The position numbers and the translations under genes were made by a program. A stretch of DNA of 64,000 bases, taken from positions 21,925-85,924 of the IMG/VR virus record IMGVR_UViG_3300037116_000081. One strand, 5' to 3'. The first letter of the stretch is position 1, and the number at the start of each line of letters is the position of its first letter. Under the pieces are notes generated by a model that was given only the letters and a program-made list of their open reading frames with translations, was not told the origin of the DNA and did no database searches. Source of the DNA: a virus. Below are positions 1 to 64,000 of the stretch, piece after piece.

Positions 1-43
1 ACCGGGCGACATAGGGCCGAGTGACGATCTTGCGGTAGCGGCG

Positions 44-670
44 ATGACCGCGAACCAATTGTTTCTGAGCGCGAATGAGCAGAACACGAACACCGGCGCG
101 GTGTACGTTTACACTCTCGTGGGCGGGCAATACCAGTTCACTCAGAAACTTGTTGGAGCTTCGGCCAATGATTTCTTCGGCGTTAATGTGAGCTGCGACG
201 GGAACACGCTGGTAATCGGCGGCGGCTTCAGTACCACTGGCAAAGCTTACGTCTACACCAAAGCTGGATCAGCATGGGCAATTTTGCAGACGCTCGTAGG
301 ATCAGACAGCTTGAGCGGAGACAGGTTCGGCGAAGGCGTTGCGGTATCTGGAACGTTGATGGCTGTAGGGGCTCCTATTGCTACGGTAGGCGGACATGCT
401 ATTGCCGGCGCGGCCTACGTCTTTCAATTGATCGCGGGGGTTTGGACCCAAACGCAAAAGCTCACAGCGCCCGTGCCGGCAGCCAACACCTATTTCGGTT
501 TGTCGGCAGGAGCCATTGCCGGATCACCTTCTTGGATCGCAGTGGGCGCTCCGGCGATCGCGAACGCGGCAGTAGAAGGCGCGGCGTACTTTTTCTACGG
601 CCCTGCAATCGCGCCTGTAGCTGATCCCTTCGTGACCCTGACATTCAAAGGACAGAAGGTGTACGCATGA
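44..670 (+). CDS. FG-GAP/integrin-alpha-like beta-propeller repeat protein (probably truncated at the 5' end by the window edge)
   Basis: Repeated units GAVYVY...QKL...DFFG / GDRFGEGVAVSG..AVGAP / GAAYVF. Confidence 0.75.
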   Translation: MTANQLFLSANEQNTNTGAVYVYTLVGGQYQFTQKLVGASANDFFGVNVSCDGNTLVIGGGFSTTGKAYVYTKAGSAWAILQTLVGSDSLSGDRFGEGVAVSGTLMAVGAPIATVGGHAIAGAAYVFQLIAGVWTQTQKLTAPVPAANTYFGLSAGAIAGSPSWIAVGAPAIANAAVEGAAYFFYGPAIAPVADPFVTLTFKGQKVYA

Positions 671-1293
671 GCGCAGGCGCTTACTGCACATTCCCGGCAC
701 TGCCGCCGTTCAACCCCCTTCGGCTCGCGTCAAATTATCGCGACGGCTACGGAGATCCGCACGCACTCTTGACCGAGCTTACGGACGCGGTCATCGCATC
801 TGGCTGCTACGTGCCGAGAATCTTTCACGCACCTGACACGTCTGTCGATAACGAGATTCTGCAAACCAACAGATTTCTCGAATACGCTTTGGCCTTACCG
901 ATCGGCTCTTTCATTCTGGCCTACCTACACGGATACACGGCGGCTCCCAGTGCGAACGTTACCGATCCTCCGGTCGCCTCAGGCTTTCGAGTTCAAATCA
1001 CGGACATCAAGCCGAACTATAAGTTTTTCGGCAAGCCGGTCCCTGAAGCATTCTTTCTGAATGACATCCCGAGCGCGAATCCGAACAGCGTGCTTTCGCC
1101 AAATTTGTTGTCAGTCCAAAACCAGAGCGCGCGATTGTTGACAGCTCCATATCCCGTGACGGCGCCTGGAATTTTCAAGATCGAATTCTGGAATATCCTC
1201 ACAACGGGGAATGTCTCGGCAACGTTGAACCCGAACGTCAGGCTGTCGTTTTTAGTTGCCATCCCTGACCCGGATTTGAAGGTGGGATCATAA
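667..1293 (+). CDS. hypothetical beta-rich virion protein (possible single jelly-roll fold)
   Basis: 208 aa; ATGA overlap with the upstream gene; fold is inferred from the alternating hydrophobic pattern only. Confidence 0.45.
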   Translation: MSAGAYCTFPALPPFNPLRLASNYRDGYGDPHALLTELTDAVIASGCYVPRIFHAPDTSVDNEILQTNRFLEYALALPIGSFILAYLHGYTAAPSANVTDPPVASGFRVQITDIKPNYKFFGKPVPEAFFLNDIPSANPNSVLSPNLLSVQNQSARLLTAPYPVTAPGIFKIEFWNILTTGNVSATLNPNVRLSFLVAIPDPDLKVGS

Positions 1294-1296
1294 ACC

Positions 1297-1797
1297 ATGG
1301 GCGCACTCTCGTTAGCAGACATCCAAAAAGACAAGCGCGATTGGGCAACGTCCTACGTTCCGCCAGAGCGGATCATTCCGATCCATCGTCTCCCGATCAC
1401 TGCGCTCGGCTCAGTTCTATCGCCGGCGTACGGGGTGCTGAATCAAACGCTGATAGTGACTTACACAGTGCGGGCGAATTGGGCGTGCCTTATAACTCAC
1501 ATCGTGCTCGGCTTCGCGGGACCCGCACCGGCTCCTCTGCCTGGTGACATTATCTGGTCGATTGACATTGATCGGAATCTAGGGAGTATGGCGGGATACT
1601 TCGAGAAGGACTACGGGAATATCAACATGCCGCTCGGGAGCTTCACGCACGGCTGGATGTGGCCCGTAGAATTTCAGCACCGGGACAATGAAATCATCCG
1701 GGTCAAGGCGTACACGAATCAGAACGTCGCGACGGGTCCGGGCGCGTTCATCACAGCCGCTCTGATCGGCTACGAATGGCCGGAGGATTCAGACTAA
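1297..1797 (+). CDS. hypothetical beta-rich virion protein (possible single jelly-roll capsid/penton-like)
   Basis: 166 aa, beta-strand pattern, ends ITAALIGYEWP; tightly packed in the operon. Confidence 0.45.
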   Translation: MGALSLADIQKDKRDWATSYVPPERIIPIHRLPITALGSVLSPAYGVLNQTLIVTYTVRANWACLITHIVLGFAGPAPAPLPGDIIWSIDIDRNLGSMAGYFEKDYGNINMPLGSFTHGWMWPVEFQHRDNEIIRVKAYTNQNVATGPGAFITAALIGYEWPEDSD

Positions 1798-2660
1798 TGA
1801 AACGTTATCTTCTAGCGGCCGCTCTCGCCGTTTCTGCCTACGCACAGGTCCCCGCTCCGGATTGCATCGCCAGCTTCACTCTGAGCGCGGCGGGCTCCCA
1901 AACTGGCTTTGCGAACCAGGGCTGCATCTTTTGGAACATGACGTATCGAAACTTCGGTTTCACGGGGCTCTCTCTGACTCTCCAGCAAGCTCCGGATGCG
2001 AACAACGCACCAGGTACGTGGAAGACTTTCGCGGGCACGGGCGAAGTGGGCTCGAATCCGTCAACGTCGATCACGGGCGCTTACTACACGATCATTGCAT
2101 TGGATACCGATCTTGCGGCGTGGGTGCGAGTGACGCTCTCCGGACTAACAGGAACCGGCTTCGTTACCGGCTACGCCTTCGGGTACAAGACTTACCCCGG
2201 CGCGTCAGGCGGCGGTGGCGGCGGTGGCGGCTGTACATCTCCCTGCGTTGTCATTGGACCGGACGCTACGGGTGTGACTCCTACTCAAGACCCGGTACAA
2301 ATCGCGACTACGGACGGCTCCGGGAACGTGGTCCGTCCAATGTACTGCTCACTCAGTGCGCCGATCACGGTTACAGGGTCCGGGCTTACTCAGATCGTGG
2401 CGCTCAGTGGTGGACAGCAAATTGAGATTTGCAACATCTCCGTTTCCTTCGCGTCGGGCGTGGATTTCCAGCTCGAAACCGGCACAGGCTCAAATTGCGC
2501 GGGCGCGACTACCGCACTTACGGGCGTATACAAGACAGTGCTTACGGTCGCACTCGATTTCACCAGCGGCACACTGAACGGTGTTGTCTCTCAAGCCCTC
2601 TGCATCAACCTTGGCGCGGGCGTCACAGGCGGCGGCGTCGTAAACTACGGCCTGAGGTAA
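1797..2660 (+). CDS. signal-peptide-bearing Gly/Thr-rich spike/fibre-like protein
   Basis: Start MKRYLLAAALAVSAYA-Q overlaps the upstream stop (TAATG); poly-Gly linker between two beta domains. Confidence 0.6.
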   Translation: MKRYLLAAALAVSAYAQVPAPDCIASFTLSAAGSQTGFANQGCIFWNMTYRNFGFTGLSLTLQQAPDANNAPGTWKTFAGTGEVGSNPSTSITGAYYTIIALDTDLAAWVRVTLSGLTGTGFVTGYAFGYKTYPGASGGGGGGGGCTSPCVVIGPDATGVTPTQDPVQIATTDGSGNVVRPMYCSLSAPITVTGSGLTQIVALSGGQQIEICNISVSFASGVDFQLETGTGSNCAGATTALTGVYKTVLTVALDFTSGTLNGVVSQALCINLGAGVTGGGVVNYGLR

Positions 2661-2661
2661 A

Positions 2662-4062
2662 ATGCTAAATCTGAAATCCAAGTGGGTTAAACTGTCTGCC
2701 GGTTTGATGGCCGGAGCTGCGCTTCTGTGGGCCTCAGGGATCGCGCCGCAAGCCTACAACCTGATCGTGGGCAACGGGACACCAGCCGGAAGAGGCAGCA
2801 CGCTTAGCTTTCCAAACACGGCATCGGTGAGCTGGTCCTGTTCGACTACAGGCATTGTTACCACGTGCCTTGCGACCGCATCCGGTGGCGGTGGAGGCAG
2901 CGGCGGGGGAATCGTCACGTATTCATCAGGCGCAGCATTGACGCCAGCCGGAACGCAATTCGTAGCTATCGGCGGCGGCGGGCAAGCATCCGCGACTGAA
3001 TCTGACGTTGAGATCGGCGCTCCATCAGCCGCGACGATTAGCTCGATGTTTGTCAATCTCGACCTTCCTGCGGGAACGGGTAATTCAATCGCGTTCATCT
3101 GGCGCAAGGCCGGGGCGGATCAAACTCTTACATGTACGATCTCCGGAGTTTCCGCGACGACCTGCAGCGACACGACCCACAGCTTCACTGTGGCGCAGGG
3201 CGATTTGATCGACATCAAATTGGTTACGACAGGCACGGTCATTGTAGCTCCCGGCCTGACCATCGCGACGGCCTACGGAGTCTCCGGATCGGCTGGGTAT
3301 TTGACCATTCAGAATAACGGTACTCCACTCGCGCAAGAGCCGGTGTTGAATCTTACGGACGGCACGAACACGACGATGGTCTGTGCCGACAATCCAGGTG
3401 TTGCAACAAACTGCCAAGTCAACGCATCGGGCGGAGGCGGTGGCACTTTCTCCGCTCTTCCGCCGTACTTGTATGACGGCACTAATTATTTCGCGCCTTC
3501 CTCCGCAGTTGTCAAGCCTGTGCCGGGTAACTTCACATGGCAGAATCAAGGCGGTGCTACGAACACGACCACTGCGAACGGGGCGATCTATCTGCTAGGG
3601 ACAAACGGGAGCCTTGACAACCGATTCTATGAAGAAGCTTGTCCGGGAAGCACCCCTTACACAATCACGGTTGCATTCATGCCCCAATTAACGGCTAACA
3701 CTTTCGCTTGGCTGGGTTTTGGATTCCGTGATCCCGTCGCCGGGAGACTTGAATATATGGCGCTGGAAGGCAACGGGGCTCAGATCGAAGTTGCTTTATG
3801 GGGCTCGATTGCGGGTTTTGCTGGACGAAGCGCTAACAGGTCAGTAGCAGCGGTTCCTTCTGTTCTGTGGTTTAGGGTGGGGAATGACGGTACAAATCTA
3901 ACTTTTTCCTGGAGCGTAGACGGTATCAATTTCTTTCAAATACTGGCCGATCCAATCTCCGGCGGTTTTCTGAACGCCACTCCTACACAATGCGGGTTCT
4001 TCTTGGTTAACAACGATTCGAGCCCTGCAATCAGCGCGATGACAGTCTTGAGTGTCCAATGA
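2662..4062 (+). CDS. signal-peptide-bearing spike/receptor-binding-like protein with C-terminal concanavalin/lectin-like domain
   Basis: Hydrophobic N-terminus, poly-Gly linkers, C-terminal WFRVGNDGTNLTFSWSVDGINF motif. Confidence 0.6.
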   Translation: MLNLKSKWVKLSAGLMAGAALLWASGIAPQAYNLIVGNGTPAGRGSTLSFPNTASVSWSCSTTGIVTTCLATASGGGGGSGGGIVTYSSGAALTPAGTQFVAIGGGGQASATESDVEIGAPSAATISSMFVNLDLPAGTGNSIAFIWRKAGADQTLTCTISGVSATTCSDTTHSFTVAQGDLIDIKLVTTGTVIVAPGLTIATAYGVSGSAGYLTIQNNGTPLAQEPVLNLTDGTNTTMVCADNPGVATNCQVNASGGGGGTFSALPPYLYDGTNYFAPSSAVVKPVPGNFTWQNQGGATNTTTANGAIYLLGTNGSLDNRFYEEACPGSTPYTITVAFMPQLTANTFAWLGFGFRDPVAGRLEYMALEGNGAQIEVALWGSIAGFAGRSANRSVAAVPSVLWFRVGNDGTNLTFSWSVDGINFFQILADPISGGFLNATPTQCGFFLVNNDSSPAISAMTVLSVQ

Positions 4063-4234
4063 AAATGTTCCTTTCAAACAATCCTGACGTAGCCGAACTC
4101 TTAGGCGCTGGGCTCATCGCTCTGTTCTTCATGCTGGGCGACTACTACGCTTCACGTGTGGAAGGCGGGTACACGATCGCGCGGTCAGTGGAAACGATTC
4201 GCGATATGTCGGCTTCAGTTCAAGAGGGCACACC

Positions 4235-4345
4235 ATGAAGTTGAGAGGCTGGATACTCATGGCTCTCTGGAGTGGTTTCTACAGAAGCATCTTGCGTTTT
4301 GTGCCGCACTGGAATTGCGGCACGGAGAAAGGTCGATCCGAATGA
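4235..4345 (+). CDS. mini-ORF running through hairpin L1 (MKLRGWILMALWSGFYRSILRFVPHWNCGTEKGRSE)
   Basis: GAGGG SD; stop overlaps the ATG of the next gene (ATGA); translated by hand. Confidence 0.5.
   Translation: MKLRGWILMALWSGFYRSILRFVPHWNCGTEKGRSE
4295..4330 (+). repeat. cassette left-end hairpin L1 (GTGCCGCA-CTGGAAT-TGCGGCAC)
   Basis: 8-bp perfect stem, conserved loop, preceded by CGTTTT and followed by GGAG. Confidence 0.85.
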
Positions 4346-4596
4346 ACGATAATCCGCTAGGCCCATTGCAGGGCACATCGAGTCAGCAGTTCCACCTGAA
4401 CACGCTGGATTTCCAGAAAGTCGGCCGCATGGTGCTAGTGCAGATCATCGGGCTCGGCCTGACGCTCGGGGTTCCGTGGTTGCTGAAGCTTTCCTACGTG
4501 TGGAAGGGCCACGATTACACGCCAGATGTCCTGATCGTGGTGAACTGCGTAGCTGAACTGGGGAGACGTTTTCTGACCGGGGCACCGAAGACCTGA
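4342..4596 (+). CDS. small membrane protein, holin-like; paralog of 24669-24923
   Basis: 84 aa from MNDNPLG; hydrophobic segments; near-identical protein on the minus strand at 24.7 kb. Confidence 0.65.
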   Translation: MNDNPLGPLQGTSSQQFHLNTLDFQKVGRMVLVQIIGLGLTLGVPWLLKLSYVWKGHDYTPDVLIVVNCVAELGRRFLTGAPKT

Positions 4597-4773
4597 AAGG
4601 AACCCATGAAAGATATCATTCAACGAGTGCTGCTTGAACAGACGAACCTCTCGGACGCAAAGGCGGAGTATGTGGCACGGGAAATCGTGAACGCGTTGGG
4701 GCCTTACGCGCGGAACGATGATATCGGCAGCAGAACCGAGTACGCGGAGTCCGCAACTTAAAAGTAGAGGCGT

Positions 4774-5181
4774 GTGTTAACCTTGATGTTGAATCCGTTC
4801 GCTGATTACCACTTCATCTTTGATATCATCTCTGGCGTTGCGGTTGTCGCGGGCTCCTACTTCGGGCTCATGATAAAGAACGCGCTCGGGGCCATCCGGC
4901 TAGAGCAGGCCAACGCGAAGTCCGAACTACTCTTACAGCAATCGCACACGAAAGCAGAACTACTCGCCCATCAGAACGAAGTCAAAGAGGAAATGCTCGA
5001 ACAGCATGACGTGGTTGTCGAAGGGCAGCACGATTTAAGGGCCGAGTTTGTGGATAAACACGCTGAAAACAAACAATCTCTTGCGGTTCACCTCAATGAC
5101 GATGACCGCCGATTTGAAGCCTTGAACACAGTGCTGGCGCGGATCGATAAGACGGTCGAGAAGATAGCCAACGGGCACTGA
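4774..5181 (+). CDS. N-terminal TM plus coiled-coil protein (holin/XhlA-like lysis accessory)
   Basis: One TM helix followed by a heptad-rich region; same layout as 63299-63655. Confidence 0.55.
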   Translation: MLTLMLNPFADYHFIFDIISGVAVVAGSYFGLMIKNALGAIRLEQANAKSELLLQQSHTKAELLAHQNEVKEEMLEQHDVVVEGQHDLRAEFVDKHAENKQSLAVHLNDDDRRFEALNTVLARIDKTVEKIANGH

Positions 5182-5187
5182 CGACAG

Positions 5188-5225
5188 CCCAACCTTTGGG
5201 CGGGGATACTCCAGATCCCCGCCGA
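5188..5225 (+). repeat. cassette right-end hairpin R1 (GGCGGGGAT-ACTCCAG-ATCCCCGCC)
   Basis: 9-bp perfect stem; preceded by the CCCAA-cct-TTGGG mini-hairpin. Confidence 0.85.
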
Positions 5226-5303
5226 CACCTGACTGAGCACATTTGAACAGTATCAAAACCCCTGAACTGGGGTATACTCCAATCTGAAGAGGAGAAAACG
5301 AAA

Positions 5304-5597
5304 ATGTCTACCAAGCCTGTTCCAGCAACGGATAAAAACGAGAAAACCATCTCGGTGAACGTGGAAGGAAAATCGCGCCAAGTCGTCATTCAGCGGCACG
5401 AAACCACCACACACATTCTCGATCGGCTGAACCTGAAGGGCTATCAGCTCTCCATGGGGCCGAGCACGCCACAGAAAACTAACGTGCTCAACGCCGGCGA
5501 TATCGTTTTTGACAACGTAGTAGAAAACGAAGGGCTCGTCGCGACTGCGGTTCCGCCTGTCGGAAGACCTGCGCAACCTCAGCCCGTCAAAAAGTAG
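5304..5597 (+). CDS. possible ubiquitin-like (beta-grasp) protein
   Basis: Strong SD GAGGAG; beta-beta-alpha pattern ISVNVEG..RQVVI....TTHILDRLNL. Confidence 0.4.
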   Translation: MSTKPVPATDKNEKTISVNVEGKSRQVVIQRHETTTHILDRLNLKGYQLSMGPSTPQKTNVLNAGDIVFDNVVENEGLVATAVPPVGRPAQPQPVKK

Positions 5598-5602
5598 GGA
5601 CT

Positions 5603-5806
5603 ATGTTCCCTGCCTTTCTGATCCAGATTGTCATTTGCCTCATCATCGTGGGGCTCCTGCTGTACGTGGTCAACCTTCTGCCGATTGAGCCGAACATCAA
5701 GCAGATTATCCGGGTGGTGGTGATTGTGTTCGTTGTCATCTGGTTACTCTATGCTTTGATGGGTGCGGCTCCTATGGCTCCTATGAGTTTGCCCCTTAGA
5801 CGTTGA
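5603..5806 (+). CDS. two-TM small membrane protein (Thivi_2564-like)
   Basis: LIIVGLLLYVVNLLPIEPNIKQIIRVVVIV pattern. Confidence 0.65.
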   Translation: MFPAFLIQIVICLIIVGLLLYVVNLLPIEPNIKQIIRVVVIVFVVIWLLYALMGAAPMAPMSLPLRR

Positions 5807-5832
5807 ATCACAGCCGGCTTTAGGCGTATACT
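5803..5832 (+). promoter_or_regulatory. sigma70-type promoter TTGAAT-18-TATACT, leaderless start at 5839
   Basis: Direct motif reading; ATG lies 6 nt after the -10 box. Confidence 0.55.
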
Positions 5833-5850
5833 TCTGACATGAGCATCCTC

Positions 5851-5885
5851 CGTTTCGTGCGGCATTGGAGTAGCCGCACGGAGGG
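5851..5885 (+). repeat. left-end hairpin L2 (CGTGCGGC-ATTGGAGTA-GCCGCACG) inside mini-ORF 5839-5895 MSILRFVRHWSSRTEGCR
   Basis: 8-bp stem, loop variant TTGGAGT; GGAGG SD for the methyltransferase. Confidence 0.85.
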
Positions 5886-5891
5886 CTGTCG

Positions 5892-6308
5892 ATGACACCG
5901 ACCTTGCAGGCGCGATCTGTACACTTCAGCTCCTCATCAGACCGTTGGGCCACCCCGCGGGCCGTTTACGATGCGCTCGACGCGGAGTTTGCTTTTGATT
6001 TTGACCCATGCCCGTTAGATGGAAGCGCAGACGGCCTAGCCAGCCTGTTTACGGAGTGGCGTGGAAGGCGGGTATTCTGCAACCCTCCGTATGGCCCCGG
6101 CCTCGGAAAGTGGCTGGAACGTGGCCTAGAAGCCGAACTAGCAGTCTTCCTCGTCCCTGCCCGCACTGATACGCGCTGGTTCCATGACATCGTGCTACCA
6201 AAAGCGGTGGAGATACGATTCCTGAAGGGCCGCCTGACATTCGGAGATGCCGTCAACCCGGCCCCGTTTCCTAGTATGGTAGTGATATTCCAGAGGGCAG
6301 GTCGATGA
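5892..6308 (+). CDS. phage DNA N6-adenine methyltransferase (Dam-like)
   Basis: WATP, FDFDPC, VFCNPPY, PARTDTRWFH and RFLKGRL motifs. Confidence 0.9.
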   Translation: MTPTLQARSVHFSSSSDRWATPRAVYDALDAEFAFDFDPCPLDGSADGLASLFTEWRGRRVFCNPPYGPGLGKWLERGLEAELAVFLVPARTDTRWFHDIVLPKAVEIRFLKGRLTFGDAVNPAPFPSMVVIFQRAGR

Positions 6309-6460
6309 CCCGGCTGCTACTCGCGGTGTGGTGGTCTGCCGCTGGTTGGATTGCCATGTGCGCGGGTGTTAGCTGGATTCTTTTTAACGGTTGGTTGCGG
6401 AAGACAGTTCAAACTCTTGGGCGGGGCTACTCCAAGTGCCCCGCCGAAACCCCAAAGTAG
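6305..6460 (+). CDS. small membrane peptide ending across hairpin R2
   Basis: ATGA-coupled to the methyltransferase; MTRLLLAVWW...LGRGYSKCPAETPK. Confidence 0.5.
   Translation: MTRLLLAVWWSAAGWIAMCAGVSWILFNGWLRKTVQTLGRGYSKCPAETPK
6412..6447 (+). repeat. right-end hairpin R2 (GGCGGGGC-TACTCCAAGT-GCCCCGCC)
   Basis: 8-bp stem, loop contains ACTCCAA. Confidence 0.85.
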
Positions 6461-6618
6461 CGTATGACACTACAGGTCTGTGACGTATGCCGATTAGTAG
6501 ACGGAGACTTGTCAGTGAAGTTGTGCGACTGGTGCCAATCCTGTAAAGCGTGGATATGTCAGAAGGACTGGAATAACTGGCCCCGGCGCTCGCTCGCGGC
6601 TATTCGGAGAATGAGACA

Positions 6619-7239
6619 ATGAACCCCCTCGGCACACCAGCTTACTTACCAGGCATCGACGTTTCGCACTTCCAGGGAGTCATAGACTGGCAGCGCGTGA
6701 AAGCGGCGGGCATCGGATTCGCATTTATCAAGGCGACGGATGGGACAGGCTTTGTGGACCCGCAACTGAACTACAATGCTCTTGCTTGCCAAGCGCTGAG
6801 TATCCCGTTCGGGCTTTACCATTTCTTCCGGCCCACCGCGGACTCTGCGTCACAGGCTCAGTTTTTCCTGGCCAACACCAAGCCCTATACCCCGTTGCTT
6901 CCGCCTGCGCTTGATCTGGAACTCGGCCCGGTGACAACGAGTCAAGCGGCTACATGGCTCGACATCGTAGACGTGGCGCTTGGCCGCGAATCTCTGGTGT
7001 ACACTGCCCCGGCTTTCGCGGCCGAGAATTTTAACGGCGAAAACTCAGGACTGATCAGCGTCTATCCCCTCTGGATTGCAGAGTACACAACCAAACCTGC
7101 CCCAACTGTGCCGGCCGCGTGGGAAGATTGGGAATTCTGGCAGCACACCCCGAGTGGACAAGTTGACGGAGTACCGAATGCAGTAGACTTAGATTGGTTC
7201 CATGGAACAGCCGACGATTTAAGGGCATGGGTGAAATGA
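6619..7239 (+). CDS. GH25 lysozyme (muramidase) endolysin
   Basis: GIDVSHFQG, FAFIKATDG, LYHFF, LDLE, LWIAEY, FWQ and VDLD motifs. Confidence 0.93.
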   Translation: MNPLGTPAYLPGIDVSHFQGVIDWQRVKAAGIGFAFIKATDGTGFVDPQLNYNALACQALSIPFGLYHFFRPTADSASQAQFFLANTKPYTPLLPPALDLELGPVTTSQAATWLDIVDVALGRESLVYTAPAFAAENFNGENSGLISVYPLWIAEYTTKPAPTVPAAWEDWEFWQHTPSGQVDGVPNAVDLDWFHGTADDLRAWVK

Positions 7240-7253
7240 CCGCGAGCATTTTG

Positions 7254-7290
7254 CGTTTCGTTTTGCACTGGGGTAGCAGGACGCTGGGAG
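7254..7290 (+). repeat. left-end hairpin L3 (CGTTTTGC-ACTGGGGTA-GCAGGACG) inside mini-ORF 7236-7298 MTASILRFVLHWGSRTLGDR
   Basis: Stem with two G-T wobbles on the coding strand; GGGAG SD. Confidence 0.85.
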
Positions 7291-7298
7291 ATCGATGA

Positions 7299-7676
7299 AT
7301 GGCGACTAAGCGTAAACAAGTTCGACCCACGAAAGGGGAACCCGCTCAACCGTCTCCCGCTGGTTTTGAAGCATGGGCTATTATCGAAATCTTTGGCCAC
7401 CAGAAATACGCGGGCAAGGTTTCGGAGTTCGCAATCGGCGGGTGTAATTTCGTGCGCGTCGATGTTCCCGAGCTGCCCACGCGCCGTCCACAGGAACCGG
7501 CCATGCCCGCGTTTACCAAGCTCTTTGGAAACGGAGCCGTGTATTCGATCACGCTTGTATCTGAGGACGTGGCCCGCGCGGTCGCTGCGACGATCCGGCC
7601 AGAGCCGCTCAACGTTTACATCCCGATAATCCCTGACCGCCAGTTGCGCTCCGGAGACGAGGACGGATTTCAGTGA
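7299..7676 (+). CDS. conserved phage hypothetical protein (WAIIEIFGHQ..AG family); cassette cargo, duplicated at 11865-12251
   Basis: Highly similar paralog in inverted orientation. Confidence 0.8.
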   Translation: MATKRKQVRPTKGEPAQPSPAGFEAWAIIEIFGHQKYAGKVSEFAIGGCNFVRVDVPELPTRRPQEPAMPAFTKLFGNGAVYSITLVSEDVARAVAATIRPEPLNVYIPIIPDRQLRSGDEDGFQ

Positions 7677-7694
7677 TGTCGCCGACCGTTCGGA

Positions 7695-7740
7695 ATCTTG
7701 GGCAGGGCTACTTCAGTGCCCTGCCGACAGCCCCTGGAAC
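7695..7740 (+). repeat. right-end hairpin R3 (GGCAGGGC-TACTTCAGT-GCCCTGCC)
   Basis: 8-bp stem with a compensatory change relative to R2. Confidence 0.85.
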
Positions 7741-7752
7741 CTGAAAAGATTC

Positions 7753-8286
7753 GTGTACCTCTACTACCAACCCCGGCGAAGAAGAGGCTTCGGTGATCTC
7801 TCAACCGTTGCGGCCGCGATTCAGCAAATTGAAGGTTGGGCGCCCGGTACACGATCTTACCGCAATAACAATCCTGGGAACCTGATGTACGCGGGGCAAC
7901 CCGGCGCGACTGGCCAAGATCCTCAAGGCTTCGCAATCTTTCCGGATTATCAAACCGGGCTCACGGCGCTCGACAATCAAATCACACTCGACGCTTCGCG
8001 CGGCCAGACCATTTCGCAGTTCACGTCCATCTATGCCCCGGCGTCAGACGGAAATAACCCCACGTCGTATGCGGCGCAAATAGCTTCAGCGGCCGGCCTC
8101 TCACCTTCAGACTCACTTTCAGCAGCAATCGCGGGCTCCAGCTCGGCGCCCGACGTTTCAAGCGGTATGGATCTCTCATCGCTGTTTCCGTCGCTCAGCC
8201 TTCCGTCAATCGACTTCACGGACCCGACGACAATTGCCGTAACGGTGGGGATCGGCCTGGCGCTGGCGTGGGCACTGAATGCGTAA
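7753..8286 (+). CDS. virion-associated lysozyme-like/transglycosylase protein with C-terminal TM anchor
   Basis: IEG..PGTRSYRNNNPGNL, FAIFP and YAPASDGNNP motifs; C-terminal hydrophobic helix. Confidence 0.7.
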   Translation: MYLYYQPRRRRGFGDLSTVAAAIQQIEGWAPGTRSYRNNNPGNLMYAGQPGATGQDPQGFAIFPDYQTGLTALDNQITLDASRGQTISQFTSIYAPASDGNNPTSYAAQIASAAGLSPSDSLSAAIAGSSSAPDVSSGMDLSSLFPSLSLPSIDFTDPTTIAVTVGIGLALAWALNA

Positions 8287-8293
8287 CTCTTTT

Positions 8294-8327
8294 CGTTTTG
8301 TGCTGCCCTGGAGTAGCAGCACGGAGA
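8294..8327 (+). repeat. left-end hairpin L4 (GTGCTGC-CCTGGAGTA-GCAGCAC) inside mini-ORF 8279-8347 MRNSFRFVLPWSSSTENGRQRG
   Basis: 7-bp stem plus conserved loop. Confidence 0.85.
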
Positions 8328-8346
8328 ATGGTCGGCAAAGGGGGTG

Positions 8347-8454
8347 ATGCACTTTGCAATCTGCGCACTTTGCGGCGGCTACCATGCAATCGGATGCTGT
8401 CCAACCCCGCAGTTTTGCCCGCGCGTGGACGTGGTAGCGCTAGCGGGCCGGTAA
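8347..8454 (+). CDS. 35-aa Cys/His-rich peptide (MHFAICALCGGYHAIGCCP...), cassette cargo
   Basis: SD AAGGGGG; TGATG coupling; translated by hand. Confidence 0.5.
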   Translation: MHFAICALCGGYHAIGCCPTPQFCPRVDVVALAGR

Positions 8455-8463
8455 AACCACGAT

Positions 8464-8506
8464 CTCCCAACCTCTTGGGCGGGGCTATTCCAGTGCCCCG
8501 CCGATA
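8464..8506 (+). repeat. right-end hairpin R4 (GGCGGGGC-TATTCCAGT-GCCCCGCC)
   Basis: 8-bp stem; preceded by CTCCCAACCTCTTG. Confidence 0.85.
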
Positions 8507-8527
8507 GCCCCTATAGTACTTTCCAAC

Positions 8528-8556
8528 TTGAATTAAACTGGTGTGTGCAGTAGACT
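8528..8556 (+). promoter_or_regulatory. promoter TTGAAT-17-TAGACT, leaderless GTG at 8564
   Basis: Direct motif reading. Confidence 0.6.
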
Positions 8557-8563
8557 CTTTATC

Positions 8564-8743
8564 GTGCCCGAAGAACTTGACGACACCAACGAACTCTGCC
8601 CTGAATGCGGAGAGTCGATTAATGAGTGCGAGTGCGACGACGACGATATTTGCTGTGAAGAGTGCGGAGAGCTGCTGGCTGAATGCATCTGCGATCCAGA
8701 CGAAGACGGCGAAGGAGACGAGGACAACGATGAAATCAGCTAA
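8564..8743 (+). CDS. very acidic Cys-rich small protein (two CxxC..CxC repeats)
   Basis: CPECGESINECEC / CEECGELLAECIC; Asp/Glu-rich. Confidence 0.6.
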   Translation: MPEELDDTNELCPECGESINECECDDDDICCEECGELLAECICDPDEDGEGDEDNDEIS

Positions 8744-8940
8744 CCCTTACATCGAAGTGAACCTTCAGATCGACTACGATCTACTCGAATCACAGCGCTG
8801 CTTGTGTGGCGACCACAAAACGATGGGGCAGAAGATGTGTAACGGCTGCTACGCGAGACTCCGCACGGGCCAGCAAGCCCAACTCGCGGCAATGCAGCCG
8901 GGGGACGGCGTTGCGAATGCAGTAGCAGGATTGGTGCGGC

Positions 8941-9168
8941 GTGGCTGATATCGTTCACATTGCCGCGATTCCCCAGGAGAAAGAGCAACGCTGCCTCCGT
9001 TGTCTGCGAAAGCTGATCGACATCGACCCGGTAACGCAAGCCAGCTTTACGCCCACAGCCTTCGTGATGCAAACAGCGGGCGGGCATTGCGAAATCCAAG
9101 AGTCGGACGCAGGGCCGGGACAGATCGCATGCAGGGGTCGGGGTAGGCCACGGGAGAAAAGCATATGA
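8941..9168 (+). CDS. small hypothetical Zn-finger protein
   Basis: CLRC motif; coupled with neighbouring genes. Confidence 0.5.
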   Translation: MADIVHIAAIPQEKEQRCLRCLRKLIDIDPVTQASFTPTAFVMQTAGGHCEIQESDAGPGQIACRGRGRPREKSI

Positions 9169-9578
9169 CGTGCCCGAAGTGCGGCGCGGAAGTCCCAGAA
9201 GGAAAGATCGCCTGCCAATGTTTCCTGGTGGCTGTCGATAACGAGATTGAAACGCGCGCGCTGAAAAACTTTGCGGAGGGTCCACCACACACTTCGCGCT
9301 TGTACCTGACAAGCTCCCCCTCTAGCGGCTACCACTTAATGCCGATGCCGCGGGACTGCTTGACGCTGTGTCGCAAGAAACGCTACGGCAGACCCGAGAC
9401 CCGCATAATCTTCGCCGACGAGATCCGGAAGAAAGGGCTCGATATCACAAGCGGAAAGAAACCCGATTGGTGCATGGGCTGTCTGATGAAAGCGCTTCAG
9501 AGCGCGAACGCGGGAAAGCCTCAGCCGGCGAAAGACAACTCCGAAGAGCGCCAACCCCAAAAGAGCCAATGCGAATAG
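9165..9578 (+). CDS. hypothetical Zn-ribbon protein
   Basis: CPKC..CQC, CMGC; GGAG SD. Confidence 0.6.
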   Translation: MTCPKCGAEVPEGKIACQCFLVAVDNEIETRALKNFAEGPPHTSRLYLTSSPSSGYHLMPMPRDCLTLCRKKRYGRPETRIIFADEIRKKGLDITSGKKPDWCMGCLMKALQSANAGKPQPAKDNSEERQPQKSQCE

Positions 9579-9962
9579 ATGTAACTCCTGGTGATGTTCA
9601 AGTAGCCTCAGTTGAGGTACGCCGGCATACTGGGGGGATCTACAGCGTCCAAATCCTGACGCCACACGAACGGCGGGCCGGATGCATCGCGCACGGATCA
9701 GTAACTGGCAAGAATGATCCGCGTTCCCAGATGGTCTACCTGTACGCCTTTGAGCCTGGTTTGGGCGTACTGAATGCCCCGACGCGAATTCTTTTCACGC
9801 CAGAATCAAACGATGAAGAAGAAGCTTTTTTACTAGGCCTCTTCGACGTACTGGACGATTGGTCGCGCTACACCGTGGCGCTCATTGCAATCCCGGCTTC
9901 AGTACTTGAAGAAGCTGAAGAAGCAGGAAGCTGGGAGCCACAAGGGCCAGTGGACTACTTGG

Positions 9963-10637
9963 CTACCTGAGACCCGAGATCCGTTCCAGCAATCCCATGA
10001 TCCTGTCCAGCTTGTCTATTATACATTCGCGCTCCTCTGAGCTGTCTTTCGTCGGCTGTTCCTTTTCCGCGTTCGCGCGCTGAGGCGGCACGGCGAACGC
10101 GGCGCTAGCCCTGAGATTGGGCAACACGTCCCCCTGTGAGTTGCCGGGGAAGTGTGGGCCGTCGTGTCCGACGTCGTACCCACACCGAATAATCCGCGCC
10201 CAATCATTCTGAAACCCAGCAGAACCGTGAGGAGTTGAGTAGAAGTACGGGCACTGTTCACGGTGCTTGGCGCATCCAGCAACACCAGGACAGTCGGGCT
10301 GATCATTGTACATTCGCGGGCCGGCATTCCCGCAAATTCCGCATGGCGAATCCGCATATGCTGAATGGGCTCCTGAGTGGCCATTATTCAACTCGCATGA
10401 ATTCCCGCCCATGGTGTCCCTCCCGCACTTTTCACGCGGCATAGCGCCCTCCTTGTTTACTAACTTGTGTGGACCGTAATGCCCTTCGACCATGACACAA
10501 CCCGTCTCGTGGCACCGCACCAACGGAGTGAATATGTGCTCTCCGTCATGGCCCCGATGGACCCTACATTGCGTGGTGCCTTCGTAGACCCCGCAACGCG
10601 CTGGATCATGCGGCATAGCGCCCTCCTTGCTGTCCAA
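9963..10637 (-). CDS. hypothetical protein with four C-x4-GH-x-G-x-H repeats
   Basis: CRVHRGHDGEH, CVMVEGHYGPH, CELNNGHSGAH, CGYDVGHDGPH; internal KEGAMP duplication. Confidence 0.6.
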   Translation of the reverse strand: MDSKEGAMPHDPARCGVYEGTTQCRVHRGHDGEHIFTPLVRCHETGCVMVEGHYGPHKLVNKEGAMPREKCGRDTMGGNSCELNNGHSGAHSAYADSPCGICGNAGPRMYNDQPDCPGVAGCAKHREQCPYFYSTPHGSAGFQNDWARIIRCGYDVGHDGPHFPGNSQGDVLPNLRASAAFAVPPQRANAEKEQPTKDSSEERECIIDKLDRIMGLLERISGLR

Positions 10638-11160
10638 TATACACCGAGATCCCGAGACTCTTGATGTCCGAAGGTGCGAACCTCACAGTATAGCCGATCG
10701 ACTTCCCGAAGGTCTCAGCAGCAGCGGCAGCGGCTACAGCGGTCTTTAGCGCGTCTTCGAGCCGGGTAGGAGGAATAGACGTTGGGATACCGTCCAAGGG
10801 CTCAGATTGGTCAAGAATCGTTGCTATGGCTGTTTTAGGAGCTATCTTCGTCTCGTGCGGCAATGGAGTAGCCGCACGTTGGGCCCCGTTGGCTATCCAG
10901 TTGAAAGTACGCCCGTTCTGGTGTTTCGTGATAGTAAACGGCTGTCCGGGCCTTACGCCCAGGTCTTCGATCTGTGGGCCTACTAACAGTGGCGTGTACA
11001 GCAAGTCACCGTTTGAGAGTATCCAGCGGAGCTGATCTCCCCAGGTGCCGGGCACTAGTTTCCCGGTCGGGTACCTCAGTGCGATGGTGTAGGGCTTGTT
11101 CGGCTCCAACTTTAGGATTGGCATGTTAGCGGCGAGCCCTTTCGAGTTCATCTTCAGCAT
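10606..11160 (-). CDS. hypothetical protein, possibly OB-fold/SSB-like
   Basis: Long ORF with a putative TTGACG promoter upstream; start uncertain. Confidence 0.45.
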   Translation of the reverse strand: MLKMNSKGLAANMPILKLEPNKPYTIALRYPTGKLVPGTWGDQLRWILSNGDLLYTPLLVGPQIEDLGVRPGQPFTITKHQNGRTFNWIANGAQRAATPLPHETKIAPKTAIATILDQSEPLDGIPTSIPPTRLEDALKTAVAAAAAAETFGKSIGYTVRFAPSDIKSLGISVYIGQQGGRYAA

Positions 11161-11407
11161 CGTCTTCTTCTTCGACCGGATCGGCCGCGCGGCTTTGTGC
11201 TTGGCTGTGATCTTCAAATCGCCTCTGCTGGTCGCGTGAATAACGGTAAGCGTCCTGTGCGTCAATCGCTCTTTGTTGTTCTAACCATGTTTGCATCATG
11301 GTTAAGTTTCGCCCGCAGACGTTGGGCGCGTCACTGGATCGAAGGTACCGAAATGAAAGGCGAAGATGCCTATGCCAAATCAGGTGTTTGTCCTAGTACC
11401 GAATCCT

Positions 11408-11442
11408 CAGGGCGCTGCATTCCAGAGCAGCGCGAGACGCAG
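11408..11442 (-). repeat. left-end hairpin L5 (minus: GCGCTGC-TCTGGAAT-GCAGCGC) in mini-ORF MIFLRLALLWNAAP; no partner found
   Basis: 7-bp stem, conserved loop, CGTCTC flank. Confidence 0.8.
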
Positions 11443-11447
11443 AAAAA

Positions 11448-11795
11448 TCATAAGCGAGTGAACGTAATCTGATCTCCTACTTCTGTTGAAAGTGCTCCCC
11501 CAGAAGGAAGCTCAAGCACAGAATTGGAGCCGGATACTTCGGCGATTCTGAACCCAGGCGGTGCCGCAACATGCTGAAGCACGCGCCCGCGATTGTCCAG
11601 GTACAGCACGTCAATCGGAAACTTCATCCCCACCGTATGAACGCTCTGGCACTTCAAAATCAGCAAGCCTTCGCCGGCCTGCATCGACGTTCGATCGAGT
11701 AGCCCGCGCGTTCGTTCCTGATCTGATTGAGCTACTTTACAGACTGAACAGAGGAGTATTTGTTTGGTTTGATTGAATACTCTAAGGTGGGCCAC
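11448..11795 (-). CDS. DUF192 family protein
   Basis: ERTRGLL, GEGLLI, VHTVGMKFPIDVLYLD and VLELPSG motifs. Confidence 0.85.
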   Translation of the reverse strand: MAHLRVFNQTKQILLCSVCKVAQSDQERTRGLLDRTSMQAGEGLLILKCQSVHTVGMKFPIDVLYLDNRGRVLQHVAAPPGFRIAEVSGSNSVLELPSGGALSTEVGDQITFTRL

Positions 11796-11800
11796 TTCAA

Positions 11801-11851
11801 TTTCCAGGAGTTATCGGCAGGGCACTGGAGTAGCCCTGCCCAAGAGGTTGG
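11801..11851 (-). repeat. right-end hairpin R5 (minus: GGCAGGGC-TACTCCAGT-GCCCTGCC)
   Basis: Near copy of R3, including the downstream CCTGGAA. Confidence 0.85.
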
Positions 11852-11864
11852 ACGGTCGTAGAGC

Positions 11865-12251
11865 TCACTGATAATCATCCTCGTCTCCTGAGTGCAACTG
11901 GCGGTCAGGGATTACCGGAATGTATATATTGAGCGGTTCAGGGCGAATCGTAGCGGCAACCGTGCGCGCTACGCCTTCAGATACAAGAGTGATCGAATAC
12001 ACAGCGCCGTTCCCAAAAAACTTGGTAAACGCGGGCATCGCGGATTCCTCGGGACGTCGCGCTGGCAACTCCGGAACATCGACGCGCACGAAGTTACATC
12101 CACCGATTGCGAACTCGGAAACCTTGCCGGCGTATTTTTGATGTCCAAAGATTTCGATAATCGCCCATGCTTCAAAAGCAGCGGGGGACGGTTGAGCAGG
12201 TTCGCCTACCCGTCCCCCTTTGGGGTGTTGAACTTGTTTGCGAGTGCCCAT
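11865..12251 (-). CDS. conserved phage hypothetical protein, paralog of 7299-7676
   Basis: Sequence alignment by eye. Confidence 0.8.
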   Translation of the reverse strand: MGTRKQVQHPKGGRVGEPAQPSPAAFEAWAIIEIFGHQKYAGKVSEFAIGGCNFVRVDVPELPARRPEESAMPAFTKFFGNGAVYSITLVSEGVARTVAATIRPEPLNIYIPVIPDRQLHSGDEDDYQ

Positions 12252-12260
12252 TTTTCATAA

Positions 12261-12298
12261 CTCCCAACGTCCTGCATTCCAGAGCAGGACGAAACGAA
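12261..12298 (-). repeat. left-end hairpin L6 (minus: CGTCCTGC-TCTGGAAT-GCAGGACG-TTGGGAG)
   Basis: 8-bp stem; in-frame IRFVLLWN in a mini-ORF. Confidence 0.85.
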
Positions 12299-12463
12299 TA
12301 AATCCCCGCGCCCGGCTCCGTTTCACCTTTTCTGATCACCCCCCGGTAATTTTCAAGGGAAGCGGAGCCAGACACGAGACGCCCCGAATCTCCGCCGCTC
12401 GGGACCACGCGGGTTGCAATCGACGCTCGCCCGGCTAAGGTTGCGGCGCCGATCCGGAACTTG

Positions 12464-13036
12464 TTAAAGCTTCTTAGCAGCCTTGGCTGTCGCTTGGGCT
12501 GCTGTGGTCGTCGCGGTGGTACTCGTAACGGGCGTCGCGACTCCGAACAAATCACCAACCGCCGTCGCTGCTGTCGGTGACACAGTAACGGTATCGGTCA
12601 ACGTTTCCGCCGTCGATCCGTCCTTGTTGAGCACCGTCACTGTACAACTGATGGGGACATTCGGCTGCGCGGGAGCGGAAGGCGTCGATACCACACCGCT
12701 AAGCATGGTGAAAGTGCCAGCCGGAACCGAAGCTGTAGCATCTGCCGGCCGCACCGCTACGGGTGATGCGTCAGGCGTCAACGCGACGGTGGCAGGGTCC
12801 GCCGATACAGCGCTAATGGTTTGACCAGGGCCGAGCAACGCGCCAAGAAACGGAGCGGTGCCGAAAATGTAGAAATTGTCTGTGTCCCCTACGGGAAGAA
12901 TCAATGGCATATTTTCTCCTTTTGACTTTGAAAACAGAATGCCGATCCGACTTGGAACCGGGTTAATTAACCGTCGAAGCTCCTTGAGTATTTCTCTTTC
13001 AAGCTCAAGAATTTCTCTAAGCTCTGCGGGCCACAT
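12464..13036 (-). CDS. Pro/Thr/Ala-rich Ig-like protein with N-terminal extension; paralog of 22621-23097
   Basis: Shared MPLILP.GDT..YIFGTAPFLGALLGPGQTIS sequence. Confidence 0.7.
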   Translation of the reverse strand: MWPAELREILELEREILKELRRLINPVPSRIGILFSKSKGENMPLILPVGDTDNFYIFGTAPFLGALLGPGQTISAVSADPATVALTPDASPVAVRPADATASVPAGTFTMLSGVVSTPSAPAQPNVPISCTVTVLNKDGSTAETLTDTVTVSPTAATAVGDLFGVATPVTSTTATTTAAQATAKAAKKL

Positions 13037-13038
13037 TT

Positions 13039-13257
13039 CTAGGCCGTGGGTGTTGCGGGCTTCGCCGCGGCGGTTTTTGCCGCTATCGCTGCCTGAAGTC
13101 CTTGAATGGCCGTCATGGCCGCAGTGTCATTGACGTCCGCCTGGGCGAGCACCATAATGGTAGTGCTGCCGTCCGGATGCACCAAGCTAAGAATCAGGTT
13201 CACGATCCCCGGAGCCTGACCGATCAATGTTGTGATGATTGGCAATATCAAGCCCAT
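13039..13257 (-). CDS. small amphipathic membrane protein; paralog of 23250-23465
   Basis: Paralogy and operon coupling. Confidence 0.65.
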   Translation of the reverse strand: MGLILPIITTLIGQAPGIVNLILSLVHPDGSTTIMVLAQADVNDTAAMTAIQGLQAAIAAKTAAAKPATPTA

Positions 13258-13737
13258 TTATGTCCCCACCTTTGCTTGGATTATTTGGAGCGTCACCACG
13301 AGACTGCTCAGCGCTGTCGTGATAGCCACCTTTGCGGCCGCGTTTTTGATATTGAAAACATCCCCGGAGGTGATCGACGCCTGCGCCTCTTGAATGATTG
13401 GGGTGATAATCGCCGCTATCGAGGTATTCCCCGCAGCCGCGAGCGTACTGATGGCTTTGGTTGCCGTCACAGCGCGCACATTGGCGTTGATGATGTCCGT
13501 CAGGAGCGCCGCTACCCTAGTTCCTTCAGCCGGCGTCATAGCGCCCTGGTTCACCAACGCCGTGCTCGTGTTGGCAACGATCGTCACGCCTTGGGGAATG
13601 GCCACTTCGGCATTGGCCACAATCTGAAGCGGTGTGAGCGCAGGCGCGCCGACCGAGCCTACTTTCGCGCATCCAGTCAACGCCACGAAAAAGATGAGCG
13701 GCAGGATCAGTGCCGCACGATGAAATTTAATAGGCAT
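13258..13737 (-). CDS. lipoprotein (LTG-C lipobox), helical; paralog of 23467-23959
   Basis: Signal peptide II pattern. Confidence 0.75.
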   Translation of the reverse strand: MPIKFHRAALILPLIFFVALTGCAKVGSVGAPALTPLQIVANAEVAIPQGVTIVANTSTALVNQGAMTPAEGTRVAALLTDIINANVRAVTATKAISTLAAAGNTSIAAIITPIIQEAQASITSGDVFNIKNAAAKVAITTALSSLVVTLQIIQAKVGT

Positions 13738-13738
13738 G

Positions 13739-14095
13739 TTAGCTCAGTACGTTTTGAATGCTCTCGCCGTTTGCCACGCGCACGATGATCATTCCTGCCG
13801 CCTCGTAGTTCCCAAAGGCTTCGATCCAGATTTGCAGGTACAGCAAATCGTTCGCCGGGTCCACTCCGAGCGTGGTCAGGTCTTGGTTCGGGTCCACCCA
13901 CGGGGCCGAGCCGTTATTCTGTGTGGTGTTGAGCGGGCACATGAGGTTTTGGCCCCCACCCGTTTCGTTAGCGAAGAGCGCGATCGGTTGGCCTTTGTCG
14001 ATACCGGCCGCGACGATTGAAGCTATCAGGGCTTGCGCCGCGTTCACGGTCACATTCAGCGAAGCGCGCCCCGCTGTGAATCCTTGAGTGTTCAT
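13739..14095 (-). CDS. hypothetical protein; paralog of 23961-24308
   Basis: SD AAGGAG; shared RASLN, PW.D..Q.L..LGV and YLQIW. Confidence 0.7.
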   Translation of the reverse strand: MNTQGFTAGRASLNVTVNAAQALIASIVAAGIDKGQPIALFANETGGGQNLMCPLNTTQNNGSAPWVDPNQDLTTLGVDPANDLLYLQIWIEAFGNYEAAGMIIVRVANGESIQNVLS

Positions 14096-14136
14096 GTATT
14101 TCTCCTTTTTATTTTACCGCTACCAGGTTCTCAACC

Positions 14137-14164
14137 ATCATACTGCAATTCAGATAAGAAGCAA
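14137..14164 (-). promoter_or_regulatory. promoter TTGCTT-16-TATGAT for the four-gene lipoprotein module
   Basis: Positional equivalent of the promoter at 24328-24358. Confidence 0.5.
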
Positions 14165-14185
14165 GTACCGGAGCGTACCAGGACC

Positions 14186-14356
14186 TTACTCCGTTTCGCG
14201 CTGAACTGGGGTTTCAGCGCGTGAGGATTTGCGGGCACGCCACCACAGTTCTGGATCTCCGCTGCGATTCTTGTGCCATTTACCTTTGTGCCCCTTAGGG
14301 AGCGAGCATTGAGTGCCCCCACGCTTTCCGAACTCAGTTGAACGGCAACGCCTCAC
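14186..14356 (-). CDS. 56-aa cassette cargo (CSLPKGHKGKWH motif) ending in RAETPVQRETE
   Basis: Not in the ORF track; GTG start 6 nt after the hairpin-derived GGAGG. Confidence 0.65.
   Translation of the reverse strand: MRRCRSTEFGKRGGTQCSLPKGHKGKWHKNRSGDPELWWRARKSSRAETPVQRETE
14192..14222 (-). repeat. right-end hairpin C1 (plus: CGTTT-CGCGCTGAA-CTGGGGT-TTCAGCGCG)
   Basis: 9-bp perfect stem. Confidence 0.9.
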
Positions 14357-14436
14357 GATTGACCTCCCAACGTGCTGCTACTCCAGATTGACCTCCCAAC
14401 GTGCTGCTACTCCTACTCCAGTGCAGCACGAGACGA
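14357..14436 (-). repeat. left-end hairpin L7 with a partial tandem duplication and duplicated loop bases
   Basis: GATTGACCTCCCAACGTGCTGCTACTCC occurs twice, then TACTCCAGTGCAGCACGAGACG. Confidence 0.85.
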
Positions 14437-14444
14437 ATATAACC

Positions 14445-15278
14445 TCACAGAAATCTTTGATTGACCCAGCTCTGTACTCCATCCAGAAACTCAATTGGCC
14501 CAAAAGGCGTCTCCTGCGTTTTCCCGCATTCGTAATCCCAAACAGGCTCCCAGAGCTGAACCGATAACAGATCCCGCAAGTCCCGCTCAATCTCCGCGCT
14601 GTGCGTTGCGATGTGCAAGCGCTTCACTTTCGCGTTGAGGTCATCCAGCCCTGCGCGGATCACGAGGTATTCCTGGCCCTGTATGTCCACGTCGATCACA
14701 TCGACTAACTGGTGAGGGCGCAGAAGATCGGCCAACGTGACGGTTTCAGTTGTTAGCCCTTCTTCATTGAGCGTAGCTATCCGTTGTCCGTACCACTCAG
14801 CCGGCCGGCCAGTCAGAAAGAGACATTCGCCCGGTGTGTCCGATACTGCGGCTTCGACTAATGTCGGAATGATGCAAGGCGCTATGCCGAGTCCGTTATC
14901 TCGGCAATGTTGCAACATCCATTGGTAATGCGTGGGCTCCGCCTCCACCGCTACCAATCGGGTTCGCTCTAGCCCAGCCGCAAACGCCGCCCGCACAGAC
15001 CAGCGGCCATATCCGGCGCCCAGCTCCATGAACGTATAAATTTCGTTCGCGGCCTGCACGGATTCCAGTAGATCAATCCACTCAAAGTACTCTTCGTTGA
15101 ACGCAGGAAGCCCAGCTACTCCTACGGCGCCCGGCCCTTCCCTCGTTGTCTGCGCGGTGAATTCCGCCCGCGAAACAGTTCCGAGGAAGCTGTCACTTAG
15201 AAAAACAGGATTGCCCCACATGCGTAGAGGAGCCGGCTTCCGCACGAAATGAGAGAAGACTGGGTGATGTTCAGGCAT
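14445..15278 (-). CDS. FkbM-family SAM methyltransferase
   Basis: FMELGAGYG, VAVEAEP and VDIQGQE motifs. Confidence 0.85.
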   Translation of the reverse strand: MPEHHPVFSHFVRKPAPLRMWGNPVFLSDSFLGTVSRAEFTAQTTREGPGAVGVAGLPAFNEEYFEWIDLLESVQAANEIYTFMELGAGYGRWSVRAAFAAGLERTRLVAVEAEPTHYQWMLQHCRDNGLGIAPCIIPTLVEAAVSDTPGECLFLTGRPAEWYGQRIATLNEEGLTTETVTLADLLRPHQLVDVIDVDIQGQEYLVIRAGLDDLNAKVKRLHIATHSAEIERDLRDLLSVQLWEPVWDYECGKTQETPFGPIEFLDGVQSWVNQRFL

Positions 15279-15281
15279 TGC

Positions 15282-15605
15282 TCAAATCGATTCCCAAAAC
15301 GATTCCCTTGTCTTGAATGGAGGAGACTCAACATTTTCCGTCCCGCGCTGAACTGGGGTTTCAGCGCGTTGAGCACTCATCCACTTACTGAGGGCCTTCG
15401 ATGCGCAGGGTTCGGAGCAGATGTGTTTTTCTACTGTGTCGTCACCCGCGTTTACAACCGTCGTATCCCATGGGATTAATATAAAGACATCGGCGATCAA
15501 CAAGCTCGGCGTTCGCTGTTGCGCGTACGGCCTTAACCTCCACCAGTGATTCGATTCCTGCTTTTGCTTCCCGCACCCATCGCACGAGTAGACTTCGGAT
15601 TTCAT
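15282..15605 (-). CDS. Zn-finger hypothetical protein; C-terminal part encoded by hairpin C2
   Basis: CDGC...HICSEPC; RAETPVQRGTE. Confidence 0.7.
   Translation of the reverse strand: MKSEVYSCDGCGKQKQESNHWWRLRPYAQQRTPSLLIADVFILIPWDTTVVNAGDDTVEKHICSEPCASKALSKWMSAQRAETPVQRGTENVESPPFKTRESFWESI
15339..15372 (-). repeat. right-end hairpin C2
   Basis: CGCGCTGAA-CTGGGGT-TTCAGCGCG. Confidence 0.9.
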
Positions 15606-15895
15606 TCCGCCATCCGTCCTTTACAGAACTCGCGATGCGCTCCCCGCTGGCCCTGAAGCAACATCACTTCCACGCAATTACAGCACAGCCCCGCGTGTTC
15701 ATCATTCGCGCCTGCGCTCAGTAGCGCGCCGCACTTCCGGCAATTGTGTGGTTCAAACAGCGGACGGAGACGCGTTCCCAGGTCCCTACAGAATCGCGCG
15801 AACTGAAACGGATCAGAAACAGCCAATCCCAAACCAAGCAACGCGAGCAGAGGGAAGAACAACACCAGGCCGACGTAATTGAATGCGCGTCTCAT
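15602..15895 (-). CDS. TM plus Zn-finger hypothetical protein
   Basis: N-terminal TM, CRKC..CCNC; ATGA coupling. Confidence 0.6.
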   Translation of the reverse strand: MRRAFNYVGLVLFFPLLALLGLGLAVSDPFQFARFCRDLGTRLRPLFEPHNCRKCGALLSAGANDEHAGLCCNCVEVMLLQGQRGAHREFCKGRMAE

Positions 15896-16077
15896 ATTGG
15901 CCTCGCTATTACATCGTGGCTATAATGGTCCCACCAGAAATCATGAAAGCGACTCGCGTTCAACTCGCCGGCATCGGCTTTTAGCTGATCGAAGTCGGGC
16001 TCGAGCAACTCCTGTTCTGACGTGGCAACAAGCGAAGGGAACGCGAGCGAGCACGATTTACAGAACAGTTCGAACAT
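15892..16077 (-). CDS. small hypothetical protein
   Basis: Coupled ORF with CKSC..H motif. Confidence 0.5.
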   Translation of the reverse strand: MFELFCKSCSLAFPSLVATSEQELLEPDFDQLKADAGELNASRFHDFWWDHYSHDVIARPI

Positions 16078-16719
16078 TTACGCGGCCCTTCGGCTCTTCC
16101 CCACGCCTGCGTTCACGTGAGCCAGCGCGGTTTTGAAAAGCTCATCGAAAGATTGCCCGTCTTTGCCGGCCGCGAGTACGGCCTCCTGCGCTTCAGCAAA
16201 AGGAACTTTCAGATTGCAGAGAGCAGAGAGCACATCTTGATGAACTGAAGAAAGCATTTCGCGGTATTGTACTACACTTCCACGTTTTGCGTTTCGCGCT
16301 GCACTGGAGTTGCAGCGCGTTGGGAGTTCTTTCCCGAAAACTTTGGCAGGACCTCCCACAGTTGCCCGGTTAGGCGACGTACCCGACCATTTCTGGCTGT
16401 GACTTACCCGTCCCTGTTGTGCCTGGACGCCGATGGATTCAGATTTCTCTGAACGGACGGACTCGCTCATCTCAAGGTCCTGGGTCTTGCGACCGCGCTT
16501 ATATGCGCCACTACTCCAGTGTGGCGCAAGACGAAAACTATCGAGATTCAAAAAGAGCCGGGCAACCTTACTGCAACCGATTGCCCGGACAAGAAGTACA
16601 TGCGAAATTACAGATACTCCAAAGCCTATCAGAAACATCCACCCAGGTAAAGAGCGAGTCGCAACCACGCAGAGGGAAACCAGGGCGACACCAGCGAGGA
16701 AGCTGTAGGCGTGTTTCAT
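16078..16719 (-). CDS. membrane protein with C-terminal RuvA domain III-like module
   Basis: Two N-terminal TMs; DVLSALCNL...EAQEAV......FDELFKTAL. Confidence 0.6.
   Translation of the reverse strand: MKHAYSFLAGVALVSLCVVATRSLPGWMFLIGFGVSVISHVLLVRAIGCSKVARLFLNLDSFRLAPHWSSGAYKRGRKTQDLEMSESVRSEKSESIGVQAQQGRVSHSQKWSGTSPNRATVGGPAKVFGKELPTRCNSSAARNAKRGSVVQYREMLSSVHQDVLSALCNLKVPFAEAQEAVLAAGKDGQSFDELFKTALAHVNAGVGKSRRAA
16290..16326 (+). repeat. hairpin-family member inside a CDS (CGTTT-CGCGCTGCA-CTGGAGT-TGCAGCGCG-TTGGGAG)
   Basis: 9-bp perfect stem with full L-type flanks, inverted relative to local transcription. Confidence 0.85.
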
Positions 16720-17021
16720 TTTAACACCTCAGCATTTTCCGTCTCGCGCTGAATTGGAGTCGGATCGTCAGGCAGAAGTTCCAGTTCGTTTAGCTCGAAT
16801 GGTATCGCCCCGCCGAGCATCATCTTGGGACCGAAGACCTCAAAGATATTCCAGAGCTGAGTTTCGATCAAGCCATCCCGCCAGCCGGAATAGACTGCGT
16901 CACAATATTTTTCCCCATCCTGGATGTGGCCGAACACCACACGCGAATAGAAATTAACGAGGATGTTTTGCCCGTGTCTGTTGAGCTTCACCCGGACTCG
17001 TCGGTTAAGGTTGATCTTCAT
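16716..17021 (-). CDS. conserved phage hypothetical protein; ends across half-hairpin C3 (16740-16760)
   Basis: INLNRRVRVKL..G...QLW..F.VFG; ends TPIQRETE. Confidence 0.7.
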   Translation of the reverse strand: MKINLNRRVRVKLNRHGQNILVNFYSRVVFGHIQDGEKYCDAVYSGWRDGLIETQLWNIFEVFGPKMMLGGAIPFELNELELLPDDPTPIQRETENAEVLK

Positions 17022-17095
17022 GATTTATTTTGTCCCGAAACCAGCCACAAAACAAGTAACCAAAGTACCATTCTTGTCGTAGTACGAAATCCCTA

Positions 17096-17125
17096 TGTGC
17101 TGCATTCCAGGGCAGCACAAGACGC
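17096..17125 (-). repeat. left-end hairpin L8 (minus: TGTGCTGC-CCTGGAAT-GCAGCACA)
   Basis: 8-bp stem, conserved loop. Confidence 0.85.
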
Positions 17126-17136
17126 AACCTGCCCAG

Positions 17137-17292
17137 TCAGCAATCGCCGAAATTAACAGTCCAGAGCGCTACAATCTTCTGCCAAAACGATCCATGGCCG
17201 GTCATCTGTATTTCACAGGTCCCGTACTTATAAGTAGTCGCCAGCAATGGCAGACCGCAGATCAGCACACCACATGCGAGAATGCGTTTCAT
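17137..17292 (-). CDS. 51-aa secreted peptide (MKRILACGVLICGLPLLA-TTYKYGTC...GDC); paralog at ~30046-30201
   Basis: AAGGAGG SD; signal peptide; translated by hand. Confidence 0.65.
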   Translation of the reverse strand: MKRILACGVLICGLPLLATTYKYGTCEIQMTGHGSFWQKIVALWTVNFGDC

Positions 17293-17317
17293 TTGCCTCC
17301 TTTCTCCCCATTTTCTT

Positions 17318-17351
17318 CGTCTCGCGCTGAACTGGGATTTTAGCGCGTTGA
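17318..17351 (-). repeat. right-end hairpin C4 (CGCGCTGAA-CTGGGAT-TTTAGCGCG)
   Basis: Variant of C1. Confidence 0.85.
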
Positions 17352-17355
17352 GCTT

Positions 17356-17637
17356 TCAGTCCGTGTGGCATCGAAAATACCAGCCACCGTTTTGAGACTT
17401 GGTCCTCGGGATATCCGGGTCTTTTCCGAAGCGCGGTTTTGCGCAACGCGCCTGTTCAAGCCAATCTCCCCGATCCGTCGCCGCAATAATCACCACCGGC
17501 TGAGATAATGGCATTTCCGCAAACACGATCAAACAAGCGCCTACCTGCGGAATGATAGACCGCTCATGGAAGCCTACGACAAGGTACCCGCGTTCCTGAA
17601 TCAGGAAGCTTGCAACTTCATCACCTTTGGTCATGAT
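17356..17637 (-). CDS. hypothetical cassette cargo protein
   Basis: Fills the space between L9 and C4; SD derives from the hairpin flank. Confidence 0.6.
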   Translation of the reverse strand: MMTKGDEVASFLIQERGYLVVGFHERSIIPQVGACLIVFAEMPLSQPVVIIAATDRGDWLEQARCAKPRFGKDPDIPRTKSQNGGWYFRCHTD

Positions 17638-17639
17638 GC

Positions 17640-18047
17640 TCAACCTCCCAACGTCCTGCTACTCCAGTGCAGGACGAAACGAATACCATTCCTCATAAGA
17701 ATAGCGGCTATAATCACCACTCCGAACCACAACATGGACGGCTCCGGAGTAATCGTTGGCGGTGGCACGTACGGCGGCGGCACAATTGTCTGTCCTGGAG
17801 GAATCACAGGAGGCCCCGGAGGGATGACCACGGCCACATACGCAGGCGGCTCCCACGTCTCCGCTTTCGGCGCGCACCATTGGATTGCAGGGTTCAGGAC
17901 CGAATTCTCACAGATAATTTTATCCGTCCCATAACCCGGAAAGTAGACTACCGTTGTCCAGGCGTCCTGTTGCAAGGTGATCACGAGATCGCCGTAGGTA
18001 AACGGTGTCGTACCGTTCCCCATTGGCTGCTGAAGATTGACACTCAT
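17640..18047 (-). CDS. PEP-CTERM-like protein, Pro-rich; C-terminus fused to hairpin L9; paralog of 29598-29957
   Basis: TPEPS followed by a TM helix; ends IRFVLHWSSRTLGG. Confidence 0.7.
   Translation of the reverse strand: MSVNLQQPMGNGTTPFTYGDLVITLQQDAWTTVVYFPGYGTDKIICENSVLNPAIQWCAPKAETWEPPAYVAVVIPPGPPVIPPGQTIVPPPYVPPPTITPEPSMLWFGVVIIAAILMRNGIRFVLHWSSRTLGG
17643..17684 (-). repeat. left-end hairpin L9 (plus: CCTCCCAA-CGTCCTGC-TACTCCAGT-GCAGGACG-AAACG)
   Basis: 8-bp stem. Confidence 0.9.
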
Positions 18048-18523
18048 TAGCATTCCTCCGTCTCGCGCTGAACTGGGGTTTCAGCGCGGGGAACCTCCGA
18101 CCAATCCCAGAGACTTAGCGCGCCTTTTGCAGGAATCGGAGTTTCGAACGCGCGCACATTTTTAAGTATCCAACCAAACCGATTCGGAGAATAGTCTCCG
18201 AATGCACGCTCTCTTTCCGTGTCCAGTTCAGGGTAATCGTCAAACACTCCCGAGAGGCAGCCGCGCGCCTCTGTCGGAAGAATGTCAATGAGTTCGCATG
18301 TTGCGATAATCTTCCCAATAGGAAGTTGTAACGCGGACACCACGGAAAGGGAAGAACGGAATGGCTCAATTAGAACGTAATCGCGGCAATCGGGCGGGAA
18401 GCCCTTCGCGGCGTGTATCGCAAGCGGCCCACGGTACGCGGTGCTCCAGGAGCGTGTCTCGATTCTCTTCGCCCCGAGTGCTACAAGCGTAGCCCATGGC
18501 TGAGTGAGAGTCAGGGCTTTCAT
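18047..18523 (-). CDS. ASCH-domain protein (cassette cargo)
   Basis: MKALTLTQPWATLV..GAKRIETRSW.T.YRGPLAIHA...KGALSLW; ends RAETPVQRETEEC. Confidence 0.9.
   Translation of the reverse strand: MKALTLTQPWATLVALGAKRIETRSWSTAYRGPLAIHAAKGFPPDCRDYVLIEPFRSSLSVVSALQLPIGKIIATCELIDILPTEARGCLSGVFDDYPELDTERERAFGDYSPNRFGWILKNVRAFETPIPAKGALSLWDWSEVPRAETPVQRETEEC
18059..18088 (-). repeat. right-end hairpin C5
   Basis: CGCGCTGAA-CTGGGGT-TTCAGCGCG. Confidence 0.9.
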
Positions 18524-18529
18524 GCGAGA

Positions 18530-18570
18530 CCTCCCAACGTGCTGCTACTCCAGTGCAGCACGAAACGAAT
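18530..18570 (-). repeat. left-end hairpin L10 inside mini-ORF 18520-18582 MRSSIRFVLHWSSSTLGGLA
   Basis: CGTGCTGC-TACTCCAGT-GCAGCACG-AAACG. Confidence 0.9.
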
Positions 18571-18571
18571 A

Positions 18572-18697
18572 CTACTCCTCATTCTTTGGCCATTTCGCAC
18601 GGTCAGTCTTAGGGTACTTTGCGTTCGACGTAAACACTTCGTACGCAGCCATCCCGAGCAGGCATACGATGAGGAGAAAGCATCCAAGTGCAATCAT
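18572..18697 (-). CDS. 41-aa membrane peptide; paralog of 30244-30444 lacking the Zn finger
   Basis: MIALGCFLLIVCL.GMAAYEV shared with the paralog. Confidence 0.6.
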   Translation of the reverse strand: MIALGCFLLIVCLLGMAAYEVFTSNAKYPKTDRAKWPKNEE

Positions 18698-19134
18698 GCG
18701 GCCCTCCGTTGAATCAACTGATCTCTAAGGTATTCCCCGCAGACACGGAAAGCTCTGAGAATCGCATTCTTGGCCCCATAGGCAACCGGATCTAGCAAGA
18801 ATTCTTGCCCTCTGTAAAGCGCATGCCAGTAACGCAAGCCTGCTTCTTCCTCACGTGGGACGATTACCAGCCGCGGCTTCTCTCTCAACTCCCGTAAAAT
18901 CTCCTGCACATCCAATTCGTAAGTCTGAATGAATCGCGGCCATCCGATCCGGTGTTGCTCTTCGTGATGCGCGGAGCACAGCGGCAACGTGTCCAGGTCA
19001 GAGCGCTTCTGTCCCATCCCGCGTGATCCCGGAGCGTGCGCCGCTTGGACTCCCCGCGTGCGGCCGCAACCTGGCACAGCGCAAGGAAGCGTGCGGATGA
19101 AGGCGAGATGTTCGGGAGAGCGTGTGGGAGTCAT
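18694..19134 (-). CDS. DUF968/HNH-like nuclease-fold protein
   Basis: RSPEHLAFIRTLPC..C....QAAH....GMGQK.SD..TLPLC..HH.EQH. Confidence 0.8.
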   Translation of the reverse strand: MTPTRSPEHLAFIRTLPCAVPGCGRTRGVQAAHAPGSRGMGQKRSDLDTLPLCSAHHEEQHRIGWPRFIQTYELDVQEILRELREKPRLVIVPREEEAGLRYWHALYRGQEFLLDPVAYGAKNAILRAFRVCGEYLRDQLIQRRAA

Positions 19135-19138
19135 GTGT

Positions 19139-19444
19139 CTACAAGAACCTCTGCGCTACCCAACCGACTCCCAGGATCATCAGCAGTCCACAAATTTCAT
19201 AGATTTCCCTAAAGTGAAAGGGATATTCTCTTTCGGGTTTGGGCTTCTTGAAATTACGCCGCCTGAACATCGCGACAAGGCAGGACACGCCAATACTTCT
19301 TGCTACACCCAACGGTCTGACGTCGGTATAGGAAACGATAAACCACAGCCAAAAAAAGCTGGTTACGTATCCGGCCAAAACAATACTGATAGGCACCAGC
19401 AATATCCCGACGCAGCCCCAAGCCGAATCTTTTGTTTCGCCCAT
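19139..19444 (-). CDS. multi-TM membrane protein
   Basis: Three hydrophobic segments. Confidence 0.55.
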   Translation of the reverse strand: MGETKDSAWGCVGILLVPISIVLAGYVTSFFWLWFIVSYTDVRPLGVARSIGVSCLVAMFRRRNFKKPKPEREYPFHFREIYEICGLLMILGVGWVAQRFL

Positions 19445-19498
19445 GCGTTAATCTTGCCTCAGCGCGCGCACGCCGTCAAGATCCGGAAGTACTAGGAC

Positions 19499-19699
19499 TC
19501 ACACGCCAGCATCATCTTCCGTTTCGCGCTGAACTGGGGTTTCAGCGCGTTGAAAGTTCGCAACAAAGAATTGGCGCGAATAAAATCCCACGTCGCCTGA
19601 GTCGAACTTCACCGCGACGTAATTGCATCCCAGATTCACCTTGGTGATTTCACCAACGCTCCGTCTCGTAACTTTGTCACCCACTTTGAAATCTTCCAT
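19499..19699 (-). CDS. small SH3/KOW-like protein ending across hairpin C6
   Basis: FKVGDKV...GEITKV....VAVKFD; RAETPVQRETE. Confidence 0.65.
   Translation of the reverse strand: MEDFKVGDKVTRRSVGEITKVNLGCNYVAVKFDSGDVGFYSRQFFVANFQRAETPVQRETEDDAGV
19520..19553 (-). repeat. right-end hairpin C6
   Basis: CGTTT-CGCGCTGAA-CTGGGGT-TTCAGCGCG-TTGA. Confidence 0.9.
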
Positions 19700-19700
19700 T

Positions 19701-19904
19701 TCACCAACCGTAGCGCTGAGCGTGCTCCATCATCCGTGGCCACCAACTGCCCGGCTGTTGGCTGGGTCCGTCGTAGCCGATCATCCAGTATTCCCGCGCG
19801 CCTTCGAGAATTCGCCTTGCTCCCCCGCTACCTCCCGGCATGTACCAACCTTCACGCATCGCGAGCGCTCGGTCCTTTCGTGGCAGGCTTACGATCTGCT
19901 TCAC
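19701..19904 (-). CDS. hypothetical protein, duplicated at 63687-63890
   Basis: Near-identical 67-aa copies. Confidence 0.7.
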   Translation of the reverse strand: MKQIVSLPRKDRALAMREGWYMPGGSGGARRILEGAREYWMIGYDGPSQQPGSWWPRMMEHAQRYGW

Positions 19905-20014
19905 TACTTTCCTTTGGCGAATGATTCACGGCAGTCCACTTGGCCGCCGTTTAAGATTGGAATTCCACCCTTGGCTATGCACGCATCGACTATCTTGGTC
20001 TGGATTTCCAGCAT
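19701..20014. repeat. direct repeat, copy 1 (copy 2 at 63687-64000)
   Basis: Aligned by eye: scattered mismatches on the left, identical over the last ~125 bp. Confidence 0.95.
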
Positions 20015-20211
20015 TCGTTTGTTTGATTCCATGCCGAATTGCAGGTCACGTGCGCTCTGTGCAGCCTTCGTCACTTCTTCGCTAGACGCGCAACTCTTGG
20101 TCAGTTGATCCCGAAGTGGCTGGTTCAAAATCGCACCGGCCATCCAGCCGCCAATCATCGCCCCGAGAATCCCTAGCAGCAAACTGCAAAGCAGGGTGGT
20201 TCGCAAGTTCA
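19904..20211 (-). CDS. N-terminal TM plus coiled-coil protein
   Basis: MNLRTTLLCSLLLGILG...; could be a spanin-like lysis factor. Confidence 0.55.
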
Positions 20212-20228
20212 TGTTAGGCTCACTTTCA

Positions 20229-20711
20229 TCATTCCAATCTAAAAACCGTTCCGTCAAACCAGATCGGATATTCCTGCCCTGGAACCAACGAACTCGCCGT
20301 CGGATCGTTCTTGCCCGTCTTGTCTTTGATGTTCACCGGCCCTACATTGTCGATGTTCAGTGAGCATACGCCCGTCGCGTTCGTCACGTCGGGCACCAGC
20401 CGCAAATGCATTCCTTTGGTGTACACCGTCAGAACTTGGCAACCGGCCGCACCGAAAGAGTACGTGTACGCTGGAGTCTTGTTGCTCGAAAACACCGCAT
20501 CACAGACGCCGGATTGCGCCGTGGCCTTCGTCAGAAGCGTTGCGGTGTTGGCATCAACGAACCAGCCTTTACCTGGCGTGAAATACTGAACAAGATTCTT
20601 GCCCATCTGAAGGCCTTGCATGGGATTGATTGCCGTCGAGGCGAGCGCGGCCGCAACGCAGAAGCCGACCGCGGCGCCGCAGAGGAACCCGCGGCTCAGT
20701 GACGATACCAT
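20229..20711 (-). CDS. signal-peptide-bearing tail-fibre-like domain protein
   Basis: YTKGMHLRLVP...N.TG..SLNIDNVG...IK...YPIWFDGTVF motif. Confidence 0.6.
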   Translation of the reverse strand: MVSSLSRGFLCGAAVGFCVAAALASTAINPMQGLQMGKNLVQYFTPGKGWFVDANTATLLTKATAQSGVCDAVFSSNKTPAYTYSFGAAGCQVLTVYTKGMHLRLVPDVTNATGVCSLNIDNVGPVNIKDKTGKNDPTASSLVPGQEYPIWFDGTVFRLE

Positions 20712-21310
20712 GCGACAAGTCCATCCGGAGTCGGAGTCGACTGGGGAATCGCACCGGCCAAGAACGTTATCGTGCTTCCCACCAGCGTGTAATCGATGCC
20801 CGCAGTTTGAAGTAGTCCGTTCCTGTGCAGCAAAAGGCTCCCGGCCGGCGAAGGCGCCGCGGCAAGCGTAAAGGTGGCGTTAACTCCGTTGACTGTTCCG
20901 CCTGGTACTTCACCATCCGAGTAGTTGACGCCGCTTCCTGCCGGTCCCTGTGGCCCAGCGGGTCCCGTTGCACCGATCGCTCCGGCCGGTCCAATTGCTC
21001 CAGCGGGTCCCACTGATCCGTTTACCCCAGCAGTTCCGGTTGCTCCTTGCGGTCCAGCCGGTCCAGCGATCGAGCATCCGGGAGCTAAAGCGTTGAATCC
21101 GATCTTGCCATGAGTTCCCGAAACAGTCGGGTAAGCCACAGTGATACAGGGTGAGCTGATGTCCAGCTCAACAATCGTGGCTGTTGGGGTAACCGCTAAA
21201 ATGGAGCCCGTCGCGATCGCTACCGATGCTTTGGTTTGCTGTTCGAGGCTCGGCTTCGTTTGAGCCCCGAGAGTTGCGAGAGCCGCGAAAAACAGGAGTA
21301 AGATGCGCAT
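20696..21310 (-). CDS. secreted collagen-like protein
   Basis: Signal peptide [16 protein letters not shown]; about 14 Gly-X-Y triplets; C-terminal NGLLQ..GIDYT domain. Confidence 0.8.
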
Positions 21311-21325
21311 GGGAAAAGTGTACTC

Positions 21326-21727
21326 CTATGCCGAGATTGGCGCAACCGAAGCGATGAGCGCCACCTCGAGGCCTCGCCTTGACACCAGGCCAGGAAGAAC
21401 ATTGCCGTGCCGATCGTGGACAAAATTCAGCAGCTCGGATTGCCCAAGCAAAACCTGTTCCAAGGTGTGATATCCGCAGTTATAGCCAAACGAGACGTAC
21501 GCCGCCGCCGCTATCATGGGTTCGGCTTCGACCAGCTTCAGCAGCGGAGCCGCGTCAGTTTGCAGCAACGAGCTGGCTGTGTCCATGGTGATCGAGTATT
21601 CCTCAACTACCTCCGGTCCGGTGTGACCGAAGCCTACAGTCCAAACTCCGCCTGTGTCCTGATAGGCGGTCAAGCGCACGCCTTCAAAGACCCGAATCAA
21701 AGCTGCTGCCAGCATCGCTACGTTCAT
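21326..21727 (-). CDS. GH24 (T4-like/RrrD) lysozyme
   Basis: FEGVRLTAYQDTGGVWTVGFGHT, SFGYNCG and LPGLVSRR motifs. Confidence 0.92.
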   Translation of the reverse strand: MNVAMLAAALIRVFEGVRLTAYQDTGGVWTVGFGHTGPEVVEEYSITMDTASSLLQTDAAPLLKLVEAEPMIAAAAYVSFGYNCGYHTLEQVLLGQSELLNFVHDRHGNVLPGLVSRRGLEVALIASVAPISA

Positions 21728-22107
21728 GGGTTTCTCCTCAGTCCGTGCTCACTTCGTAGAAATGGTCGTAATGATACAACGGGGCTTCTGCCGCGAAAAC
21801 ATCATCTGGATGAGCCTCCAGGTAGTCCCTAAGCGTCACTTCGCGTATGATTAACAGCGGCTGCGGCGTTACTTCTCGCCCACCAAGACCGAGCCTGAAA
21901 TGCTGAATCTCGACGGGAGGATGCCACACCTCGCCGACAGGTAAAGCACAATCGCAGTGAATTATCACAAGCCAACTCCTCAATCGCTGTAATCGAACGG
22001 CCAGCCTTTGAACCGGGAATCCTTGCGCCGCCCCGCGCTCTGGCAAGTTCCAAAGAAAACAACCAACGCGATCACTATGACCGCTATTCCAAACATCGCT
22101 GCGTAAT

Positions 22108-22326
22108 TCATCGTCTTGCCCTTTCCATTTCGTCTTCCGTGAGTGATTCTAGCTGTTTTTTCGCGCAGCCCTCGACACCTGGGCATTCGTCCATGTCATC
22201 GTAGAGCCTGCCACCTTGGTGTCCACAGACGCCACACTCTGGCCCGTAAAACAACCGCGCCTGCTCAACTGTCCGATAAACGACGCGTTCCCGACCCATC
22301 GCGTCTCGCTCTCTGTAGGCTTCCAT
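22108..22326 (-). CDS. small Cys-rich protein sharing the CG.CG..G...Y....CPGV.GCAK domain with 9963-10637
   Basis: Motif shared between the two ORFs. Confidence 0.6.
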   Translation of the reverse strand: MEAYRERDAMGRERVVYRTVEQARLFYGPECGVCGHQGGRLYDDMDECPGVEGCAKKQLESLTEDEMERARR

Positions 22327-22620
22327 GGTTTGATAGTACGCCCTGGTTTTGAAGCTGGGAATGGTACTGAAGGTTCAATTCGTCTAAGGTGAATCGCTGT
22401 AAGGTTGTGCCGGGGGTCTTCCTCTGTCCCCGGCGCCGGTGCAAACCCTGCTTCTGCTCCGTAGCGGTTTCAAGCTTTCCAGGGCGGAAATGTGCTGGGT
22501 TTATCCGGCCCGCCCAGCGTCGGGGTTAGCCGAGCCTTTCAGCTCAACCGGAAATGGTGTGGGCCACAACCTTGACCGACAATGCTGGTTGAAGGGTGTG
22601 GCCCCGTCCGGACTATATCG

Positions 22621-23097
22621 TTAAAGCCCTGTCGGATTCGTCTTTGGCTTCGCAGCAAGCTTAGCCGCCGCAACCTGAGCCGCTGTGCCGGTAGCGGTTG
22701 TGGTCGAACTGGTTACCGCCGTAGCGACTCCGAACAGATCACCGATCGCCGTCGCCGCTGTGCTGGAAGGTGTGACGGTATCGTTTAACGTCTCGGCTGT
22801 CGATCCATCGGCATTGAGCACCGTGGCCGTACAGGGAATTGCGACGTTCGGCTGTGCGGGAGCGTTCGGCGTGGAAACGACAAGGCTCATTATCGTGGGG
22901 GTACCGGCCGGAACCGCAGGAGTCGCATCCGCTGCACGAACCGCTATTGGTGAAGGATCGGGCGTTAGTATGACGCTGGCCGGATCCGCCGACACCAGGC
23001 TAATGGTTTGACCAGGGCCAAGCAATGCGCCAAGAAACGGAGCAGTGCCGAAAATGTATTCGTTTGATGTATCCCCTATGGGAAGAATGAGAGGCAT
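22621..23097 (-). CDS. Ig-like Pro/Thr-rich protein; paralog of 12464-12910
   Basis: AAGGAG SD; paralogy. Confidence 0.75.
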   Translation of the reverse strand: MPLILPIGDTSNEYIFGTAPFLGALLGPGQTISLVSADPASVILTPDPSPIAVRAADATPAVPAGTPTIMSLVVSTPNAPAQPNVAIPCTATVLNADGSTAETLNDTVTPSSTAATAIGDLFGVATAVTSSTTTATGTAAQVAAAKLAAKPKTNPTGL

Positions 23098-23249
23098 GTT
23101 AATTTTCTCCTTTTGGTTTCGAAAACAAATCGCCGATCTCGGTCGCTGGTGCGGGTTCTTCCGGGGTCAGCAGGTGAATCAATCGACGCAACTCCTTGAG
23201 GATTTCCTTCTCGGTGTGAAGAATCTCCCCAAGGTCGTCGGGCCACATT

Positions 23250-23465
23250 CTAAGCCGTGGGTGTTACGGGCTTCACTGTGGCGTTCTTTGCCGCCACCGC
23301 TGCCGAAAGTCCTTGAACGGCCGTTATGGCCGTGGCATCGCCTGCGTCCGCACCGGCGAGCGTAGCCATAATCGTGGTGCTGTTGTTCGGATGCAACAGG
23401 TTAACAATCAAGCTCACGAAACTCGGCGCTTCGCTGATAAGAGTCGTAATCAGAGCTGCTGCCAT
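23250..23465 (-). CDS. small amphipathic membrane protein
   Basis: Paralog of 13039-13257. Confidence 0.65.
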   Translation of the reverse strand: MAAALITTLISEAPSFVSLIVNLLHPNNSTTIMATLAGADAGDATAITAVQGLSAAVAAKNATVKPVTPTA

Positions 23466-23466
23466 G

Positions 23467-23959
23467 TTAGCCTACCTTTGCTTGGATGATTTGCAGTGTC
23501 ACAACCAGGCTAGTTAGCGCCGTCGTTATCGTTACCTTGGCGGTCGCGTTCTTGATATTGAAAACGTCCCCTGAGGCGATCGAGCCCTGAATCTCTTGGA
23601 TGATTGGGGTGATAACCGCCGCTATCGAGGCGTTCCCGGTAGTCGCCAATGTGCTGATGGCTCGGGTTGCCACCACCGCGCGCGCATTGGCGTCGATAAT
23701 ATCCGTCAGGATCTTCGCCACTGCCGCACCTTCAGCCGGCGACATACTACCCTGGTTCACCAATGCCGTGCTGGTGTTCGCAATCTGGGCTACCACCTGA
23801 GGGATATCGTTCTCAGCGTTCGCGACGATCTGAAGCGGAGTGAGCGCCGGCGCGACGGAGCCGACTTTCGCGCATCCTGCCAGCCCCATGGAAAGCAGCA
23901 ACGGTATCAGAACCAGTGCCGCACGCATTCGAGCAAGTCCAGTGTGTCCGATGGGCATG
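23467..23959 (-). CDS. lipoprotein (LAG-C lipobox)
   Basis: Paralog of 13258-13737. Confidence 0.75.
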
Positions 23960-23960
23960 G

Positions 23961-24308
23961 TTACTCCAGCGCCTCGTTGACCGTCTCGCCGCGGTTCAGA
24001 TCGGCAATGACGCCTGCGGCATCGTAGAAGCTTTTCTTCGCCGCTACCCAGATTTGTAGGTAGACCGGAAGCGCAGTCGGCACTCCGAGGTCCGCAAGAT
24101 TCTGAGTCTTGTCTATCCATGGAACGCTCGACACGTCTTCGGTTGCGTTGACGGGAATCAGAAATGATCCGGTCCCCATGCCTCCGATGTTTTCACAGAC
24201 CAGAACACCAGGCGTGTTGTTCGCCGCCAGTTTTGCGAGAACCCCCGCGGTCTGATCGAGACTGATATTCAGGCTCGCCCGCGGCGCTTGCAGATTTTCA
24301 AAGGGCAT
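23961..24308 (-). CDS. hypothetical protein
   Basis: GAGGAG SD; paralog of 13739-14095. Confidence 0.7.
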   Translation of the reverse strand: MPFENLQAPRASLNISLDQTAGVLAKLAANNTPGVLVCENIGGMGTGSFLIPVNATEDVSSVPWIDKTQNLADLGVPTALPVYLQIWVAAKKSFYDAAGVIADLNRGETVNEALE

Positions 24309-24327
24309 GTATTTCTCCTCACTGGGA

Positions 24328-24358
24328 ACCTTAGCACTTTCGTGCTACTTGCGCAAGT
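24328..24358 (-). promoter_or_regulatory. promoter/operator TTGCGC-17-TAAGGT within palindrome ACTTGCGCAAGT
   Basis: One of eight copies. Confidence 0.75.
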
Positions 24359-24477
24359 ACCAAAATGCCTCACCTATCAGAAACGCCACAAACACCCCAA
24401 CAATCAGTATCGCGATCGCCCTCAATGACCCAACCAGCAGCGTCCGCAATACGTGGCCTTTCACCGTCATCAGGTCT

Positions 24478-24672
24478 TTAAGGGGCCAGCATTTTCGCGA
24501 ACCGAGCCTTGGCCTCGATAAGCCGACGTTCTACTTCTTTGAGTTCGCTCCGCTTCTGGTACGCTTGCCGTTCCAAGTCCTGGATGTAGTTGAACTGCTC
24601 ATGTTCGTCCGCATCGGATACCTTGGCTGGCTTGTCAGTATGTTTCGTGTGGCTCATGTTTTTCCCTTTCAT
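24478..24672 (-). CDS. small coiled-coil protein
   Basis: ATGA-coupled ORF. Confidence 0.5.
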   Translation of the reverse strand: MKGKNMSHTKHTDKPAKVSDADEHEQFNYIQDLERQAYQKRSELKEVERRLIEAKARFAKMLAP

Positions 24673-24923
24673 GTCTTCGGCGCCCCGGTCAGAAATCGTC
24701 TCGCCAGCTCCGCGCCGGCGTTCACCACGATCAAAACTTCCGCGGTGTAATCATGGCCGTTCCAAACGTACGAGAGTTTCAGCAGCCATGGAACCCCGAG
24801 CGTCACGAAAAGTCCGATGATCTGCACCAGGACCATACGCCCGGCCTTCTGGAGATCGAGGCTATTGAGATGGAACTGCCGACTCGAAGTACCTTGGAGT
24901 GCGCCTAGCGGGTTTTCGTTCAC
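24669..24923 (-). CDS. holin-like membrane protein; paralog of 4342-4596
   Basis: Paralogy; TM segments. Confidence 0.65.
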   Translation of the reverse strand: MNENPLGALQGTSSRQFHLNSLDLQKAGRMVLVQIIGLFVTLGVPWLLKLSYVWNGHDYTAEVLIVVNAGAELARRFLTGAPKT

Positions 24924-25091
24924 TTAACCGCGCTCCCAAAAACAGCGAAGCCCAGGATGCCGATCAGGATGAAAATCAGAAGGCCGCCACCGCCCCAGCG
25001 AAACCACGGCTTTGAAGCATCGTAGCTGATCCAGTTGTAAAACAGGATCGCAATCACAAAGAAAACCCAGAACCAAATCGCCAGCGGCATG
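24920..25091 (-). CDS. two-TM small membrane protein
   Basis: MPLAIWFWVFFVIAILF...; AAGGAGG SD. Confidence 0.65.
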
Positions 25092-25281
25092 TTAAGCCTC
25101 CTTGCGGAGAATGGTATCACTTTTCTCGGCTAGGTATTCCGCCCGCCGTTCCTGCCAGGGTGTCGCATGGTTCTTCGCCGGCCCGCGGCGCTTGATCTCC
25201 CGCGGGGTCACGGGCGGCCCTAGCCACCATCGGAACTTGCTCTTTGGTCCCGGTCTGACGCTGTACTTTGTGCGCATCTCG

Positions 25282-25779
25282 TCAGCGTGCGCTTTTTGCC
25301 GATCGGTCATAGCCGGTCTCCTTTGCTGGTGGCTTCCTGAGCTTGTAGGCTCGCTCAGCAGCTTCGAGCTCCGCTCCGTTGCCGGTAGGGTACCCCTCAG
25401 CGTCTGCCCACGCAAAGAGCTCCAGAACCTCGGGGCTTGGGGTTTCGGTTTCCATGGGACGCTTGCGCCATATCTCTTCAGCAGTTCCTGCAACTCTATA
25501 AGGATAGCGGCCGGAAGCTTTGCCATAGCTTTGCCGTTGCTTCGCCGTAGCTTTGCCATTTTGGTCTGGAACTACTTGATAACTGGCAGGTTGCGGACCA
25601 CCCTGAGAAACAGCGACCAAACCGGCTTTTTTTAGTTCAGCAGTGTATCGATCAAGCTGCCTAAGACTGCAATTCAGGTGTTTGGCGATTGTCGATCGGT
25701 AGGGGTAGACTTCCTGAAAGTGTGCGGCGTACCACCTGAGAAGCTTCAGGTATCGCTGGGCACCACGCGAAAGAGTCAC
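25282..25779 (-). CDS. helix-turn-helix replication initiator-like protein
   Basis: VYPYRSTIAKHLNCSLRQLDRYTAELKKAGLV wHTH; internal iteron-like repeats. Confidence 0.7.
   Translation of the reverse strand: MTLSRGAQRYLKLLRWYAAHFQEVYPYRSTIAKHLNCSLRQLDRYTAELKKAGLVAVSQGGPQPASYQVVPDQNGKATAKQRQSYGKASGRYPYRVAGTAEEIWRKRPMETETPSPEVLELFAWADAEGYPTGNGAELEAAERAYKLRKPPAKETGYDRSAKSAR
25517..25560. repeat. 4 x 11-bp tandem repeat GCTTYGCCRTW, candidate origin iterons
   Basis: gctttgccata gctttgccgtt gcttcgccgta gctttgccatt, inside the initiator gene. Confidence 0.65.
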
Positions 25780-26003
25780 AGAAGTTTGTACCCCATGACA
25801 GCGGCGACCTTCCATCCTAGGTCGGCAATCTTTTCGATGTCTGGGTTTGGTGTGACACCCCGAGACTCCAGAGTCACCAGTTTCGAATGACAAAGAGCCG
25901 AGTCAATCTCTCCATTCAACTCGATCAACTTAGCATCGATTAACTCTTGGATTAGCAGCAGAGCTGCTGTAGCGTCGGCCTGCTCTTGCAGGGACATTGA
26001 CAT
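25776..26003 (-). CDS. hypothetical protein
   Basis: GAGGAGG SD. Confidence 0.6.
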   Translation of the reverse strand: MSMSLQEQADATAALLLIQELIDAKLIELNGEIDSALCHSKLVTLESRGVTPNPDIEKIADLGWKVAAVMGYKLL

Positions 26004-26095
26004 AGAGCCTCCTCGAAAGGCAGTGCAGCGTGGGCTGGAAGTTCGAGGCGACCAGCTCAGCGCTGCACGGGACTCTTACATCCGCGCCCCTTATT

Positions 26096-26485
26096 CTAAC
26101 TCAGAATCTGGTGGCGCATCAACCCGGACTTCTTGTAATATTCTCGAAATCCGTCGACGTCGTCCACCTTCAGCACCAGAGCTCCGCGATTGGTCTCGGT
26201 CACAGCCCAGAGCACCTGGTGTGGCAATGGCCCCTTTCCTGGTGCCTTGAACTCGATCCAGAGCACCTGGGCCGTGCAGGACGAAGGGGCAACTGAGCCA
26301 TACCGGATGAACAGGTAATCCGGCATTCCCACTTCCCCGAAGCCTTTACCCCGTGATCGATCGCTTACCGGGTCCGTTCGTATCGCTCGCCAGCCATCGA
26401 TCTCCAGCATCAGCACTACCGCTTGCTGAACGTCTGCCTCGCTTATTTTGAGTTTTGCAGTTTTGTGTACGCTTCGAGCCGGCAT
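26096..26485 (-). CDS. VRR-NUC-like (PD-(D/E)xK) nuclease
   Basis: SEADVQ, GMPDYL and LWIEFKAPG...HQ..W motifs. Confidence 0.85.
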   Translation of the reverse strand: MPARSVHKTAKLKISEADVQQAVVLMLEIDGWRAIRTDPVSDRSRGKGFGEVGMPDYLFIRYGSVAPSSCTAQVLWIEFKAPGKGPLPHQVLWAVTETNRGALVLKVDDVDGFREYYKKSGLMRHQILS

Positions 26486-26658
26486 GTTATGCAATACCTC
26501 TTTCTGAAGTCACAGAGCCACGCTGGAGATTTGTTGGGGCATGGGCTCCATCCAAGCAACCAGAACAGTAGCGCACGCATCATCGCGCCGCCAATGCCGC
26601 TGCGAAGCCCAGTATCACAGCAGCCACATAGCCCAGAAAGATTCCCCACTTCTGACGA

Positions 26659-27168
26659 CTAGTCATCGCCCTCAGTGTCCTTTGCTTGGCCTTCCGAAAT
26701 CAGCTTGTCCTGCTTGCCGTCGCCTTCCACTACTAGGTCGAGCATGGTCTGTTTGACGTAGCTCACGTTGAGCACACCCTTTCCTTCACCCACCGTGGTA
26801 ATGTACTCTTCGAGAAATTTGCAGGCCGTGGTGTCTGCGAACTCCACCTTGAAATGCAACTCCAGCCGGTGGCCTTTGTTCTTCTTGCCTTCGACTTCGT
26901 ACCGGACGCCCTCGAAGCCAGTAACCGCCGTGGCGTCGAATTCGATCTGGTACTTGGCGAGTGGCCCCTCTTTCGGCTGGAGACTCGCGTGAGTAGCTGA
27001 GAGCCGGCCTTCGAGCTTCGCCGAGGTAACACCGTTCTCGAGTGGCCCCCAGCCCATTGCATCGGCAACGGCCTTTGAGTAGTTGGCTGAGAAGCTGGAA
27101 ACGCCGCCCTTGGAAGAACGGCTGAAAGATTTCAGAACAACACCAGTGAATTGAATTGAGGTTGACAT
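26659..27168 (-). CDS. hypothetical protein, leaderless transcript
   Basis: ATG 7 nt after the -10 box. Confidence 0.7.
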   Translation of the reverse strand: MSTSIQFTGVVLKSFSRSSKGGVSSFSANYSKAVADAMGWGPLENGVTSAKLEGRLSATHASLQPKEGPLAKYQIEFDATAVTGFEGVRYEVEGKKNKGHRLELHFKVEFADTTACKFLEEYITTVGEGKGVLNVSYVKQTMLDLVVEGDGKQDKLISEGQAKDTEGDD

Positions 27169-27175
27169 GGGTTAC

Positions 27176-27206
27176 AGAATACTTCTTTCAGCGCAGTTGC
27201 GCAAGT
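27176..27206 (-). promoter_or_regulatory. promoter/operator TTGCGC-17-TATTCT
   Basis: Palindromic -35 copy. Confidence 0.75.
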
Positions 27207-27214
27207 ACCAAACT

Positions 27215-27352
27215 ACCGCTTCCAGTGAATCACTTGGCCATGCCACGGCTTCGAGTCCCGACCGCTTCCAGTGAATCACTTGGCCATGCCACGGCTTCGA
27301 GTCCCGACCGCTTCCAGTGAATCACTTGGCCATGCCACGGCTTCGAGTCCCG
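27215..27352. repeat. perfect 3 x 46-bp tandem repeat
   Basis: ACCGCTTCCAGTGAATCACTTGGCCATGCCACGGCTTCGAGTCCCG three times, no spacers. Confidence 0.95.
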
Positions 27353-27748
27353 CGCATCCGTCAGCCGCTTGCTCGCGATCCAGAACCGCGCCATGTCATC
27401 AAGTGACGCACGAAACACATCACCAGTGGGCATCCCGCCGATTGTCTTACCGTTCCTGAATCCGTCGCGCCAAGCGAACTGGCACGCTTCATCAAGGCTC
27501 AACGTCTGATCCGCTATCGTGACTCTCAGCGTGTACGAAATACCTATGCTGGTCAGGTCCAGCGTGATCGGTTCCACCTTAACGCAAGGCCAGCGCCCGA
27601 GCAGCCGCATGGTCTTCTGACGCGGATCAACGTAGCAGTGGCACATCTCGCCAACCTTCGGAGGATTCTTGCGAAAGCCCCTGACCGTGTGCGTCTTCGA
27701 GCCTTCCTCAACGAACTGCGCAAACTGACGCTGGAAACCTAGCAGCAT
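27230..27748 (-). CDS. ASCH/PUA-like phage protein
   Basis: F...F...VEEGSKTHTVR.....KVG...FAWRDGF...VIHW. Confidence 0.7.
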   Translation of the reverse strand: MLLGFQRQFAQFVEEGSKTHTVRGFRKNPPKVGEMCHCYVDPRQKTMRLLGRWPCVKVEPITLDLTSIGISYTLRVTIADQTLSLDEACQFAWRDGFRNGKTIGGMPTGDVFRASLDDMARFWIASKRLTDARDSKPWHGQVIHWKRSGLEAVAWPSDSLEAVGTRSRGMAK

Positions 27749-28459
27749 CTATTCAACCCTCAGGCTCATCTTATCGGTCACAAGGCTGCAACCTGGTACG
27801 CCTTGGTTTACTTTGCCGGTCGCGTTGCATTTAGGGCAGCCAGGCGCATCGGAGAATGGTGTCGTGCGGCCGATTCCGTGACACGCTGCGCACGCTATCT
27901 GCTGCTTCAACGCTTCGGCTATCCGGATTTTCATGGGCTCACGCTTCGGGTTCGAGAACGGTAGCGATTCTCCCAGGCGTTGGGCTTCAGGATCTTTAGA
28001 TTCGCGACATGCAGCTTTCAGCGTGATGACATCGGCCACGGTGAGCTTTAGCTCTGATGCGCAATACTCTGCGGGAACCAATTCCGGCTGGGCTATCTCT
28101 ACGCTTGCCGGACACTTCACCAGCCTCAGCGTATTCGAGTCTCCGTCCAACCGTGCTTTGCCGCTCATCAGCATGACCGACTTCACCAGCGTCTTTAATC
28201 GTTCGTGCCGAGCTTCCCACGCATCCGCCCTAGCCTTCAGCCGTTTCGCTTCTTCCTTTGCCGCGGCCGCGCGCGCTTCGAACTCTTTCAGGTAATACGC
28301 CACGCCGTCTACTTTCTTGATTTCTCGCCCGACGTATTCGCGAATCTCGATGTCCTTCTCAATAATCGAAAGACCTTCGGCCGCCAGTTCCTCACGTTCG
28401 AACATCAGCCGCATGAGCGTGGCTTCCAGGTTATACAGTGTTAGGTTTGCTGTGCTCAT
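27749..28459 (-). CDS. Siphovirus Gp157-like protein with an inserted DnaJ-type Zn finger
   Basis: TLYNL...KVDGVAYYLK coiled coil; CAACHGIG...CPKCNATG. Confidence 0.8.
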   Translation of the reverse strand: MSTANLTLYNLEATLMRLMFEREELAAEGLSIIEKDIEIREYVGREIKKVDGVAYYLKEFEARAAAAKEEAKRLKARADAWEARHERLKTLVKSVMLMSGKARLDGDSNTLRLVKCPASVEIAQPELVPAEYCASELKLTVADVITLKAACRESKDPEAQRLGESLPFSNPKREPMKIRIAEALKQQIACAACHGIGRTTPFSDAPGCPKCNATGKVNQGVPGCSLVTDKMSLRVE

Positions 28460-28653
28460 TTCTTTGGCTCCTGTAGGTCCAGCGTTCTCGATTGGCCGGC
28501 GTCACTGCGCTTCTTGCGCTTTGGCTGCGCTTCCATTAATTCACGTACGTCGATCACGCCTTGCGCCCACCACACGAATTCCATTACCTCTTTGAGTGGA
28601 GCTGTCCGGACAAACTCTTGACAGTCCCAGATTTCAACCTTCTTGTCAGGCAT
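28456..28653 (-). CDS. small hypothetical protein
   Basis: Coupled ORF with KRKKRSDAG motif. Confidence 0.55.
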   Translation of the reverse strand: MPDKKVEIWDCQEFVRTAPLKEVMEFVWWAQGVIDVRELMEAQPKRKKRSDAGQSRTLDLQEPKK

Positions 28654-28655
28654 GT

Positions 28656-28856
28656 TTATTTCGACAGTTCCTCTCTACGCAGTTGCTTGTCTTCGTACTC
28701 AATCGTTGCATCGTCGAGCGTTTGTTGGGTGGTCTCTCGATACCGAGCGTGAGCGATCGCGCACTCTGGTAGCCCGCAATGCTCGCTCCCAACAATCCGC
28801 TTGCAACGTCCCTTCCTGTTCGGAATAAATTCGTGCATGTGTCGCGGGTCAGCCAT
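28656..28856 (-). CDS. small His/Cys protein
   Basis: GGAGG SD. Confidence 0.55.
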   Translation of the reverse strand: MADPRHMHEFIPNRKGRCKRIVGSEHCGLPECAIAHARYRETTQQTLDDATIEYEDKQLRREELSK

Positions 28857-28865
28857 TCGTTCCTC

Positions 28866-29402
28866 CTAGAAAGGTACCCAGTCGTCGCTCGGTATGTCTC
28901 CGTCCGGTTCTTGCCCTTGCGTCTGTTGTTCGGCGTCTTCCGGCTTGCGATCCTTCACACGGATGTAATCCCGAACCTTCGGCGCTTCCATCGCTTTGGG
29001 TAGTCGCATGATCGTAGTGACGTTTGCGTACGTGTCACCTTCCTTGGTGACCTGCATCACGTTCAGCAAAGCTGGAGCACTCAGTAGCGTTTCGAGATCG
29101 AAGCCCTGAAGTTGTTCGTCGCTGAACGGTATACCACGCCACGATTCCAGATCCTTCAGCAGCGCTGCCTTCTTGTGCAGGCTTAACGTGTAGCGCTTTT
29201 GGACGATGTAAGGTTTGTTGTCCGCCATCACTTCCGCAATCTGCCAAACGATTCGAACCTTGTGCTGGCTTTTCTTTTTCCCGCCGTAGGAGACTTCAAG
29301 TACACCCATGTCCACAACGTCACAGCAAACCGCCGCATGGGCGCCGGCTGGCGCCGGGATGAAGTCTCGCCCGCCTCCAGTTGCTTTCGCCACGATAGCC
29401 AT
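28866..29402 (-). CDS. phage single-stranded DNA-binding-like protein
   Basis: PAPAG.H.A.C..VVD.G...YTLSLH.KA.L...LESWRG; acidic tail DDWVPF. Confidence 0.75.
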   Translation of the reverse strand: MAIVAKATGGGRDFIPAPAGAHAAVCCDVVDMGVLEVSYGGKKKSQHKVRIVWQIAEVMADNKPYIVQKRYTLSLHKKAALLKDLESWRGIPFSDEQLQGFDLETLLSAPALLNVMQVTKEGDTYANVTTIMRLPKAMEAPKVRDYIRVKDRKPEDAEQQTQGQEPDGDIPSDDWVPF

Positions 29403-29597
29403 TACGCACTCTCCTTTTCTTCGATCTCCGGATAGTCTTGATCGCGCTCCGCATTCGCCCAGGCTTTCGCGACTCGCTTCCGCATCGCTTGGGTAATTGC
29501 CGGCTGCGATTCTCGAAAGTCTAGATCCAGCTTTTCATCAGGTTCCATGCTTTCGATTCTGAACTGAGAACGTGTTTACAGCAATGGAACTGAGGTA

Positions 29598-29957
29598 CTA
29601 GCGCCGCTTTCGGTTACGTTTCAGCGCCATCCCGATAATCATCAAAGCTATCCCGAGTGTGAACATAAACATGGTCGGCTCCGGAGTGGTGGCAACGATC
29701 GGTGGTAGCGGTGGAGGTACGATCGTATGCCCCGGCGGAATGATCACCGCCTTGTACGCCAGCGGCACCCATGTCTCGGCCTTTGGAGCACACCACTGGA
29801 TCGCTGGATTCAGCACGGAATCCGCACAGATAATCTTATTCGACCCATTGGCGAAGTACACCGTCGCGGTCCACGCATCCTGCTGCATGGTGAGAAGAAG
29901 ATCCTGGTAGGCGAACGCCCCATCGCCGTTCCCGGTAGGCTGTTGATTGATAATCAT
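29598..29957 (-). CDS. PEP-CTERM-like protein
   Basis: TPEPT, TM helix, KRNRKRR basic tail. Confidence 0.75.
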   Translation of the reverse strand: MIINQQPTGNGDGAFAYQDLLLTMQQDAWTATVYFANGSNKIICADSVLNPAIQWCAPKAETWVPLAYKAVIIPPGHTIVPPPLPPIVATTPEPTMFMFTLGIALMIIGMALKRNRKRR

Positions 29958-30228
29958 GCGTCAGTTGAGCCCTCGCGAATGCGCCGTGCACGTTGCCCGC
30001 GAAGTTCTCACCGGGGCAACAAGAGACTTGGCGCATTCGTCAAAGCTCAGCAGTCGCCGAAATTAACAGTCCAGAGCGCGACGATCTTCTGCCACAACGA
30101 TCCATGGCCGGTCATCTGTATTTCACAGGTCCCGTACTTGTAAGTCGTCGCCAACAGTGGCAGACCGCAGATCAGCACACCACATGCGAGAATGCGTTTC
30201 ATTTTGTCTCCTTTCTCCCCATTTCTTT

Positions 30229-30254
30229 CGTCTTGCGCTGCTACTACTCCTCAT
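30229..30254 (-). repeat. collapsed/empty hairpin site (CGTCTTGCGCTGC-TACTACTCCTCAT)
   Basis: Left flank matches the flank of C4 (17290-17330); right flank matches the flank of L10 (18570-18582). Confidence 0.65.
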
Positions 30255-30444
30255 GAGAATAGCTCCCACATATCGGACAACGGCCCTGCCTTCCGGGTGC
30301 AGCGCAACCCCAGCATTGAAGTAGCTCATTCTTTGGCCATTTCGCACGGTCAGTCTTTGGGTACTTTGTCATTGACGTGAGCACTTCGTACGCAGCCATC
30401 CCGAACAGGCATACGATGAGGAGAAAGCAGCCAAGCGCGATCAT
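30244..30444 (-). CDS. membrane peptide with Zn finger
   Basis: Paralog of 18572-18697. Confidence 0.55.
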   Translation of the reverse strand: MIALGCFLLIVCLFGMAAYEVLTSMTKYPKTDRAKWPKNELLQCWGCAAPGRQGRCPICGSYSHEE

Positions 30445-30625
30445 CGCTTAATCCACTTCCACAGGCGTATCCACCAAGGAGCAGGTTGCGAATAAAAGAC
30501 ACAATTCAGGTAGATCGCCCGCGGCTCATCCAAAGACTGAACCGGAGGAAATTGAAACGCATCCCGGCCATTGCCGTAAAAGACGCAGCTAGTGAAAGCG
30601 GGGGTCTGCTGTTTTTCTGGTTCCA

Positions 30626-30961
30626 TCAGTACTCGATTTCCTGATTGCTCTTGCAGCCCACTTTATGGCACGATGCTTGCCCGTTGATGATTGGCTCCGC
30701 GCATTCAGGACAGAACTCCGTCCGTGGTTTCGGCGCGGCCTCGAACGCCACGCGCGCTTCGCGTTCCTGGTCTTCGGTCTGCTCTTCGTAGCCGGAATCC
30801 GTCAACTGCTCGCGAAGATTTGCAATTGCCGCGCTCTCCGTCGCGCCTCGGCCTACATGCCATTCTTCGCGCCCGTCGAGCCACGCGGACCAATCCATGG
30901 AACGAATAGGAATCGGTGGATAGTCGAAGTTGGTTTTTACTGTGGCGTTTCCGATTCTCAT
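30626..30961 (-). CDS. hypothetical early protein
   Basis: GAGGAGG SD; YPPIPIR..DWSA motif; C-terminal CxxC. Confidence 0.7.
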   Translation of the reverse strand: MRIGNATVKTNFDYPPIPIRSMDWSAWLDGREEWHVGRGATESAAIANLREQLTDSGYEEQTEDQEREARVAFEAAPKPRTEFCPECAEPIINGQASCHKVGCKSNQEIEY

Positions 30962-31146
30962 GCAACCTCCTCAAGATCCGGCTCGGCGTATTCCGCTTTC
31001 CAGTTCGCCTCTGCGATTTCAGAGAGGCGGTTTTGAAGTTGCTTGGCGTCTTCTGCCAAGCCGGTTTCGCGTAGCACGACAAGCTGCTTAATTAGCGTGT
31101 CCAACGTGTCGCCCGCGTCCTGCAAGAGCTGGTAGCGCGTCTTCAT
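30958..31146 (-). CDS. small helical early protein, leaderless
   Basis: ATG 6 nt after the -10 box. Confidence 0.65.
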   Translation of the reverse strand: MKTRYQLLQDAGDTLDTLIKQLVVLRETGLAEDAKQLQNRLSEIAEANWKAEYAEPDLEEVA

Positions 31147-31152
31147 GAACTG

Positions 31153-31183
31153 ATTATGCTTGAGAAACGGTAGTTGCGCAAGT
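31153..31183 (-). promoter_or_regulatory. promoter/operator TTGCGC-17-CATAAT
   Basis: Palindromic -35 copy. Confidence 0.8.
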
Positions 31184-31311
31184 AGGCAGAAAGTACCGAT
31201 TGTGACTTAGTACCGAGGTTCTAAGGGCTGGCTGCCTTATTTCCAGCCCCACTGCATTTGGCGCGCCCTCCGTGACCGAGACCGGGGTGGAAGCCCGAGC
31301 GCCAAAAAACT

Positions 31312-31488
31312 TTAAGCCCGGCGTCCGTCCATCGGCAATCCCCGCAGATGCCGTGTTGGGCTCTTTAACAGCAGCCGCACGCCCGTGGCTACCAGGACGC
31401 CGATGGTCGTTTTCTTGTCTTCTGCGAGCTTCGTAAGCTGCTGGTGATGCTCTGGAGTCACGAAGCCGGATACCTTGACGGGTTTCAC
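31312..31488 (-). CDS. ribbon-helix-helix-like DNA-binding protein (candidate repressor)
   Basis: MKPVKVSGFVTPEHHQQLTKLAEDKKTTIGVLVATGVRLLL fits an RHH pattern; leaderless GTG. Confidence 0.7.
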   Translation of the reverse strand: MKPVKVSGFVTPEHHQQLTKLAEDKKTTIGVLVATGVRLLLKSPTRHLRGLPMDGRRA

Positions 31489-31495
31489 AGACTTG

Positions 31496-31526
31496 ATTGT
31501 ATGGCAGGATGCAGAGTTGCGCAAGT
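31496..31526 (-). promoter_or_regulatory. promoter/operator TTGCGC-17-TACAAT
   Basis: Palindromic -35 copy. Confidence 0.8.
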
Positions 31527-31528
31527 TT

Positions 31529-31570
31529 CAAAAAGACCGGAGCGCCAGACATTCGCGAGAGCGCCCCGGT
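31529..31570 (-). terminator. intrinsic terminator
   Basis: Minus strand ACCGGGGCGC...GCGCTCCGGT followed by CTTTTT. Confidence 0.65.
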
Positions 31571-31604
31571 TGGCATGACAGTCCTCTAACGTCCTAACGC
31601 TGGA

Positions 31605-31635
31605 ATGCTATCACAGACTCAGTACTTGCGCAAGT
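31605..31635 (-). promoter_or_regulatory. promoter/operator TTGCGC-17-TAGCAT
   Basis: Perfect palindrome ACTTGCGCAAGT. Confidence 0.7.
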
Positions 31636-31641
31636 GCTAAC

Positions 31642-32841
31642 TTACCAGGCGTAGCTTCCGACTCCCCCGCATGTGTACGGTTTGCTTGGATCAAGGCTCA
31701 CCAGCTTCATCAGCGAAAACTGCGTACAATGGATTCCTGTCGATAACGCTTTAATCCCCCACTCCGCCGCCCCGATGTCCCCATCATTCCACGCCTGATT
31801 GTTTGACGGGTTTTTCTCGCTCAAGAACTGGTACGCCAGATACCCGAACATTGGCGGATAACTCGGCTCAACCGTGCTTCCTGAATCGATTAGCGTGGCA
31901 TTCGAGCCCATCTGAAACAACGTGACGGCCGGCCGCGTGTACCCGCCGATCTGCGCGCCACCGCCTGTTGGCCGGCAAACGAAGTTCAAGCCCAACCCGA
32001 GAATCAGCCCGTAGCAACGCGGCCGCGAAAAGCCAAACTGCTGCAAAGCTCCTACCGTATTGGGAACCATGTATGTCGTGTCACCGTCAGGGTAGTTGCC
32101 TGTCGGCCCATGCTCACTGACTGCCAGCACGTTCGTAGCGGCGCCGACAGGAGACCAGGGGTTTCCTCCGACACTCACGTTTGGAACGAAGCTATCAATC
32201 CGTGTGGCGCCCAGGAACCCGGTGAGCCCAGGTTGGGAATCTAGGATATAGTGATTTTGGATTGCCCAATTCTGATTCGGCGCGCGCCACACGAACGTGT
32301 CGATGAGCGTTAACGCTCCCGCACTGCCGTGCATGATCGGGTTACCCTCGTAGTGGACCAAAAAAGCTCCCGCGCCGATCTGCACTTCGAGCTTTCCCCA
32401 GATAGGCTGCTGACCAAGCGCGTAACTCGATACCGGGAACTGATTTGATGAGACGGCCAGGTCGATCGGTGCCGGCCCTCCGGTGTTCGTACCAAGTCTG
32501 AAATGCAGATAACCGCTGGTATCGATCAGCATTGAGCAGATGATTTGCCCCGTGTGTTGATTCGCCGCTTGCCAGATTTCCGCATTGCCCTGAATGACGG
32601 TCTGGGTTCCGTCGTTAAAAAACGCGATATCCGCAGCCCAGTACCACGGCTCCTGGAGATCATTTAGAGTGATGATGTGGTTCAGTGCGCCGAAAGAAGC
32701 GTTGAGCATCCAGTACGCGAAGCCTTGCCCGTCACGACCCACGATTGCCGTAGCCTGCGAAAACTCATTTACCTTGGTGTATTTGGTCCCTGTTCCGGGT
32801 GGATCGGTTACATTGCAGAGATCGTCAAGAAAGCGAAGCAT
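31642..32841 (-). CDS. tail-associated protein (lectin/concanavalin-like beta domains)
   Basis: Last gene of the tail cluster; beta-rich; GFLG..RID, PDGDTTY and W.......AEWGIK motifs. Confidence 0.65.
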   Translation of the reverse strand: MLRFLDDLCNVTDPPGTGTKYTKVNEFSQATAIVGRDGQGFAYWMLNASFGALNHIITLNDLQEPWYWAADIAFFNDGTQTVIQGNAEIWQAANQHTGQIICSMLIDTSGYLHFRLGTNTGGPAPIDLAVSSNQFPVSSYALGQQPIWGKLEVQIGAGAFLVHYEGNPIMHGSAGALTLIDTFVWRAPNQNWAIQNHYILDSQPGLTGFLGATRIDSFVPNVSVGGNPWSPVGAATNVLAVSEHGPTGNYPDGDTTYMVPNTVGALQQFGFSRPRCYGLILGLGLNFVCRPTGGGAQIGGYTRPAVTLFQMGSNATLIDSGSTVEPSYPPMFGYLAYQFLSEKNPSNNQAWNDGDIGAAEWGIKALSTGIHCTQFSLMKLVSLDPSKPYTCGGVGSYAW

Positions 32842-32851
32842 GGAATAGAAT

Positions 32852-32881
32852 GGCCCGGCTGTTACACCGGGCCTGTTTTTT
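32852..32881. terminator. GC hairpin GGCCCGG-n8-CCGGGCC, possible bidirectional terminator
   Basis: Stem followed by TGTTTTT on the plus strand. Confidence 0.5.
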
Positions 32882-32993
32882 ACTGCGATGATTTCTTGCG
32901 AAGATCGGCCAGCTCTTTGTCTTCTGCTGGTGTCTTATTGGCTTTGTTGACAAGCTCGGTGACCCGAGCGCTTTCTTTCGCGTTGAGATTCAT
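32880..32993 (-). CDS. 37-aa small basic protein
   Basis: AAGGAG SD before MNLNAKES. Confidence 0.5.
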   Translation of the reverse strand: MNLNAKESARVTELVNKANKTPAEDKELADLRKKSSQ

Positions 32994-33024
32994 GGCTGAA
33001 TCTCCTTTCGACAACAAGTCTACA

Positions 33025-35409
33025 TCACATCGCTGTTCTGACTTTGAGCGTGACGCCGCTCGCTGGCGTTGGGTTCGAGCCGAAAATGTTGTAGCTTGCG
33101 CTGATGTTCGAGACGTCGCCGGCAAAGACGTAGATTGGTATCGAGGTTGGTTGGTTGAACTGGAAGAGCTGATTCGCCGCGGCCGTCGCTGGAAGCGTGA
33201 TCGTCGCAATGGTCCGGTTGCCATCCGAAACCGTGAGCACCAAATCTTGTCCAGTCGGAGGAACCGAGGCCGCGAGCAGCAGTTGAACGAAAAGCCCGGT
33301 GCGTCCCCAGATGTACGGGTTAGTGATGTTGTTCGCACTCGCTACCGAAGCACCGGCGCCCAGCACAAAGACGGCTTCCTCGTATTGCAAGACAGGCAGC
33401 GGATTGACCGTGCGCCCTACCAACCGTTCGTACCATTTGATCCAGTTGCCCGGATCGAGATTTGTGGTCCCTTCCACTGCCCATGAAAACGCGGATCCCT
33501 TGTAGAGGTTCGGTGGAATCATCGTCCCGGTAACTTGCGTGACGAGGATTTGCTTGGCGTTAATCCCCGACAGCGGAATATCGACGCTCATAATCTGGCC
33601 CGGTCGAATTCCTGGGTAGCGCGTGGTGAAGTCGATCACAGTTGGAACCCCGCCAAGCCTCAGCAGTTCCGCGCCGGCGATCGCGTTCAAGTCGTCAATG
33701 GTCGAGACGTTCTGGAGTTGCATGACGCCTTCATAGATTCCAGAACCGCAGGTGCCCAGCGGGCTCCCGGAAGGACCGACAGGCGCAAGAGCATCACCGT
33801 ACTGCGCGTTGCTCGAATTGGTTGAGCTGGCTGGCACGTAGTCGATAACGATCACAGCATCCGCTGGAGGCTGGAAGGTCCACACAACCGTTGTGGTGCC
33901 GGGTCCGAAGAACCACAAGTAGTCGGTCAGTCCCGTTCGGACCTGTCCGGAAAACTGGGTGAAGTCGATAACGCTTTGTGGAGCGCCGTTCACCGTCATA
34001 CTCAGCACCGAGCCGATTCCCACACTCGTGTTGAACCCCGTCGCGATGAAAGTGTTCGTCGGCGAAAAGAATGTCTTGATGATTCCCGGCTGGCCCACTG
34101 CGAAATTCGGGTAATTATCCGTTATCCCCGTTTGTCCCGTTGTGCCGGATCCGCCTGAGCCTGAGCCTGGGAGAATGTTGAGATTCGAAACCGCGTACAG
34201 CTTGTTGTAGTAGTTCGTTGTGGTGACGGTGTTTCGGATCGTCAGATCCTTTTCAGGTCCCCAGTAGTTCGCCGAACTCTCAGTGAGCGAGAACGGCGCC
34301 GCGGGCAGGTTCGTCAGTGACGAGAAATGGAGCACGTAGTTTTCATCGATCCACCACACCATACCGTTATCGGTGCAGATTTGATCGAATGCCTGGGTGA
34401 CGGTCGGGAAGTTCCATGTGAGGTCCGCCGCGAGGTCTCCCAGGTTTCCAGGTGCGATTTCCGGACCCGGCACGATTCCCTCGCCGTTCAGGAAATTGTT
34501 GACAATATCGAGAATGACACCCGCCACGTCGGTCGGCAGTAACGAGATCGGATCAACCGCGGGGTAGGTGACGCCGACTACTACCCGATGATCACAGATT
34601 CCCGACTTGTCGGTAGCCGTGACGTGGAACGTGGTGGCGTTCGAGCTCTCTGTGCTCAAGAATCGGTCGGTGATTATCTGGGTGATGCAGCCTGAAAAGA
34701 TCCGCGCGCCGAAGTCGAGCATCAAAACCGTCTGGCCGAGGACCGGAATAAGCGACTGACTCTGGCCAGGCGGCTTCATGTTCATGTCGAAGGTAGCCGT
34801 CCAGCGTCCCAGGGTTTGGCTGGTAACCTGACAAGTGCCGTCAACGAAGCTCAGATAGGCTGAAGCGTCTTGGCCGGACAGAAACAGGAAGATACCCTGA
34901 TTGCCTCCGTTGAGAGTTGGGGTGTACCAGCGTTCGCCGGACGGGATCCCTACAACATTGAGCCACCGTGGGCTACCTTCCACTATCGGGGTAGGCCAAG
35001 ACTCGCCAGACGGTATCCCGGCTGACAGTGCAATCGTTTGGACGTTGGCCACTCGAGGGGGATACCAGGTCTCACCGCTCGGAATTGCCACCGTGGGAGG
35101 GCTTGCGGTACCCACCAGCACGGTTTGGCCCACCCGGATGGTAGGTGTAGGCCAAGATTCTCCTGAAGGGATGGCAGCCACCGTGATGGCTCCCGCAACC
35201 GCAGGGGTGAACCAGCGTTCCGAAGTGCCGATCGCAGGCAACGGCGGAATGACGGTATTGGCGCCCCCCGTGATGGTTGGGGTTCCCCAAGACTCACTGG
35301 AAGCGATAGCCGGCGCCGCGGGAGTGATGGTCTGCGGACCCGTTGAGGAGCTTTGCAGCGGTCCTATATCGAGGTTCGAGGTTTGAAGAGGCCCAATGTC
35401 AAGAGCCAT
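33025..35409 (-). CDS. tail tip/hub protein with N-terminal IPSGESW.TP repeats
   Basis: Position after the tape measure gene; about six copies of IPSGE.W..P; WWIDENYVLHF hub-like motif. Confidence 0.75.
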   Translation of the reverse strand: MALDIGPLQTSNLDIGPLQSSSTGPQTITPAAPAIASSESWGTPTITGGANTVIPPLPAIGTSERWFTPAVAGAITVAAIPSGESWPTPTIRVGQTVLVGTASPPTVAIPSGETWYPPRVANVQTIALSAGIPSGESWPTPIVEGSPRWLNVVGIPSGERWYTPTLNGGNQGIFLFLSGQDASAYLSFVDGTCQVTSQTLGRWTATFDMNMKPPGQSQSLIPVLGQTVLMLDFGARIFSGCITQIITDRFLSTESSNATTFHVTATDKSGICDHRVVVGVTYPAVDPISLLPTDVAGVILDIVNNFLNGEGIVPGPEIAPGNLGDLAADLTWNFPTVTQAFDQICTDNGMVWWIDENYVLHFSSLTNLPAAPFSLTESSANYWGPEKDLTIRNTVTTTNYYNKLYAVSNLNILPGSGSGGSGTTGQTGITDNYPNFAVGQPGIIKTFFSPTNTFIATGFNTSVGIGSVLSMTVNGAPQSVIDFTQFSGQVRTGLTDYLWFFGPGTTTVVWTFQPPADAVIVIDYVPASSTNSSNAQYGDALAPVGPSGSPLGTCGSGIYEGVMQLQNVSTIDDLNAIAGAELLRLGGVPTVIDFTTRYPGIRPGQIMSVDIPLSGINAKQILVTQVTGTMIPPNLYKGSAFSWAVEGTTNLDPGNWIKWYERLVGRTVNPLPVLQYEEAVFVLGAGASVASANNITNPYIWGRTGLFVQLLLAASVPPTGQDLVLTVSDGNRTIATITLPATAAANQLFQFNQPTSIPIYVFAGDVSNISASYNIFGSNPTPASGVTLKVRTAM

Positions 35410-35413
35410 GACG

Positions 35414-36688
35414 TTATGGGATTACCGTTGGGACGCCAGCCTGTTTGCAGGCCGCGCCTGCTCCCGACGTGTTGTTTAGCGAAAAGTCGCCACTAGATGC
35501 GTTCGTAAATGGATCGCCGGTCAAGGTCACGTCATCAACCCCAGGTCCGCATCCGCTATAGTTGCCGCCTGTGTTGGAGCCGAAAGCGTTGTTAGAAAAG
35601 AACTGTCCGGCAGCACTCCCGTTAGAGCGGATGGCAGGTGCCCCCTGTCCCCAAAAGATGCTGTTGATCACCTGAAGCGAGTTCGCGTTGTTCAGGTAAA
35701 TCCCGGAGTTTGTGTTTGCGTAAAACGCGCAATTGACGATGGACGGGGTATCTGCGTTTTGTTGAAACCACAGCCCCCCGAGACTTCCGCAGCCCTTGAA
35801 GACGCACCGCTCAAAAGAAGCGACCGCCCCTAAAAACCCGCTATTCCCGATGTTCACACCCTCGGCGGTCGTATCGTGAATGAAGCAGGCGAACATGCTG
35901 ATAGCTCCACAGTTCGCAATTCCGTTGATGGTCTGATTTTTGAACTCGCAGAACTGGCAGATAAGTCCCTGGATGGTGTACGGCGTGGTGTAATCTGCCC
36001 ACACCCCGTAAGTGCCCCCATCGAAAAGACAATTGGTAACGGTTATTTGGCCTACGTTTCCTCCGCTAGGCCGCACGGTGAGCAACGCTCCAGGTGTTCC
36101 TGCTGTGCACTCGAAATGAATATTGGCAAACTCAATTTGGTTGTTGTATAGGGTGACTAAATTGACAGAGTTCGTGGATGTCGTCCAGGTCACCTGTGTG
36201 CCGTCACCGCGCGTGGAGCCGTATCCGATGAATTGACAGTTGCCGGGAATGCCCGTTTGGGTAGCTGTGACGATGTAAGAACCGGAATTCTGGATATATA
36301 CGTCGTTACCAGGGACCATTTCTGCTATGGCTTGCGCAACCGTCGCAAGCGCGCCGCCGATATTTAGCGTCAACCCGGTGCCGGTTGTGGTGTTGCGGTC
36401 CACCACAATCGTTGTACTGTTGGTGAGGCTCTCGACCCAATACCAATTTCCATCGAAGTAGATGATGTTATCAACGATGGCCGAGGTGAAAGACGCCGTT
36501 ACGCTGACTATCGAGGTGGAACCAACCCCCACTCCGTCTGTGGTGCTTTGATTATTTCCACTGCCTGGGTTTTTGGAGTCCTGTTGGGAATAGTCCGTAC
36601 CCGAGCCACCCGAGATGAAGCCGCCGCCGTTGGTGTCATTGCCAACGGTTGGGCGAACCTCCCATACTGCTGTGGCTGGAAGCGCCAT
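35414..36688 (-). CDS. right-handed beta-helix (pectate-lyase-like) tail protein
   Basis: Asn/Cys ladder repeats NCLFD, NCAFY, NSIFW; DPF.NASSGDFSL. Confidence 0.75.
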   Translation of the reverse strand: MALPATAVWEVRPTVGNDTNGGGFISGGSGTDYSQQDSKNPGSGNNQSTTDGVGVGSTSIVSVTASFTSAIVDNIIYFDGNWYWVESLTNSTTIVVDRNTTTGTGLTLNIGGALATVAQAIAEMVPGNDVYIQNSGSYIVTATQTGIPGNCQFIGYGSTRGDGTQVTWTTSTNSVNLVTLYNNQIEFANIHFECTAGTPGALLTVRPSGGNVGQITVTNCLFDGGTYGVWADYTTPYTIQGLICQFCEFKNQTINGIANCGAISMFACFIHDTTAEGVNIGNSGFLGAVASFERCVFKGCGSLGGLWFQQNADTPSIVNCAFYANTNSGIYLNNANSLQVINSIFWGQGAPAIRSNGSAAGQFFSNNAFGSNTGGNYSGCGPGVDDVTLTGDPFTNASSGDFSLNNTSGAGAACKQAGVPTVIP

Positions 36689-36691
36689 GCA

Positions 36692-37222
36692 TTACGCCAG
36701 AACGATACGCGGTTCGGGAATCCAGATCCCGCCAGGTCCGAGCTTGGCCGGTATCCCAGCGACTTCACGGAACCACTCGAGAAGCTTTCGCGCGCGGCCT
36801 TTCTCTGATTCTGGCAATCCAGCAAAGAGAGTGAACACTTGGCCGGACGCCCACGCTACCGTGATGTCGCCACCATTCGGCGTCACAGGCAAACCGCTCG
36901 CGGTGTCGATCAGGCCAATGAGTGGTGACGTGCTCGAAGTCCCGCTATCCACGTATAGGGGAATATAGGAAGCTGTCGATCCCGACACGGACGTGAAGAT
37001 CACGTTAGCAGCCGATAGAGTTCCAGCAGATCCAGTACGGCTCGAAAGCGCCACCCCAGCAGCAACGATGTTGCCTCCGGAGATTGCCGAGTAAAATTGA
37101 TCCGTGGCCAGGTTCGGCGTGTAGCCGGTCGTCACGAGCGAAATTTTCAGCGCGTCCGTGAGTGCATCCGTTCCGCCTTCGAGAAACAACTCGCGGCCGT
37201 GTGCGTAAAGGCTATTCGCCAT
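36692..37222 (-). CDS. conserved tail-associated structural protein
   Basis: LKISLV..GYTP, LIGLID and PNGGDITVAW motifs. Confidence 0.65.
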   Translation of the reverse strand: MANSLYAHGRELFLEGGTDALTDALKISLVTTGYTPNLATDQFYSAISGGNIVAAGVALSSRTGSAGTLSAANVIFTSVSGSTASYIPLYVDSGTSSTSPLIGLIDTASGLPVTPNGGDITVAWASGQVFTLFAGLPESEKGRARKLLEWFREVAGIPAKLGPGGIWIPEPRIVLA

Positions 37223-37360
37223 CTTGCGGCTCCTTTGGTTGTGTCGCTATTACTTCTGCGATTATCTTCCTAGAATCCGCCACTGCTGTTTTTGGAGTTT
37301 TCGTGCCTCCCGCGCACATCAGCGCCGCCATGATGCAAATCATTTCAGGATCGATGCGTT

Positions 37361-37576
37361 TCATTGCTTAACTCCCAGATCCAACACTCTCGCGAGACTT
37401 GGCGGCCCAGCGGTCTGTCTGAAATGCTCTGCCCACTTCTTATCTCGGTACGGCGTCATCTTTCGGTTTTCGTTCCTCAGATCGTCCATTGCCCGCCTTC
37501 GTTCCATGATGTGCGCTTCCAATTCCTTGATGCTCATCGGCTCGACGTTCGCCAAAATGTCTTGTAGGTCTCTCAT
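37361..37576 (-). CDS. small coiled-coil protein
   Basis: ORF between the tape measure and tail genes. Confidence 0.5.
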   Translation of the reverse strand: MRDLQDILANVEPMSIKELEAHIMERRRAMDDLRNENRKMTPYRDKKWAEHFRQTAGPPSLARVLDLGVKQ

Positions 37577-37589
37577 CGTTCCCCCGATT

Positions 37590-40500
37590 CTACCGTATTT
37601 TCTGCCCGCCTACCTGCTGAAGTTTCGTTACCACGTTCTTCGACACCAGATCCGAGAATTGCTGGATCTGCGCATTGTTGTTCATCGCCACCACTCCCGG
37701 AGTGATATTGGTCTGAATGTTGAGAATGAGTTGCCCTGGATTCGTCAGAATGTTGTTCGACGTAAAGCTGTTCGAGCCGCCTGGCCCGCTGTTGCCGATG
37801 CCCGGAACATTCGCGGTTGGCAGGATCGGTGTGAAGCTGTTCGAGCCAGGCGAGTAAGCTACCGTAGCCGGCACAGGCGTTGCCTTGGTAATCGCGGTGA
37901 AGCTGGTCGCCACAGTGTTGGCCGCGGCTGTCACCGTAGTTCCCACAGCCGTCAGAGTCGTACCCAGCGTACTCGTAACCGTCGAGAGCGTTGCAAGACT
38001 CGTGCCTGTCGCGCTTGCCGCCGTCGCCACACCCTGCACTGACGCCCCAAGCCCGTATGGCCCGGCAAGATCCCCATCGAGCACTTTGAGATCTGCGCCG
38101 ATTTGATCGGCGAAGGATTGTAGCGCCGCGCCGCCAGATCCGCCTCCGCCGGCGCCGCCCGCCACCACAGCAGCCAGGATGTTGGTTAGCGTCTCATTCA
38201 TTGACTGGGTGAGTTCCATGATGGTCACGACATCGCCATGGATGTAGCCCAGGAATTCCGCTGACTTGCCGGTGTAAAACTGGATCGAACCGGATCCTGA
38301 GTCCCCCAAGTAGATGGCCATGCGCGCGGTTTCATGCTCGATATCCGATAGCAGGGTGTTGGTGTGCATCAACTCAATCGCGCTGAAGATGGAGGCGATT
38401 GCTGAGACGACAGACGCCACAGCCGTAAGCCCAGAAACCATCTGGCTTGCACTCTGACTTACCGAACTCGCCGCTGACTTCATTGAACTGCTCGCGGTGT
38501 TGGAAAACGACTTGACCGCATCCCCGGCTTGGCCAAAGTAGGTAATCGAAACCTGCGAGAAATCCTGAGCCGCTTGCCCGGCCGACTGCATGGCCGGTGC
38601 AATGATTCCACCTCCAGACGGTCCACCGAAGATCGCGTTGAACATCTTCCCGAAATCGCTCACTGCGTTCGTGTTCTGAAGAAACGCATCCTTGAGCTGA
38701 TTGAGAAGATACTGGGTTACAAGTTCCGCAATCTGCTGTTTCAGTGTGTCGAAAACTTTGGTCAGCGCAGCACCGAAGTTTTGACCGCTCACCATCGCAT
38801 CCCCGAGCCCTTTACCGAGATCAGTCCAAGCCGTTCCGAGCGCCTTCACCATGCCGGTGTACAAATTCGATAGGCCGATGGTCTGATCCTTCAGGACGTT
38901 CATCTGGGTCTGAACGGCAGTAAGCTGCTCGGTCCATTGCAACGTCTGCTGAGCCGTCGCACCGGTGGAATCCGCGATCTTAATTTGGAGCTGCGCTATC
39001 TGAGCCTGCACCGCTAACTGCTGCTGAAGCGGCGCGCCCATCTGTTCCATGGTTTGCAGGTTCCTCTGCATTGCCGCGAGTTGCTGTTCGTCGAGACTGA
39101 CATCGTCAATCTTCAGCGTCTTGAGCATCGCGTAGACGGCCCCAACTTTAGCGCCCCAAGTGGTAACGGTAGTCGAAGAGTCGATCCAGCTTTTGTTGAT
39201 CGCTTGGATGTTCGCCTCCATTTGGGTGGTGAACACTCCAGCATCCGCCAGTTGGCTAGTGAGCGATTTCCCGAAAGTGGTATCGAACGTAGCCCAGTCC
39301 TTTTGCATACTACTCGCGAGGTCATCAAAACCTTTCTGCATTGCCAGAAGGTTCTCTAAAATCTTCGCAGGGTCGTCGGTCTGTGCTGCTTGGTGTTGCG
39401 CCGCCGCAAACGCCGTCATGTCCTTAATCCATTCCTGAATGGCTGGGCTCATCTCAGCAACCTGTACGGGGAACTTATCCGCAAGCGTTTGGATTTTGTC
39501 GCCCAACTTGGTGAGATTATCGTCCTCAATGAAACCCTGGACCGTCATCTTCAGCGCGTTGAGTTGATCGATGTATTGCTGTATGCCCGCGATTTGCGCT
39601 GGAGTAAGACTGAAATTCGCCATGTCCTTCATGGCCAGCGCGAGAGCCTGATTGATCTGAGAAAGCATCTGGGTAGCTTTCTCGCCACCCTGCTGAAGTT
39701 GTATTAGGTAAGCATCCTCAGTAGCGGGAATGGAGTTCAGAAGACTCGCCACCGACTGGCCGAGCTTCGCAAGAGCGACCTGTATCTGCTGGCCGCTTTG
39801 GTCCGCCTTGACGCCTAACAATTTCAGCGCATCACCCACCTGGGAAGCTGAATATCCCATGGCGGCCAGCATCGTGCCGAGTTGAGTCGCCGCATAGCCT
39901 TCGTTCAGTAGCTCCTTGCCCATAGCAAAGGCGCTTGCGGTTACCCCGTCAGTGGACGTCTTCACATTGGTAGCCGTGGCGGCCCAGATTTGATCGATTA
40001 TTTTTCCGTTCGCTGCCCAATCAGCAGCCATCTTTTGCCCGGTATCGTGGATATCGCTCGCCACTGCGTTCCACCCGTTCGTGATGGCGCTCCACGCGCC
40101 GGCCCAATCCTGATTCGCCGCTGCGACCGCTGCTTTGCCGACGCTCATGAACACATCGACCGCAACCTTGCCGAGCCCCACGATGATATCGACGGCTTGC
40201 TGCACGTAGCCGATCAGCGCCACAACGAAAGTTTCAATGCCTTGAAGAGCTAGCTTGAAAACACCGACGCCGCCAGGTCCACCAATCAGTGCGAGCGAAT
40301 CGCCAATGTTGACGGCGGCCTCATGCACAGCGTTGGACATCTGCTGCCATGACCCGGTGACGTCGCCGGCCGTCGCTTGGGAGATTCCAGCGACTTTTTG
40401 AGTTGCGGCAACCAACACGTTCGCGCGTTCAGCGGCAGCTTCCGCATCGGTGCCGTAATTCGCGAAAGCGTTTTGAATATCTTTAACGCTGGCATTCGTC

Positions 40501-41582
40501 ATGCCCATGGCGTTCCCTAAATCGGTCATGCTCAAACCGGCCGCCACGAGAGACCTGGTCATCACCTTACCGGTAGCATCCATCCGCTCAAACGAAGATG
40601 CGACCGAATCGAAGTCATTGCCCGACGCGCGCGCCGCGTCACTAACAGCGGTGAGCAACGCCGGCATTTGTCCAAGAGTGACACCGAATAGAGCAAACTT
40701 CTGCTGCGCGGCTTCTAATGACGGGACTGCCTGGGCGAGAGAGTTGGCGAGTTCGGGTATCGCTTCGAGAGCGGCCGCGGCCCCTTCAGCATCCTTGGTT
40801 ATGGCGGCCAGAGCTTCGCCCGCACGCTGGAATTCAGCGAAGGCCTCTATAGATCCCATGAGCGCTTCTTTGAGAGCTTCAAGCGTTATAGCGATCCCAG
40901 CCAGTTCCAGTCCAGTCGCGAGCATTTCCGTAAAGCCTTCGCTTACGCTGCTCGATTCGGTCTCGACTTCGTGGAGTGCCGGTGGAATCTGTTCTATGTT
41001 GCCCGCAACTTCGCCAGCGCTAGTACCCATGCCGGACATGGACTCAGCCACACCGTCGAGCCCCTGAGCGGCCGTGTTAGCCTCATCGGCGATTCCCGCA
41101 ATTGCCTGCGTTGCCGCATTGGCTTCGTCTGGTATTTCACTGAGCCCGGAGGTACTACCGAACGCCTCGTTTACAGCGGTGCCAGCCTCTTCGGCCGCTT
41201 GGCTGATTTGAGCAAAGGATTGTGCAACCTCATCCCCTACACCACCAAGCGCAGCCTCAGTGGCTTGCGCGGCCTCTTCTGCAGCTACTGGAATAGCATC
41301 AAAGGCTTGCTGGGCTTGCTCGTCAATCCCGGTGAAGAGATCCGCCTGCCCAGCGAATGCATCCGCAACCTCCGCCGCGGCCGCCTGCGCAGCCTCAGGA
41401 ACCGCTGCGAAAGCCTCCTGGGCTTGCGTGCCGATATCCGCGAACAGGTTGTCTTGGCCGGCAAACGCGTCTTGGACGGCAGCGGCCGCCGCTTGCGCAG
41501 CTTCGGGGATTTGATCAAACGCGGCCTGGAGATCGGAGATGTCTCCGCCGACTGTGACGACTAAATTATCGAGATCTGCCAC
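37590..41582 (-). CDS. tape measure protein
   Basis: 1330 aa, Ala/Gln-rich helical; N-terminal LVVTVGGDISDL; follows the chaperone genes. Confidence 0.92.
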   Translation of the reverse strand: MADLDNLVVTVGGDISDLQAAFDQIPEAAQAAAAAVQDAFAGQDNLFADIGTQAQEAFAAVPEAAQAAAAEVADAFAGQADLFTGIDEQAQQAFDAIPVAAEEAAQATEAALGGVGDEVAQSFAQISQAAEEAGTAVNEAFGSTSGLSEIPDEANAATQAIAGIADEANTAAQGLDGVAESMSGMGTSAGEVAGNIEQIPPALHEVETESSSVSEGFTEMLATGLELAGIAITLEALKEALMGSIEAFAEFQRAGEALAAITKDAEGAAAALEAIPELANSLAQAVPSLEAAQQKFALFGVTLGQMPALLTAVSDAARASGNDFDSVASSFERMDATGKVMTRSLVAAGLSMTDLGNAMGMTNASVKDIQNAFANYGTDAEAAAERANVLVAATQKVAGISQATAGDVTGSWQQMSNAVHEAAVNIGDSLALIGGPGGVGVFKLALQGIETFVVALIGYVQQAVDIIVGLGKVAVDVFMSVGKAAVAAANQDWAGAWSAITNGWNAVASDIHDTGQKMAADWAANGKIIDQIWAATATNVKTSTDGVTASAFAMGKELLNEGYAATQLGTMLAAMGYSASQVGDALKLLGVKADQSGQQIQVALAKLGQSVASLLNSIPATEDAYLIQLQQGGEKATQMLSQINQALALAMKDMANFSLTPAQIAGIQQYIDQLNALKMTVQGFIEDDNLTKLGDKIQTLADKFPVQVAEMSPAIQEWIKDMTAFAAAQHQAAQTDDPAKILENLLAMQKGFDDLASSMQKDWATFDTTFGKSLTSQLADAGVFTTQMEANIQAINKSWIDSSTTVTTWGAKVGAVYAMLKTLKIDDVSLDEQQLAAMQRNLQTMEQMGAPLQQQLAVQAQIAQLQIKIADSTGATAQQTLQWTEQLTAVQTQMNVLKDQTIGLSNLYTGMVKALGTAWTDLGKGLGDAMVSGQNFGAALTKVFDTLKQQIAELVTQYLLNQLKDAFLQNTNAVSDFGKMFNAIFGGPSGGGIIAPAMQSAGQAAQDFSQVSITYFGQAGDAVKSFSNTASSSMKSAASSVSQSASQMVSGLTAVASVVSAIASIFSAIELMHTNTLLSDIEHETARMAIYLGDSGSGSIQFYTGKSAEFLGYIHGDVVTIMELTQSMNETLTNILAAVVAGGAGGGGSGGAALQSFADQIGADLKVLDGDLAGPYGLGASVQGVATAASATGTSLATLSTVTSTLGTTLTAVGTTVTAAANTVATSFTAITKATPVPATVAYSPGSNSFTPILPTANVPGIGNSGPGGSNSFTSNNILTNPGQLILNIQTNITPGVVAMNNNAQIQQFSDLVSKNVVTKLQQVGGQKIR

Positions 41583-41892
41583 CGAATCCGCCCATGAAGT
41601 TTTGAATCATTTCTATTTGTTCTTCTGGACTCCTCAACACCTTGCCGCTGGTCACAATCCGTTCCACTCGTTTGGAGTTGCGCCGCGGGAAAAGCTCGTC
41701 CAGGCTTTGCGCCGGTGCGTGCTCGGCTCGGTGCGCGTTGTAGTACATCGTGTAGAGCATTCCGATTCGTCGATCCGCCCGCTCCTCAGCATCCAGGTAT
41801 TGCTCCCACACCGCGAAAAACTCCCGCGGCGTCATTTCCCAAAACTCAGCGTCGGTCAGACCCAGTAATTTTCCCGACGCCCACGCGCCCAA
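41566..41892 (-). CDS. tail assembly chaperone, second (frameshift) part
   Basis: LGLTDAEFWEMTPREF motif; open in the -1 frame upstream, overlapping the previous gene. Confidence 0.8.
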   Translation of the reverse strand: MGAWASGKLLGLTDAEFWEMTPREFFAVWEQYLDAEERADRRIGMLYTMYYNAHRAEHAPAQSLDELFPRRNSKRVERIVTSGKVLRSPEEQIEMIQNFMGGFGGRSR

Positions 41893-41900
41893 AACCCTTT

Positions 41901-42254
41901 CTACTGGATCGAGGACTTCTCCGGTATCGGCTCCGGGTTCTCCTGGGGGGCAACTTTTAGGATCATGTTCTTGATGGCAGTTGCCACAGCGAGAGAGTCG
42001 CCGACGTCCAGTTTGTCGATCAACTGATCGGGCGTGAACTGCACGAAACCCGAAAGAGCAACGGATAATATCTTAGCGGTTTGCTCCATCGCTGCGAAGC
42101 CCTTTAGTTGCTCGATCTTGTCGAAAACATCAATACCGTGCAACTCTTTGAGCTTCTGAGCGTCACGCCACCGCAGGCGGATTGGATAGCTTACTCCCTC
42201 AATGGTAACGCGCGGATATTCACTTATCGGAACGGGACGGGGATCTGTTTCCAT
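41901..42254 (-). CDS. tail assembly chaperone
   Basis: Position between the tail tube and tape measure genes. Confidence 0.75.
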   Translation of the reverse strand: METDPRPVPISEYPRVTIEGVSYPIRLRWRDAQKLKELHGIDVFDKIEQLKGFAAMEQTAKILSVALSGFVQFTPDQLIDKLDVGDSLAVATAIKNMILKVAPQENPEPIPEKSSIQ

Positions 42255-42342
42255 AGTATTGCGGACATCGTACCACAAAAGCAAAACGCGAGAACCGAAT
42301 GCCCGCCACTCGATTCCCGCGTTTTGGATGGAATCACTTGAT

Positions 42343-42444
42343 CTACTTATCGTTAGGTTGTGTCGGAGTGTGCGGACCGGCCGGTGGATTGGCTGGACCG
42401 GTCGGCGGAGTCGTCGGCTTCGGATCAGTAGGGTGTTGCGACAT
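42343..42444 (-). CDS. 33-aa Pro-rich peptide MSQHPTDPKPTTPPTGPANPPAGPHTPTQPNDK
   Basis: AAGGAGG SD; translated by hand. Confidence 0.55.
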   Translation of the reverse strand: MSQHPTDPKPTTPPTGPANPPAGPHTPTQPNDK

Positions 42445-42479
42445 TTGGTTTTGCCTCCTTTCCACTTCTCAGTCTACCC

Positions 42480-42932
42480 TTATGCCGGGAAGGTTGGCTC
42501 ACCAGTGCCGCGGACGGACATGGCCGCCTTGATTACCCCATCCACCGTAGCGGAGATCTTGAACGTTGCGATGAAGCCGTTGAAAGTCCACACCGTGCCG
42601 GCAACATCCGAGAAAAGCAGCTTGAACGGAATTGGCAAGCCTGGTGTATTGTTGAGCCCACGCTGGGTGAACAACGCGAGTACAGCCTTTTGGCTTGTAT
42701 CGGCTGGGAGGAAGAACATATCGAGCGCAATGTGGCCAGCGTCCAAGAGCGTGATGATCCAGTCGCGCCACGGTGTTCCGGAATCCTGCGCGGTAACGTC
42801 CTCTTCCTTGCCAGCCATTTCGAGGCCAGTGAGTGAGCCTTGGCGAGAGATCACCGTGTAAACGGGCGGGCTCGATGTGTCGCCGTAAAAAAGTTGAGTG
42901 CCCTTCGAGGGAACTGCGAGAACGTTGCTCAT
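42480..42932 (-). CDS. major tail (tube) protein, lambda gpV-like
   Basis: KGTQL, EDVT..DS, L.DAG.I and TFNGFI...ISATVDG....SVRGTGEP motifs. Confidence 0.88.
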   Translation of the reverse strand: MSNVLAVPSKGTQLFYGDTSSPPVYTVISRQGSLTGLEMAGKEEDVTAQDSGTPWRDWIITLLDAGHIALDMFFLPADTSQKAVLALFTQRGLNNTPGLPIPFKLLFSDVAGTVWTFNGFIATFKISATVDGVIKAAMSVRGTGEPTFPA

Positions 42933-42944
42933 GAGATAGGCTCC

Positions 42945-43379
42945 TTATTGATCGATGTACCAAAGCTTTGCGTCAATGACGCACATGAAAATGGGCGGCT
43001 GGGTTTGCGGCTGAACCAGCATCCGTCTGCCGAGCACGTAATTCGGAGGCGTGCCGAGGAGTGGAGGCGATTGCACGAGCTGTCCGCAATTGAAAGTTTC
43101 GAGAGCTGCTGTGACGGCTTGAGCGAACGCTTCGCTCTGCTGTCCCGAGTTTGCGCCTTGAAAGAATCCGGTGATCTGAAACCGCACATACCCGAAAGTT
43201 CCCTGATTTGTGTTCTCTTGGGTGTAGAGAGGCACGGTCGCGATTCGCTGATACGCTGCGCTCGGATAGGTTGGGTTCTGAGGAAGCTGGACGAGAAAAA
43301 GATTATCGCCAATAATATCAGTGACACCAGACTGAGCCAGAAGACCCGCACGTAATTGCTGTTCGACTGAAACGCTCAC
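42945..43379 (-). CDS. tail terminator (DUF3168-like)
   Basis: LPQNPTYP...YQRI and VRFQI motifs; gene position. Confidence 0.8.
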   Translation of the reverse strand: MSVSVEQQLRAGLLAQSGVTDIIGDNLFLVQLPQNPTYPSAAYQRIATVPLYTQENTNQGTFGYVRFQITGFFQGANSGQQSEAFAQAVTAALETFNCGQLVQSPPLLGTPPNYVLGRRMLVQPQTQPPIFMCVIDAKLWYIDQ

Positions 43380-43816
43380 TGGCCTCCTACAACTGCATCG
43401 AGTTCCTGCAAAATGCCGTTCTTTATCGCATCAATTGCCGGCTGTTTCTGCGTCTCGTACGCGGGTCTCATGTAAGATTGTGCCGCCTGGTGATAATGCC
43501 GGCCCAGCGAATCTACTCCGATGAATCCCATCTCGATGCGCCTTGCATATGCTGGATCGAATCCCCATTTGTTTCCTGCTTCGACTGCGGGTGTCACGGT
43601 CTGCTCTTGGATCTCCGGTTCGTCCACTGTGTTTTCCGTGTGGATCGCATCTTGAAGATTGCCGCTCTCAACCGGCACAATCGCTTTCGCTTCCTGCTCG
43701 ACCAGTCCGGCGGCTTCAGAGACTCCAAACTTCAGCCCGGTCTGCGCAGCGGTCTTCATGTACTGCACTTTGAGCGAGAGAGCATCGAGCCCAGCGATCG
43801 CGACAGTAATATTCAT
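43376..43816 (-). CDS. HK97 gp10-like neck protein
   Basis: AKAIVPVESGNLQDAI, YARRIEMG and YMRPAY motifs. Confidence 0.85.
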   Translation of the reverse strand: MNITVAIAGLDALSLKVQYMKTAAQTGLKFGVSEAAGLVEQEAKAIVPVESGNLQDAIHTENTVDEPEIQEQTVTPAVEAGNKWGFDPAYARRIEMGFIGVDSLGRHYHQAAQSYMRPAYETQKQPAIDAIKNGILQELDAVVGGQ

Positions 43817-44232
43817 AGCTGGTACAACCTCACGGTCAACCTGGTTTGCTGCTTCTGCGAGTCCGACTCCACGCCGCCAGGTGTAATCGAATACTGCACG
43901 CCGTCCACGATGCACAGGTAGCGCTGAAGAACTTGCGGATACCAATCGTTCAACAGAATGTGCCGCTGCGAAGCTTCGAAGTTGTATTCCTGGGTTCGGC
44001 CGCCTTCCATCATCGCCTTGACCATGGAGACCGCCGCGATCATGCACGGAATGTCTACCAACCCCGCTACGTTCTCGTAGTCCGCGTCTGCCAGGTCTAC
44101 TTGACCCAGCGGATCGAGAACCGGAGTAGCGGCGCCGGCGCGATCCTGGAACGTGCAGAGCGATGGAAATAACCCAGTCACGACCGCGGCCGGCATCACA
44201 GCGTTGACCTCGTACAGTAACGATTGGTTCAC
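43813..44232 (-). CDS. head closure (stopper) protein
   Basis: Gene position; beta-rich; VDGVQYSI. Confidence 0.65.
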   Translation of the reverse strand: MNQSLLYEVNAVMPAAVVTGLFPSLCTFQDRAGAATPVLDPLGQVDLADADYENVAGLVDIPCMIAAVSMVKAMMEGGRTQEYNFEASQRHILLNDWYPQVLQRYLCIVDGVQYSITPGGVESDSQKQQTRLTVRLYQL

Positions 44233-44688
44233 GCGATCATCCCTCCGCTCTGCCGTTGAACCTGCTTCCAGAAACGGTCGCGGAATGACCATTCATCGTT
44301 AACCTGCTCAATGATCATGAACGCGCCGGAATTGTCCTCAACATCCCGGTACTCGCACGCCGTTGCACGAAGCTGAATCGAAGCATCCGAACTGTCGAGC
44401 TTCACATCCAGCAATTGCTTGATCGAAGCGAGCCGCGCCTTGTTGGCCGCGAGCGAATCGAGCAGCAGCGCCGAAACCCGGAGGTACGATACCGGACTGG
44501 TCGGAATATTCTGCCCCATCGGCGGGCTATAGAACTGGGCTGATTGAAATTGCGCCCCTTGGATCTGGTAAGCGCCGGTGATTTCAGAATCCTCGAAGAT
44601 GTGGTTCACATCCTGGGTGTCCGAGATCAGCAACCGCACGAAGTCGATCGTGTTGTTCGTGCCGTCACAATTATTGTAAGTGAACATC
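44229..44688 (-). CDS. head-tail adaptor
   Basis: FTY....IDFVRLLISDT....IFEDSEI motif; gene position. Confidence 0.75.
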
Positions 44689-44762
44689 AGGAAACCTAAA
44701 GCCAGCAGAACGCGCCCGCCACCTCCCCCGAGATTACCGAGCGCGTTCCACATAGCAACTCG

Positions 44763-46133
44763 TTACTGACCGAAGCTCGCGACGGTCGAACGTCCGTCGA
44801 TGTTGACTCCACCCATGACTCCGACAATTTTCATATCCTGGTCCATACTGTAGAAGTCGCCCATCATCGGATCGACGCCGCCGCCCATCCGCATGGTGTT
44901 CGGCACCTTCTGGAAAATCTGCGGAGTCTCGAACCCTTGCAAGAAGCCAACTTCGGTAGCGGGCCGGTTCTGAGAATTCGGATCAACCGTGATGCCCCAC
45001 ATTTTGTGCTGGACACCGGAAGCCGTACACACGATCGGGATGTAAGGGTCCATAACCAATTGCAGGTTTTGGACAATCCAGTTTCCGACTTTCACAGCCT
45101 GTGCCGGGAAGCCAGTCGCACCAGCTTGCGTACCACCCTGGACTGATACCGTGACTTCCAGCATCTTCATCAAGTTCATTGCGGTGGCGTAATAGGACGG
45201 CGGGTACCACAGAATCATCGTGCCAGTGATCAGGATCGGGTCACCTGTCGAGTCGCGCATTCCTGCCAAGATCGCGCAAGCATCCTGTAGCCCTTGGATC
45301 GAAAGAGGAGGATTGTCGGACGATGCGCCGTTGGCGAGGTTGATGAGGTTGCCGTAGCCGGAGTTGTACAGCGTGGCGTTTGGTCCATTCGCGTCAACGT
45401 AAAAGCCGGTGATGAACTTGCTGATCCCACGGTTGCCCTGGATCGCGAGACGATTCGAGAGATCCTTGAAAATCCCGAGATCGTCATTCACGAACGCGCG
45501 CCAGTTCACCGAGGTCATCGACTGATAGAGCAACGGCTGATACTGAATCGGCGCCGTCGAGGTGGCTGCGGTCGCTGGCACGGCTCCATCTTGCGGAGCC
45601 GGGCCAAACAGAGCTTTCTGCGGAGGCGGTGCCGCGGCATCCATGGCCGTGTAGGGAGTCACCGCGCCGTCAAGCAGGTAGCGCGAGACCAAACGGAAAT
45701 CTCGAAGCGTGTGGATCTTGACCAGCGATTTGTTGACGATCGGGTAGGCGTTGTAGAAGCCATAGTACATCCGATCCAGCACGTCCACATAGAGCGCCTG
45801 GTAATCGGTGACCGACATCGTTTCGCGCAATCCCAACTGCCGGCCTCCGGGGTCTCCATAGATGCCCGGATACTTCTCCATCAGGTGGCGCACGAAAACT
45901 TCGTTGCGCGGTTGAATCGCTTCCTTGATGAAGATCGGATCGATTCGCCCCGCGAGAGCATCGGCATAAAGCCGAGCCGCTTCGAGAACTCGCCGGTCAT
46001 GTCCCGGCCCGGCATTGCGCCGTGCGGCCGCGAAGCCTTGCATGGACTTGTCGTCAGCTACCGGCCCAGCCAGGACACTGGAGCTGTCGAACCCACGCCC
46101 AGCTTCGCTTGCAATCATTGTCATTTTCGACAT
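44763..46133 (-). CDS. major capsid protein (HK97 fold, Mu gpT-like)
   Basis: WRAFVNDDLG, LSIQGLQDA and EVGFLQGFETPQIF motifs. Confidence 0.88.
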   Translation of the reverse strand: MSKMTMIASEAGRGFDSSSVLAGPVADDKSMQGFAAARRNAGPGHDRRVLEAARLYADALAGRIDPIFIKEAIQPRNEVFVRHLMEKYPGIYGDPGGRQLGLRETMSVTDYQALYVDVLDRMYYGFYNAYPIVNKSLVKIHTLRDFRLVSRYLLDGAVTPYTAMDAAAPPPQKALFGPAPQDGAVPATAATSTAPIQYQPLLYQSMTSVNWRAFVNDDLGIFKDLSNRLAIQGNRGISKFITGFYVDANGPNATLYNSGYGNLINLANGASSDNPPLSIQGLQDACAILAGMRDSTGDPILITGTMILWYPPSYYATAMNLMKMLEVTVSVQGGTQAGATGFPAQAVKVGNWIVQNLQLVMDPYIPIVCTASGVQHKMWGITVDPNSQNRPATEVGFLQGFETPQIFQKVPNTMRMGGGVDPMMGDFYSMDQDMKIVGVMGGVNIDGRSTVASFGQ

Positions 46134-46138
46134 TGGTG

Positions 46139-46546
46139 TTAGCCTCCCGTCACAATCTCGACTACCGCTGTGGTGGAAGTCGTACCGCTGGTTACTGCCG
46201 GCGCGCTCGGATCAAGATTTCCGAAGAACGCGCCGCCGCTGGCAGCGTCGAGCGTGAACCCGTAAGTCACGTTCGTTGGGCCATCGGTTGTTCCGCCGTC
46301 CGCGTACACCTTGTCACCAGGATTGATCTGGTGGCCAGTTTGCGGAGACAACACCGTCGCTCCCACTACAGTGAGGTTAAAACTCCCGTTCAGCAGAAAC
46401 GTGGTGCCTCCGGTGTTGGCCTGGTAATTGTCCAACGCCACTGCCGGGATCTTGCCGAGCAGTACGGGTTGCCCTGCCACGATGCTCGAAGGACAAAGCG
46501 CAAAGCGCCGACTGGTCGGGGTTCCGGTAAATACTTGGTTCTTCAT
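46139..46546 (-). CDS. DUF2190-like head decoration/cement protein
   Basis: MKN.V..G, AGQPVLLG..PAVAL and GDKVY motifs. Confidence 0.8.
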   Translation of the reverse strand: MKNQVFTGTPTSRRFALCPSSIVAGQPVLLGKIPAVALDNYQANTGGTTFLLNGSFNLTVVGATVLSPQTGHQINPGDKVYADGGTTDGPTNVTYGFTLDAASGGAFFGNLDPSAPAVTSGTTSTTAVVEIVTGG

Positions 46547-48223
46547 TTAGGAAGCCCTCCCAGCTACCGCGAATTTCGCAGCTTCTTTGTTGCCCATCAG
46601 CTCTTCGAAAACACCGACCGATTCCTTAAAGGCTCGCTTGTCGGCTTTCCGTGCGGCCTTCTGATCGGCTTCGGTCATCTGCACAACCGGAGCGCCGCCC
46701 AAACCAGTGATCCGCCCCGCGCCGGTAAGCTCAGCGACATACTGACCCTCGGATTTGGCCTCAGCGTTCAGCCGTTCGGTGAACTTCGTCACGTCCAGCG
46801 CGCCGTCTTTCAACGGAAGCGCTTCGCGCAACACAGTCTCGATGACTTTGCGCTTGGACGATTCGGGGAGCGTGACGGATTCGAGAAGCTTGGTTGCTTC
46901 CTCCCGCGCATCGCCCTTCAATGCTCGCTCAGTGAGCGAGACAACAGGAGTTTGCACGGCAGCTAGCGCCGCGGTTACGGCTGCTGCTGTGGTGGTCTCC
47001 ACTAGCTTTTTGATTTCTTCGTCTGTCATAGTGCTCTCCTGTTGAGATTGCGGCTTAGCCGCCTCGGTCAAAATCATTCCACCGGCCCCAGCTCGCGTTA
47101 CGACATCCACGCTTTCGGCGCCGGTCAACTGTTTCAAGATCGGTACTCCGTCACGCATCTTGCCGGCTTCGGCTACTCCAGATGCTCGAATGCTCATGCC
47201 GGTAAAAGCTGCTTTCTCTTTCACGAGAGGAGCATAGTCGCTGGTGAACAGCGCGCTACCGTACAAGCCAGGTCCAGCTTTGCCGGCTTCATCGTAGTAG
47301 GCGTTCGACTCCAAAGCGCCCGCGAGTTTGTGCCAATCGCCTTCCGGCCGCGCCGATTCTTCCGCAGAGGTCGCATGGTTGATGTAGATGTGCGTGCCCT
47401 TCGTGAAAACGTTCGGCCCGTCGCGCTTCAAAACTTCGGCGGGATAGAAAGCTGAGGAACCTTTACCTGGAGCGATGAGCTTGATTGGCATCCGCACCGA
47501 GTCGCCAGCCGACTCGACCAGGTGCAACGCAGTTTCTTTTCTCCAATCGCTCGACTCGACAAGCTTCAGCGTGCCAGCCTCTGTGTGCGAAGTTTGGGAC
47601 TCGGTTGCGTCCGCTCCGTCTTGCCAAGCTTTGGGCAGGTATTTCGTCCAGCCCTTTTTCTTCGCAATCCGAATGATGCTCGACTTCAGCGAGTCGGTGC
47701 TCTTATTGTCCGAGCCAGCGCGCCCCATGGATCGCACAGCCGCCATCACATCCGCTGGTTTCAAGATTGGAAAGCTTTTGCCCTTGCCGGCGAAGTCCGA
47801 GGAGTCAGCGGCGTCACGTTCCGACTTCGCAATGAACCGCTCAGCGAAAAGCATCCGGCGCCCATCGTGATCCAACGCTTTCGCGCGCTTCGCCTCATCG
47901 GTTGACATCCCAACGTAATGATCTTCCTCGTCGGCTTCTTCGTCGTACACCGTCCGGGGAATCACATTGATGGCCTGGTCGTCGTCAATCGCCGTGGTGC
48001 GCTTGCCGTTCACCATTCCGATTTCATACGGAGCTTTCCAGGTGTCGGAATCGGCGTGGAAAACCACGTCGCCTGATTCATCGTCACCGTAGATGTCGCA
48101 CACGTAGCAGTACTCGCCTGGGAACATGTCGCGCAGCTCGTCCGAGAGCGCTGCGCAAATGTCTTTTTGGGAAAGTTCGAGAGCTTCCTGGAGAGCGAGC
48201 GCTTGGGTCCGGCTATACGCCAT
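46547..48223 (-). CDS. capsid maturation protease/scaffold with extra N-terminal domains
   Basis: LIAPGKGSSAFYPAEVL, YINH, GMSIRA and SVDVVTRAGAGG; internal DFAG...SFPI....DV.AA module. Confidence 0.82.
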   Translation of the reverse strand: MAYSRTQALALQEALELSQKDICAALSDELRDMFPGEYCYVCDIYGDDESGDVVFHADSDTWKAPYEIGMVNGKRTTAIDDDQAINVIPRTVYDEEADEEDHYVGMSTDEAKRAKALDHDGRRMLFAERFIAKSERDAADSSDFAGKGKSFPILKPADVMAAVRSMGRAGSDNKSTDSLKSSIIRIAKKKGWTKYLPKAWQDGADATESQTSHTEAGTLKLVESSDWRKETALHLVESAGDSVRMPIKLIAPGKGSSAFYPAEVLKRDGPNVFTKGTHIYINHATSAEESARPEGDWHKLAGALESNAYYDEAGKAGPGLYGSALFTSDYAPLVKEKAAFTGMSIRASGVAEAGKMRDGVPILKQLTGAESVDVVTRAGAGGMILTEAAKPQSQQESTMTDEEIKKLVETTTAAAVTAALAAVQTPVVSLTERALKGDAREEATKLLESVTLPESSKRKVIETVLREALPLKDGALDVTKFTERLNAEAKSEGQYVAELTGAGRITGLGGAPVVQMTEADQKAARKADKRAFKESVGVFEELMGNKEAAKFAVAGRAS

Positions 48224-48509
48224 AAGTCACGCTCACTTTGTCGCTCGATGTGCCGTACACGAAGACCTGATCGAGGTAGTAGCCTTGCTGGTCGAAGGCA
48301 CCGCGCGGCAGAGTTACTGAGGTGCCGGTCGGAACCACGATGCCACGCGCAGAGCCCACGTTTTTATCGCCTACCCGAATGCTTGTACCATTCGCGACGA
48401 TTGTAATCCAGATGGCTTTGATGCCCACGGGACCTAGCGCGGTAGCGACTCCGCCAGGGGTAATATCAGCTACAGTTCCCAGTTGCACGTTTTCATCATC
48501 TTGCGACAC
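48213..48509 (-). CDS. small beta-sandwich structural protein
   Basis: Coupled to the protease gene. Confidence 0.55.
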   Translation of the reverse strand: MSQDDENVQLGTVADITPGGVATALGPVGIKAIWITIVANGTSIRVGDKNVGSARGIVVPTGTSVTLPRGAFDQQGYYLDQVFVYGTSSDKVSVTYGV

Positions 48510-48625
48510 GCTACCCCTTGCGTACAAGCTTTGTTGCGCTACAATCTGAATGTGCTGGTTCTGGCGAAATTGGCAAACGCTACCTGGTCGCGACCGGTCA
48601 ACGCGACGAAAGGTGTACCACGATC

Positions 48626-48877
48626 ATGGTTGTAAAGGTTTCCGGTTCAAGCCCGGATAGCCAGCAAAAGAGCCGCGCCGCCTACTTCCGCCAACGCCGC
48701 GAAACACTTCGGAAAACACGCGGAATGCAGGAGAAGCGGCTATTTCAACAGGGTGTGGAAGCTTTGAGGAAAACAGCTATCGAGGTATTCCGAGGGATCG
48801 GATTAGGGGAGATGAACGGCTACACCGCAGCCGAAGTGGTCAAAGACCTGAAACTGGATGTTCCACGTGAAACGTAG
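48626..48877 (+). CDS. small basic counter-oriented protein
   Basis: Fills an otherwise empty gap; start uncertain. Confidence 0.45.
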   Translation: MVVKVSGSSPDSQQKSRAAYFRQRRETLRKTRGMQEKRLFQQGVEALRKTAIEVFRGIGLGEMNGYTAAEVVKDLKLDVPRET

Positions 48878-49736
48878 GCTTAAAGACTCTCGCAATATGC
48901 TGAGCCAGCGGAAAAGGAATCTTCGCGATTGCAGCAGAAGCAGCTTTACGGCCCGGTGATCTCGATGAGTACTTGTGTGTGAGACTTTCGGGATCGTGCC
49001 ACCATTCGCCGCCCTGCTTCGTGCCGGTGCTTTTCATCGCGTCTACGGCAGCGCCTTGGAAGCAACGGTTGGTATTCCCTTTGCCGTCGCGCCTCCATCC
49101 ACAATCACCAACTTTCATGGCTTGCCGGAGGGTGGGGATTGGCATCAGTGCTGGAAGATCGCCCCAAAGATAGTAGCTACCAAATTTCCACCGCGCCGCG
49201 CCAACCCACTTCTCAGCCCCGCGCACGTTCTCTACAATCAGCGGAATGTACCGCCCAGCCGCTTCCGATGCTTCCCGCTGCAATCGAAAGCACGTCTCAA
49301 ACAGCGTGTTATCCGGTGGCGCCTTCAGATGCTTTCTTCGCCAGATGGCCCACTCGGCCATGTCTTGCAATGTCATGCAGGGCGCGTCTCCGTCTTTACG
49401 TGCGTCCAGTGGCTTGTACTCCGGCAGTCTCCACCAACTCGGCTCCGGCAAGCCCACTTCTTCTGGCGTTAGAGCTTTCGACTGCTTCCACGGCATCGCT
49501 CGGTAGCTGTACGCCTGACATGGTGGGCTCGCCACGATCACATCAGCGTTGCGGAACTGCGAGCCGTGCAGCGTGGTAACGTCCTGCAAGACAAGTTGCC
49601 CTGGATACCCGCCAGTGCCGTAATCGTGGCGCTCAACATCAAACCCGATCACGTCCCAGCCTTCTGAGAGAAAGCCTTCCGCCCACCCACCGAGACCGCA
49701 GAACAGGTCAATCGCTAAAGGACGGATCTGGTTCAT
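48840..49736 (-). CDS. DNA cytosine-C5 methyltransferase-like protein
   Basis: IDLFCGLGG, ASPPCQ and ENV motifs. Confidence 0.85.
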   Translation of the reverse strand: MNQIRPLAIDLFCGLGGWAEGFLSEGWDVIGFDVERHDYGTGGYPGQLVLQDVTTLHGSQFRNADVIVASPPCQAYSYRAMPWKQSKALTPEEVGLPEPSWWRLPEYKPLDARKDGDAPCMTLQDMAEWAIWRRKHLKAPPDNTLFETCFRLQREASEAAGRYIPLIVENVRGAEKWVGAARWKFGSYYLWGDLPALMPIPTLRQAMKVGDCGWRRDGKGNTNRCFQGAAVDAMKSTGTKQGGEWWHDPESLTHKYSSRSPGRKAASAAIAKIPFPLAQHIARVFKPTFHVEHPVSGL

Positions 49737-50982
49737 AGCTGATTGAGCACCGACAATTCGGATGTGCGGGTGGCTCATCGTCTCCCGAATCAAACGGAGC
49801 TTCCGAGTCGATCGCTTCCATGTCGGCGTTGGCTTGGCAATCTTCGCAGGGATCGTCTTCCGTTTCCCAGGTCTTCAATACTGGCCCGTTGCCGCCGCGC
49901 CAGTCGTTTACGAAGTCCGCTGCGCCGCCGTGGTAAGCCTCCGACACTTCGTTGAGCGCCACGCTGTCAGCTCGCGAGTTTCCCGCCGCATCCGTTGTAG
50001 CCCATTCCTTGAACTGCGCCGCGACAAGTCCGAGAACCGCTGCGTGGGTCAGATCGCCGGCATAAGATCTGCTGATTGTGTCGCCCAATTGCTTTTGGGT
50101 CGTATCGTCCAGCTCGTCCTCGAGGTCCGTCACCGTTCTGGCGACTCCAGGAAGCGTCGGCAACGTTGGCTTAGCTTTCGCTTCCCGAGGTTTCGGCAGT
50201 TGCGCCTGGGCCAGCAGCGCGCCACTATCGTAGGCTTTAGCGACTACCGCTGCGTACATCCGGGAAAGGTTCGCATCCCGAATATGGAGCGCCGATCGCC
50301 AGTTATCCAAGCCGGCCGCTTTGATCGCCTTGGCCTGCTTTTTGAATCGCCCAACAACGGCTCTCTTGAGCTTCGCGACCAGCGGATCAATCACTTTGGC
50401 TCTGCTCGCGCGCCGCAAGTTCTCGGTGAGTTCCAAAGCTCCATCGGCTACCGCTTCCTCAGCCGCGCCTTCTCGAAGCTGCATGGCCAGCTTGGGAGTC
50501 AAGAACCAGCGAAAGCCGGTCAACGCCTCGTCACCTTCGATCACTTCCTTGTGATCGGTATTCACCATTGCCATCGAGCCGTGCGAGAAAAGATTGTGTC
50601 CAGCGTCGAATCCGAAACAGATCGCCGCGAGCATCGGCATTATGAGCGGATCGTGGGTCACGATCAGCACGCGGTAAGGATGCTCGGGATCTTCGTCCAC
50701 TCCGACACTGCGCACGATCCTACGCCACGCGTCGTTTGGGTTCCCATCAGGCTCCAACTGCGGAAATTCATACAGCGGCTCTTCGTCGGTCACTTCCACC
50801 ACGGTGTCAAACGCTCGCTCGAACGGACTACTGAACGTGAAGTCGAACTTCACTCCGAGGTCCTTCAGGTACTTTCGGATTGCCTTGCACTGCTCTTTCC
50901 CTAAATCAGTGAGTGTGCGATTCGGGTCCATCTGCGCGCCTGGTGTGCAGTGCGCATGACGCATCAAATAATATTTCGGCAC
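49708..50982 (-). CDS. SixA-like histidine phosphatase fused to a MuF-like minor head protein
   Basis: N-terminal YLMRHA, R.LT..G, SSPFERA..T, VLIVTH.P; C-terminal KTW...CEDC...PPAHPNCRC. Confidence 0.85.
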   Translation of the reverse strand: MPKYYLMRHAHCTPGAQMDPNRTLTDLGKEQCKAIRKYLKDLGVKFDFTFSSPFERAFDTVVEVTDEEPLYEFPQLEPDGNPNDAWRRIVRSVGVDEDPEHPYRVLIVTHDPLIMPMLAAICFGFDAGHNLFSHGSMAMVNTDHKEVIEGDEALTGFRWFLTPKLAMQLREGAAEEAVADGALELTENLRRASRAKVIDPLVAKLKRAVVGRFKKQAKAIKAAGLDNWRSALHIRDANLSRMYAAVVAKAYDSGALLAQAQLPKPREAKAKPTLPTLPGVARTVTDLEDELDDTTQKQLGDTISRSYAGDLTHAAVLGLVAAQFKEWATTDAAGNSRADSVALNEVSEAYHGGAADFVNDWRGGNGPVLKTWETEDDPCEDCQANADMEAIDSEAPFDSGDDEPPAHPNCRCSISYEPDPSFSD

Positions 50983-50988
50983 GTTCGG

Positions 50989-51019
50989 ATGTTACCGTGT
51001 CCCGCGTAGTTGCGCAAGT
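50989..51019 (-). promoter_or_regulatory. promoter/operator TTGCGC-17-TAACAT, leaderless
   Basis: GTG start 6 nt downstream of the -10 box. Confidence 0.8.
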
Positions 51020-51132
51020 ACTAAAGTTCTAGTTCTTAGACTCCCACACCAGTACCGGCCCGCGATTCGTCCACCACACCGTTGCCAGAAGTGTGCTGCA
51101 AAGATATTGCTCGCGGCGTGCAAAAAGTAGTT

Positions 51133-51324
51133 TCATAACCTCAGCATCTCGATGGTGGGGTACTGGCTCCAGTGCTTCACCGCTCCGCTGTAAATCTTCG
51201 GCTCCCACGCCATTCCGCATTCCGGACACTCAAAACTCTTTAGCTCCGGGTTCGCCTCAGCAGCTTCAGTAAGCGCGTGATTGCAGCACAGTTCCGAATC
51301 TTCCTCGAAGGTTTGCAGCATCAC
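51133..51324 (-). CDS. small Zn-ribbon protein
   Basis: CC...CPECG..W. Confidence 0.55.
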   Translation of the reverse strand: MMLQTFEEDSELCCNHALTEAAEANPELKSFECPECGMAWEPKIYSGAVKHWSQYPTIEMLRL

Positions 51325-51605
51325 GCCCCTGGTGGAAAGTCACCTTGATTGTAGTCCAGTAGTTTAAGCCAGACGTGCCAGCCACAGCCGCCGCCCGCCC
51401 ACCCTTGCACCGGAATCGCCTCAGTAGCGTGATAGTACGAAGCCGTTACCGTTCCATCCGCGTGAACGTGATGAGCCGCTGCCGTGTTTCTCTGGCCACA
51501 CCGGCAAACGATGATCGGTCGGCAAACTTTCCCGTCCCATGTGTGCGGTATCCAGCACGGCCCCGGAGTGCTGTAGTTACCTCTCGGGATTTCAGTGAGC
51601 ATCAT
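51321..51605 (-). CDS. small Cys/His protein (DUF6527-like)
   Basis: CRCG...H.V..DGTVTAS...CGWH. Confidence 0.6.
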   Translation of the reverse strand: MMLTEIPRGNYSTPGPCWIPHTWDGKVCRPIIVCRCGQRNTAAAHHVHADGTVTASYYHATEAIPVQGWAGGGCGWHVWLKLLDYNQGDFPPGA

Positions 51606-53584
51606 TTCCCGTTGACCGTCTCGTAAGCTTCCAGCGCGCCTTTCAGCTTGCTAAACGCCTCTTTGGTCGTAGCCCTCGGTTGCTGGCCCGGTTGCGGAAT
51701 GGCTGCCTGTTGCGGTGGTGGATCTATCCCGCCTGGCGCTTGCGGTGCGCCTCCAGGATCAGGCAACGCTTTCATGATCGGCGCCGGTAACGGTTCCTTC
51801 GTCCGGTCAGGATCGTACTCATCCTCGGGATACTGCTCTTCGGTCAACTCGTCGCCATTCTCCATCCCGAGCAATTCGTAGAGCCTTCGGACGCCCGCCT
51901 TCTCGTCAATGCCGACTACCTGCCCGCCTTTGTTGCCCAGCGTCATTGCGTCTGTCGTAGCCGTGATGAGCTGCGGGATGTCGCCCTCTCGAATCGCCGG
52001 AAAGCTCACCTTGACTTCAATCAAGTTCTTCTTTTTGGCGTCTGGATCAGCTTCCCACACCCACTGGCCGCGCTCGTTCTGGTAGCGCTTCATCTCAACG
52101 ATGCGTAACTTGACGCCGCCCGCCGCTTCTTTCAGCTTGCCGCCCGCCGCGCCGCTCGAAATCTTAAGCACGTATTTGGCGATGATCGTCAGATCCTCAC
52201 GCCATTCTTCCTGGAAAGCAAGAAATACCAACTCGGTCGGGCGATCCAACGTCGTCGCCGTCGCGAGGTTCCCGGTTGACACATCGCCGAGAAACGTTTC
52301 AGGAACGCCCTTGGTCATGCAGCACATCAGCTTATATTGCCTTACGTCTTCTGGATCACCTCCCCCACCCCGTGTGTTGAAAGCTTGCAAAGTAGTTCCC
52401 GGCCCGCTCGCGAAGATCGAAGCGTTTACTGCAGTTGGGTTCGTGTCCCAGATCGCGGCCGATGGCCCAACGGTTGTGCTCAATTGCTGCTTGGCGCCTT
52501 CCATGGCCTGCTGTCCACCCTTGGTAGTCAACGTAGCTACAATCTGAGCGAGCGATAGCCTGACGGTCATGCAGGCTTCAAGGAAGCGCCTCGCAGCGCG
52601 CGCCCAGTCGATTGCCGGGTACATCCTCGGACAGCCGAAAGTCCACTTGGCGACGTCGCCGCACTTGCGGTGATGCACCGGCGTGTCCCACATCACTGGG
52701 ATGCTATTGAAGCTCGCAGGCTTCGCGGTTGGCTCGTAGTTGAGCGCCGGGTAGTAAGCTTTTTGGCTCTTGAAATCCCAAATGCCGTTTGCTTCGTTCC
52801 AGAACTTCTGACTCCACACGCGAAGGAAATACCACTCAGTGTCCGAATCGTCCGGGTCTGAAACGATTTCCTGCATCTCGGTTGCGTCAATCGTGCGAAG
52901 CTTCACTTTGCCGGTGTTCACCTTGTCAGGAAAGAACGCGAAGAAGAGATTGCCGTCGTAGTCCTTCATTCTTTCCATCTTGGCCAAGCCGACTTGACCA
53001 AGGACAGCCGCGTTGTCTTCCCGGAACTCTTTCAGCACTTCATTGGCGGTTTCGTTTGTGCTCGACATCTCGACGCCACGCCCGAACACGTACGCCGCGC
53101 AAACATCGATCAGTCGGCGAAGGATCGGGTTCTTGATGTAGTAGAGCCGTGAAATCAGGATGATTTGCTGAATGCCCCATCGTGTGAATTCGAGCCACGA
53201 TAGATTGATCTGGCGTTGCCAATCCACGTTTTGAAGTGCCAACTCGATGTCTCCGAAAGCCCCTTGTGAGATTTGCGGGACACCTTCTCTCAACGGCACC
53301 GCGGATTCCTGAGCCATCGCCTGTTGAGCGCTCGCGATCAGACGATTACTTTGCTGGACTACTTCCTGTGAAATCTTCCACGGTCCCGAACCGGACATTC
53401 GTACAGCCTCAACCATCTCAGCAATGAGTTCCGCGCCGGCCTCACGTCGCTCGCGTTGCTTGGCGTCGAGCTCGATGTAGGCTTCAGCGATCGCACGCTC
53501 ACGAGCAGAAAGCGGAGGTTCAGGCTTTTGAGGAGAGAGGCGAAGGTAGAGCCGTTTGAGGAGAGCTAGAAACCATCGGCGCAT
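51602..53584 (-). CDS. portal protein
   Basis: 660 aa upstream of MuF; YYIKNP, DGNLF and GVPETFLGD.STGNLATA motifs. Confidence 0.88.
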   Translation of the reverse strand: MRRWFLALLKRLYLRLSPQKPEPPLSARERAIAEAYIELDAKQRERREAGAELIAEMVEAVRMSGSGPWKISQEVVQQSNRLIASAQQAMAQESAVPLREGVPQISQGAFGDIELALQNVDWQRQINLSWLEFTRWGIQQIILISRLYYIKNPILRRLIDVCAAYVFGRGVEMSSTNETANEVLKEFREDNAAVLGQVGLAKMERMKDYDGNLFFAFFPDKVNTGKVKLRTIDATEMQEIVSDPDDSDTEWYFLRVWSQKFWNEANGIWDFKSQKAYYPALNYEPTAKPASFNSIPVMWDTPVHHRKCGDVAKWTFGCPRMYPAIDWARAARRFLEACMTVRLSLAQIVATLTTKGGQQAMEGAKQQLSTTVGPSAAIWDTNPTAVNASIFASGPGTTLQAFNTRGGGGDPEDVRQYKLMCCMTKGVPETFLGDVSTGNLATATTLDRPTELVFLAFQEEWREDLTIIAKYVLKISSGAAGGKLKEAAGGVKLRIVEMKRYQNERGQWVWEADPDAKKKNLIEVKVSFPAIREGDIPQLITATTDAMTLGNKGGQVVGIDEKAGVRRLYELLGMENGDELTEEQYPEDEYDPDRTKEPLPAPIMKALPDPGGAPQAPGGIDPPPQQAAIPQPGQQPRATTKEAFSKLKGALEAYETVNGK

Positions 53585-53594
53585 TTACCGGGAA

Positions 53595-54524
53595 TCATAC
53601 CACGCCGAACAGATCGAGGCCTTTGAACGTCTCCGCGCCGCGCTCTGCTACTAACCGGCGAACTTCAGCTTCTTGCCACAGCGGCTCATTGTCCAAATGC
53701 TGGTCGAGATAGCGAATCATCAGATCCTTATACGGCGCCCACCACTCTGCTGGTACGTTCGCAAAGGTCCACTCTAGCGCCCACGCCGGCTGAAGTCCGT
53801 ACATGATCGAACAATCGTGCGGTGAACGCCAAAGATTGTATTGCCGTTCAATCTCGGCAGTTGCCCTCGCTGGCCAGCGCAACCGCTCAGTAACTTTGTA
53901 CAGCGCGTGCTTCGCCTTCAACCGTCGCTCGCTTACACCCCACAGGTGAAAGCTTCCGCCCTGCCCGTGCTTGATCGGCTGATACGGTCGCAACTTTCCG
54001 CCGCCTGGATATTCCGGTTCCCTGCTGTGAAACTTGTCGCCGCTCCACCTCAGCCGCGGATCATCCTGAAACGCTACCGAAAGCCAGCGGTTTCCCCAAA
54101 TGCCGTTAGCGTGATAGCGATCGAGTGAGCCGCGAAGCTGGCACATCGGGAGTTGAAGGCAAGAGCCTTTCGGCATGTTCGCCACTGTACGCCGGATTAG
54201 CGGATATCCGCCATTCGATTCCAGCAGATTCCCTGTCAGGATTTCATCTGCATCTACTATGGCTATGTGGGTTGCACCTGCACCGCGCGCGATCTCCAGC
54301 ATCTGCTGGCGATGCGCCATCTCTGTCCAGCATTCGTGCCGATGCGTGCGCACGATGATCCGCCCAGGGTTCTCGCCATGGATGTCGGCAACGATGCGCG
54401 TGCTCTCGTCCGTGCAGGCGTGAAGCAGCACCACAACCATATCGCACCACAGCAGCGCTGCCCGCAATGTCAACCCGAGACACCAGGCTTCGTTTCGTAC
54501 CGGCATAATTCCTACGAGTTTCAT
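53595..54524 (-). CDS. GT2-like glycosyltransferase
   Basis: MPVRNE, CTDES and VDADE motifs. Confidence 0.85.
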   Translation of the reverse strand: MKLVGIMPVRNEAWCLGLTLRAALLWCDMVVVLLHACTDESTRIVADIHGENPGRIIVRTHRHECWTEMAHRQQMLEIARGAGATHIAIVDADEILTGNLLESNGGYPLIRRTVANMPKGSCLQLPMCQLRGSLDRYHANGIWGNRWLSVAFQDDPRLRWSGDKFHSREPEYPGGGKLRPYQPIKHGQGGSFHLWGVSERRLKAKHALYKVTERLRWPARATAEIERQYNLWRSPHDCSIMYGLQPAWALEWTFANVPAEWWAPYKDLMIRYLDQHLDNEPLWQEAEVRRLVAERGAETFKGLDLFGVV

Positions 54525-54709
54525 TCAGGCCTCTGGTACGTCGCCAAGCCTTCCGCGGCCTCTTCAATTTCCGCGTCTGTCGCGCCGAGCACCTTCAGTG
54601 CCATATCGCGGAACCGTTCATCTTCAGCCCCTTGTTCCGGCCCGTAAGTTTCCCGCTGCGTAACTTCGTAGGCGTCCATCAGCTCGCGAATCGCTTGTAT
54701 TCTGTCCAT
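54521..54709 (-). CDS. small acidic protein
   Basis: TGATG-coupled to the sigma factor gene. Confidence 0.5.
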   Translation of the reverse strand: MDRIQAIRELMDAYEVTQRETYGPEQGAEDERFRDMALKVLGATDAEIEEAAEGLATYQRPE

Positions 54710-55236
54710 CAAATCACATCCCCCACTTTCCGCACGCCGCGCTTCCGCAAAATCGCTTTCATCTCCCGTAACGCTCGCTCCAGAATCTGACTCGCTCGTC
54801 CCTCGCTTACCCCGAACGCCGCCGCTATCTCGTTCATCGAGCAGTCTTCCTGGAATCGCATCATCAGGCAATCGCGCCAGCGTTCCGGTAATTCCGCCAT
54901 CGTCTCAGCTATCAAATGCGCCGCGCTGTTCGGAGCCTTCGCTTCATCAATCAGCAGATCCGGCCGGCGAAGCTGCCGTTCGCTTACTGGATACGTTCGT
55001 GTGCCTGGTGCCAGCGCCCGCAACGCATCACCGACCGCACCAGCCATCCTACCTCTAAGCCAAGTCTTGAACGTCCCAAGCGCCCGATCGTACCGAGTCG
55101 CGTCTTTCACGATCCGCACATAAACACACCCCACGATGTCATCGCGATCCACCTGCCATGGCAGCCCTTTCGCTCGAAGTTTCACGCCAGTGCGGATGTA
55201 AGAAAAATGCTCAGCCACCAAGTCTCCGTTTTTCAT
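54709..55236 (-). CDS. sigma-70 family factor, FliA/WhiG-like (regions 2 and 4)
   Basis: RYD....FKTW...RMAGAVGDALR; LPER......RF......EIA..FGVSEGRASQI. Confidence 0.88.
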   Translation of the reverse strand: MKNGDLVAEHFSYIRTGVKLRAKGLPWQVDRDDIVGCVYVRIVKDATRYDRALGTFKTWLRGRMAGAVGDALRALAPGTRTYPVSERQLRRPDLLIDEAKAPNSAAHLIAETMAELPERWRDCLMMRFQEDCSMNEIAAAFGVSEGRASQILERALREMKAILRKRGVRKVGDVI

Positions 55237-55835
55237 GCTTTCAAAGTTAACACCGAATCCCAGTGCCCAAACCAATCGCCCAGCTTCGCGCGCGGATGCT
55301 GAGCGATCCGATAATCCGGCAACCGTCGCCACAGATCCTCGAAGTACGCCAGATTCTTCGTTGCGTCCGCTCCATCGTGAAACTCGACGCTGATCTGTTT
55401 CGCGATCGGCCCGGGCCAATTCCATAGGATGTCGAACTCCGAACCTTCGCAGTCGAGCTTCACCACGTCCCAGCGCTTTACCTCGCAGTGGCGCATCAGT
55501 GTGGTGATGTCGATGCAGGGGACTTCGTAAATTTTGGCGTCGTAATACTTGTCACCTTCGATCAGCAGATTCCCTTCGCCATCCGAGTAAGATGCGTAGT
55601 TCGATTTAGTCTTGCCGTCTCCAACCAGCGCCATGTTCCAGAACATGCAGAACGTGAAGTTTAGCGGCCCCGCAATTTCTTTGTCTGGGTCCATCGCGAT
55701 CACGATAGCTCCCGGCCTGAGCTTCAGAATCGCTTCAGTGAAGTCGAAGCGCCGGCATCCGACATCGAGAACGATTGGGATTTCCGGCAAGAGATCCACG
55801 TCGATGGTGTGCTCAGCTAATTTTTGGAGGTTCAT
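55233..55835 (-). CDS. FkbM-family methyltransferase
   Basis: VLDVGC, VKLDCEGSE and QISVEFH motifs. Confidence 0.85.
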   Translation of the reverse strand: MNLQKLAEHTIDVDLLPEIPIVLDVGCRRFDFTEAILKLRPGAIVIAMDPDKEIAGPLNFTFCMFWNMALVGDGKTKSNYASYSDGEGNLLIEGDKYYDAKIYEVPCIDITTLMRHCEVKRWDVVKLDCEGSEFDILWNWPGPIAKQISVEFHDGADATKNLAYFEDLWRRLPDYRIAQHPRAKLGDWFGHWDSVLTLKA

Positions 55836-56466
55836 TAGGTTTCCTAAAATAGATCGGCGCCGGGTTCGTCGCTTCGAGGATCGCTTTCTTACATCCGGAG
55901 AGGTCGAAGTCGTCAACGATCACGTAGCCGCCTGGTGGGACAAGTGGGTATAGGTAGTCCATGCAGACCTTGGTGGAGCGGTAGAGATCGCCGTCGAGCC
56001 GAAGGACCGCGATACGCCAGCCTGGATCAAGCCGCCCAATGAGCGTGGCCGGCATTTCCATTGGTAAAACTTCCTGGAACCAGCCGGGATGATAGACCAG
56101 CAGTTCGTCTGGTATCCCCCAGTCCCGCATGTTCTTCTTGACGTCTTCGAGTGAGCATTTCGCCTCGCCGGCCGGCTTGTGCGCCAGCTCTGAATCTTCC
56201 GGCCCGGCCAACGGAATGCCCGCGAAGCTATCGAACAGATGGACACGCCGATTGTCGCTGAGCGCATACTCGCCACGGTTCGCAACGTGCTCCATGATTG
56301 CCTTCGCCATGATGGCCGAGCTGGCACCAGCGTAGACTCCGCATTCCACGAAGTCACCAGGTACACCGCGTTCGAGCGCCATGCGGCAAATGTCGTAGGT
56401 CATTTCCTGCGAGGTCCGATGGCCAAGCGAGTGGTAGCAAACTTTCTCCCACCAAGCGTTTGTCAT
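55813..56466 (-). CDS. TylF/MycF-family sugar O-methyltransferase
   Basis: PGDFVECGV, LFDSFAG, GWF, LRLDGDLY.ST and IVDD motifs. Confidence 0.92.
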   Translation of the reverse strand: MTNAWWEKVCYHSLGHRTSQEMTYDICRMALERGVPGDFVECGVYAGASSAIMAKAIMEHVANRGEYALSDNRRVHLFDSFAGIPLAGPEDSELAHKPAGEAKCSLEDVKKNMRDWGIPDELLVYHPGWFQEVLPMEMPATLIGRLDPGWRIAVLRLDGDLYRSTKVCMDYLYPLVPPGGYVIVDDFDLSGCKKAILEATNPAPIYFRKPNEPPKIS

Positions 56467-57266
56467 ATGTTCCTATAGACCGATCCGCTCAGATCCCGCT
56501 TGTCGCCTCGGCAGTCTTGCTGATGAAACATCTGCGGCCAGGTGTCCGTAGGCCATCCGCAACCTGGTGAAATCGGCCAGCCGAACTGGCACGCCTCCCG
56601 GTGCGGTTTAATGCCGTACTTGATCGCCAGCAAGCTCAACACCGATTGTTCGTTGGAATGCCGTTTGAAGCCAGGAAACTCTTCGGTGTAGCTGCTCCTG
56701 TAGAGCTTCTGGCACTCGCGATTCGTCGCGTAGGTCAGCCATTCAGCCAGGAATTGCTCGAGCCGCGGATCACCTTTCTTGAACATCGAGAAACGCCCGC
56801 ACGCCTGTATCTCCTCACCGGCCTGCTCACCGAGCCCCATGACCACGTAGGTATCTCGCCGCGTCCAGAACTTGTTGGGGCAGCCCTGCGCCTCGAACAG
56901 CACTATCCCTTCGCGGTCGCACAACTCGAAGATCGGCGTCAGATCCGCAATTGGATAAGTATCCGCATCGGTGTAGAGAACCAGGTCGCCAGTATTCAGC
57001 CGTTTCATCTCCTGCATGAGCATGTACGGTTTCCATGCGCACCATCCGAAACCCCAGTTGCGATGGTCGAATGCCGGATCTTCATCGGTGTGCCACAACC
57101 AATTGTTGATTTGGTAGAACGGCGTGGTCATCAGCCAGGCATCATCGTATACCCGCACTTCGTTGACACCAAAGCCAGGAGCCCGCGAGACAATGACGCC
57201 GGTGGTTTCATCGTACGCTTTGCCGCCGAATGTAACGTAGACACGCTTCATGTTTTCTCCATCCAC
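56463..57266 (-). CDS. putative glycosyltransferase (GT-A like)
   Basis: GW.AWKP, LYTDAD and HSNEQSVLSLL motifs. Confidence 0.75.
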   Translation of the reverse strand: MDGENMKRVYVTFGGKAYDETTGVIVSRAPGFGVNEVRVYDDAWLMTTPFYQINNWLWHTDEDPAFDHRNWGFGWCAWKPYMLMQEMKRLNTGDLVLYTDADTYPIADLTPIFELCDREGIVLFEAQGCPNKFWTRRDTYVVMGLGEQAGEEIQACGRFSMFKKGDPRLEQFLAEWLTYATNRECQKLYRSSYTEEFPGFKRHSNEQSVLSLLAIKYGIKPHREACQFGWPISPGCGWPTDTWPQMFHQQDCRGDKRDLSGSVYRNI

Positions 57267-57751
57267 ACCCGATCGGCCAGCTCGTCGCTGTTGGTAAGCG
57301 TCAATGTCGCTGGACTGAAGCGCTTGTCAACAAATTGATGCTTCCACAGATGCAGGATTGGTTCAAACGGTTTCATGATATCGGCCGCTCCCCAGTCATG
57401 CACCACAATATATGGTGCTGTTCGTGCGAAGATTTCCGCCGCTTCCGCTCGCTTATGTCCGTTGTGATCCAGAAAGACAACGGACCAAGGACCCTGCGCA
57501 ATTGTCTTCAATACGTCGCCCATAAAATCTAGATGGACGAAGCACGAACCGCAACGTTCTGCCCACTCTGCGTTTTCTTCTAGCGTCACAAACTCTCGCC
57601 GCGCGGTCTGACAAAAGGTTCGCAATAGTGGAGTACTCCACAACCCGGCACCGACCTCTAACACGGCTCCACTGGTGGCCATCAGCGCCGCGAACAATGA
57701 CGGCAAGTGCGAACCCCAGCATTGCTCAATTGGAACATCTTGCATATTCAT
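57248..57751 (-). CDS. class I SAM methyltransferase-like protein
   Basis: VLEVGAG.WST, VVFLD and IVVHD motifs. Confidence 0.75.
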   Translation of the reverse strand: MNMQDVPIEQCWGSHLPSLFAALMATSGAVLEVGAGLWSTPLLRTFCQTARREFVTLEENAEWAERCGSCFVHLDFMGDVLKTIAQGPWSVVFLDHNGHKRAEAAEIFARTAPYIVVHDWGAADIMKPFEPILHLWKHQFVDKRFSPATLTLTNSDELADRVWMEKT

Positions 57752-58368
57752 CCCTTCACCACGATCAGGTTAGTTCCGTTTGCATACGTGCATCGATATC
57801 CCCGCTTTGTCGCGGCCTTCAGTAGTTCGGTAGTCCGCTCATCGTGCTCAACGCAGATACATCGAGTGTCCCAGTCGAGCTCCATGATCCGCAGAAATAT
57901 TTCTCCGCTCACGCCTTCCGCGTCGATGTTGATAAAGTCGAAGCCACCGCATACTATCGAAATTATTTCAGGAGTGATCCCCGGAACAGACACGAGACCG
58001 TAATACGTGACATCGTCGCGTTTCGACGGATTGCCGAGAATGGTACTGCTCGGCTGGTCACTCACCCGAAGATCGTACAGACCCCGTTCGAGCGCTACGA
58101 CTGCCTGTATCAACCTGATCCGCGGCTCAAACTTGTATTCCAGCAGCAGCGCTTCCATGTAGCGCGGCGCCGGCTCGATCATCACCCCTGACCAGCCGAG
58201 CTCGAAGAGTGCGCGTGTGTTCGATTTGTCGAATGGATCGCCAGCGCCGATATCCAGAAACTTGCCGCTCTTTTGCGCAGCGTCCCGACCGCCGAAACCG
58301 TGGGATTCCTTCCATGGCGTGTCGAATGCGGCCAGGATGTGCCTCTCTTCGTCTTCTTGGGAATACAT
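57748..58368 (-). CDS. FkbM-family methyltransferase
   Basis: YSQ.DE, FLDIGA.D...SNT..L...GWSGVMIEP and IDAEG motifs. Confidence 0.88.
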   Translation of the reverse strand: MYSQEDEERHILAAFDTPWKESHGFGGRDAAQKSGKFLDIGAGDPFDKSNTRALFELGWSGVMIEPAPRYMEALLLEYKFEPRIRLIQAVVALERGLYDLRVSDQPSSTILGNPSKRDDVTYYGLVSVPGITPEIISIVCGGFDFINIDAEGVSGEIFLRIMELDWDTRCICVEHDERTTELLKAATKRGYRCTYANGTNLIVVKG

Positions 58369-58593
58369 CTACATGCTCCTGATTCCGTACTTGTCTCTCG
58401 AAGTCGGAGTTACGACCGCTCGCTTGTCCCACTTCTGCTCCGACCGTAGTTTCTTCCATTTCTTGTTCTCGAAGTGCGCCTCAACACGCGAGCGCTCAAT
58501 CTTCGCTTCCCATTCAGCCAGCGGCATCCCTTGAAAGTCTGGAGGAACGTCGGAGAGCTTGTAGCCACGGGGCTTCAGTTCAGAGAGCGTCAT
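58369..58593 (-). CDS. small basic hypothetical protein
   Basis: Coupled ORF. Confidence 0.5.
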   Translation of the reverse strand: MTLSELKPRGYKLSDVPPDFQGMPLAEWEAKIERSRVEAHFENKKWKKLRSEQKWDKRAVVTPTSRDKYGIRSM

Positions 58594-58814
58594 GGAGTTT
58601 TCTTGATCGCCTCAGCCAATACCGCATCCTGTAACTTCGCTACTGACCGCCACACCCACCAACCCGCCGAGCTAGAAACAGTGAATCCAGCGTTCGCCCA
58701 ACTGCTCTTAAGCTCTACCACTCGCTCGTCAGCCGCGGATGATGCGACGAACATACTGTCGACCCACCGTTCCCCTCTGGGTAGCCCTGCCATCACAACG
58801 TAAACATTTATCAC
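58590..58814 (-). CDS. small hypothetical protein
   Basis: Coupled ORF. Confidence 0.5.
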   Translation of the reverse strand: MINVYVVMAGLPRGERWVDSMFVASSAADERVVELKSSWANAGFTVSSSAGWWVWRSVAKLQDAVLAEAIKKTP

Positions 58815-59611
58815 GCTATCGGCTCACTTCCTGGAAAACCCGCTGCCTTCCGCTGATTGAAAAGCGTCTGCGTCCGCTTCCAGTTCTCTTGACTGTTCGC
58901 CTCTCGCAGAAACTCCGGAATATCCGATCGTTGCGCGAGCGACTTTCGGCCCCAATGCTCATGCCTGTGCGTCAGGTCTTCCCGTTGCCACAGCACCCCA
59001 AGCTTCTTCGAGACTTCAAACAACTCCTCATCGTCAAACATGTGCCGATACTCAGGCCAGAACGGACCGTTACCTTGATACATTCGCCGGCAGAATTCGC
59101 GACCGAGCCACGGTGACCCACAGATACGATCAATGCGGGAAGCTGGCCAGGCTTTGAGATCACCGATAGGCTGCATCACACCGAAGGTTGACCAATATTT
59201 CCAGCTTGGCGCATTACTGCCAGATCCGCCTGGTGCGGCAACGTCAAAGGGAATGTGGCTCCACTTCGGCTTGGCGGGCGGATAGGTCAACTCCACGGTA
59301 TTGTAAAAACGTCCACTACACTGCTGGGCGATTTCTTCGGCCCGTACGTTTGGATCGGGGTAGATATCGTCTGACGCCGCTACTACCCAGTCGCAAGCCT
59401 TGTCCATCGCGAAGACTTGCCGCGCAAGAAAGTTCATTGACGCGCCCCAGCCTTCATACTTAGTCGTCACAACGCGAACGCTCGCGGCTACGACAGGATC
59501 GCACGAATCACGCATGACCACACTGATGTACCCCATGTCATGCCACGCCTGTAGGACCTTGTTCGCCACTTCCGCTGGACGCTTTGATGGGAAACACACC
59601 CAAACACTCAC
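58811..59611 (-). CDS. glycosyltransferase (GT-A like)
   Basis: ASDDIYP DxD-like motif; YRHMFDDEEL; H.HW. Confidence 0.75.
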   Translation of the reverse strand: MSVWVCFPSKRPAEVANKVLQAWHDMGYISVVMRDSCDPVVAASVRVVTTKYEGWGASMNFLARQVFAMDKACDWVVAASDDIYPDPNVRAEEIAQQCSGRFYNTVELTYPPAKPKWSHIPFDVAAPGGSGSNAPSWKYWSTFGVMQPIGDLKAWPASRIDRICGSPWLGREFCRRMYQGNGPFWPEYRHMFDDEELFEVSKKLGVLWQREDLTHRHEHWGRKSLAQRSDIPEFLREANSQENWKRTQTLFNQRKAAGFPGSEPIA

Positions 59612-60357
59612 ACGTTTCCCTTCTCGTAGCTGTCTCCCATTGTCATCAAGATCCGTAGCCTCGTGTCCCAGCCGGTCTCTCGCTTCCATTCCAACGCTTC
59701 AGGCGTGACCTTGGCGTGCGTGTTGCCGCCGTGCAGCTCCGCTACCAGCATCGGCCGCCATGAGCCCTGTTGGTCCGGATTGTCGCCATACGATTGCAGC
59801 GACGTGCAAGCTGACGTCCGCTGGCCAAGCGTAAACAACCTGTCCTCGCCGGCACTTGTCGCCGTGAATGGATGCGTCTCCCAGTACTTCCGCCAATAAC
59901 AAAGGCTTGTCCCTACCGGTGATTTGTGATCCGCATGCCGCCACATCCACGCTTCCAATTTGAGTGAGTCCCAGAAGAGCAGATCGTTGTAACCTACGAT
60001 GTCGGCGTTCGAGGCTTGCAGCAGCCGAACCTGCTCTTCGATGCGATGCGGCGCCGACCAGTCGTCAGAGTCCCAGTGGATCAAAATGTCGGGGCCGTCG
60101 TCTCGCGCGTTGGCGCACACCCACAAATTTGCTTCGTTACGCAACGCCCCGATGGTTCGCCGCGGCGCATTCTCAGATCTCGCCAGTTCGATTCTCCCGC
60201 TGGCCAGCCGGTCCATCGCGTACGGCTTGATGCCTGTATCGTAGATCAGCAGCCGCGAATTCTCGTAGGTTTGACTCAAAAACGATTGCACGGCTCTGTC
60301 TGTATACGCCTGCCTGTCTGCCGTCAAGCAAACCGCTGTCACACTTAGGTTCTTCAA
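59608..60357 (-). CDS. GT2 glycosyltransferase
   Basis: SFLSQTY...LLIYD, IGALRN, HWDSDDW..P.RI..QV and GED motifs. Confidence 0.88.
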
Positions 60358-60863
60358 GCTGCCTCCTGTGGACGCTTCTGCCAGCGCCGTGGCCTTCTGT
60401 TGTTCGCCTGCTGAGTGTAGGTTGCCCACTGGCAATTTCCCGGAGAGTACGGACCATCATTATCCTTGCGATCCAACGTTACTCTTCCGACACGCGGCCC
60501 CATGTCTTCCACAAACGCCGTGAAGCTGTAACGCCACCGATCACACATTGTTACCCCGCGCCCACCGTAATCCGCATAACGGGGATCGGTTGGATTAAAG
60601 CAACGCTGCTTTGCAGAGTTCCACAATCGGTACAGTCTGGTCTTGCTCTGACCGTGTACCAGTCGCGCCGCTGCCGTCACCTCACGGCGCAAGCAACCAC
60701 AGCTCATGGTTTCGGCGCGCAACAATTGCCGTCCAACCGCTACCACTGAATTGCCGCACGAGCATAGACAATTCCATCTTGTCCTGGTTCCGAGATTGTC
60801 GGCTCTCGAAACAACCGTCAGCCGGCCGAACACGCGCCCGACAAGACTGAGCAGGTTAGGCAT
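60354..60863 (-). CDS. HNH homing endonuclease
   Basis: [24 protein letters not shown] and [20 protein letters not shown] motifs. Confidence 0.9.
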
Positions 60864-61257
60864 CAGATCGTCACCTCAAAAAACGTCGCAAGCGTTTGGA
60901 TGATGCGCCGCCGATTCTCTTTGGACAACGCCGTGAGTTGCTTGATAATCGCGAGCAGTAGTTCATCATCCGGATGCGATGTGCCCGCCTGCATCGCTGC
61001 GCGCCCAGCTCTCTCACCCACGCTTTGCCGCCTCAAAGTTCGGCTTGTCGTGGATCACCACTTGCAAAAGCTTTTCTCGCCACACCACAGGATGCCCATG
61101 TAGCCTGAAGCCTTCATCGATCAGCTTTTCAATTGCGGTTGCGCCCCGGCCATCAGCGGCAGTGGGATTCATTTCGAGTATTCTGATTTGCATTTCTCCC
61201 TTTCGTGGAGTTACACGAGGCGAGATCACTGACCCGCCTCGTTACTTTCAACAGTTA

Positions 61258-61344
61258 TTACCTGATCGGCTTTTCGGGCTTGTCCGGCTTATCCGGTTTG
61301 TCCGGTTTGTCCGGCTTTTCCGGAGGATCGGCAAAAGTTCGCAT
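61258..61344 (-). CDS. 28-aa peptide with KPD repeats (MRTFADPPEKPDKPDKPDKPDKPEKPIR)
   Basis: AAAGGAG SD; downstream of its own promoter; 9-bp tandem repeats. Confidence 0.55.
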   Translation of the reverse strand: MRTFADPPEKPDKPDKPDKPDKPEKPIR

Positions 61345-61436
61345 CGGTTTTCTCCTTTCGCACTGAGCAGCGGAGCTTCGCCCCAGCAGTCGGAGGAAAG
61401 CGGTACGAAGGAGGCCTCCGCTGCCAGTACGTTTGG

Positions 61437-61467
61437 ATATTACCGCAGTCTCAGCAGTTGCGCAAGT
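61437..61467 (-). promoter_or_regulatory. promoter/operator TTGCGC-17-TAATAT
   Basis: Palindromic -35 copy heading the GT island. Confidence 0.8.
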
Positions 61468-61482
61468 ACCAAAATGCTAGTA

Positions 61483-62946
61483 CTATATCGGGCTGATTTG
61501 CTCGATTGGCTGCATTACCATTCCGGTCTGCCGTGGCTGCACTCGACAGAACGCCATAATTTCAGCCTCCGCCCGATCCGGTGATGATAGCCCACGCTTG
61601 CGTGAATCGTCCTTCGATTCGATCTCAATCAATCCGCGCCCGGTTTCTCGATACTGAATCCCGCACAGTTGCGCTTCTGTCTCTTCATCGAGCGCATCGG
61701 GTAACGTGCAGACGTAATCGGCTTTGTACATATCCCGCAGCCGAAAGTGAGCCTCAGCTTTCATGTTGACGAACTGCTCTACATCGATCGGCTTGTACCC
61801 GGCATTGAATCCCACCACTCGAAAGCCCTGGTCGGCCAGATGCAACGCGAAGTTGTAGCCGATGCCCACGATGTCCACTACCACAGGACCAAGCTCGTAT
61901 CCAGTGCTCCTGAGCCCGTGCAGCCACTTCGCACACGCTGCCCGTGGATCAGCATCGGGCCACGCCGCACGCGCAACCTTGATGCCGTTCACCCGTGCTA
62001 CAGCGGTCGTCTCATCGTCGCCAGGCCCGGCAACGTCGATGCCTGCCTGGATAAAACAACCTTTGGCCCGTGCGAGTTCAATCTCGTTCGGCTCTCGCTT
62101 CGCCCGTTCAATCCATTCGAGCGAGAAAACCGCATACTCGGATTGCGTCGGAAACTCGCCCAGCACACGAGACAGATACCGCGGGTTGTTCGGTCCCCAT
62201 CGCAGATACTTGTCAAGCACCCACCAGCGGGTTACGAGAAACGGCGCCGGCGCATATTCCAGTTCTTCCGGCGAAAGCGCCTTCAGTTCCTCGATCGTGA
62301 ATGGATAACCTGTCTTTTCGTTTTGCAGGTTTGGCGTGTCGAACGCGCTGATCGTGATGCACTCGGTCATCGCACGCCCGCGGCCGAAGTCGTCAAAAAA
62401 TGGCCCACTCGGAACCGTGGGATTGCCGAGCTTCAAGATCCGGACGCGTCCGCCGGCGCGGATGCCCTCTATCGCGTCCCATACCTCGCCTGAGATGCCA
62501 GGCGATTCGTCGGTGATAATCAGCACGTCCTGACCGTGGAAGCCTTGCGCGTTTACGCCCTTCGCCGAACTGAACCCTATCCCGTAGCGTTCCTCAGTGA
62601 TTCGCAGGCCAGCCGTCGAGCACTCCGGAAATTGCAGCGCGGATCCGCGGCGCGCCAATTCGATTTCCTCCCACATGAGCTTGACTTGGCGAAGCGTCGG
62701 CGCAATTGTGATAGCTTTGCCTTGTGGGAAAACCGCCAGATGTCTCAGAACGCACCCCGAAGTCACGTAGGTTTTGCCGGAAGCATGGCAGCCTTTCACC
62801 GCTGTGCTGCGTTTTGTTGCGCAGGCGTTAGCGATATCCTGTTGACGCTTCCAGAGCTTGCGGTGCAGGATTGCTTGCTGGAAGTTTACCGGGTCGCTGG
62901 CCAGCCGCGCGCGCTCGCGTTTATCAAGGGGTGGTGCTGTCATCCG
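61483..62946 (-). CDS. terL: terminase large subunit
   Basis: Walker A GCHASGKT, Walker B IITDES, GNP, GIDVA..GDD and SPDRAEA motifs. Confidence 0.93.
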   Translation of the reverse strand, partial: RMTAPPLDKRERARLASDPVNFQQAILHRKLWKRQQDIANACATKRSTAVKGCHASGKTYVTSGCVLRHLAVFPQGKAITIAPTLRQVKLMWEEIELARRGSALQFPECSTAGLRITEERYGIGFSSAKGVNAQGFHGQDVLIITDESPGISGEVWDAIEGIRAGGRVRILKLGNPTVPSGPFFDDFGRGRAMTECITISAFDTPNLQNEKTGYPFTIEELKALSPEELEYAPAPFLVTRWWVLDKYLRWGPNNPRYLSRVLGEFPTQSEYAVFSLEWIERAKREPNEIELARAKGCFIQAGIDVAGPGDDETTAVARVNGIKVARAAWPDADPRAACAKWLHGLRSTGYELGPVVVDIVGIGYNFALHLADQGFRVVGFNAGYKPIDVEQFVNMKAEAHFRLRDMYKADYVCTLPDALDEETEAQLCGIQYRETGRGLIEIESKDDSRKRGLSSPDRAEAEIMAFCRVQPRQTGMVMQPIEQISPI

Positions 62947-63250
62947 TGTCACGAAGCACGGCGTCAAAGGCTTCGAGCGGTATCAGTGGCGCGCCGTCTT
63001 TGCCTGTGACTTCCAGGCTAGTTTGTCGAAGTTGGGGATGAACGTACTTGGCCAGTTCCGCGTGCATCCTCGCTCGAATTGGCAGATCCGCTGTGGGGTC
63101 CGCCGCAATCATTGCCATGCCTTCGATGGGATTGACGCCAAGTTTATCGAGCAGTCCCGCGACGTCGCGCGTGATCTTGTTCTTGCTCTTGAGTTTGCGC
63201 CCGCCAACTTTCGGATGCCCTGGTTGAAATGTTGTGCTTGCCTTAGCCAC
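62924..63250 (-). CDS. terS: terminase small subunit
   Basis: FQPG....GGR...SKNK; LAKYVHPQL; EVTGKDGAP; upstream of terL. Confidence 0.8.
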   Translation of the reverse strand: MAKASTTFQPGHPKVGGRKLKSKNKITRDVAGLLDKLGVNPIEGMAMIAADPTADLPIRARMHAELAKYVHPQLRQTSLEVTGKDGAPLIPLEAFDAVLRDTDDSTTP

Positions 63251-63288
63251 TATCCACTCACTAATTCCGGAGCTTCAGGATAGCACAC

Positions 63289-63300
63289 ACTTGCGCAACT
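63289..63300. promoter_or_regulatory. operator palindrome ACTTGCGCAACT upstream of terS
   Basis: Eighth copy; a possible extended -10 (TGcTATCCT) is adjacent. Confidence 0.6.
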
Positions 63301-63655
63301 AAACGGGCAACCGTTCTTCCATCCGCACTAGCTGCGCTTCAATGAGTTCCAGCCGTTTGGTGTTGGAATGGTGCATCGTGAGCGATTCGTTTCGGTTGAT
63401 GTAGGCGTTGCCGAGATTGTCCATGATGGACTTGTATAGTCCGGCGTGGTCTACCGCGAAGTCCGCGCGCATCTTCGCCATCTCAAGCTGCACTTTGCCC
63501 AGCTCGATCGTGAAACCCGCGCGCATCTCAGACATAGACCCGTTTACACGTAAGTTCATGATTAACATCAGGACAGTGCCTGCGGCTCCAAGGAAAGCTA
63601 GTATGATTGCTATTACATCACCAGTTGTGAGCGTCACTGGAATGGAGTCTAGCAC
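63299..63655 (-). CDS. TM plus coiled-coil protein
   Basis: N-terminal TM; same layout as 4774-5181. Confidence 0.6.
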   Translation of the reverse strand: MLDSIPVTLTTGDVIAIILAFLGAAGTVLMLIMNLRVNGSMSEMRAGFTIELGKVQLEMAKMRADFAVDHAGLYKSIMDNLGNAYINRNESLTMHHSNTKRLELIEAQLVRMEERLPV

Positions 63656-63686
63656 ACCGTAAGATGCTTCACGCGAGGCTTTTGTT

Positions 63687-64000
63687 TCACAATCCGTAGC
63701 GCTGAGCGTGCTCCATCATCCGTGGCCACCAACTACCAGGCTGAGGACGGGGTCCGTCGTAGCCGATCATCCAGTATTCCCGCGCGCCCTTGAGAAGTCG
63801 CCTTGCTCCCCCGCTGCCGCCCGGCATGTACCAACCTTCACGCATCGCGAGCGCTCGGTCCTTTCGTGGCAGACTTACGATCTGCTTCACTACTTTCCTT
63901 TGGCGAATGATTCACGGCAGTCCACTTGGCCGCCGTTTAAGATTGGAATTCCACCCTTGGCTATGCACGCATCGACTATCTTGGTCTGGATTTCCAGCAT
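63687..64000. repeat. direct repeat, copy 2 (includes CDS 63687-63890 on the minus strand)
   Basis: Matches 19701-20014 and runs off the window edge. Confidence 0.95.

Follow-up and report, generated by a model that had tools for sequence, protein, structure and literature searches.

What are the conserved-loop hairpins that bracket small genes in the left part of this window (the whole 64,000-nucleotide stretch of viral DNA analysed), and are genes exchanged at them? A sequence-only reading had counted some 23 dispersed hairpins between positions 4295 and 19553 and took them for the ends of mobilisable or shufflable cassettes. A script that looked for TGGRRT loops on stems of 6 bp or more returned 34 hairpins in the whole 85,924-bp genome (G000). 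Twenty-nine of them, sharing common flanks, served as seeds of a covariance model (R1), and five without such flanks (genome positions 20725, 42146, 47356, 78259 and 85282) were left out. R1 produced 36 matches at E ≤ 10 in 86.5 kb; the 32 matches at E ≤ 2e-4 were the 29 seeds, window 14387-14442, window 7688-7737 and L001 3035-3089. What emerges is one element of about 50 nt (45-50 nt), with 32 clear copies and one degenerate copy, consisting of a tag (CGTYTYG), a co-varying stem of 8-9 bp, a loop (CTGGRRT) and a tail (GTTGGGAG/GGAG). All copies lie within genome positions 329-41,486, up to window position 19,562, and the R1 search found none past that point, in the tailed-phage half. The span first described holds 23 clear copies and the degenerate one; nine others are located upstream of the window (genome 329-18,536). 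The window contains the string CTGGRRT 61 times, where 25.9 ± 4.75 would be expected, and none of 100 shuffles came up to 61. It is confirmed that the hairpins are real, stand where they had been placed and occur far beyond chance.

In the 29-row alignment, 93.0% of 257 stem cells are paired (71.8 ± 1.6 in shuffles, none of 500 being equal; 25.7-47.9% in slid controls), and eight of nine stem pairs have changed on both sides. In 135 copies taken from eight virus records, Watson-Crick pairs make up 1075 of 1195 stem cells. Stem covariation together with conservation of loop and tag speaks for a single strand that folds, be it RNA or ssDNA, and not for a duplex operator, as had been argued before. 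The loop itself is less strictly fixed than was claimed: TTGGAGT, ATGGAGT and CTGAAGT are found in this genome, and CTGGATT and CTGAGGT in other viruses. In G004, three copies carry an insert of about 50 nt in the loop, bordered at both ends by CTGG/ATGG. Several copies inside a single genome are identical. Stems vary while loop and tag stay conserved even among viruses with almost no genes in common, which suggests that a sequence-specific reader may exist, one that the explanation favoured below leaves unnamed.

In this genome the copies alternate in orientation, so that small genes of low conservation come to lie inside convergent pairs. Of 31 steps from one copy to the next, 26 change orientation (P = 1e-4); counting the degenerate copy gives 28 of 32, a value that none of 200,000 permutations reached. 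The median gap is 402 nt for convergent and 890 nt for divergent intervals. Alternation was significant in G000 and G001 only, and not in G002, G003, G004 or G006. Homologues in G001, G002 or G005 exist for 3 of 15 genes in short convergent intervals versus 31 of 42 in divergent ones (P = 4.8e-4); when all intervals are taken, the convergent count is 11 of 23 versus the same 31 of 42 (P = 0.057). Inverted doublets with a spacing of 18-27 nt are also present.

The sequence-only reading distinguished upstream L sites from downstream R or C sites. The latter prove to be the same element in opposite orientation, and the distinction survives in that they have stem subtypes of their own; copies are referred to here as 5'-type (sense) or 3'-type (antisense, subtypes B and C), with R1 scores in bits. 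The first cassette, three genes at 4342-5181, opens with a 5'-type hairpin (4288-4337, +; 58.5 bits) that has a Shine-Dalgarno sequence (SD) after the stem and the ATG of gene 4342-4596 17 nt after it; the predicted RNA fold (-19.2 kcal/mol) puts the SD in the lower stem. A subtype B hairpin with a GGCGGGG stem, antisense to the + genes (5186-5235, -; 39.9 bits, fold z -2.79), closes this cassette. A Dam-family DNA N6-adenine methyltransferase gene (5892-6308, +; Pfam PF05869, E 3.8e-13), whose homologue is absent from G001, G002 and G005, stands between a 5'-type hairpin (5844-5893, +; 57.8 bits) with the ATG 11 nt past its stem and a subtype B hairpin (6407-6457, -; 45.5 bits) that is kept in the related L080. 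The gene at 7299-7676 (+), encoding 125 aa with no Pfam family, is enclosed by a 5'-type hairpin whose sense strand has two U-G wobbles (7247-7296, +; 55.6 bits) and a subtype B one (GGCAGGGC; 7688-7737, -; 26.7 bits, E 8e-6). This cassette is duplicated together with both hairpins, at about 80% nucleotide identity, as an inverted copy made up of a subtype B hairpin (11804-11853, +; 41.6 bits), a paralogous gene of 128 aa (11865-12251, -) and its 5'-type hairpin (12255-12303, -; 49.8 bits, fold z -4.25) with the ATG 16 nt past the stem. Both cassettes are entirely missing from L080.

Two further pairs differ from L080 in what they enclose. Between the 5'-type hairpin at 8287-8336 (+; 55.5 bits), directly past whose 3' arm the divergence starts, and the subtype B hairpin at 8465-8514 (-; 44.8 bits; a hybrid in L080), 145 nt are replaced by 569 nt. 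Between a subtype C hairpin with a GCGCTGAA stem and a CTGGGGT loop, through which the upstream ORF reads (14185-14234, +; 54.0 bits), and a 5'-type hairpin whose loop contains a 6-nt duplication and which adjoins a partial tandem copy (14387-14442, -; 49.3 bits; its L080 orthologue is a hybrid), 188 nt become 833 nt. Two sites formerly listed as unpaired have partners that had been overlooked. The one at 11412 (11398-11446, -; 53.8 bits; 948 extra nt adjoin it in L080) is convergent with 10842-10891 (+; 49.8 bits), located within an ORF (10606-11265, -) conserved in G001, G002 and G005. The one at 16295 (16283-16332, +; 64.4 bits) is the left half of a pair with 16491-16540 (-; 49.0 bits), whose content of 171 nt is exchanged for 153 nt in L080. 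The subtype C hairpin at 15332-15381 (+; 55.3 bits) does lack a convergent partner.

The degenerate copy, a half-site (16733-16785, +; 12.5 bits, E 0.3), and a hairpin sense to - genes (17083-17131, -; 52.8 bits) precede a cassette at 17311-17688 that is wholly absent from L080. It extends from a variant of subtype C, with a stop codon inside and a single G-T pair when read on the + strand (17311-17360, +; 52.7 bits) to the 5'-type hairpin (17639-17688, -; 56.5 bits; a weak contig joint in run X7) of gene 17356-17634 (-). The gene for an ASCH-domain protein (18047-18523, -; Pfam PF04266, E 3.6e-5) has a 5'-type hairpin (18525-18574, -; 61.6 bits) with the ATG 14 nt past the stem; its last codons overlap a subtype C hairpin (18052-18101, +; 52.9 bits), and its stop overlaps the next ATG. 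In L080, 216 unrelated nt take the place of this gene between conserved hairpins. A DUF968 / His-Me finger (HNH-like) nuclease gene, a candidate partner only, is located at 18694-19134 (-; Pfam PF06147, 30.6 bits with a cut-off of 27.8; HNHc_6). A 110-bp repeat ends with the last copy, of subtype C (19513-19562, +; 62.5 bits); homology in this repeat stops at the hairpin's 3' arm, where the contig's two halves meet.

The sense type is fused to a ribosome-binding site (RBS), with the SD 0-4 nt and the ATG 11-17 nt past the stem; eight sense copies in G000 have an ATG at this distance and open ORFs of 53-158 aa. For all four sense copies folded, the predicted structure pairs the SD, partly with the tag side. 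Subtypes B and C are located at gene ends and are frequently read through by upstream ORFs; comparison of the seed copy list plus the weak copy at L001 3035 with gene maps showed antisense orientation in 7/7 B and 6/6 C copies. In five of six C copies the upstream ORF reads through in one frame, with the tail RAETPVQRETE or one change off, and the reverse-complemented tag of both subtypes, CGARACGGAG, is an SD-like sequence for the next gene. The elements have no U-tail and are therefore not classical intrinsic terminators. Since no sigma-70-like promoter was found in the element (6 sites versus 7.9 expected in the region), the parallel with PeSLs is incomplete. Subtypes that follow the direction of transcription and carry an RBS fit regulatory RNA structures that ordinary recombination would use as conserved linkers for exchange. 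Tag, loop and tail are nevertheless kept in the roughly half of all copies that run antisense to genes, which a purely RNA-level function leaves unexplained.

If the hairpins are cassette ends, breakpoints between related genomes are expected at them, and this is what comparison with three relatives revealed (P about 1e-7). Against L080, 12 of 20 breakpoints are at most 15 nt from a hairpin (12.6% expected, P = 8e-7), and against G001 17 of 60 (6.4% expected, P = 1e-7). In 37 of 41 near-hairpin breaks, tag and hairpin remain with the conserved sequence, mostly with the break 0-15 nt past the 3' arm. The differences from L080 include four content swaps between conserved hairpins and three whole-cassette indels, and 2 of 15 L080 orthologues are hybrids joining the 5' arm of one type to the 3' arm and tail of another. 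Where a 53-aa gene sits in G000, the pair in G001 is empty, its members 17 nt apart, and where G000 has a single hairpin, G001 has a filled pair; a solitary copy of about 55 nt at genome position 12786 in G000 is missing from the matching intergenic spot of G001. Orthologous sites keep copies with near-identical cores in flanking DNA that is 77-91% identical. Differing as related genomes do at the hairpins, these look like natural plug-in points for gene swapping, although the shared stretch of 20-45 nt is short for ordinary homologous recombination. The idea of mobilisable cassette ends thus holds for breakpoints, swaps and indels, but no dedicated integrase or HUH enzyme was found, as the sequence-only reading had noted for the window: tyrosine recombinase PF00589 is absent from G000, G001, G002 and G006, and Y1 HUH PF01797 from all five genomes searched. 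Less in line with cassette ends, one hairpin lies within a conserved ORF and, in a separate virus group (G003, G004 and G006), they flank conserved structural-module genes, which fits a general expression signal.

The family matched nothing in Rfam, either at the gathering score or at E ≤ 1. Thirteen IMG/VR virus records carry it, a peat-soil virus group, as do several metagenome contigs. In the 7.3-Mb Bryobacteraceae MAG that holds provirus G006, 9/9 matches (150 of 3851 candidates scored) fall inside the provirus stretch, which argues against a host REP family, and 185,579 species genomes gave only nine hits, each a singleton. These numbers weigh against selfish REP/MITE-like miniature elements with an enzyme encoded elsewhere and no function for the virus, the genes between copies being passengers. 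We consider that account improbable, even though the solitary copy, the identical copies and the REP-dimer-like inverted doublets agree with it and the tagged-REP architecture of bacteria (PMC3733652), in which heterodimers and DNA inserted between partners occur, offers a precedent. Y1 transposase is absent from the viruses searched, copies are kept at orthologous sites, and subtypes that supply an RBS imply that the elements are in use. The GGA of the loop, read together with the GGAG of the SD, could instead be the site of an RNA-binding translational regulator (host CsrA-type or a virus protein) that switches accessory genes together, exchange being incidental. In sense copies GGA does appear both in the apical loop and, 15-25 nt further on, in the SD, which is partly masked in predicted folds, and the MAG holding G006 encodes a CsrA homologue (61.8 bits). 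We nonetheless see little chance of this, since RNA from the antisense half shows CUCC/CCCC instead of GGA, loops such as CTGGGGT and CTGAGGT miss the GGA core, the tag is left unaccounted for, and CsrA was found neither in G013 nor in the virus records searched. Of the CsrA consensus, only the GGA core seems to match.

A dedicated, structure-specific exchange system is more likely than either, if still rather doubtful. A nuclease or recombinase would read the folded element (ssDNA hairpin or cruciform) via tag and loop. Its cut, placed within the loop or at the 3' arm's base, would drive exchange or insertion of tail-side DNA. REP-RAYT suggests, by analogy, the DUF968 His-Me finger nuclease as the candidate; alternatively, a host enzyme such as XerCD could act. 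Conservation of tag, loop and tail in either direction of transcription, with stems that merely keep pairing, is consistent with such a system, as are the fixed polarity of breaks, hybrid hairpins whose crossovers fall in some 20 nt around the loop, the loop inserts of G004 and the joint of the contig's halves at a 3' arm. DUF968, with homologues in G001, G002, G003, G005 and G006, is one of only two protein families common to all six larger hairpin-bearing genomes. Hairpins lie beside its gene in the few-copy genomes G006 (19 nt) and G010 (145 nt), about 20 nt before its ATG in G017 despite only two copies in 44 kb, and 21 nt and about 75 nt from it in G001; in nine of the ten nearest hairpins the tag faces the gene, like REPs flanking RAYT genes. 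The co-occurrence is, however, non-specific: a hairpin is missing from 72 of the 74 other DUF968-like loci (1.06 Mb), G007 and G009 have hairpins and no DUF968 homologue (none was seen in G004, 48% complete), and the nearest hairpin is 856 nt away in G002 and 464 nt in G003. General polarity alone predicts a tag facing any conserved gene, and a pure DNA site needs neither a built-in RBS nor transcription-linked subtypes.

The explanation we favour, giving it about an even chance, is that these are virus-borne REP/PeSL-like "tagged" stem-loops whose primary job is in the transcript and whose conservation also makes them linkers for accessory-gene exchange. As intercistronic or UTR structures they would set translation through SD masking and coupling, and may act in RNA-end protection or termination. 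Recombination between the short conserved islands, with crossovers at the loop or 3' arm, would replace, remove or duplicate cassettes when viruses co-infect a cell or when a virus meets a provirus, and the distinct 5' and 3' subtypes would hold an insert in its expressed orientation. The earlier statement that known analogues do not match was too strong. Most of this logic is common to T4-type PeSLs, for which cassette exchange by recombination at short conserved islands has likewise been proposed, and to tagged REP dimers; like REPs, the present element is a tagged stem-loop, but one carried by viruses.

The hairpins of the window share one architecture: a tag (CGTYTYG), a stem of 8-9 bp, a loop, the second arm and a tail (GTTGGGAG or GGAG). 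The tag, CGTY plus three nucleotides ahead of the stem, is unpaired; the stem is GC-rich and varies with compensation, with C-G or U-G at its base, and the loop of 7-9 nt is built around CTGGRRT, a motif found 61 times in the window against 25.9 expected. The whole 85,924-bp record (the genome, G000) was searched by script for hairpins with a CTGGRRT-type loop, and out of the 34 retrieved, the 29 with common flanks, all within genome 341-41,473, were kept and the five without such flanks left out. In the 29-row alignment, 93.0% of the cells of the 9-bp helix are paired, compared with 71.8% after shuffling (0 of 500 shuffles equalled the observed value); both sides vary in eight of the nine stem pairs, and slid controls are 26-48% paired. 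The covariance model of the element, R1, retrieved 32 clear copies and one degenerate copy from the genome, with none past window 19,562; 23 of the clear copies and the degenerate one fall in the span for which the sequence-only reading had counted about 23 hairpins. No known Rfam family matched, either at gathering score in the window or at E <= 1 in window 4000-20000. In all, 135 copies from eight virus records were aligned, and dozens more are present in related contigs. G-T cells away from the basal and apical pairs number four, in three copies, and A-C cells zero, which is too few to assign the strand.

Copies in the sense orientation are 5'-type hairpins, and those antisense to genes are 3'-type, with two subtypes: B has the stem GGCGGGGC or GGCAGGGC, and C the stem GCGCTGAA with the loop CTGGGGT. 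The downstream sites that had been named R and C are present and do have stem subtypes of their own, but they are the same element on the opposite strand. Likewise, the hairpins at window 11412 and 16295, which had been called unpaired, are real, but both are paired, with partners at 10842-10891 and 16491-16540 that had been overlooked. Some copies are irregular. At window 14360-14442, a 5'-type element has its tail and 3' arm partly duplicated in tandem, and its loop has a 6-nt duplication (GGAGTA). Other loops hold a structured insert of 50-64 nt (12315-12415, 19278-19378 and 21853-21953 in the virus record G004; 6327-6440 in the record G003), and the three in G004 have CTGG at their left border and either CTGG or ATGG at their right one, resembling a short target duplication.

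The contig looks like two viruses joined, one in genome 1-41,486 (window 1-19,562) and the other in window 19,563-64,000. Three records of 38.6-45 kb with terminal repeats (G001, G002 and G005) are collinear with the hairpin-rich half, as is a 43.4-kb contig running from window ~19,023 directly into genome 256; the other half has matches to tape measure, capsid, portal and terminase genes and no hairpin. Repeats of 110 bp, 95% identical, are located at genome 257-366 and 41,365-41,474 (window 19,441-19,550); their similarity ends at a C-type hairpin, at its 3' arm. The joined contig could be either a real cointegrate or an assembly chimera. Genes found in both halves at 72-80% identity are located at genome 34,439-35,643 and 44,626-45,849, at 870-1,910 and 42,152-43,186, and at 26,267-26,524 and 46,846-46,589; in the last pair, homology begins at the ATG after a 5'-type hairpin. 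At window 30229-30320, in the hairpin-free half, a tag and 5' arm are followed ~55 nt on by a matching 3' arm, in what looks like a collapsed or interrupted hairpin. It adjoins paralogues (91-93% identical) of two small genes from the hairpin-rich half, where the flanks that match it are separated by 1.25 kb (window 17,329-18,578). Positions 5925-25986 of L001 (a stretch of the same record covering copies upstream of the window) and window 1-4062 form a long operon of large ORFs almost without Pfam or PHROG matches; one of the ten tested matched, as a glycosyltransferase.

The search was extended with R1 beyond the window, and the element was found both upstream of it and in further IMG/VR records. 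A degenerate pattern scan of IMG/VR gave 17 stretches on 11 contigs; R1 copies number 27, 20, 24, 17, 3, 11, 1, 1, 2, 2 and 6 in the records G001 to G011, respectively, two in G017 and one in G018, so that the element is present in 14 IMG/VR records, counting the window's own. Five metagenome contigs, four of about 44 kb and one of 6.2 kb, are dense with copies. The same pattern applied to 185,579 prokaryote species, one genome each, returned only nine singleton stretches, and in a 7.3-Mb Bryobacteraceae MAG (G012), all nine matches (among 150 scored of 3851 first-look candidates) fall in the provirus G006, at 218-297 kb of a single contig. On these counts the family is viral, as opposed to a REP family of the host. 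The hosts include at least one acidobacterium, and the public runs containing the window's sequence are peat and permafrost metagenomes. The element spans virus groups with very few genes in common, in uncultured viruses of peat and permafrost Acidobacteriota.

The subtypes are tied to the direction of the genes. Eight sense copies of G000 have a Shine-Dalgarno (SD) sequence directly past the stem and an ATG 11-17 nt past it, opening ORFs of 53-158 aa, and in four of them the SD is predicted to base-pair with the tag side in the folded RNA. When the copy list was set against the gene maps, subtypes B (7/7) and C (6/6) were found to be antisense to the local genes, at gene ends. C-type hairpins are traversed by the upstream ORF in a single frame in five of six cases (window 14185-14234, 15332-15381, 18052-18101 and 19513-19562; L001 329-378), the stop codon following 11-62 nt beyond, and unrelated proteins thereby gain the C-terminal RAETPVQRETE or a tail one change from it. 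The stop codon of the ASCH gene overlaps the next ATG, and the SD-like GGAG or GGAA for the following gene comes from the reverse-complemented tag. Over all 129 copies of standard length the pattern is mixed: a start codon comes after 34 on the sense side alone and after 40 on the antisense side alone, whereas 18 have one on each side and 37 have none. Elements are also found between large genes of a common syntenic module in G003, G004 and G006. One hairpin (window 10842-10891) lies in coding frame inside an ORF of 219 aa (window 10606-11265, minus strand) that is conserved in G001, G002 and G005; it is kept at the same position in G001 and in L080, part of the 43.4-kb contig.

Several known signals were sought in the element. 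A consensus scan found no sigma-70-like promoter inside any element (six promoter-like sites in window 4000-20000 against 7.9 +/- 3.1 after shuffling; the host promoter type may differ), and a sigma-70 promoter within it was accordingly rejected; one promoter-like site, at window 5803-5832, is just upstream of an element. By eye, a sigma-54 promoter was rejected on account of too short a GG-to-GC spacing, and a pseudoknot of the antisense loop with the next SD appeared inconsistent with the variants of the loop. There is no T-run or U-tail in the elements, and none of 23 terminator-like sites belongs to the family, which gives no support to classical intrinsic terminators. As to possible kissing loops between the two hairpins of a cassette, the 5' and 3' loop classes are generally complementary; two of 12 convergent pairs (tails facing) in G000 have identical loop 7-mers (27768/28331, with the rare TTGGAGT, and 38207/38415), and kissing with a C-type partner would leave a central A-C mismatch. 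Eight listed pieces of the window are matched by contigs of the one RNA run. One of them (window 4145-4327) stops with the hairpin at 4297-4327, at its 3' end, but it is a single contig of low depth and no evidence of transcription or of an RNA end.

Along G000, orientation switches in 26 of 31 steps between neighbouring hairpins (P = 1e-4), or in 28 of 32 with the degenerate copy, a number reached by 0 of 200,000 permutations; in G001 it switches in 19 of 26 (P = 0.011), and no significant alternation was detected in G002, G003, G004 or G006. Median convergent and divergent gaps are 402 and 890 nt in G000, 169 and 790 nt in G001 and 27 and 2019 nt in G004. A homologue in G001, G002 or G005 exists for 11 of 23 genes in convergent intervals and for 31 of 42 genes in divergent ones (P = 0.057). 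G001 lacks the right-hand hairpin of the 3.9-kb interval 8824-12786; when this interval is set aside, an exclusion chosen post hoc, the numbers become 3 of 15 and 31 of 42 (P = 4.8e-4). The named cassette genes encode a Dam methyltransferase and an ASCH protein; a GH25 endolysin and an FkbM-type methyltransferase are in divergent, backbone intervals. G000 has two copies of one cassette, a 125-aa gene with a hairpin on either side, which are inverted and ~80% identical, the homology extending from the tag to ~20 nt past the second hairpin. Convergent doublets 18-27 nt apart ("empty" pairs) are found at 1534-1658, 9433-9557 and 12239-12415 of G004 and at 9378-9494 of G001; RNAfold joins the partners of the G001 doublet and of G004 9433-9557 in one long imperfect helix, and the G004 spacers have a short ATAACCG / CGGTTAT-like motif in common.

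The sequence-only reading had taken the hairpins for cassette ends, and the breakpoints between relatives do coincide with them. G001 is 44 kb long, has a terminal repeat of 97 bp and aligns collinearly to genome 0.3-41.4 kb, with 65-87% identity; a search of IMG/VR for closer relatives of the endolysin yielded this record alone. Among alignments of 90 nt or longer, 17 of the 60 listed ends on the G000 side fall <=15 nt from a hairpin, compared with 6.4% expected (P = 1.3e-7), as do 12 of 60 on the G001 side (P = 2e-5). Where G000 has a hairpin, a 53-aa gene and a hairpin (18273-18536), G001 has two hairpins 17 nt apart; conversely, a single hairpin of G000 (2343) corresponds in G001 to a hairpin, a 73-aa gene and a hairpin, with identical unusual stems, and the solitary hairpin at genome 12786 marks a clean indel between conserved genes. 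L080, whose methyltransferase is 97% identical, gave 12 of 20 ends of collinear blocks <=15 nt from a hairpin, compared with 12.6% expected (P = 8e-7). Four content swaps lie between conserved convergent hairpins (145 nt in G000 vs 569 in L080, 188 vs 833, 171 vs 153, and 432, with ASCH, vs 216), and in three events a whole cassette was lost with both hairpins. Hairpin cores are near-identical between the two, and the surrounding aligned blocks are 77-91% identical. Over six pairwise comparisons, 41 of 176 alignment ends are <=25 nt from a hairpin core; the tag and hairpin are on the conserved side in 37 of these 41 breaks, most of which fall 0-15 nt past the 3' arm. Two of 15 orthologous hairpins in L080 are hybrids, in which the resident 5' arm is followed by a 3' arm and tail derived from another copy, so that a G-T pair remains. 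The crossover is thereby located to ~20 nt around the loop.

Four public runs were also compared, as assembled contigs at 88% identity, where uncovered stretches carry no meaning. Weak contig joints, with short sides, drop or replace cassette DNA from 5884 to 6372, from 16719 to 17062 (in two runs, with 40 other letters between) and from 17309 to 17710 (27 letters between). Loose contig ends at hairpins were not counted, since many are other family copies mapping across.

The absence of a cognate recombinase or HUH enzyme, claimed for the window from sequence alone, held in Pfam and six-frame searches of G000. The 23 Pfam families found among 150 predicted proteins include no recombinase or transposase; in six-frame searches of five virus records, a tyrosine recombinase (PF00589) is present only in G003, being absent from G000, G001, G002 and G006, and a Y1 (HUH) transposase (PF01797) in none. 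An all-against-all ORF comparison left two protein families common to all six larger hairpin-bearing genomes. The first consists of a 177-aa protein (window 7753-8286) that matches no Pfam family. The second, encoded by an ORF missing from the initial gene calls, is a 146-aa DUF968 protein (window 18694-19134, minus strand) that scores 30.6 bits where the cut-off is 27.8, matches HNHc_6 more weakly and retains the Cys/His motif of His-Me finger nucleases. In the literature, DUF968 is grouped with prophage YdfU/YbcO, beside RusA-type genes, and fusions to recombination proteins are described (PMC5714182, PMC4118853). In low-copy genomes a hairpin adjoins the DUF968 gene, 19 nt away in G006 and 145 nt in G010; G017, with only two copies in 44 kb, has one ~20 nt ahead of its ATG, and in G001 hairpins are 21 nt and ~75 nt from the gene. 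The nearest hairpin is 856 nt away in G002 and 464 nt in G003; G007 and G009 have hairpins without the gene, and 72 of 74 other DUF968-like loci have no hairpin. As a general rule, DUF968 therefore does not mark the hairpins specifically.

An expression signal acting in RNA is suggested by four features: subtypes that follow the direction of transcription, the built-in ribosome-binding site, ORFs running through 3' copies, and copies located between conserved structural genes. That relatives exchange genes at these elements is shown by the statistics and polarity of the breakpoints, by the swaps and duplicated cassettes, and by the hybrid hairpins. The simplest account joining the two, to which we give an even chance, is that of PeSL-like portable homology: the stem-loops would regulate expression in the transcript, and their conservation would supply the homology for exchange. 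It leaves unexplained the conservation of tag, loop and tail in antisense copies and among viruses nearly without common genes. A structure-specific enzyme would give both this conservation and the fixed position of the breaks, and a dedicated exchange system with the DUF968 nuclease as candidate enzyme is a tentative possibility, to which the gene's place beside a hairpin in G006, G010 and G017 lends some colour; against this link stand the many DUF968-like loci without a hairpin, the hairpins of G007 and G009 without the gene, and the distant ones of G002 and G003.

In its most specific form, which we regard as unlikely, there would be a virus-borne, hairpin-guided cassette exchange in which the His-Me finger nuclease reads tag and loop and cuts at the loop or the base of the 3' arm, the subtypes fix orientation, and genes are moved between unrelated Acidobacteriota viruses. 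Such reading would follow the logic of REP-RAYT with a different enzyme class, and distinct 5' and 3' subtypes would, as in engineered recombinase-mediated cassette exchange, force the expressed orientation of an incoming gene. Selfish, REP-like spread of the hairpins has a tagged-REP build in its favour and is very doubtful for a family that, among the candidates scored in the MAG, is absent from the host outside the provirus; CsrA-type regulation via the hairpins, which would make use of the element in RNA, is equally improbable. Portable homology of regulatory stem-loops is the account we prefer.

Phage genomes are mosaics, and exchange has long been argued to occur at conserved "linker" sequences between modules. 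To our knowledge, clear natural linkers are few, the PeSLs of T4-type phages being the best documented, and Acidobacteriota have almost no phage genetics. The hairpin family is a clean new example, with a simple co-varying fold, fixed polarity, and filled, empty, swapped and hybrid sites all seen among related genomes. It makes testable whether short structured regulatory signals render accessory genes portable and whether a small nuclease assists exchange, and its 5' element, a hairpin with a ribosome-binding site, may serve as a natural expression "socket". The element would be a repeated intergenic stem-loop of the kind mediating modular shuffling, in a family that appears to be new: it is not described in the literature searched on PeSLs, start-associated sequences, phage stem-loop cassettes, DUF968, pdif and Acidobacteria prophages.

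Integron attC sites are folded single-strand sites, conserved in structure over sequence, that bound promoterless swappable genes. The present element likewise folds into structurally conserved sites that bound accessory genes, but G000, G001, G002 and G006 have no IntI, each cassette has two inverted, alternating hairpins rather than a single attC in fixed orientation, the core is 25-31 nt with a conserved loop, and no R''/L''/L'/R' box layout was seen in it by eye. IS200/IS605 elements have subterminal hairpins on the same strand at either end and come with TnpA (Y1), whereas here the ends are inverted and PF01797 is absent from the five records searched. In dif modules of Acinetobacter plasmids, short sites in inverse orientation bound accessory modules in alternation, according to the parts of the reports available (PMC6449649, PMC13141974). 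As described there, such modules share with G000 the alternating inverted sites and the lack of an adjacent recombinase gene. A pdif site is a 28-bp duplex bound by XerC/XerD, whose two 11-bp arms are conserved and whose centre measures 6 bp; here, the arms vary with compensation and the centre is 7-9 nt. The element thus lacks what defines integron attC, IS200/IS605 ends and dif sites.

Excerpts on the SAS/ESAS of Cluster K mycobacteriophages describe a motif tied to translation starts, with an inverted repeat upstream of the SD part (Pope et al. 2011, PMC3203893), and the hairpins resemble it in both respects. In ESAS, however, the arms are conserved and the spacer varies, whereas here the arms vary and the loop is conserved; SAS/ESAS have a single orientation and are not described in those excerpts as exchange points. 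Tagged REPs of the GTAG and CGTC super-families, in the accessible portion of the source, are mostly located after coding regions, are transcribed and form inverted dimers, often heterodimers, which may hold inserted DNA; some copies are intragenic, and CGTC REPs have no known transposase (Di Nocera et al. 2013, PMC3733652). With them, so far as that portion goes, the element shares an end tag that is unpaired (CGTC or CGTT in this family), a stem of 8-9 bp with its loop and short tail, a high copy number, inverted dimers (the doublets of G001 and G004) whose partners may differ in their stems or have DNA between them, and copies within genes. REPs, by the same portion, are bacterial chromosomal families, and CGTC families 1-4 have A/T pairs at stem positions 1-2, a loop of 4-5 nt and a CCA tail (PMC3733652), none of which is found here. 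The hairpins differ also in their conserved 7-9-nt loop, their tail GTTGGGAG or GGAG, the lack of a RAYT, and dimer partners that enclose whole genes and carry a ribosome-binding site.

The PeSLs of T4-type phages are, in the parts of the papers available, repeated intergenic motifs with a strong sigma-70 promoter, a stem-loop and then an SD and start codon; they have a single orientation, are associated with deletions and mini-circles, and recombination between the repeats has been proposed (Arbiol et al. 2010, PMC2839356; Comeau et al. 2014, PMC4122927). Their sequences are unrelated to the present ones. As far as those parts describe them, PeSLs also differ in their promoter and variable stem-loop position, in place of which the element has a conserved loop and a 7-nt tag, and in being one-way, whereas two specialised subtypes are inverted here at the two ends of a gene; of the terminator or attenuator feature, the stem-loop is present and the U-tail absent. 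Within the same limits, the likeness lies in a short repeated stem-loop motif ending in the SD and start of the next gene, as in the eight sense copies of G000, in clustering around small ORFan genes of plastic regions, and in indels and replacements at the motifs. Taken together, the comparisons suggest an element that probably works like PeSLs, is built like tagged REP dimers and resembles dif modules in its layout.

Follow-up and report, generated by a model that had tools for sequence, protein, structure and literature searches.

This locus raises the question of whether hairpins that lie upstream and downstream of small viral genes, and whose loops are complementary on the same strand, pair with each other. 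The window is a 64,000-nt stretch of the IMG/VR virus record IMGVR_UViG_3300037116_000081 (positions 21,925 to 85,924), and the genome studied here is referred to as G000. For positions 4301-8502, the initial annotation had described eight hairpins and proposed that loop-loop pairing brings cassette ends together in single-stranded DNA or loops out the cargo in mRNA. A sequence check recovered all eight hairpins in place, with the loop letters described. The four upstream elements are on the + strand: L1 (4301-4323, loop CTGGAAT at 4309-4315, 5' flank TTTTG, then GGAG and an ATG at 4342), L2 (5857-5879, loop TTGGAGT at 5865-5871), which is located upstream of a Dam-like methyltransferase gene (5892-6308), L3 (7260-7282, loop CTGGGGT at 7268-7274, two G-U pairs in the stem) and L4 (8300-8322, loop CTGGAGT at 8308-8314). 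The four downstream elements are inverted and on the − strand. R1 (5199-5223, stem GGCGGGGAT) reads ACTCCAG on the + strand at 5208-5214, which is CTGGAGT on the minus strand; R2 (6420-6445) reads ACTCCAA at 6429-6435 (minus, TTGGAGT), R3 (7701-7725, stem GGCAGGGC) reads ACTTCAG at 7710-7716 (minus, CTGAAGT) and R4 (8478-8502) reads ATTCCAG at 8487-8493 (minus, CTGGAAT).

The RNA folding energies of the eight hairpins range from −8.9 to −21.9 kcal/mol. For six of them none of 200 shuffles folded as well, compared to 1/200 for R4 and 12/200 for L3, a weak fold at −8.9 kcal/mol. The loops also pair as had been described: perfectly for L2 and R2, with two G-U pairs for L3 and R3, with one G-U pair for L4 and R4, and with one A-C mismatch for L1 and R1. 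TTGGAGT, which is found on both sides of the methyltransferase cassette (L2/R2), is the only rare loop variant common to partners in this genome.

We found that the L, R and C hairpins form a single family of ~39-nt intergenic elements. On the minus strand, R hairpins match the L pattern (5200-5222, 7702-7724 and 8479-8501), and the R- and C-type hairpins are inverted whole copies of the L-type element, including the flanks. The family layout consists of a 5' flank TNTCG, a stem of 7-9 bp that is free in sequence but compensated, and a conserved 7-nt loop, CTGGAGT. Flank and stem-loop layout are common to 30 genome copies oriented by their loops, and alignment of 121 distinct copies from at least 13 sequences gives the consensus TnCGTTTCGCGCnGCACTGGAGTnGCnGCGCG. 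The hairpin pattern has 52 matches, compared to 19.4 ± 3.8 in shuffles (0/100 shuffles reach 52), and the motif CTGGRGT occurs 32 times versus 12.0 ± 3.3. About 30 copies lie in the left 41 kb of the 85.9-kb record, and the family is also present in related peat and soil viruses. Further members, given with the strand of the CTGGAGT-like loop, are located at 10854-10878 (+), 11412-11433 (−), 14197-14221 (+), 15344-15368 (+), 16295-16319 (+), 16504-16528 (−), 17096-17119 (−), 17323-17347 (+), 17652-17676 (−), 18065-18087 (+), 18538-18562 (−) and 19525-19549 (+). Among 185,579 species genomes, the exact pattern occurs more than once in a single contig only, and this contig carries a provirus like G001, a hairpin-bearing provirus compared below.

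The stems are under structural selection. In the alignment of family copies, both sides vary in 9 of the 9 stem pairs, paired cells amount to 88.6% compared to 64.2 ± 0.9 in shuffles (0/500 as good), and the covariation score is 0.618 versus at most 0.127 for slid partners. While the stems drift, the loop remains CTGGAGT across diverged viruses.

This arrangement accounts for the observation that raised the question. The R element is the L element in reverse orientation, and for that reason the two loops are complementary on one strand. Since R and C hairpins are whole inverted L copies, complementarity at 6-7 of 7 positions, as found in all 12 convergent pairs of G000, is automatic. It reflects one motif in two orientations and no independent coincidence of two hairpin types; to say that L pairs with R is only to say that both loops are near consensus.

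The arrangement of the elements supports the other part of the original proposal, that the hairpins are paired as cassette ends, by alternation, by short convergent gaps and by homology boundaries at the elements. Neighbouring elements alternate in orientation in 99 of 127 pairs (P = 8.6e-11), including 22/28 in G000, 19/25 in the 44-kb virus G008 and 9/9 in L102. Convergent pairs are tightly spaced, with a median gap of 307 nt (n = 51) compared to 862.5 nt for divergent pairs (n = 48; Mann-Whitney P = 1.5e-7). Within 4301-8502, L-to-R intervals (179-899 nt) and R-to-L intervals (598-839 nt) are similar in size; the choice of the "cassette" interval is not self-evident from spacing there, which counts against the reading that we prefer.

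Where cassette copies are compared, or filled with collapsed sites, the homology is bounded by elements. Cassette A (7252-7745, +) consists of L3, a cargo gene of unknown function (7299-7676, phrog_29525) and R3, and cassette B (11796-12298, −) is its inverted paralogue, with elements at 11816-11840 and 12268-12291 around a cargo gene at 11865-12251. The two align at 87% column identity between unrelated flanks, and their homology starts ~12 nt 5' of L3 and stops ~25 nt 3' of R3. Two cassettes lie at genome positions 39253-40502, and the copy of this region at 52164-52249, 92-93% identical, has an 85-nt remnant with half a hairpin, where homology breaks within the hairpin arm. In other peat and permafrost samples, DNA contigs connect 17304 with 18588, and 15278 with 19513, adjoining elements; the short sides of these joints are 30-35 nt. 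Population variants also carry clean, hairpin-free deletions of single genes (15893 to 16080, 12473 to 13049 and 16719 to 17062), and genes can therefore be gained and lost here without the elements.

The left half of G000 has 65 ORFs in common with G008 and four with the provirus G001, and these four include the cassette cargo and an HNH gene. The G001 cargo copy (4963-5325) sits inside the convergent pair 4574+/5364−, which places the same cargo family between convergent elements in an otherwise unrelated provirus. The HNH/DUF968 endonuclease gene (18694-19134, −) is the only ORF common to all three hairpin-bearing genomes compared in full, and by this co-occurrence alone its product is a candidate for an enzyme that acts on them. 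Phages frequently carry HNH genes, which counts against the link. In G000, G001 and G008 we found neither Y1_Tnp (PF01797) nor Phage_integrase (PF00589), the latter being present in 14/14 control genomes, and a resolvase only in G001; no recombinase or transposase able to move cassettes was found in these three genomes, and none is common to them.

Taken together, these data suggest that the hairpins are probably boundary elements of mobile cassettes, similar to terminal inverted repeats. Convergent pairs would act like such repeats around small cassettes of 1-3 genes, and the elements would be the DNA-level junctions for gain, loss, duplication and inversion of cassettes. A virus-encoded factor that recognises the loop may read the elements in extruded or single-stranded form, as hairpins or as single-stranded DNA, and the HNH/DUF968 nuclease is the sole candidate found for it. 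The sense-oriented copy would also carry the ribosome-binding site of the cargo gene, part of which the stem base is predicted to cover in L1, L2 and L4. A purely DNA-level role leaves the conserved loop against drifting stems, and the sense-only wobble pairs, unexplained.

The elements might instead act in cis as RNA or transcription signals, present in all short intergenic gaps, a possibility that we consider unlikely. They would control translation by covering the ribosome-binding site, act in mRNA stability or processing, or present a loop bound by a viral protein, and their coincidence with module boundaries would reflect only that no other conserved sequence is available for homologous recombination, as proposed for the PeSLs of T4-type phages. 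The elements are indeed intergenic with a Shine-Dalgarno sequence and start codon next to them; L1-L4 are each followed by GGAG and a start codon, and the minimum free energy (MFE) stems of L1, L2 and L4 take in the GGA of GGAG via U-G pairs (L1 folds at −16.8 kcal/mol). These U-G pairs, at the stem base, form on the sense strand only, which hints at an RNA role, and one RNA-library contig (5797-6005) passes through L2. There is also a precedent, as PeSLs are described as intergenic promoter/stem-loop repeats that end in a Shine-Dalgarno sequence, flank ORFans and mediate shuffling (PMC2839356). However, a signal read in RNA should keep one orientation to transcription, and here half of the elements show the complementary loop, in alternation. 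Among the 98 elements with assigned direction, the 25 non-Watson-Crick stem pairs (in 98 x 8) comprise 15 G-U and 10 A-C on the mRNA strand, with no clear strand bias. Rfam 15 covariance models returned no matching family for positions 1-24000 of the window (E ≤ 1), the only hit being a chance match to SNORD48 (E = 0.85).

Loop-loop pairing, the proposal from which this analysis started, fared less well. As RNA kissing loops, CUGGAGU of the 5' hairpin would pair with ACUCCAG of the 3' hairpin in the same cassette mRNA, and the cargo would be looped out for processing, protection or translational control; we consider this reading very unlikely. The element pairs are convergent and close, and in the 12 convergent pairs of G000 the loop-loop duplexes have energies of −5.4 to −9.6 kcal/mol on the + strand, but complementarity of this kind comes with any inverted repeat, and in G000 the real partner loops show no gain in stability over shuffled ones (P = 0.75 and 0.70). 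Covariation across many pairs was borne out in one comparison, with matched variant loops in 7/26 convergent versus 1/26 divergent neighbour pairs (Fisher P = 0.025; for example CTGAGGT on both sides in G001 and CTGGATT on both sides in L213). Overall it is borderline: the two loops are identical in 31/50 convergent pairs where 26.5 ± 2.5 would be expected (P = 0.055), and no compensation is seen in 19 of the 26 convergent pairs with a variant loop. Partner-specific loop covariation is weak; the small excess of matched partners is also what loop-loop pairing predicts, and matched variants would be equally expected from co-inheritance of both ends of a mobile cassette. Wobble pairs are not preferred: on the mRNA strand, the 9 of 19 differing pairs with an assignable direction (the other 10 are without direction) have G-U in 6 cases, A-C in 5 and another mismatch in 2. 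None of the three loop positions at which cassettes A and B differ is compensated by a Watson-Crick change, CTGGAGT is kept across diverged viruses where pairing alone would permit drift, and the R2, R3 and L3 loops are partly self-paired in MFE folds. Among the RNA-library contigs, which lack strand and end information, no contig joining L to R was present. Selection for loop-loop pairing finds little support in these data, and kissing loops between L and R are possible but unsupported. Synapsis at the DNA level appears highly improbable. Both hairpins of a cassette would fold out, either in a cruciform or from single-stranded DNA, and their loops would form a matching core, alike in partners, that pairs or exchanges strands like a lox or FRT spacer while being read folded as attC is. 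The stems are nearly all perfectly Watson-Crick on both strands, such that either strand can fold, the matched-variant excess is limited to convergent partners, and cassette boundaries fall at elements. Nevertheless, most variant pairs are unmatched, recombination of inverted sites would invert rather than excise, G000, G001 and G008 have no recombinase in common, and no excision products were directly seen; the contig joints have short sides. A new type of cassette mobility is also unlikely; in it, folded partner sites with free stems would use their seven-base loops as matching core, through loop-loop pairing of extruded hairpins or through strand exchange, and a nuclease encoded by the virus, for example HNH/DUF968, would cut or resolve them.

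If the elements are the ends of mobile cassettes, they provide a sequence-defined handle on the movement of small accessory genes between viruses of a soil phylum that is abundant but poorly studied. If the new type of mobility were true, small genes could hop between unrelated viruses of soil Acidobacteria. The site logic is unusual in that the loop is conserved, the stems are free and the sites come as inverted pairs. The analysis also carries a caution, as loop complementarity is no evidence of pairing where the two hairpins are one repeat in opposite orientations. The one thread worth following is the weak excess of matched partner loops.

Several known systems resemble these elements in part. 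ColE1 RNAI/RNAII is a known case of kissing seven-base loops, and CUGG matches the U-turn motif YUNR. The present hairpins share with ColE1 RNAI/RNAII and R1 CopA/CopT seven-base complementary loops, one of which begins with the YUNR-like CUGG. Those antisense pairs are two RNAs from opposite strands of one locus, whereas the present hairpins are both on one strand, hundreds of bases apart, with weak covariation. In integrons each cassette has a single attC, of 57-141 bp with extrahelical bases; all attC sites point the same way and are recombined by the tyrosine recombinase IntI. Like attC, the present sites bound small, mostly promoterless genes and conserve fold rather than sequence, but they are 25-nt perfect hairpins in inverted pairs. 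Their alternating orientation and the absence of PF00589 from G000, G001 and G008 do not fit an integron attC array.

REP/BIME elements are likewise described as short, GC-rich intergenic palindromes in alternating orientations, but as high-copy in bacterial chromosomes and tied to a Y1 (RAYT) transposase (PMC2817692). REP/BIME with RAYT, or hairpin ends of the IS200/IS605 type, fit in orientation but not in the Y1 HUH transposase, which is absent from G000, G001 and G008. The start-associated sequences (SAS) and extended SAS (ESAS) of Cluster K mycobacteriophages are, as described, repeats just 5' of translation starts that include the ribosome-binding site, as here (Pope et al. 2011, PMC3203893). 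According to that description, about half of the SAS carry inverted repeats separated by a short spacer, and the sequences are conserved among related phages, with no function assigned. ESAS have conserved 17-bp arms and a variable spacer, the opposite of the present elements. The account describes nearly all SAS/ESAS as having one orientation and, in the parts drawn on here, does not present them as cassette boundaries, unlike the present elements.

PeSLs (promoter-early stem-loops) are mobile regulatory cassettes of T4-type phages, repeats that combine a promoter with a stem-loop between genes (Arbiol et al. 2010, PMC2839356). As characterized there, PeSLs and the present elements are alike in being intergenic stem-loop repeats, present in dozens, that end in a Shine-Dalgarno sequence and start codon. 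Both are concentrated among small genes without known function, at the break-points where related viruses differ by insertion, deletion or replacement. Comeau et al. 2014 (PMC4122927) is reportedly another study on PeSL cassettes of T4-type phages. A sigma-70-like promoter, and a stem-loop that is a terminator with polyG/polyC tracts, are described for PeSLs only. In the present elements, no promoter hexamers were seen by eye around the R elements and no -35/-10 pair in the consensus. For PeSLs, the description as drawn on here mentions no conserved loop and no inverted pairing, whereas in the present elements the loop is conserved and the orientation alternates.

We observed eight strong hairpins along window 4301-8502, in the order L1 R1 L2 R2 L3 R3 L4 R4, with loops exactly as the initial annotation had given them: CTGGAGT-like in L1-L4 and ACTCCAG-like in R1-R4 on the plus strand. 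Their RNA folds range from -8.9 to -21.9 kcal/mol; the least stable, that of L3, was equalled by 12 of 200 shuffles, compared to 0 or 1 of 200 for each of the other seven. The motif occurs above chance, as the hairpin pattern matches the window 52 times versus 19.4 ± 3.8 in shuffles, and CTGGRGT 32 times versus 12.0 ± 3.3. A single search pattern recovers the L hairpins on the plus strand and the R hairpins on the minus strand. Orienting all 30 copies in the 85,924-bp IMG/VR virus record (G000, of which the window is bases 21925-85924) by their loop, with CTGGAGT as the forward reading, revealed a shared layout: TNTCG as the 5' flank, then a stem of 7-9 bp closed by the loop. The flanks come in two flavours, ttccgTYTCG ... 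CGTTGggagg for the L and C types and ggggcTRTCGGCGGGGC ... CCCAAgaggttgg for the R type, and 121 distinct copies from G000 and related sequences align to one consensus. The hairpins classed as "R" and "C" are therefore the L-type element turned round. The conserved part of the element is the loop. Stems vary freely yet stay paired, a sign of selection on structure: in nine of nine stem pairs both sides change, pairing holds in 88.6% of cells versus 64.2% after shuffling (0 of 500 shuffles as high), and the stem covariation score is 0.618 versus at most 0.127 with the partner column slid. No such family was returned by Rfam for window 1-24000.

The copies are organised pairwise: of 127 neighbour pairs from 13 representative sequences, 99 alternate in orientation (P = 8.6e-11), including 22 of 28 in G000, 19 of 25 in the related virus G008 and 9 of 9 in locus L102. 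The median gap is 307 nt within convergent (+,-) pairs (n = 51) and 862.5 nt within divergent ones (n = 48; P = 1.5e-7), and the proposal that the hairpins are paired cassette ends was borne out. Since a convergent pair is identical in layout from either strand, the mRNA of any enclosed gene, in either direction, will have CUGGAGU on its 5' side and ACUCCAG on its 3' side; the loop polarity noticed in the initial annotation is that of convergent pairs. Some convergent pairs lie only 62-75 nt apart with no ORF inside, at 4092-4167 and 7949-8024 of contig L020 (G002), 9399-9467 of locus L073 (G008) and 9728-9790 of locus L113. Both G002 pairs enclose a small extra palindrome, CCGGAT-N3-ATCCGG. 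These ORF-less pairs may represent empty cassettes or else a small structured RNA.

Several observations speak for a role of the elements at the DNA level. Cassette A (window 7252-7745, plus strand; L3-gene-R3) has an inverted paralogue, cassette B (window 11796-12298, minus strand), with 87% column identity. The homology begins ~12 nt outside the L hairpin and stops ~25 nt outside the R hairpin, and the flanks are unrelated. Their cargo (phrog_29525) speaks for horizontal spread: provirus G001, which has only four ORFs in common with G000, encodes a homologue at 38-39% identity, inside its convergent pair 4574+/5364-. Record positions 39253-40502 hold two cassettes, whose flanks have a 92-93% identical copy at record 51971-52368 (window 30047-30444); in this copy an 85-nt remnant that includes a half-hairpin is all that is present between the flanks, and the match between the loci ends within the hairpin arm. 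We also observed that the copy lies in the tailed-phage half of the record and matches a cassette locus, window 17137-18697, of the other half; such similar flanks in both halves imply recent exchange between them. In contigs from other samples, 17304 is joined to 18588 and 15278 to 19513 beside elements, with short joint sides (30-35 nt). Clean single-gene deletions, with no hairpin at the joint, are seen in the same run: contigs of peat and permafrost origin lack window 12456-13036, 15893-16080 and 16719-17062. At the population level the accessory region shows high plasticity.

The initial annotation had further proposed that L and R loops pair, joining cassette ends in single-stranded DNA or looping out the cargo in mRNA. 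The individual pairings were correct (L2/R2 perfect, L3/R3 with two G-U, L4/R4 with one G-U and L1/R1 with one A-C). Since R is the L-type element inverted, the loops are complementary for that reason, and "L pairs with R" equals "both loops are alike, each read in its own orientation"; two near-consensus copies are always complementary at 6-7 of 7 positions. We assessed covariation in 50 distinct convergent pairs, at most 1500 nt apart, with partners shuffled within each sequence as the null. Loops were identical in 31 of 50 pairs versus 26.5 ± 2.5 after shuffling (P = 0.055), and their summed Hamming distance was 27 versus 33.5 ± 3.5 (P = 0.044). Where at least one loop was non-consensus, the two matched in 7 of 26 convergent pairs compared to 1 of 26 divergent neighbours (Fisher P = 0.025). 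Without viral contig L213, partner identity was 29 of 48 (P = 0.098). Transcription direction, taken from a crude gene caller, was assigned for 9 of the 19 convergent pairs with differing loops; the mRNA-strand mismatches in these nine were 6 G-U, 5 A-C and 2 other, a split also expected from random transitions. The L3/R3 and L4/R4 G-U pairs, on which the initial annotation had laid stress, are offset by A-C pairs elsewhere. The 12 partner duplexes of G000 average -7.27 kcal/mol on the plus strand versus -7.43 for shuffled partners (P = 0.75), and -6.38 versus -6.52 on the minus strand (P = 0.70). Cassettes A and B differ at three loop positions, none of them compensated by a Watson-Crick change. 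The loop remains CTGGAGT in diverged viruses, whereas pairing alone would allow partner loops to drift jointly. No L-R joint was seen in RNA-library contigs (Logan contigs of 150-267 nt from runs X16 and X22; the library may contain DNA too), and as such contigs could hardly reveal one, its absence weighs little. The earlier interpretation is only partly supported: the hairpins are paired cassette ends, but the loop complementarity is a by-product of inversion. Pairing of L and R loops is physically possible, with a partner-specific sequence signal that is at most faint, and there is a small chance that the loops form a matching core between partner sites.

On the RNA side, GGAG and a start codon lie within ~10-25 nt 3' of L1-L4. 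The MFE stems of L1, L2 and L4 continue over the GGA of GGAG via U-G and U-A pairs, on the sense strand only, so a role of sense-oriented copies in translation is plausible. Such a role would be compatible with that of a boundary and would leave the inverted copies unexplained. Non-Watson-Crick stem pairs on the mRNA strand, counted with the same gene caller, comprise 15 G-U versus 10 A-C, with no direction assigned for 93 of 191 elements; the count is uninformative. Several RNA contigs stop in or near hairpins (4327, 6435, 17332 and 18550), which fits assembly breaks at repeats as well as RNA processing; stretches that no contig covers carry no information. Joints between opposite strands at 4804/19699 and 6405/17690 have sides of 32-39 nt. 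Inspection by eye led us to drop a sigma-54 promoter, an intrinsic terminator (the stems have no T run after them) and an RNase III site (the stems are too short). Nor do the variants fit a reading as a restriction site, CTGGAG.

All family members in G000 lie between record positions 350 and 41458, and the right half of the record holds terminase, portal, capsid and tape-measure genes. Pattern hits in that half carry two mismatches in the loop, and their stems are unrelated. G008 (locus L162), a complete virus of 44,054 bp that has direct terminal repeats and ~27 elements of its own, is collinear with the left half in inverted order and has 65 ORFs in common with it. The record resembles two joined genomes, ~41.5 kb that are G008-like on the left and a 44-kb tailed phage on the right, with repeats of ~90-300 nt at 0.6, 41.6 and 85.6 kb; the ORFs scanned in the left part included neither a terminase nor a portal gene. 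It may be either a cointegrate or a chimera of assembly. Other carriers are G001, an 81-kb provirus whose lineage also includes a contig from a Bryobacteraceae MAG, the 10.5-kb contig G002, a dozen metagenome contigs from soil, peat and permafrost, and L213 (IMGVR_UViG_3300014201_000357). The consensus loop is absent from the 7.5 kb of L213; three of its six elements read CTGGGGT and three CTGGATT, with matched loops in both convergent pairs. Of 42 loci from a 15-mer scan across viral contigs, only L018 and L020 have the family; of 70 from variant-loop scans, two do, L162 and the newly found L213. In the portal relatives G003-G007 (34-48 kb), only 1 of 23 pattern matches was exact; on this count we read these genomes as probably lacking the family.

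Cassette cargo includes genes for an ASCH-domain protein (window 18047-18523, minus strand) and a Dam-like N6-adenine methyltransferase (window 5892-6308, plus strand), and a GH25 endolysin gene (window 6619-7239) lies between cassettes. Pfam and PHROGs searches of 30 larger ORFs of the G000 left half and G008 gave almost no functions, and from these ORFs neither a virus type nor an enzyme for the sites could be named. The single ORF common to all three fully fetched carriers (G000, G008 and G001) encodes an HNH/DUF968 endonuclease (window 18694-19134, minus strand; PF06147, 30.6 bits, cut-off 27.8; phrog_131, E = 8e-11). It adjoins a hairpin element in each, with tblastn matches also in loci L120 and L128, and its product is a candidate enzyme for the sites. 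Neither a tyrosine recombinase nor a Y1 transposase was found in these three genomes, and a serine recombinase only in G001.

Keyword searches of the open-access literature found no description of the hairpin family, an absence that is not proven. Like the hairpin family, attC sites conserve a fold and leave the sequence free. They are single, direct and IntI-dependent, in contrast to a family whose carriers G000, G001 and G008 are without a tyrosine recombinase. REP/BIMEs share the alternating orientation (PMC2817692) but are chromosomal and linked to RAYT, unlike sites in three genomes without a Y1 transposase. Cluster K SAS/ESAS resemble the family in their start-codon association and inverted repeat; they differ in that their arms are conserved, their spacer varies and their orientation is uniform (PMC3203893). 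Closest in behaviour is the T4-type PeSL, an intergenic repeat with a stem-loop and SD that flanks ORFans at exchange points (PMC2839356). PeSLs are promoter-terminator units with neither a conserved loop nor inverted pairing, whereas the hairpin family has both, and we rate it as a new form of repeat-bounded cassette shuffling in viruses.
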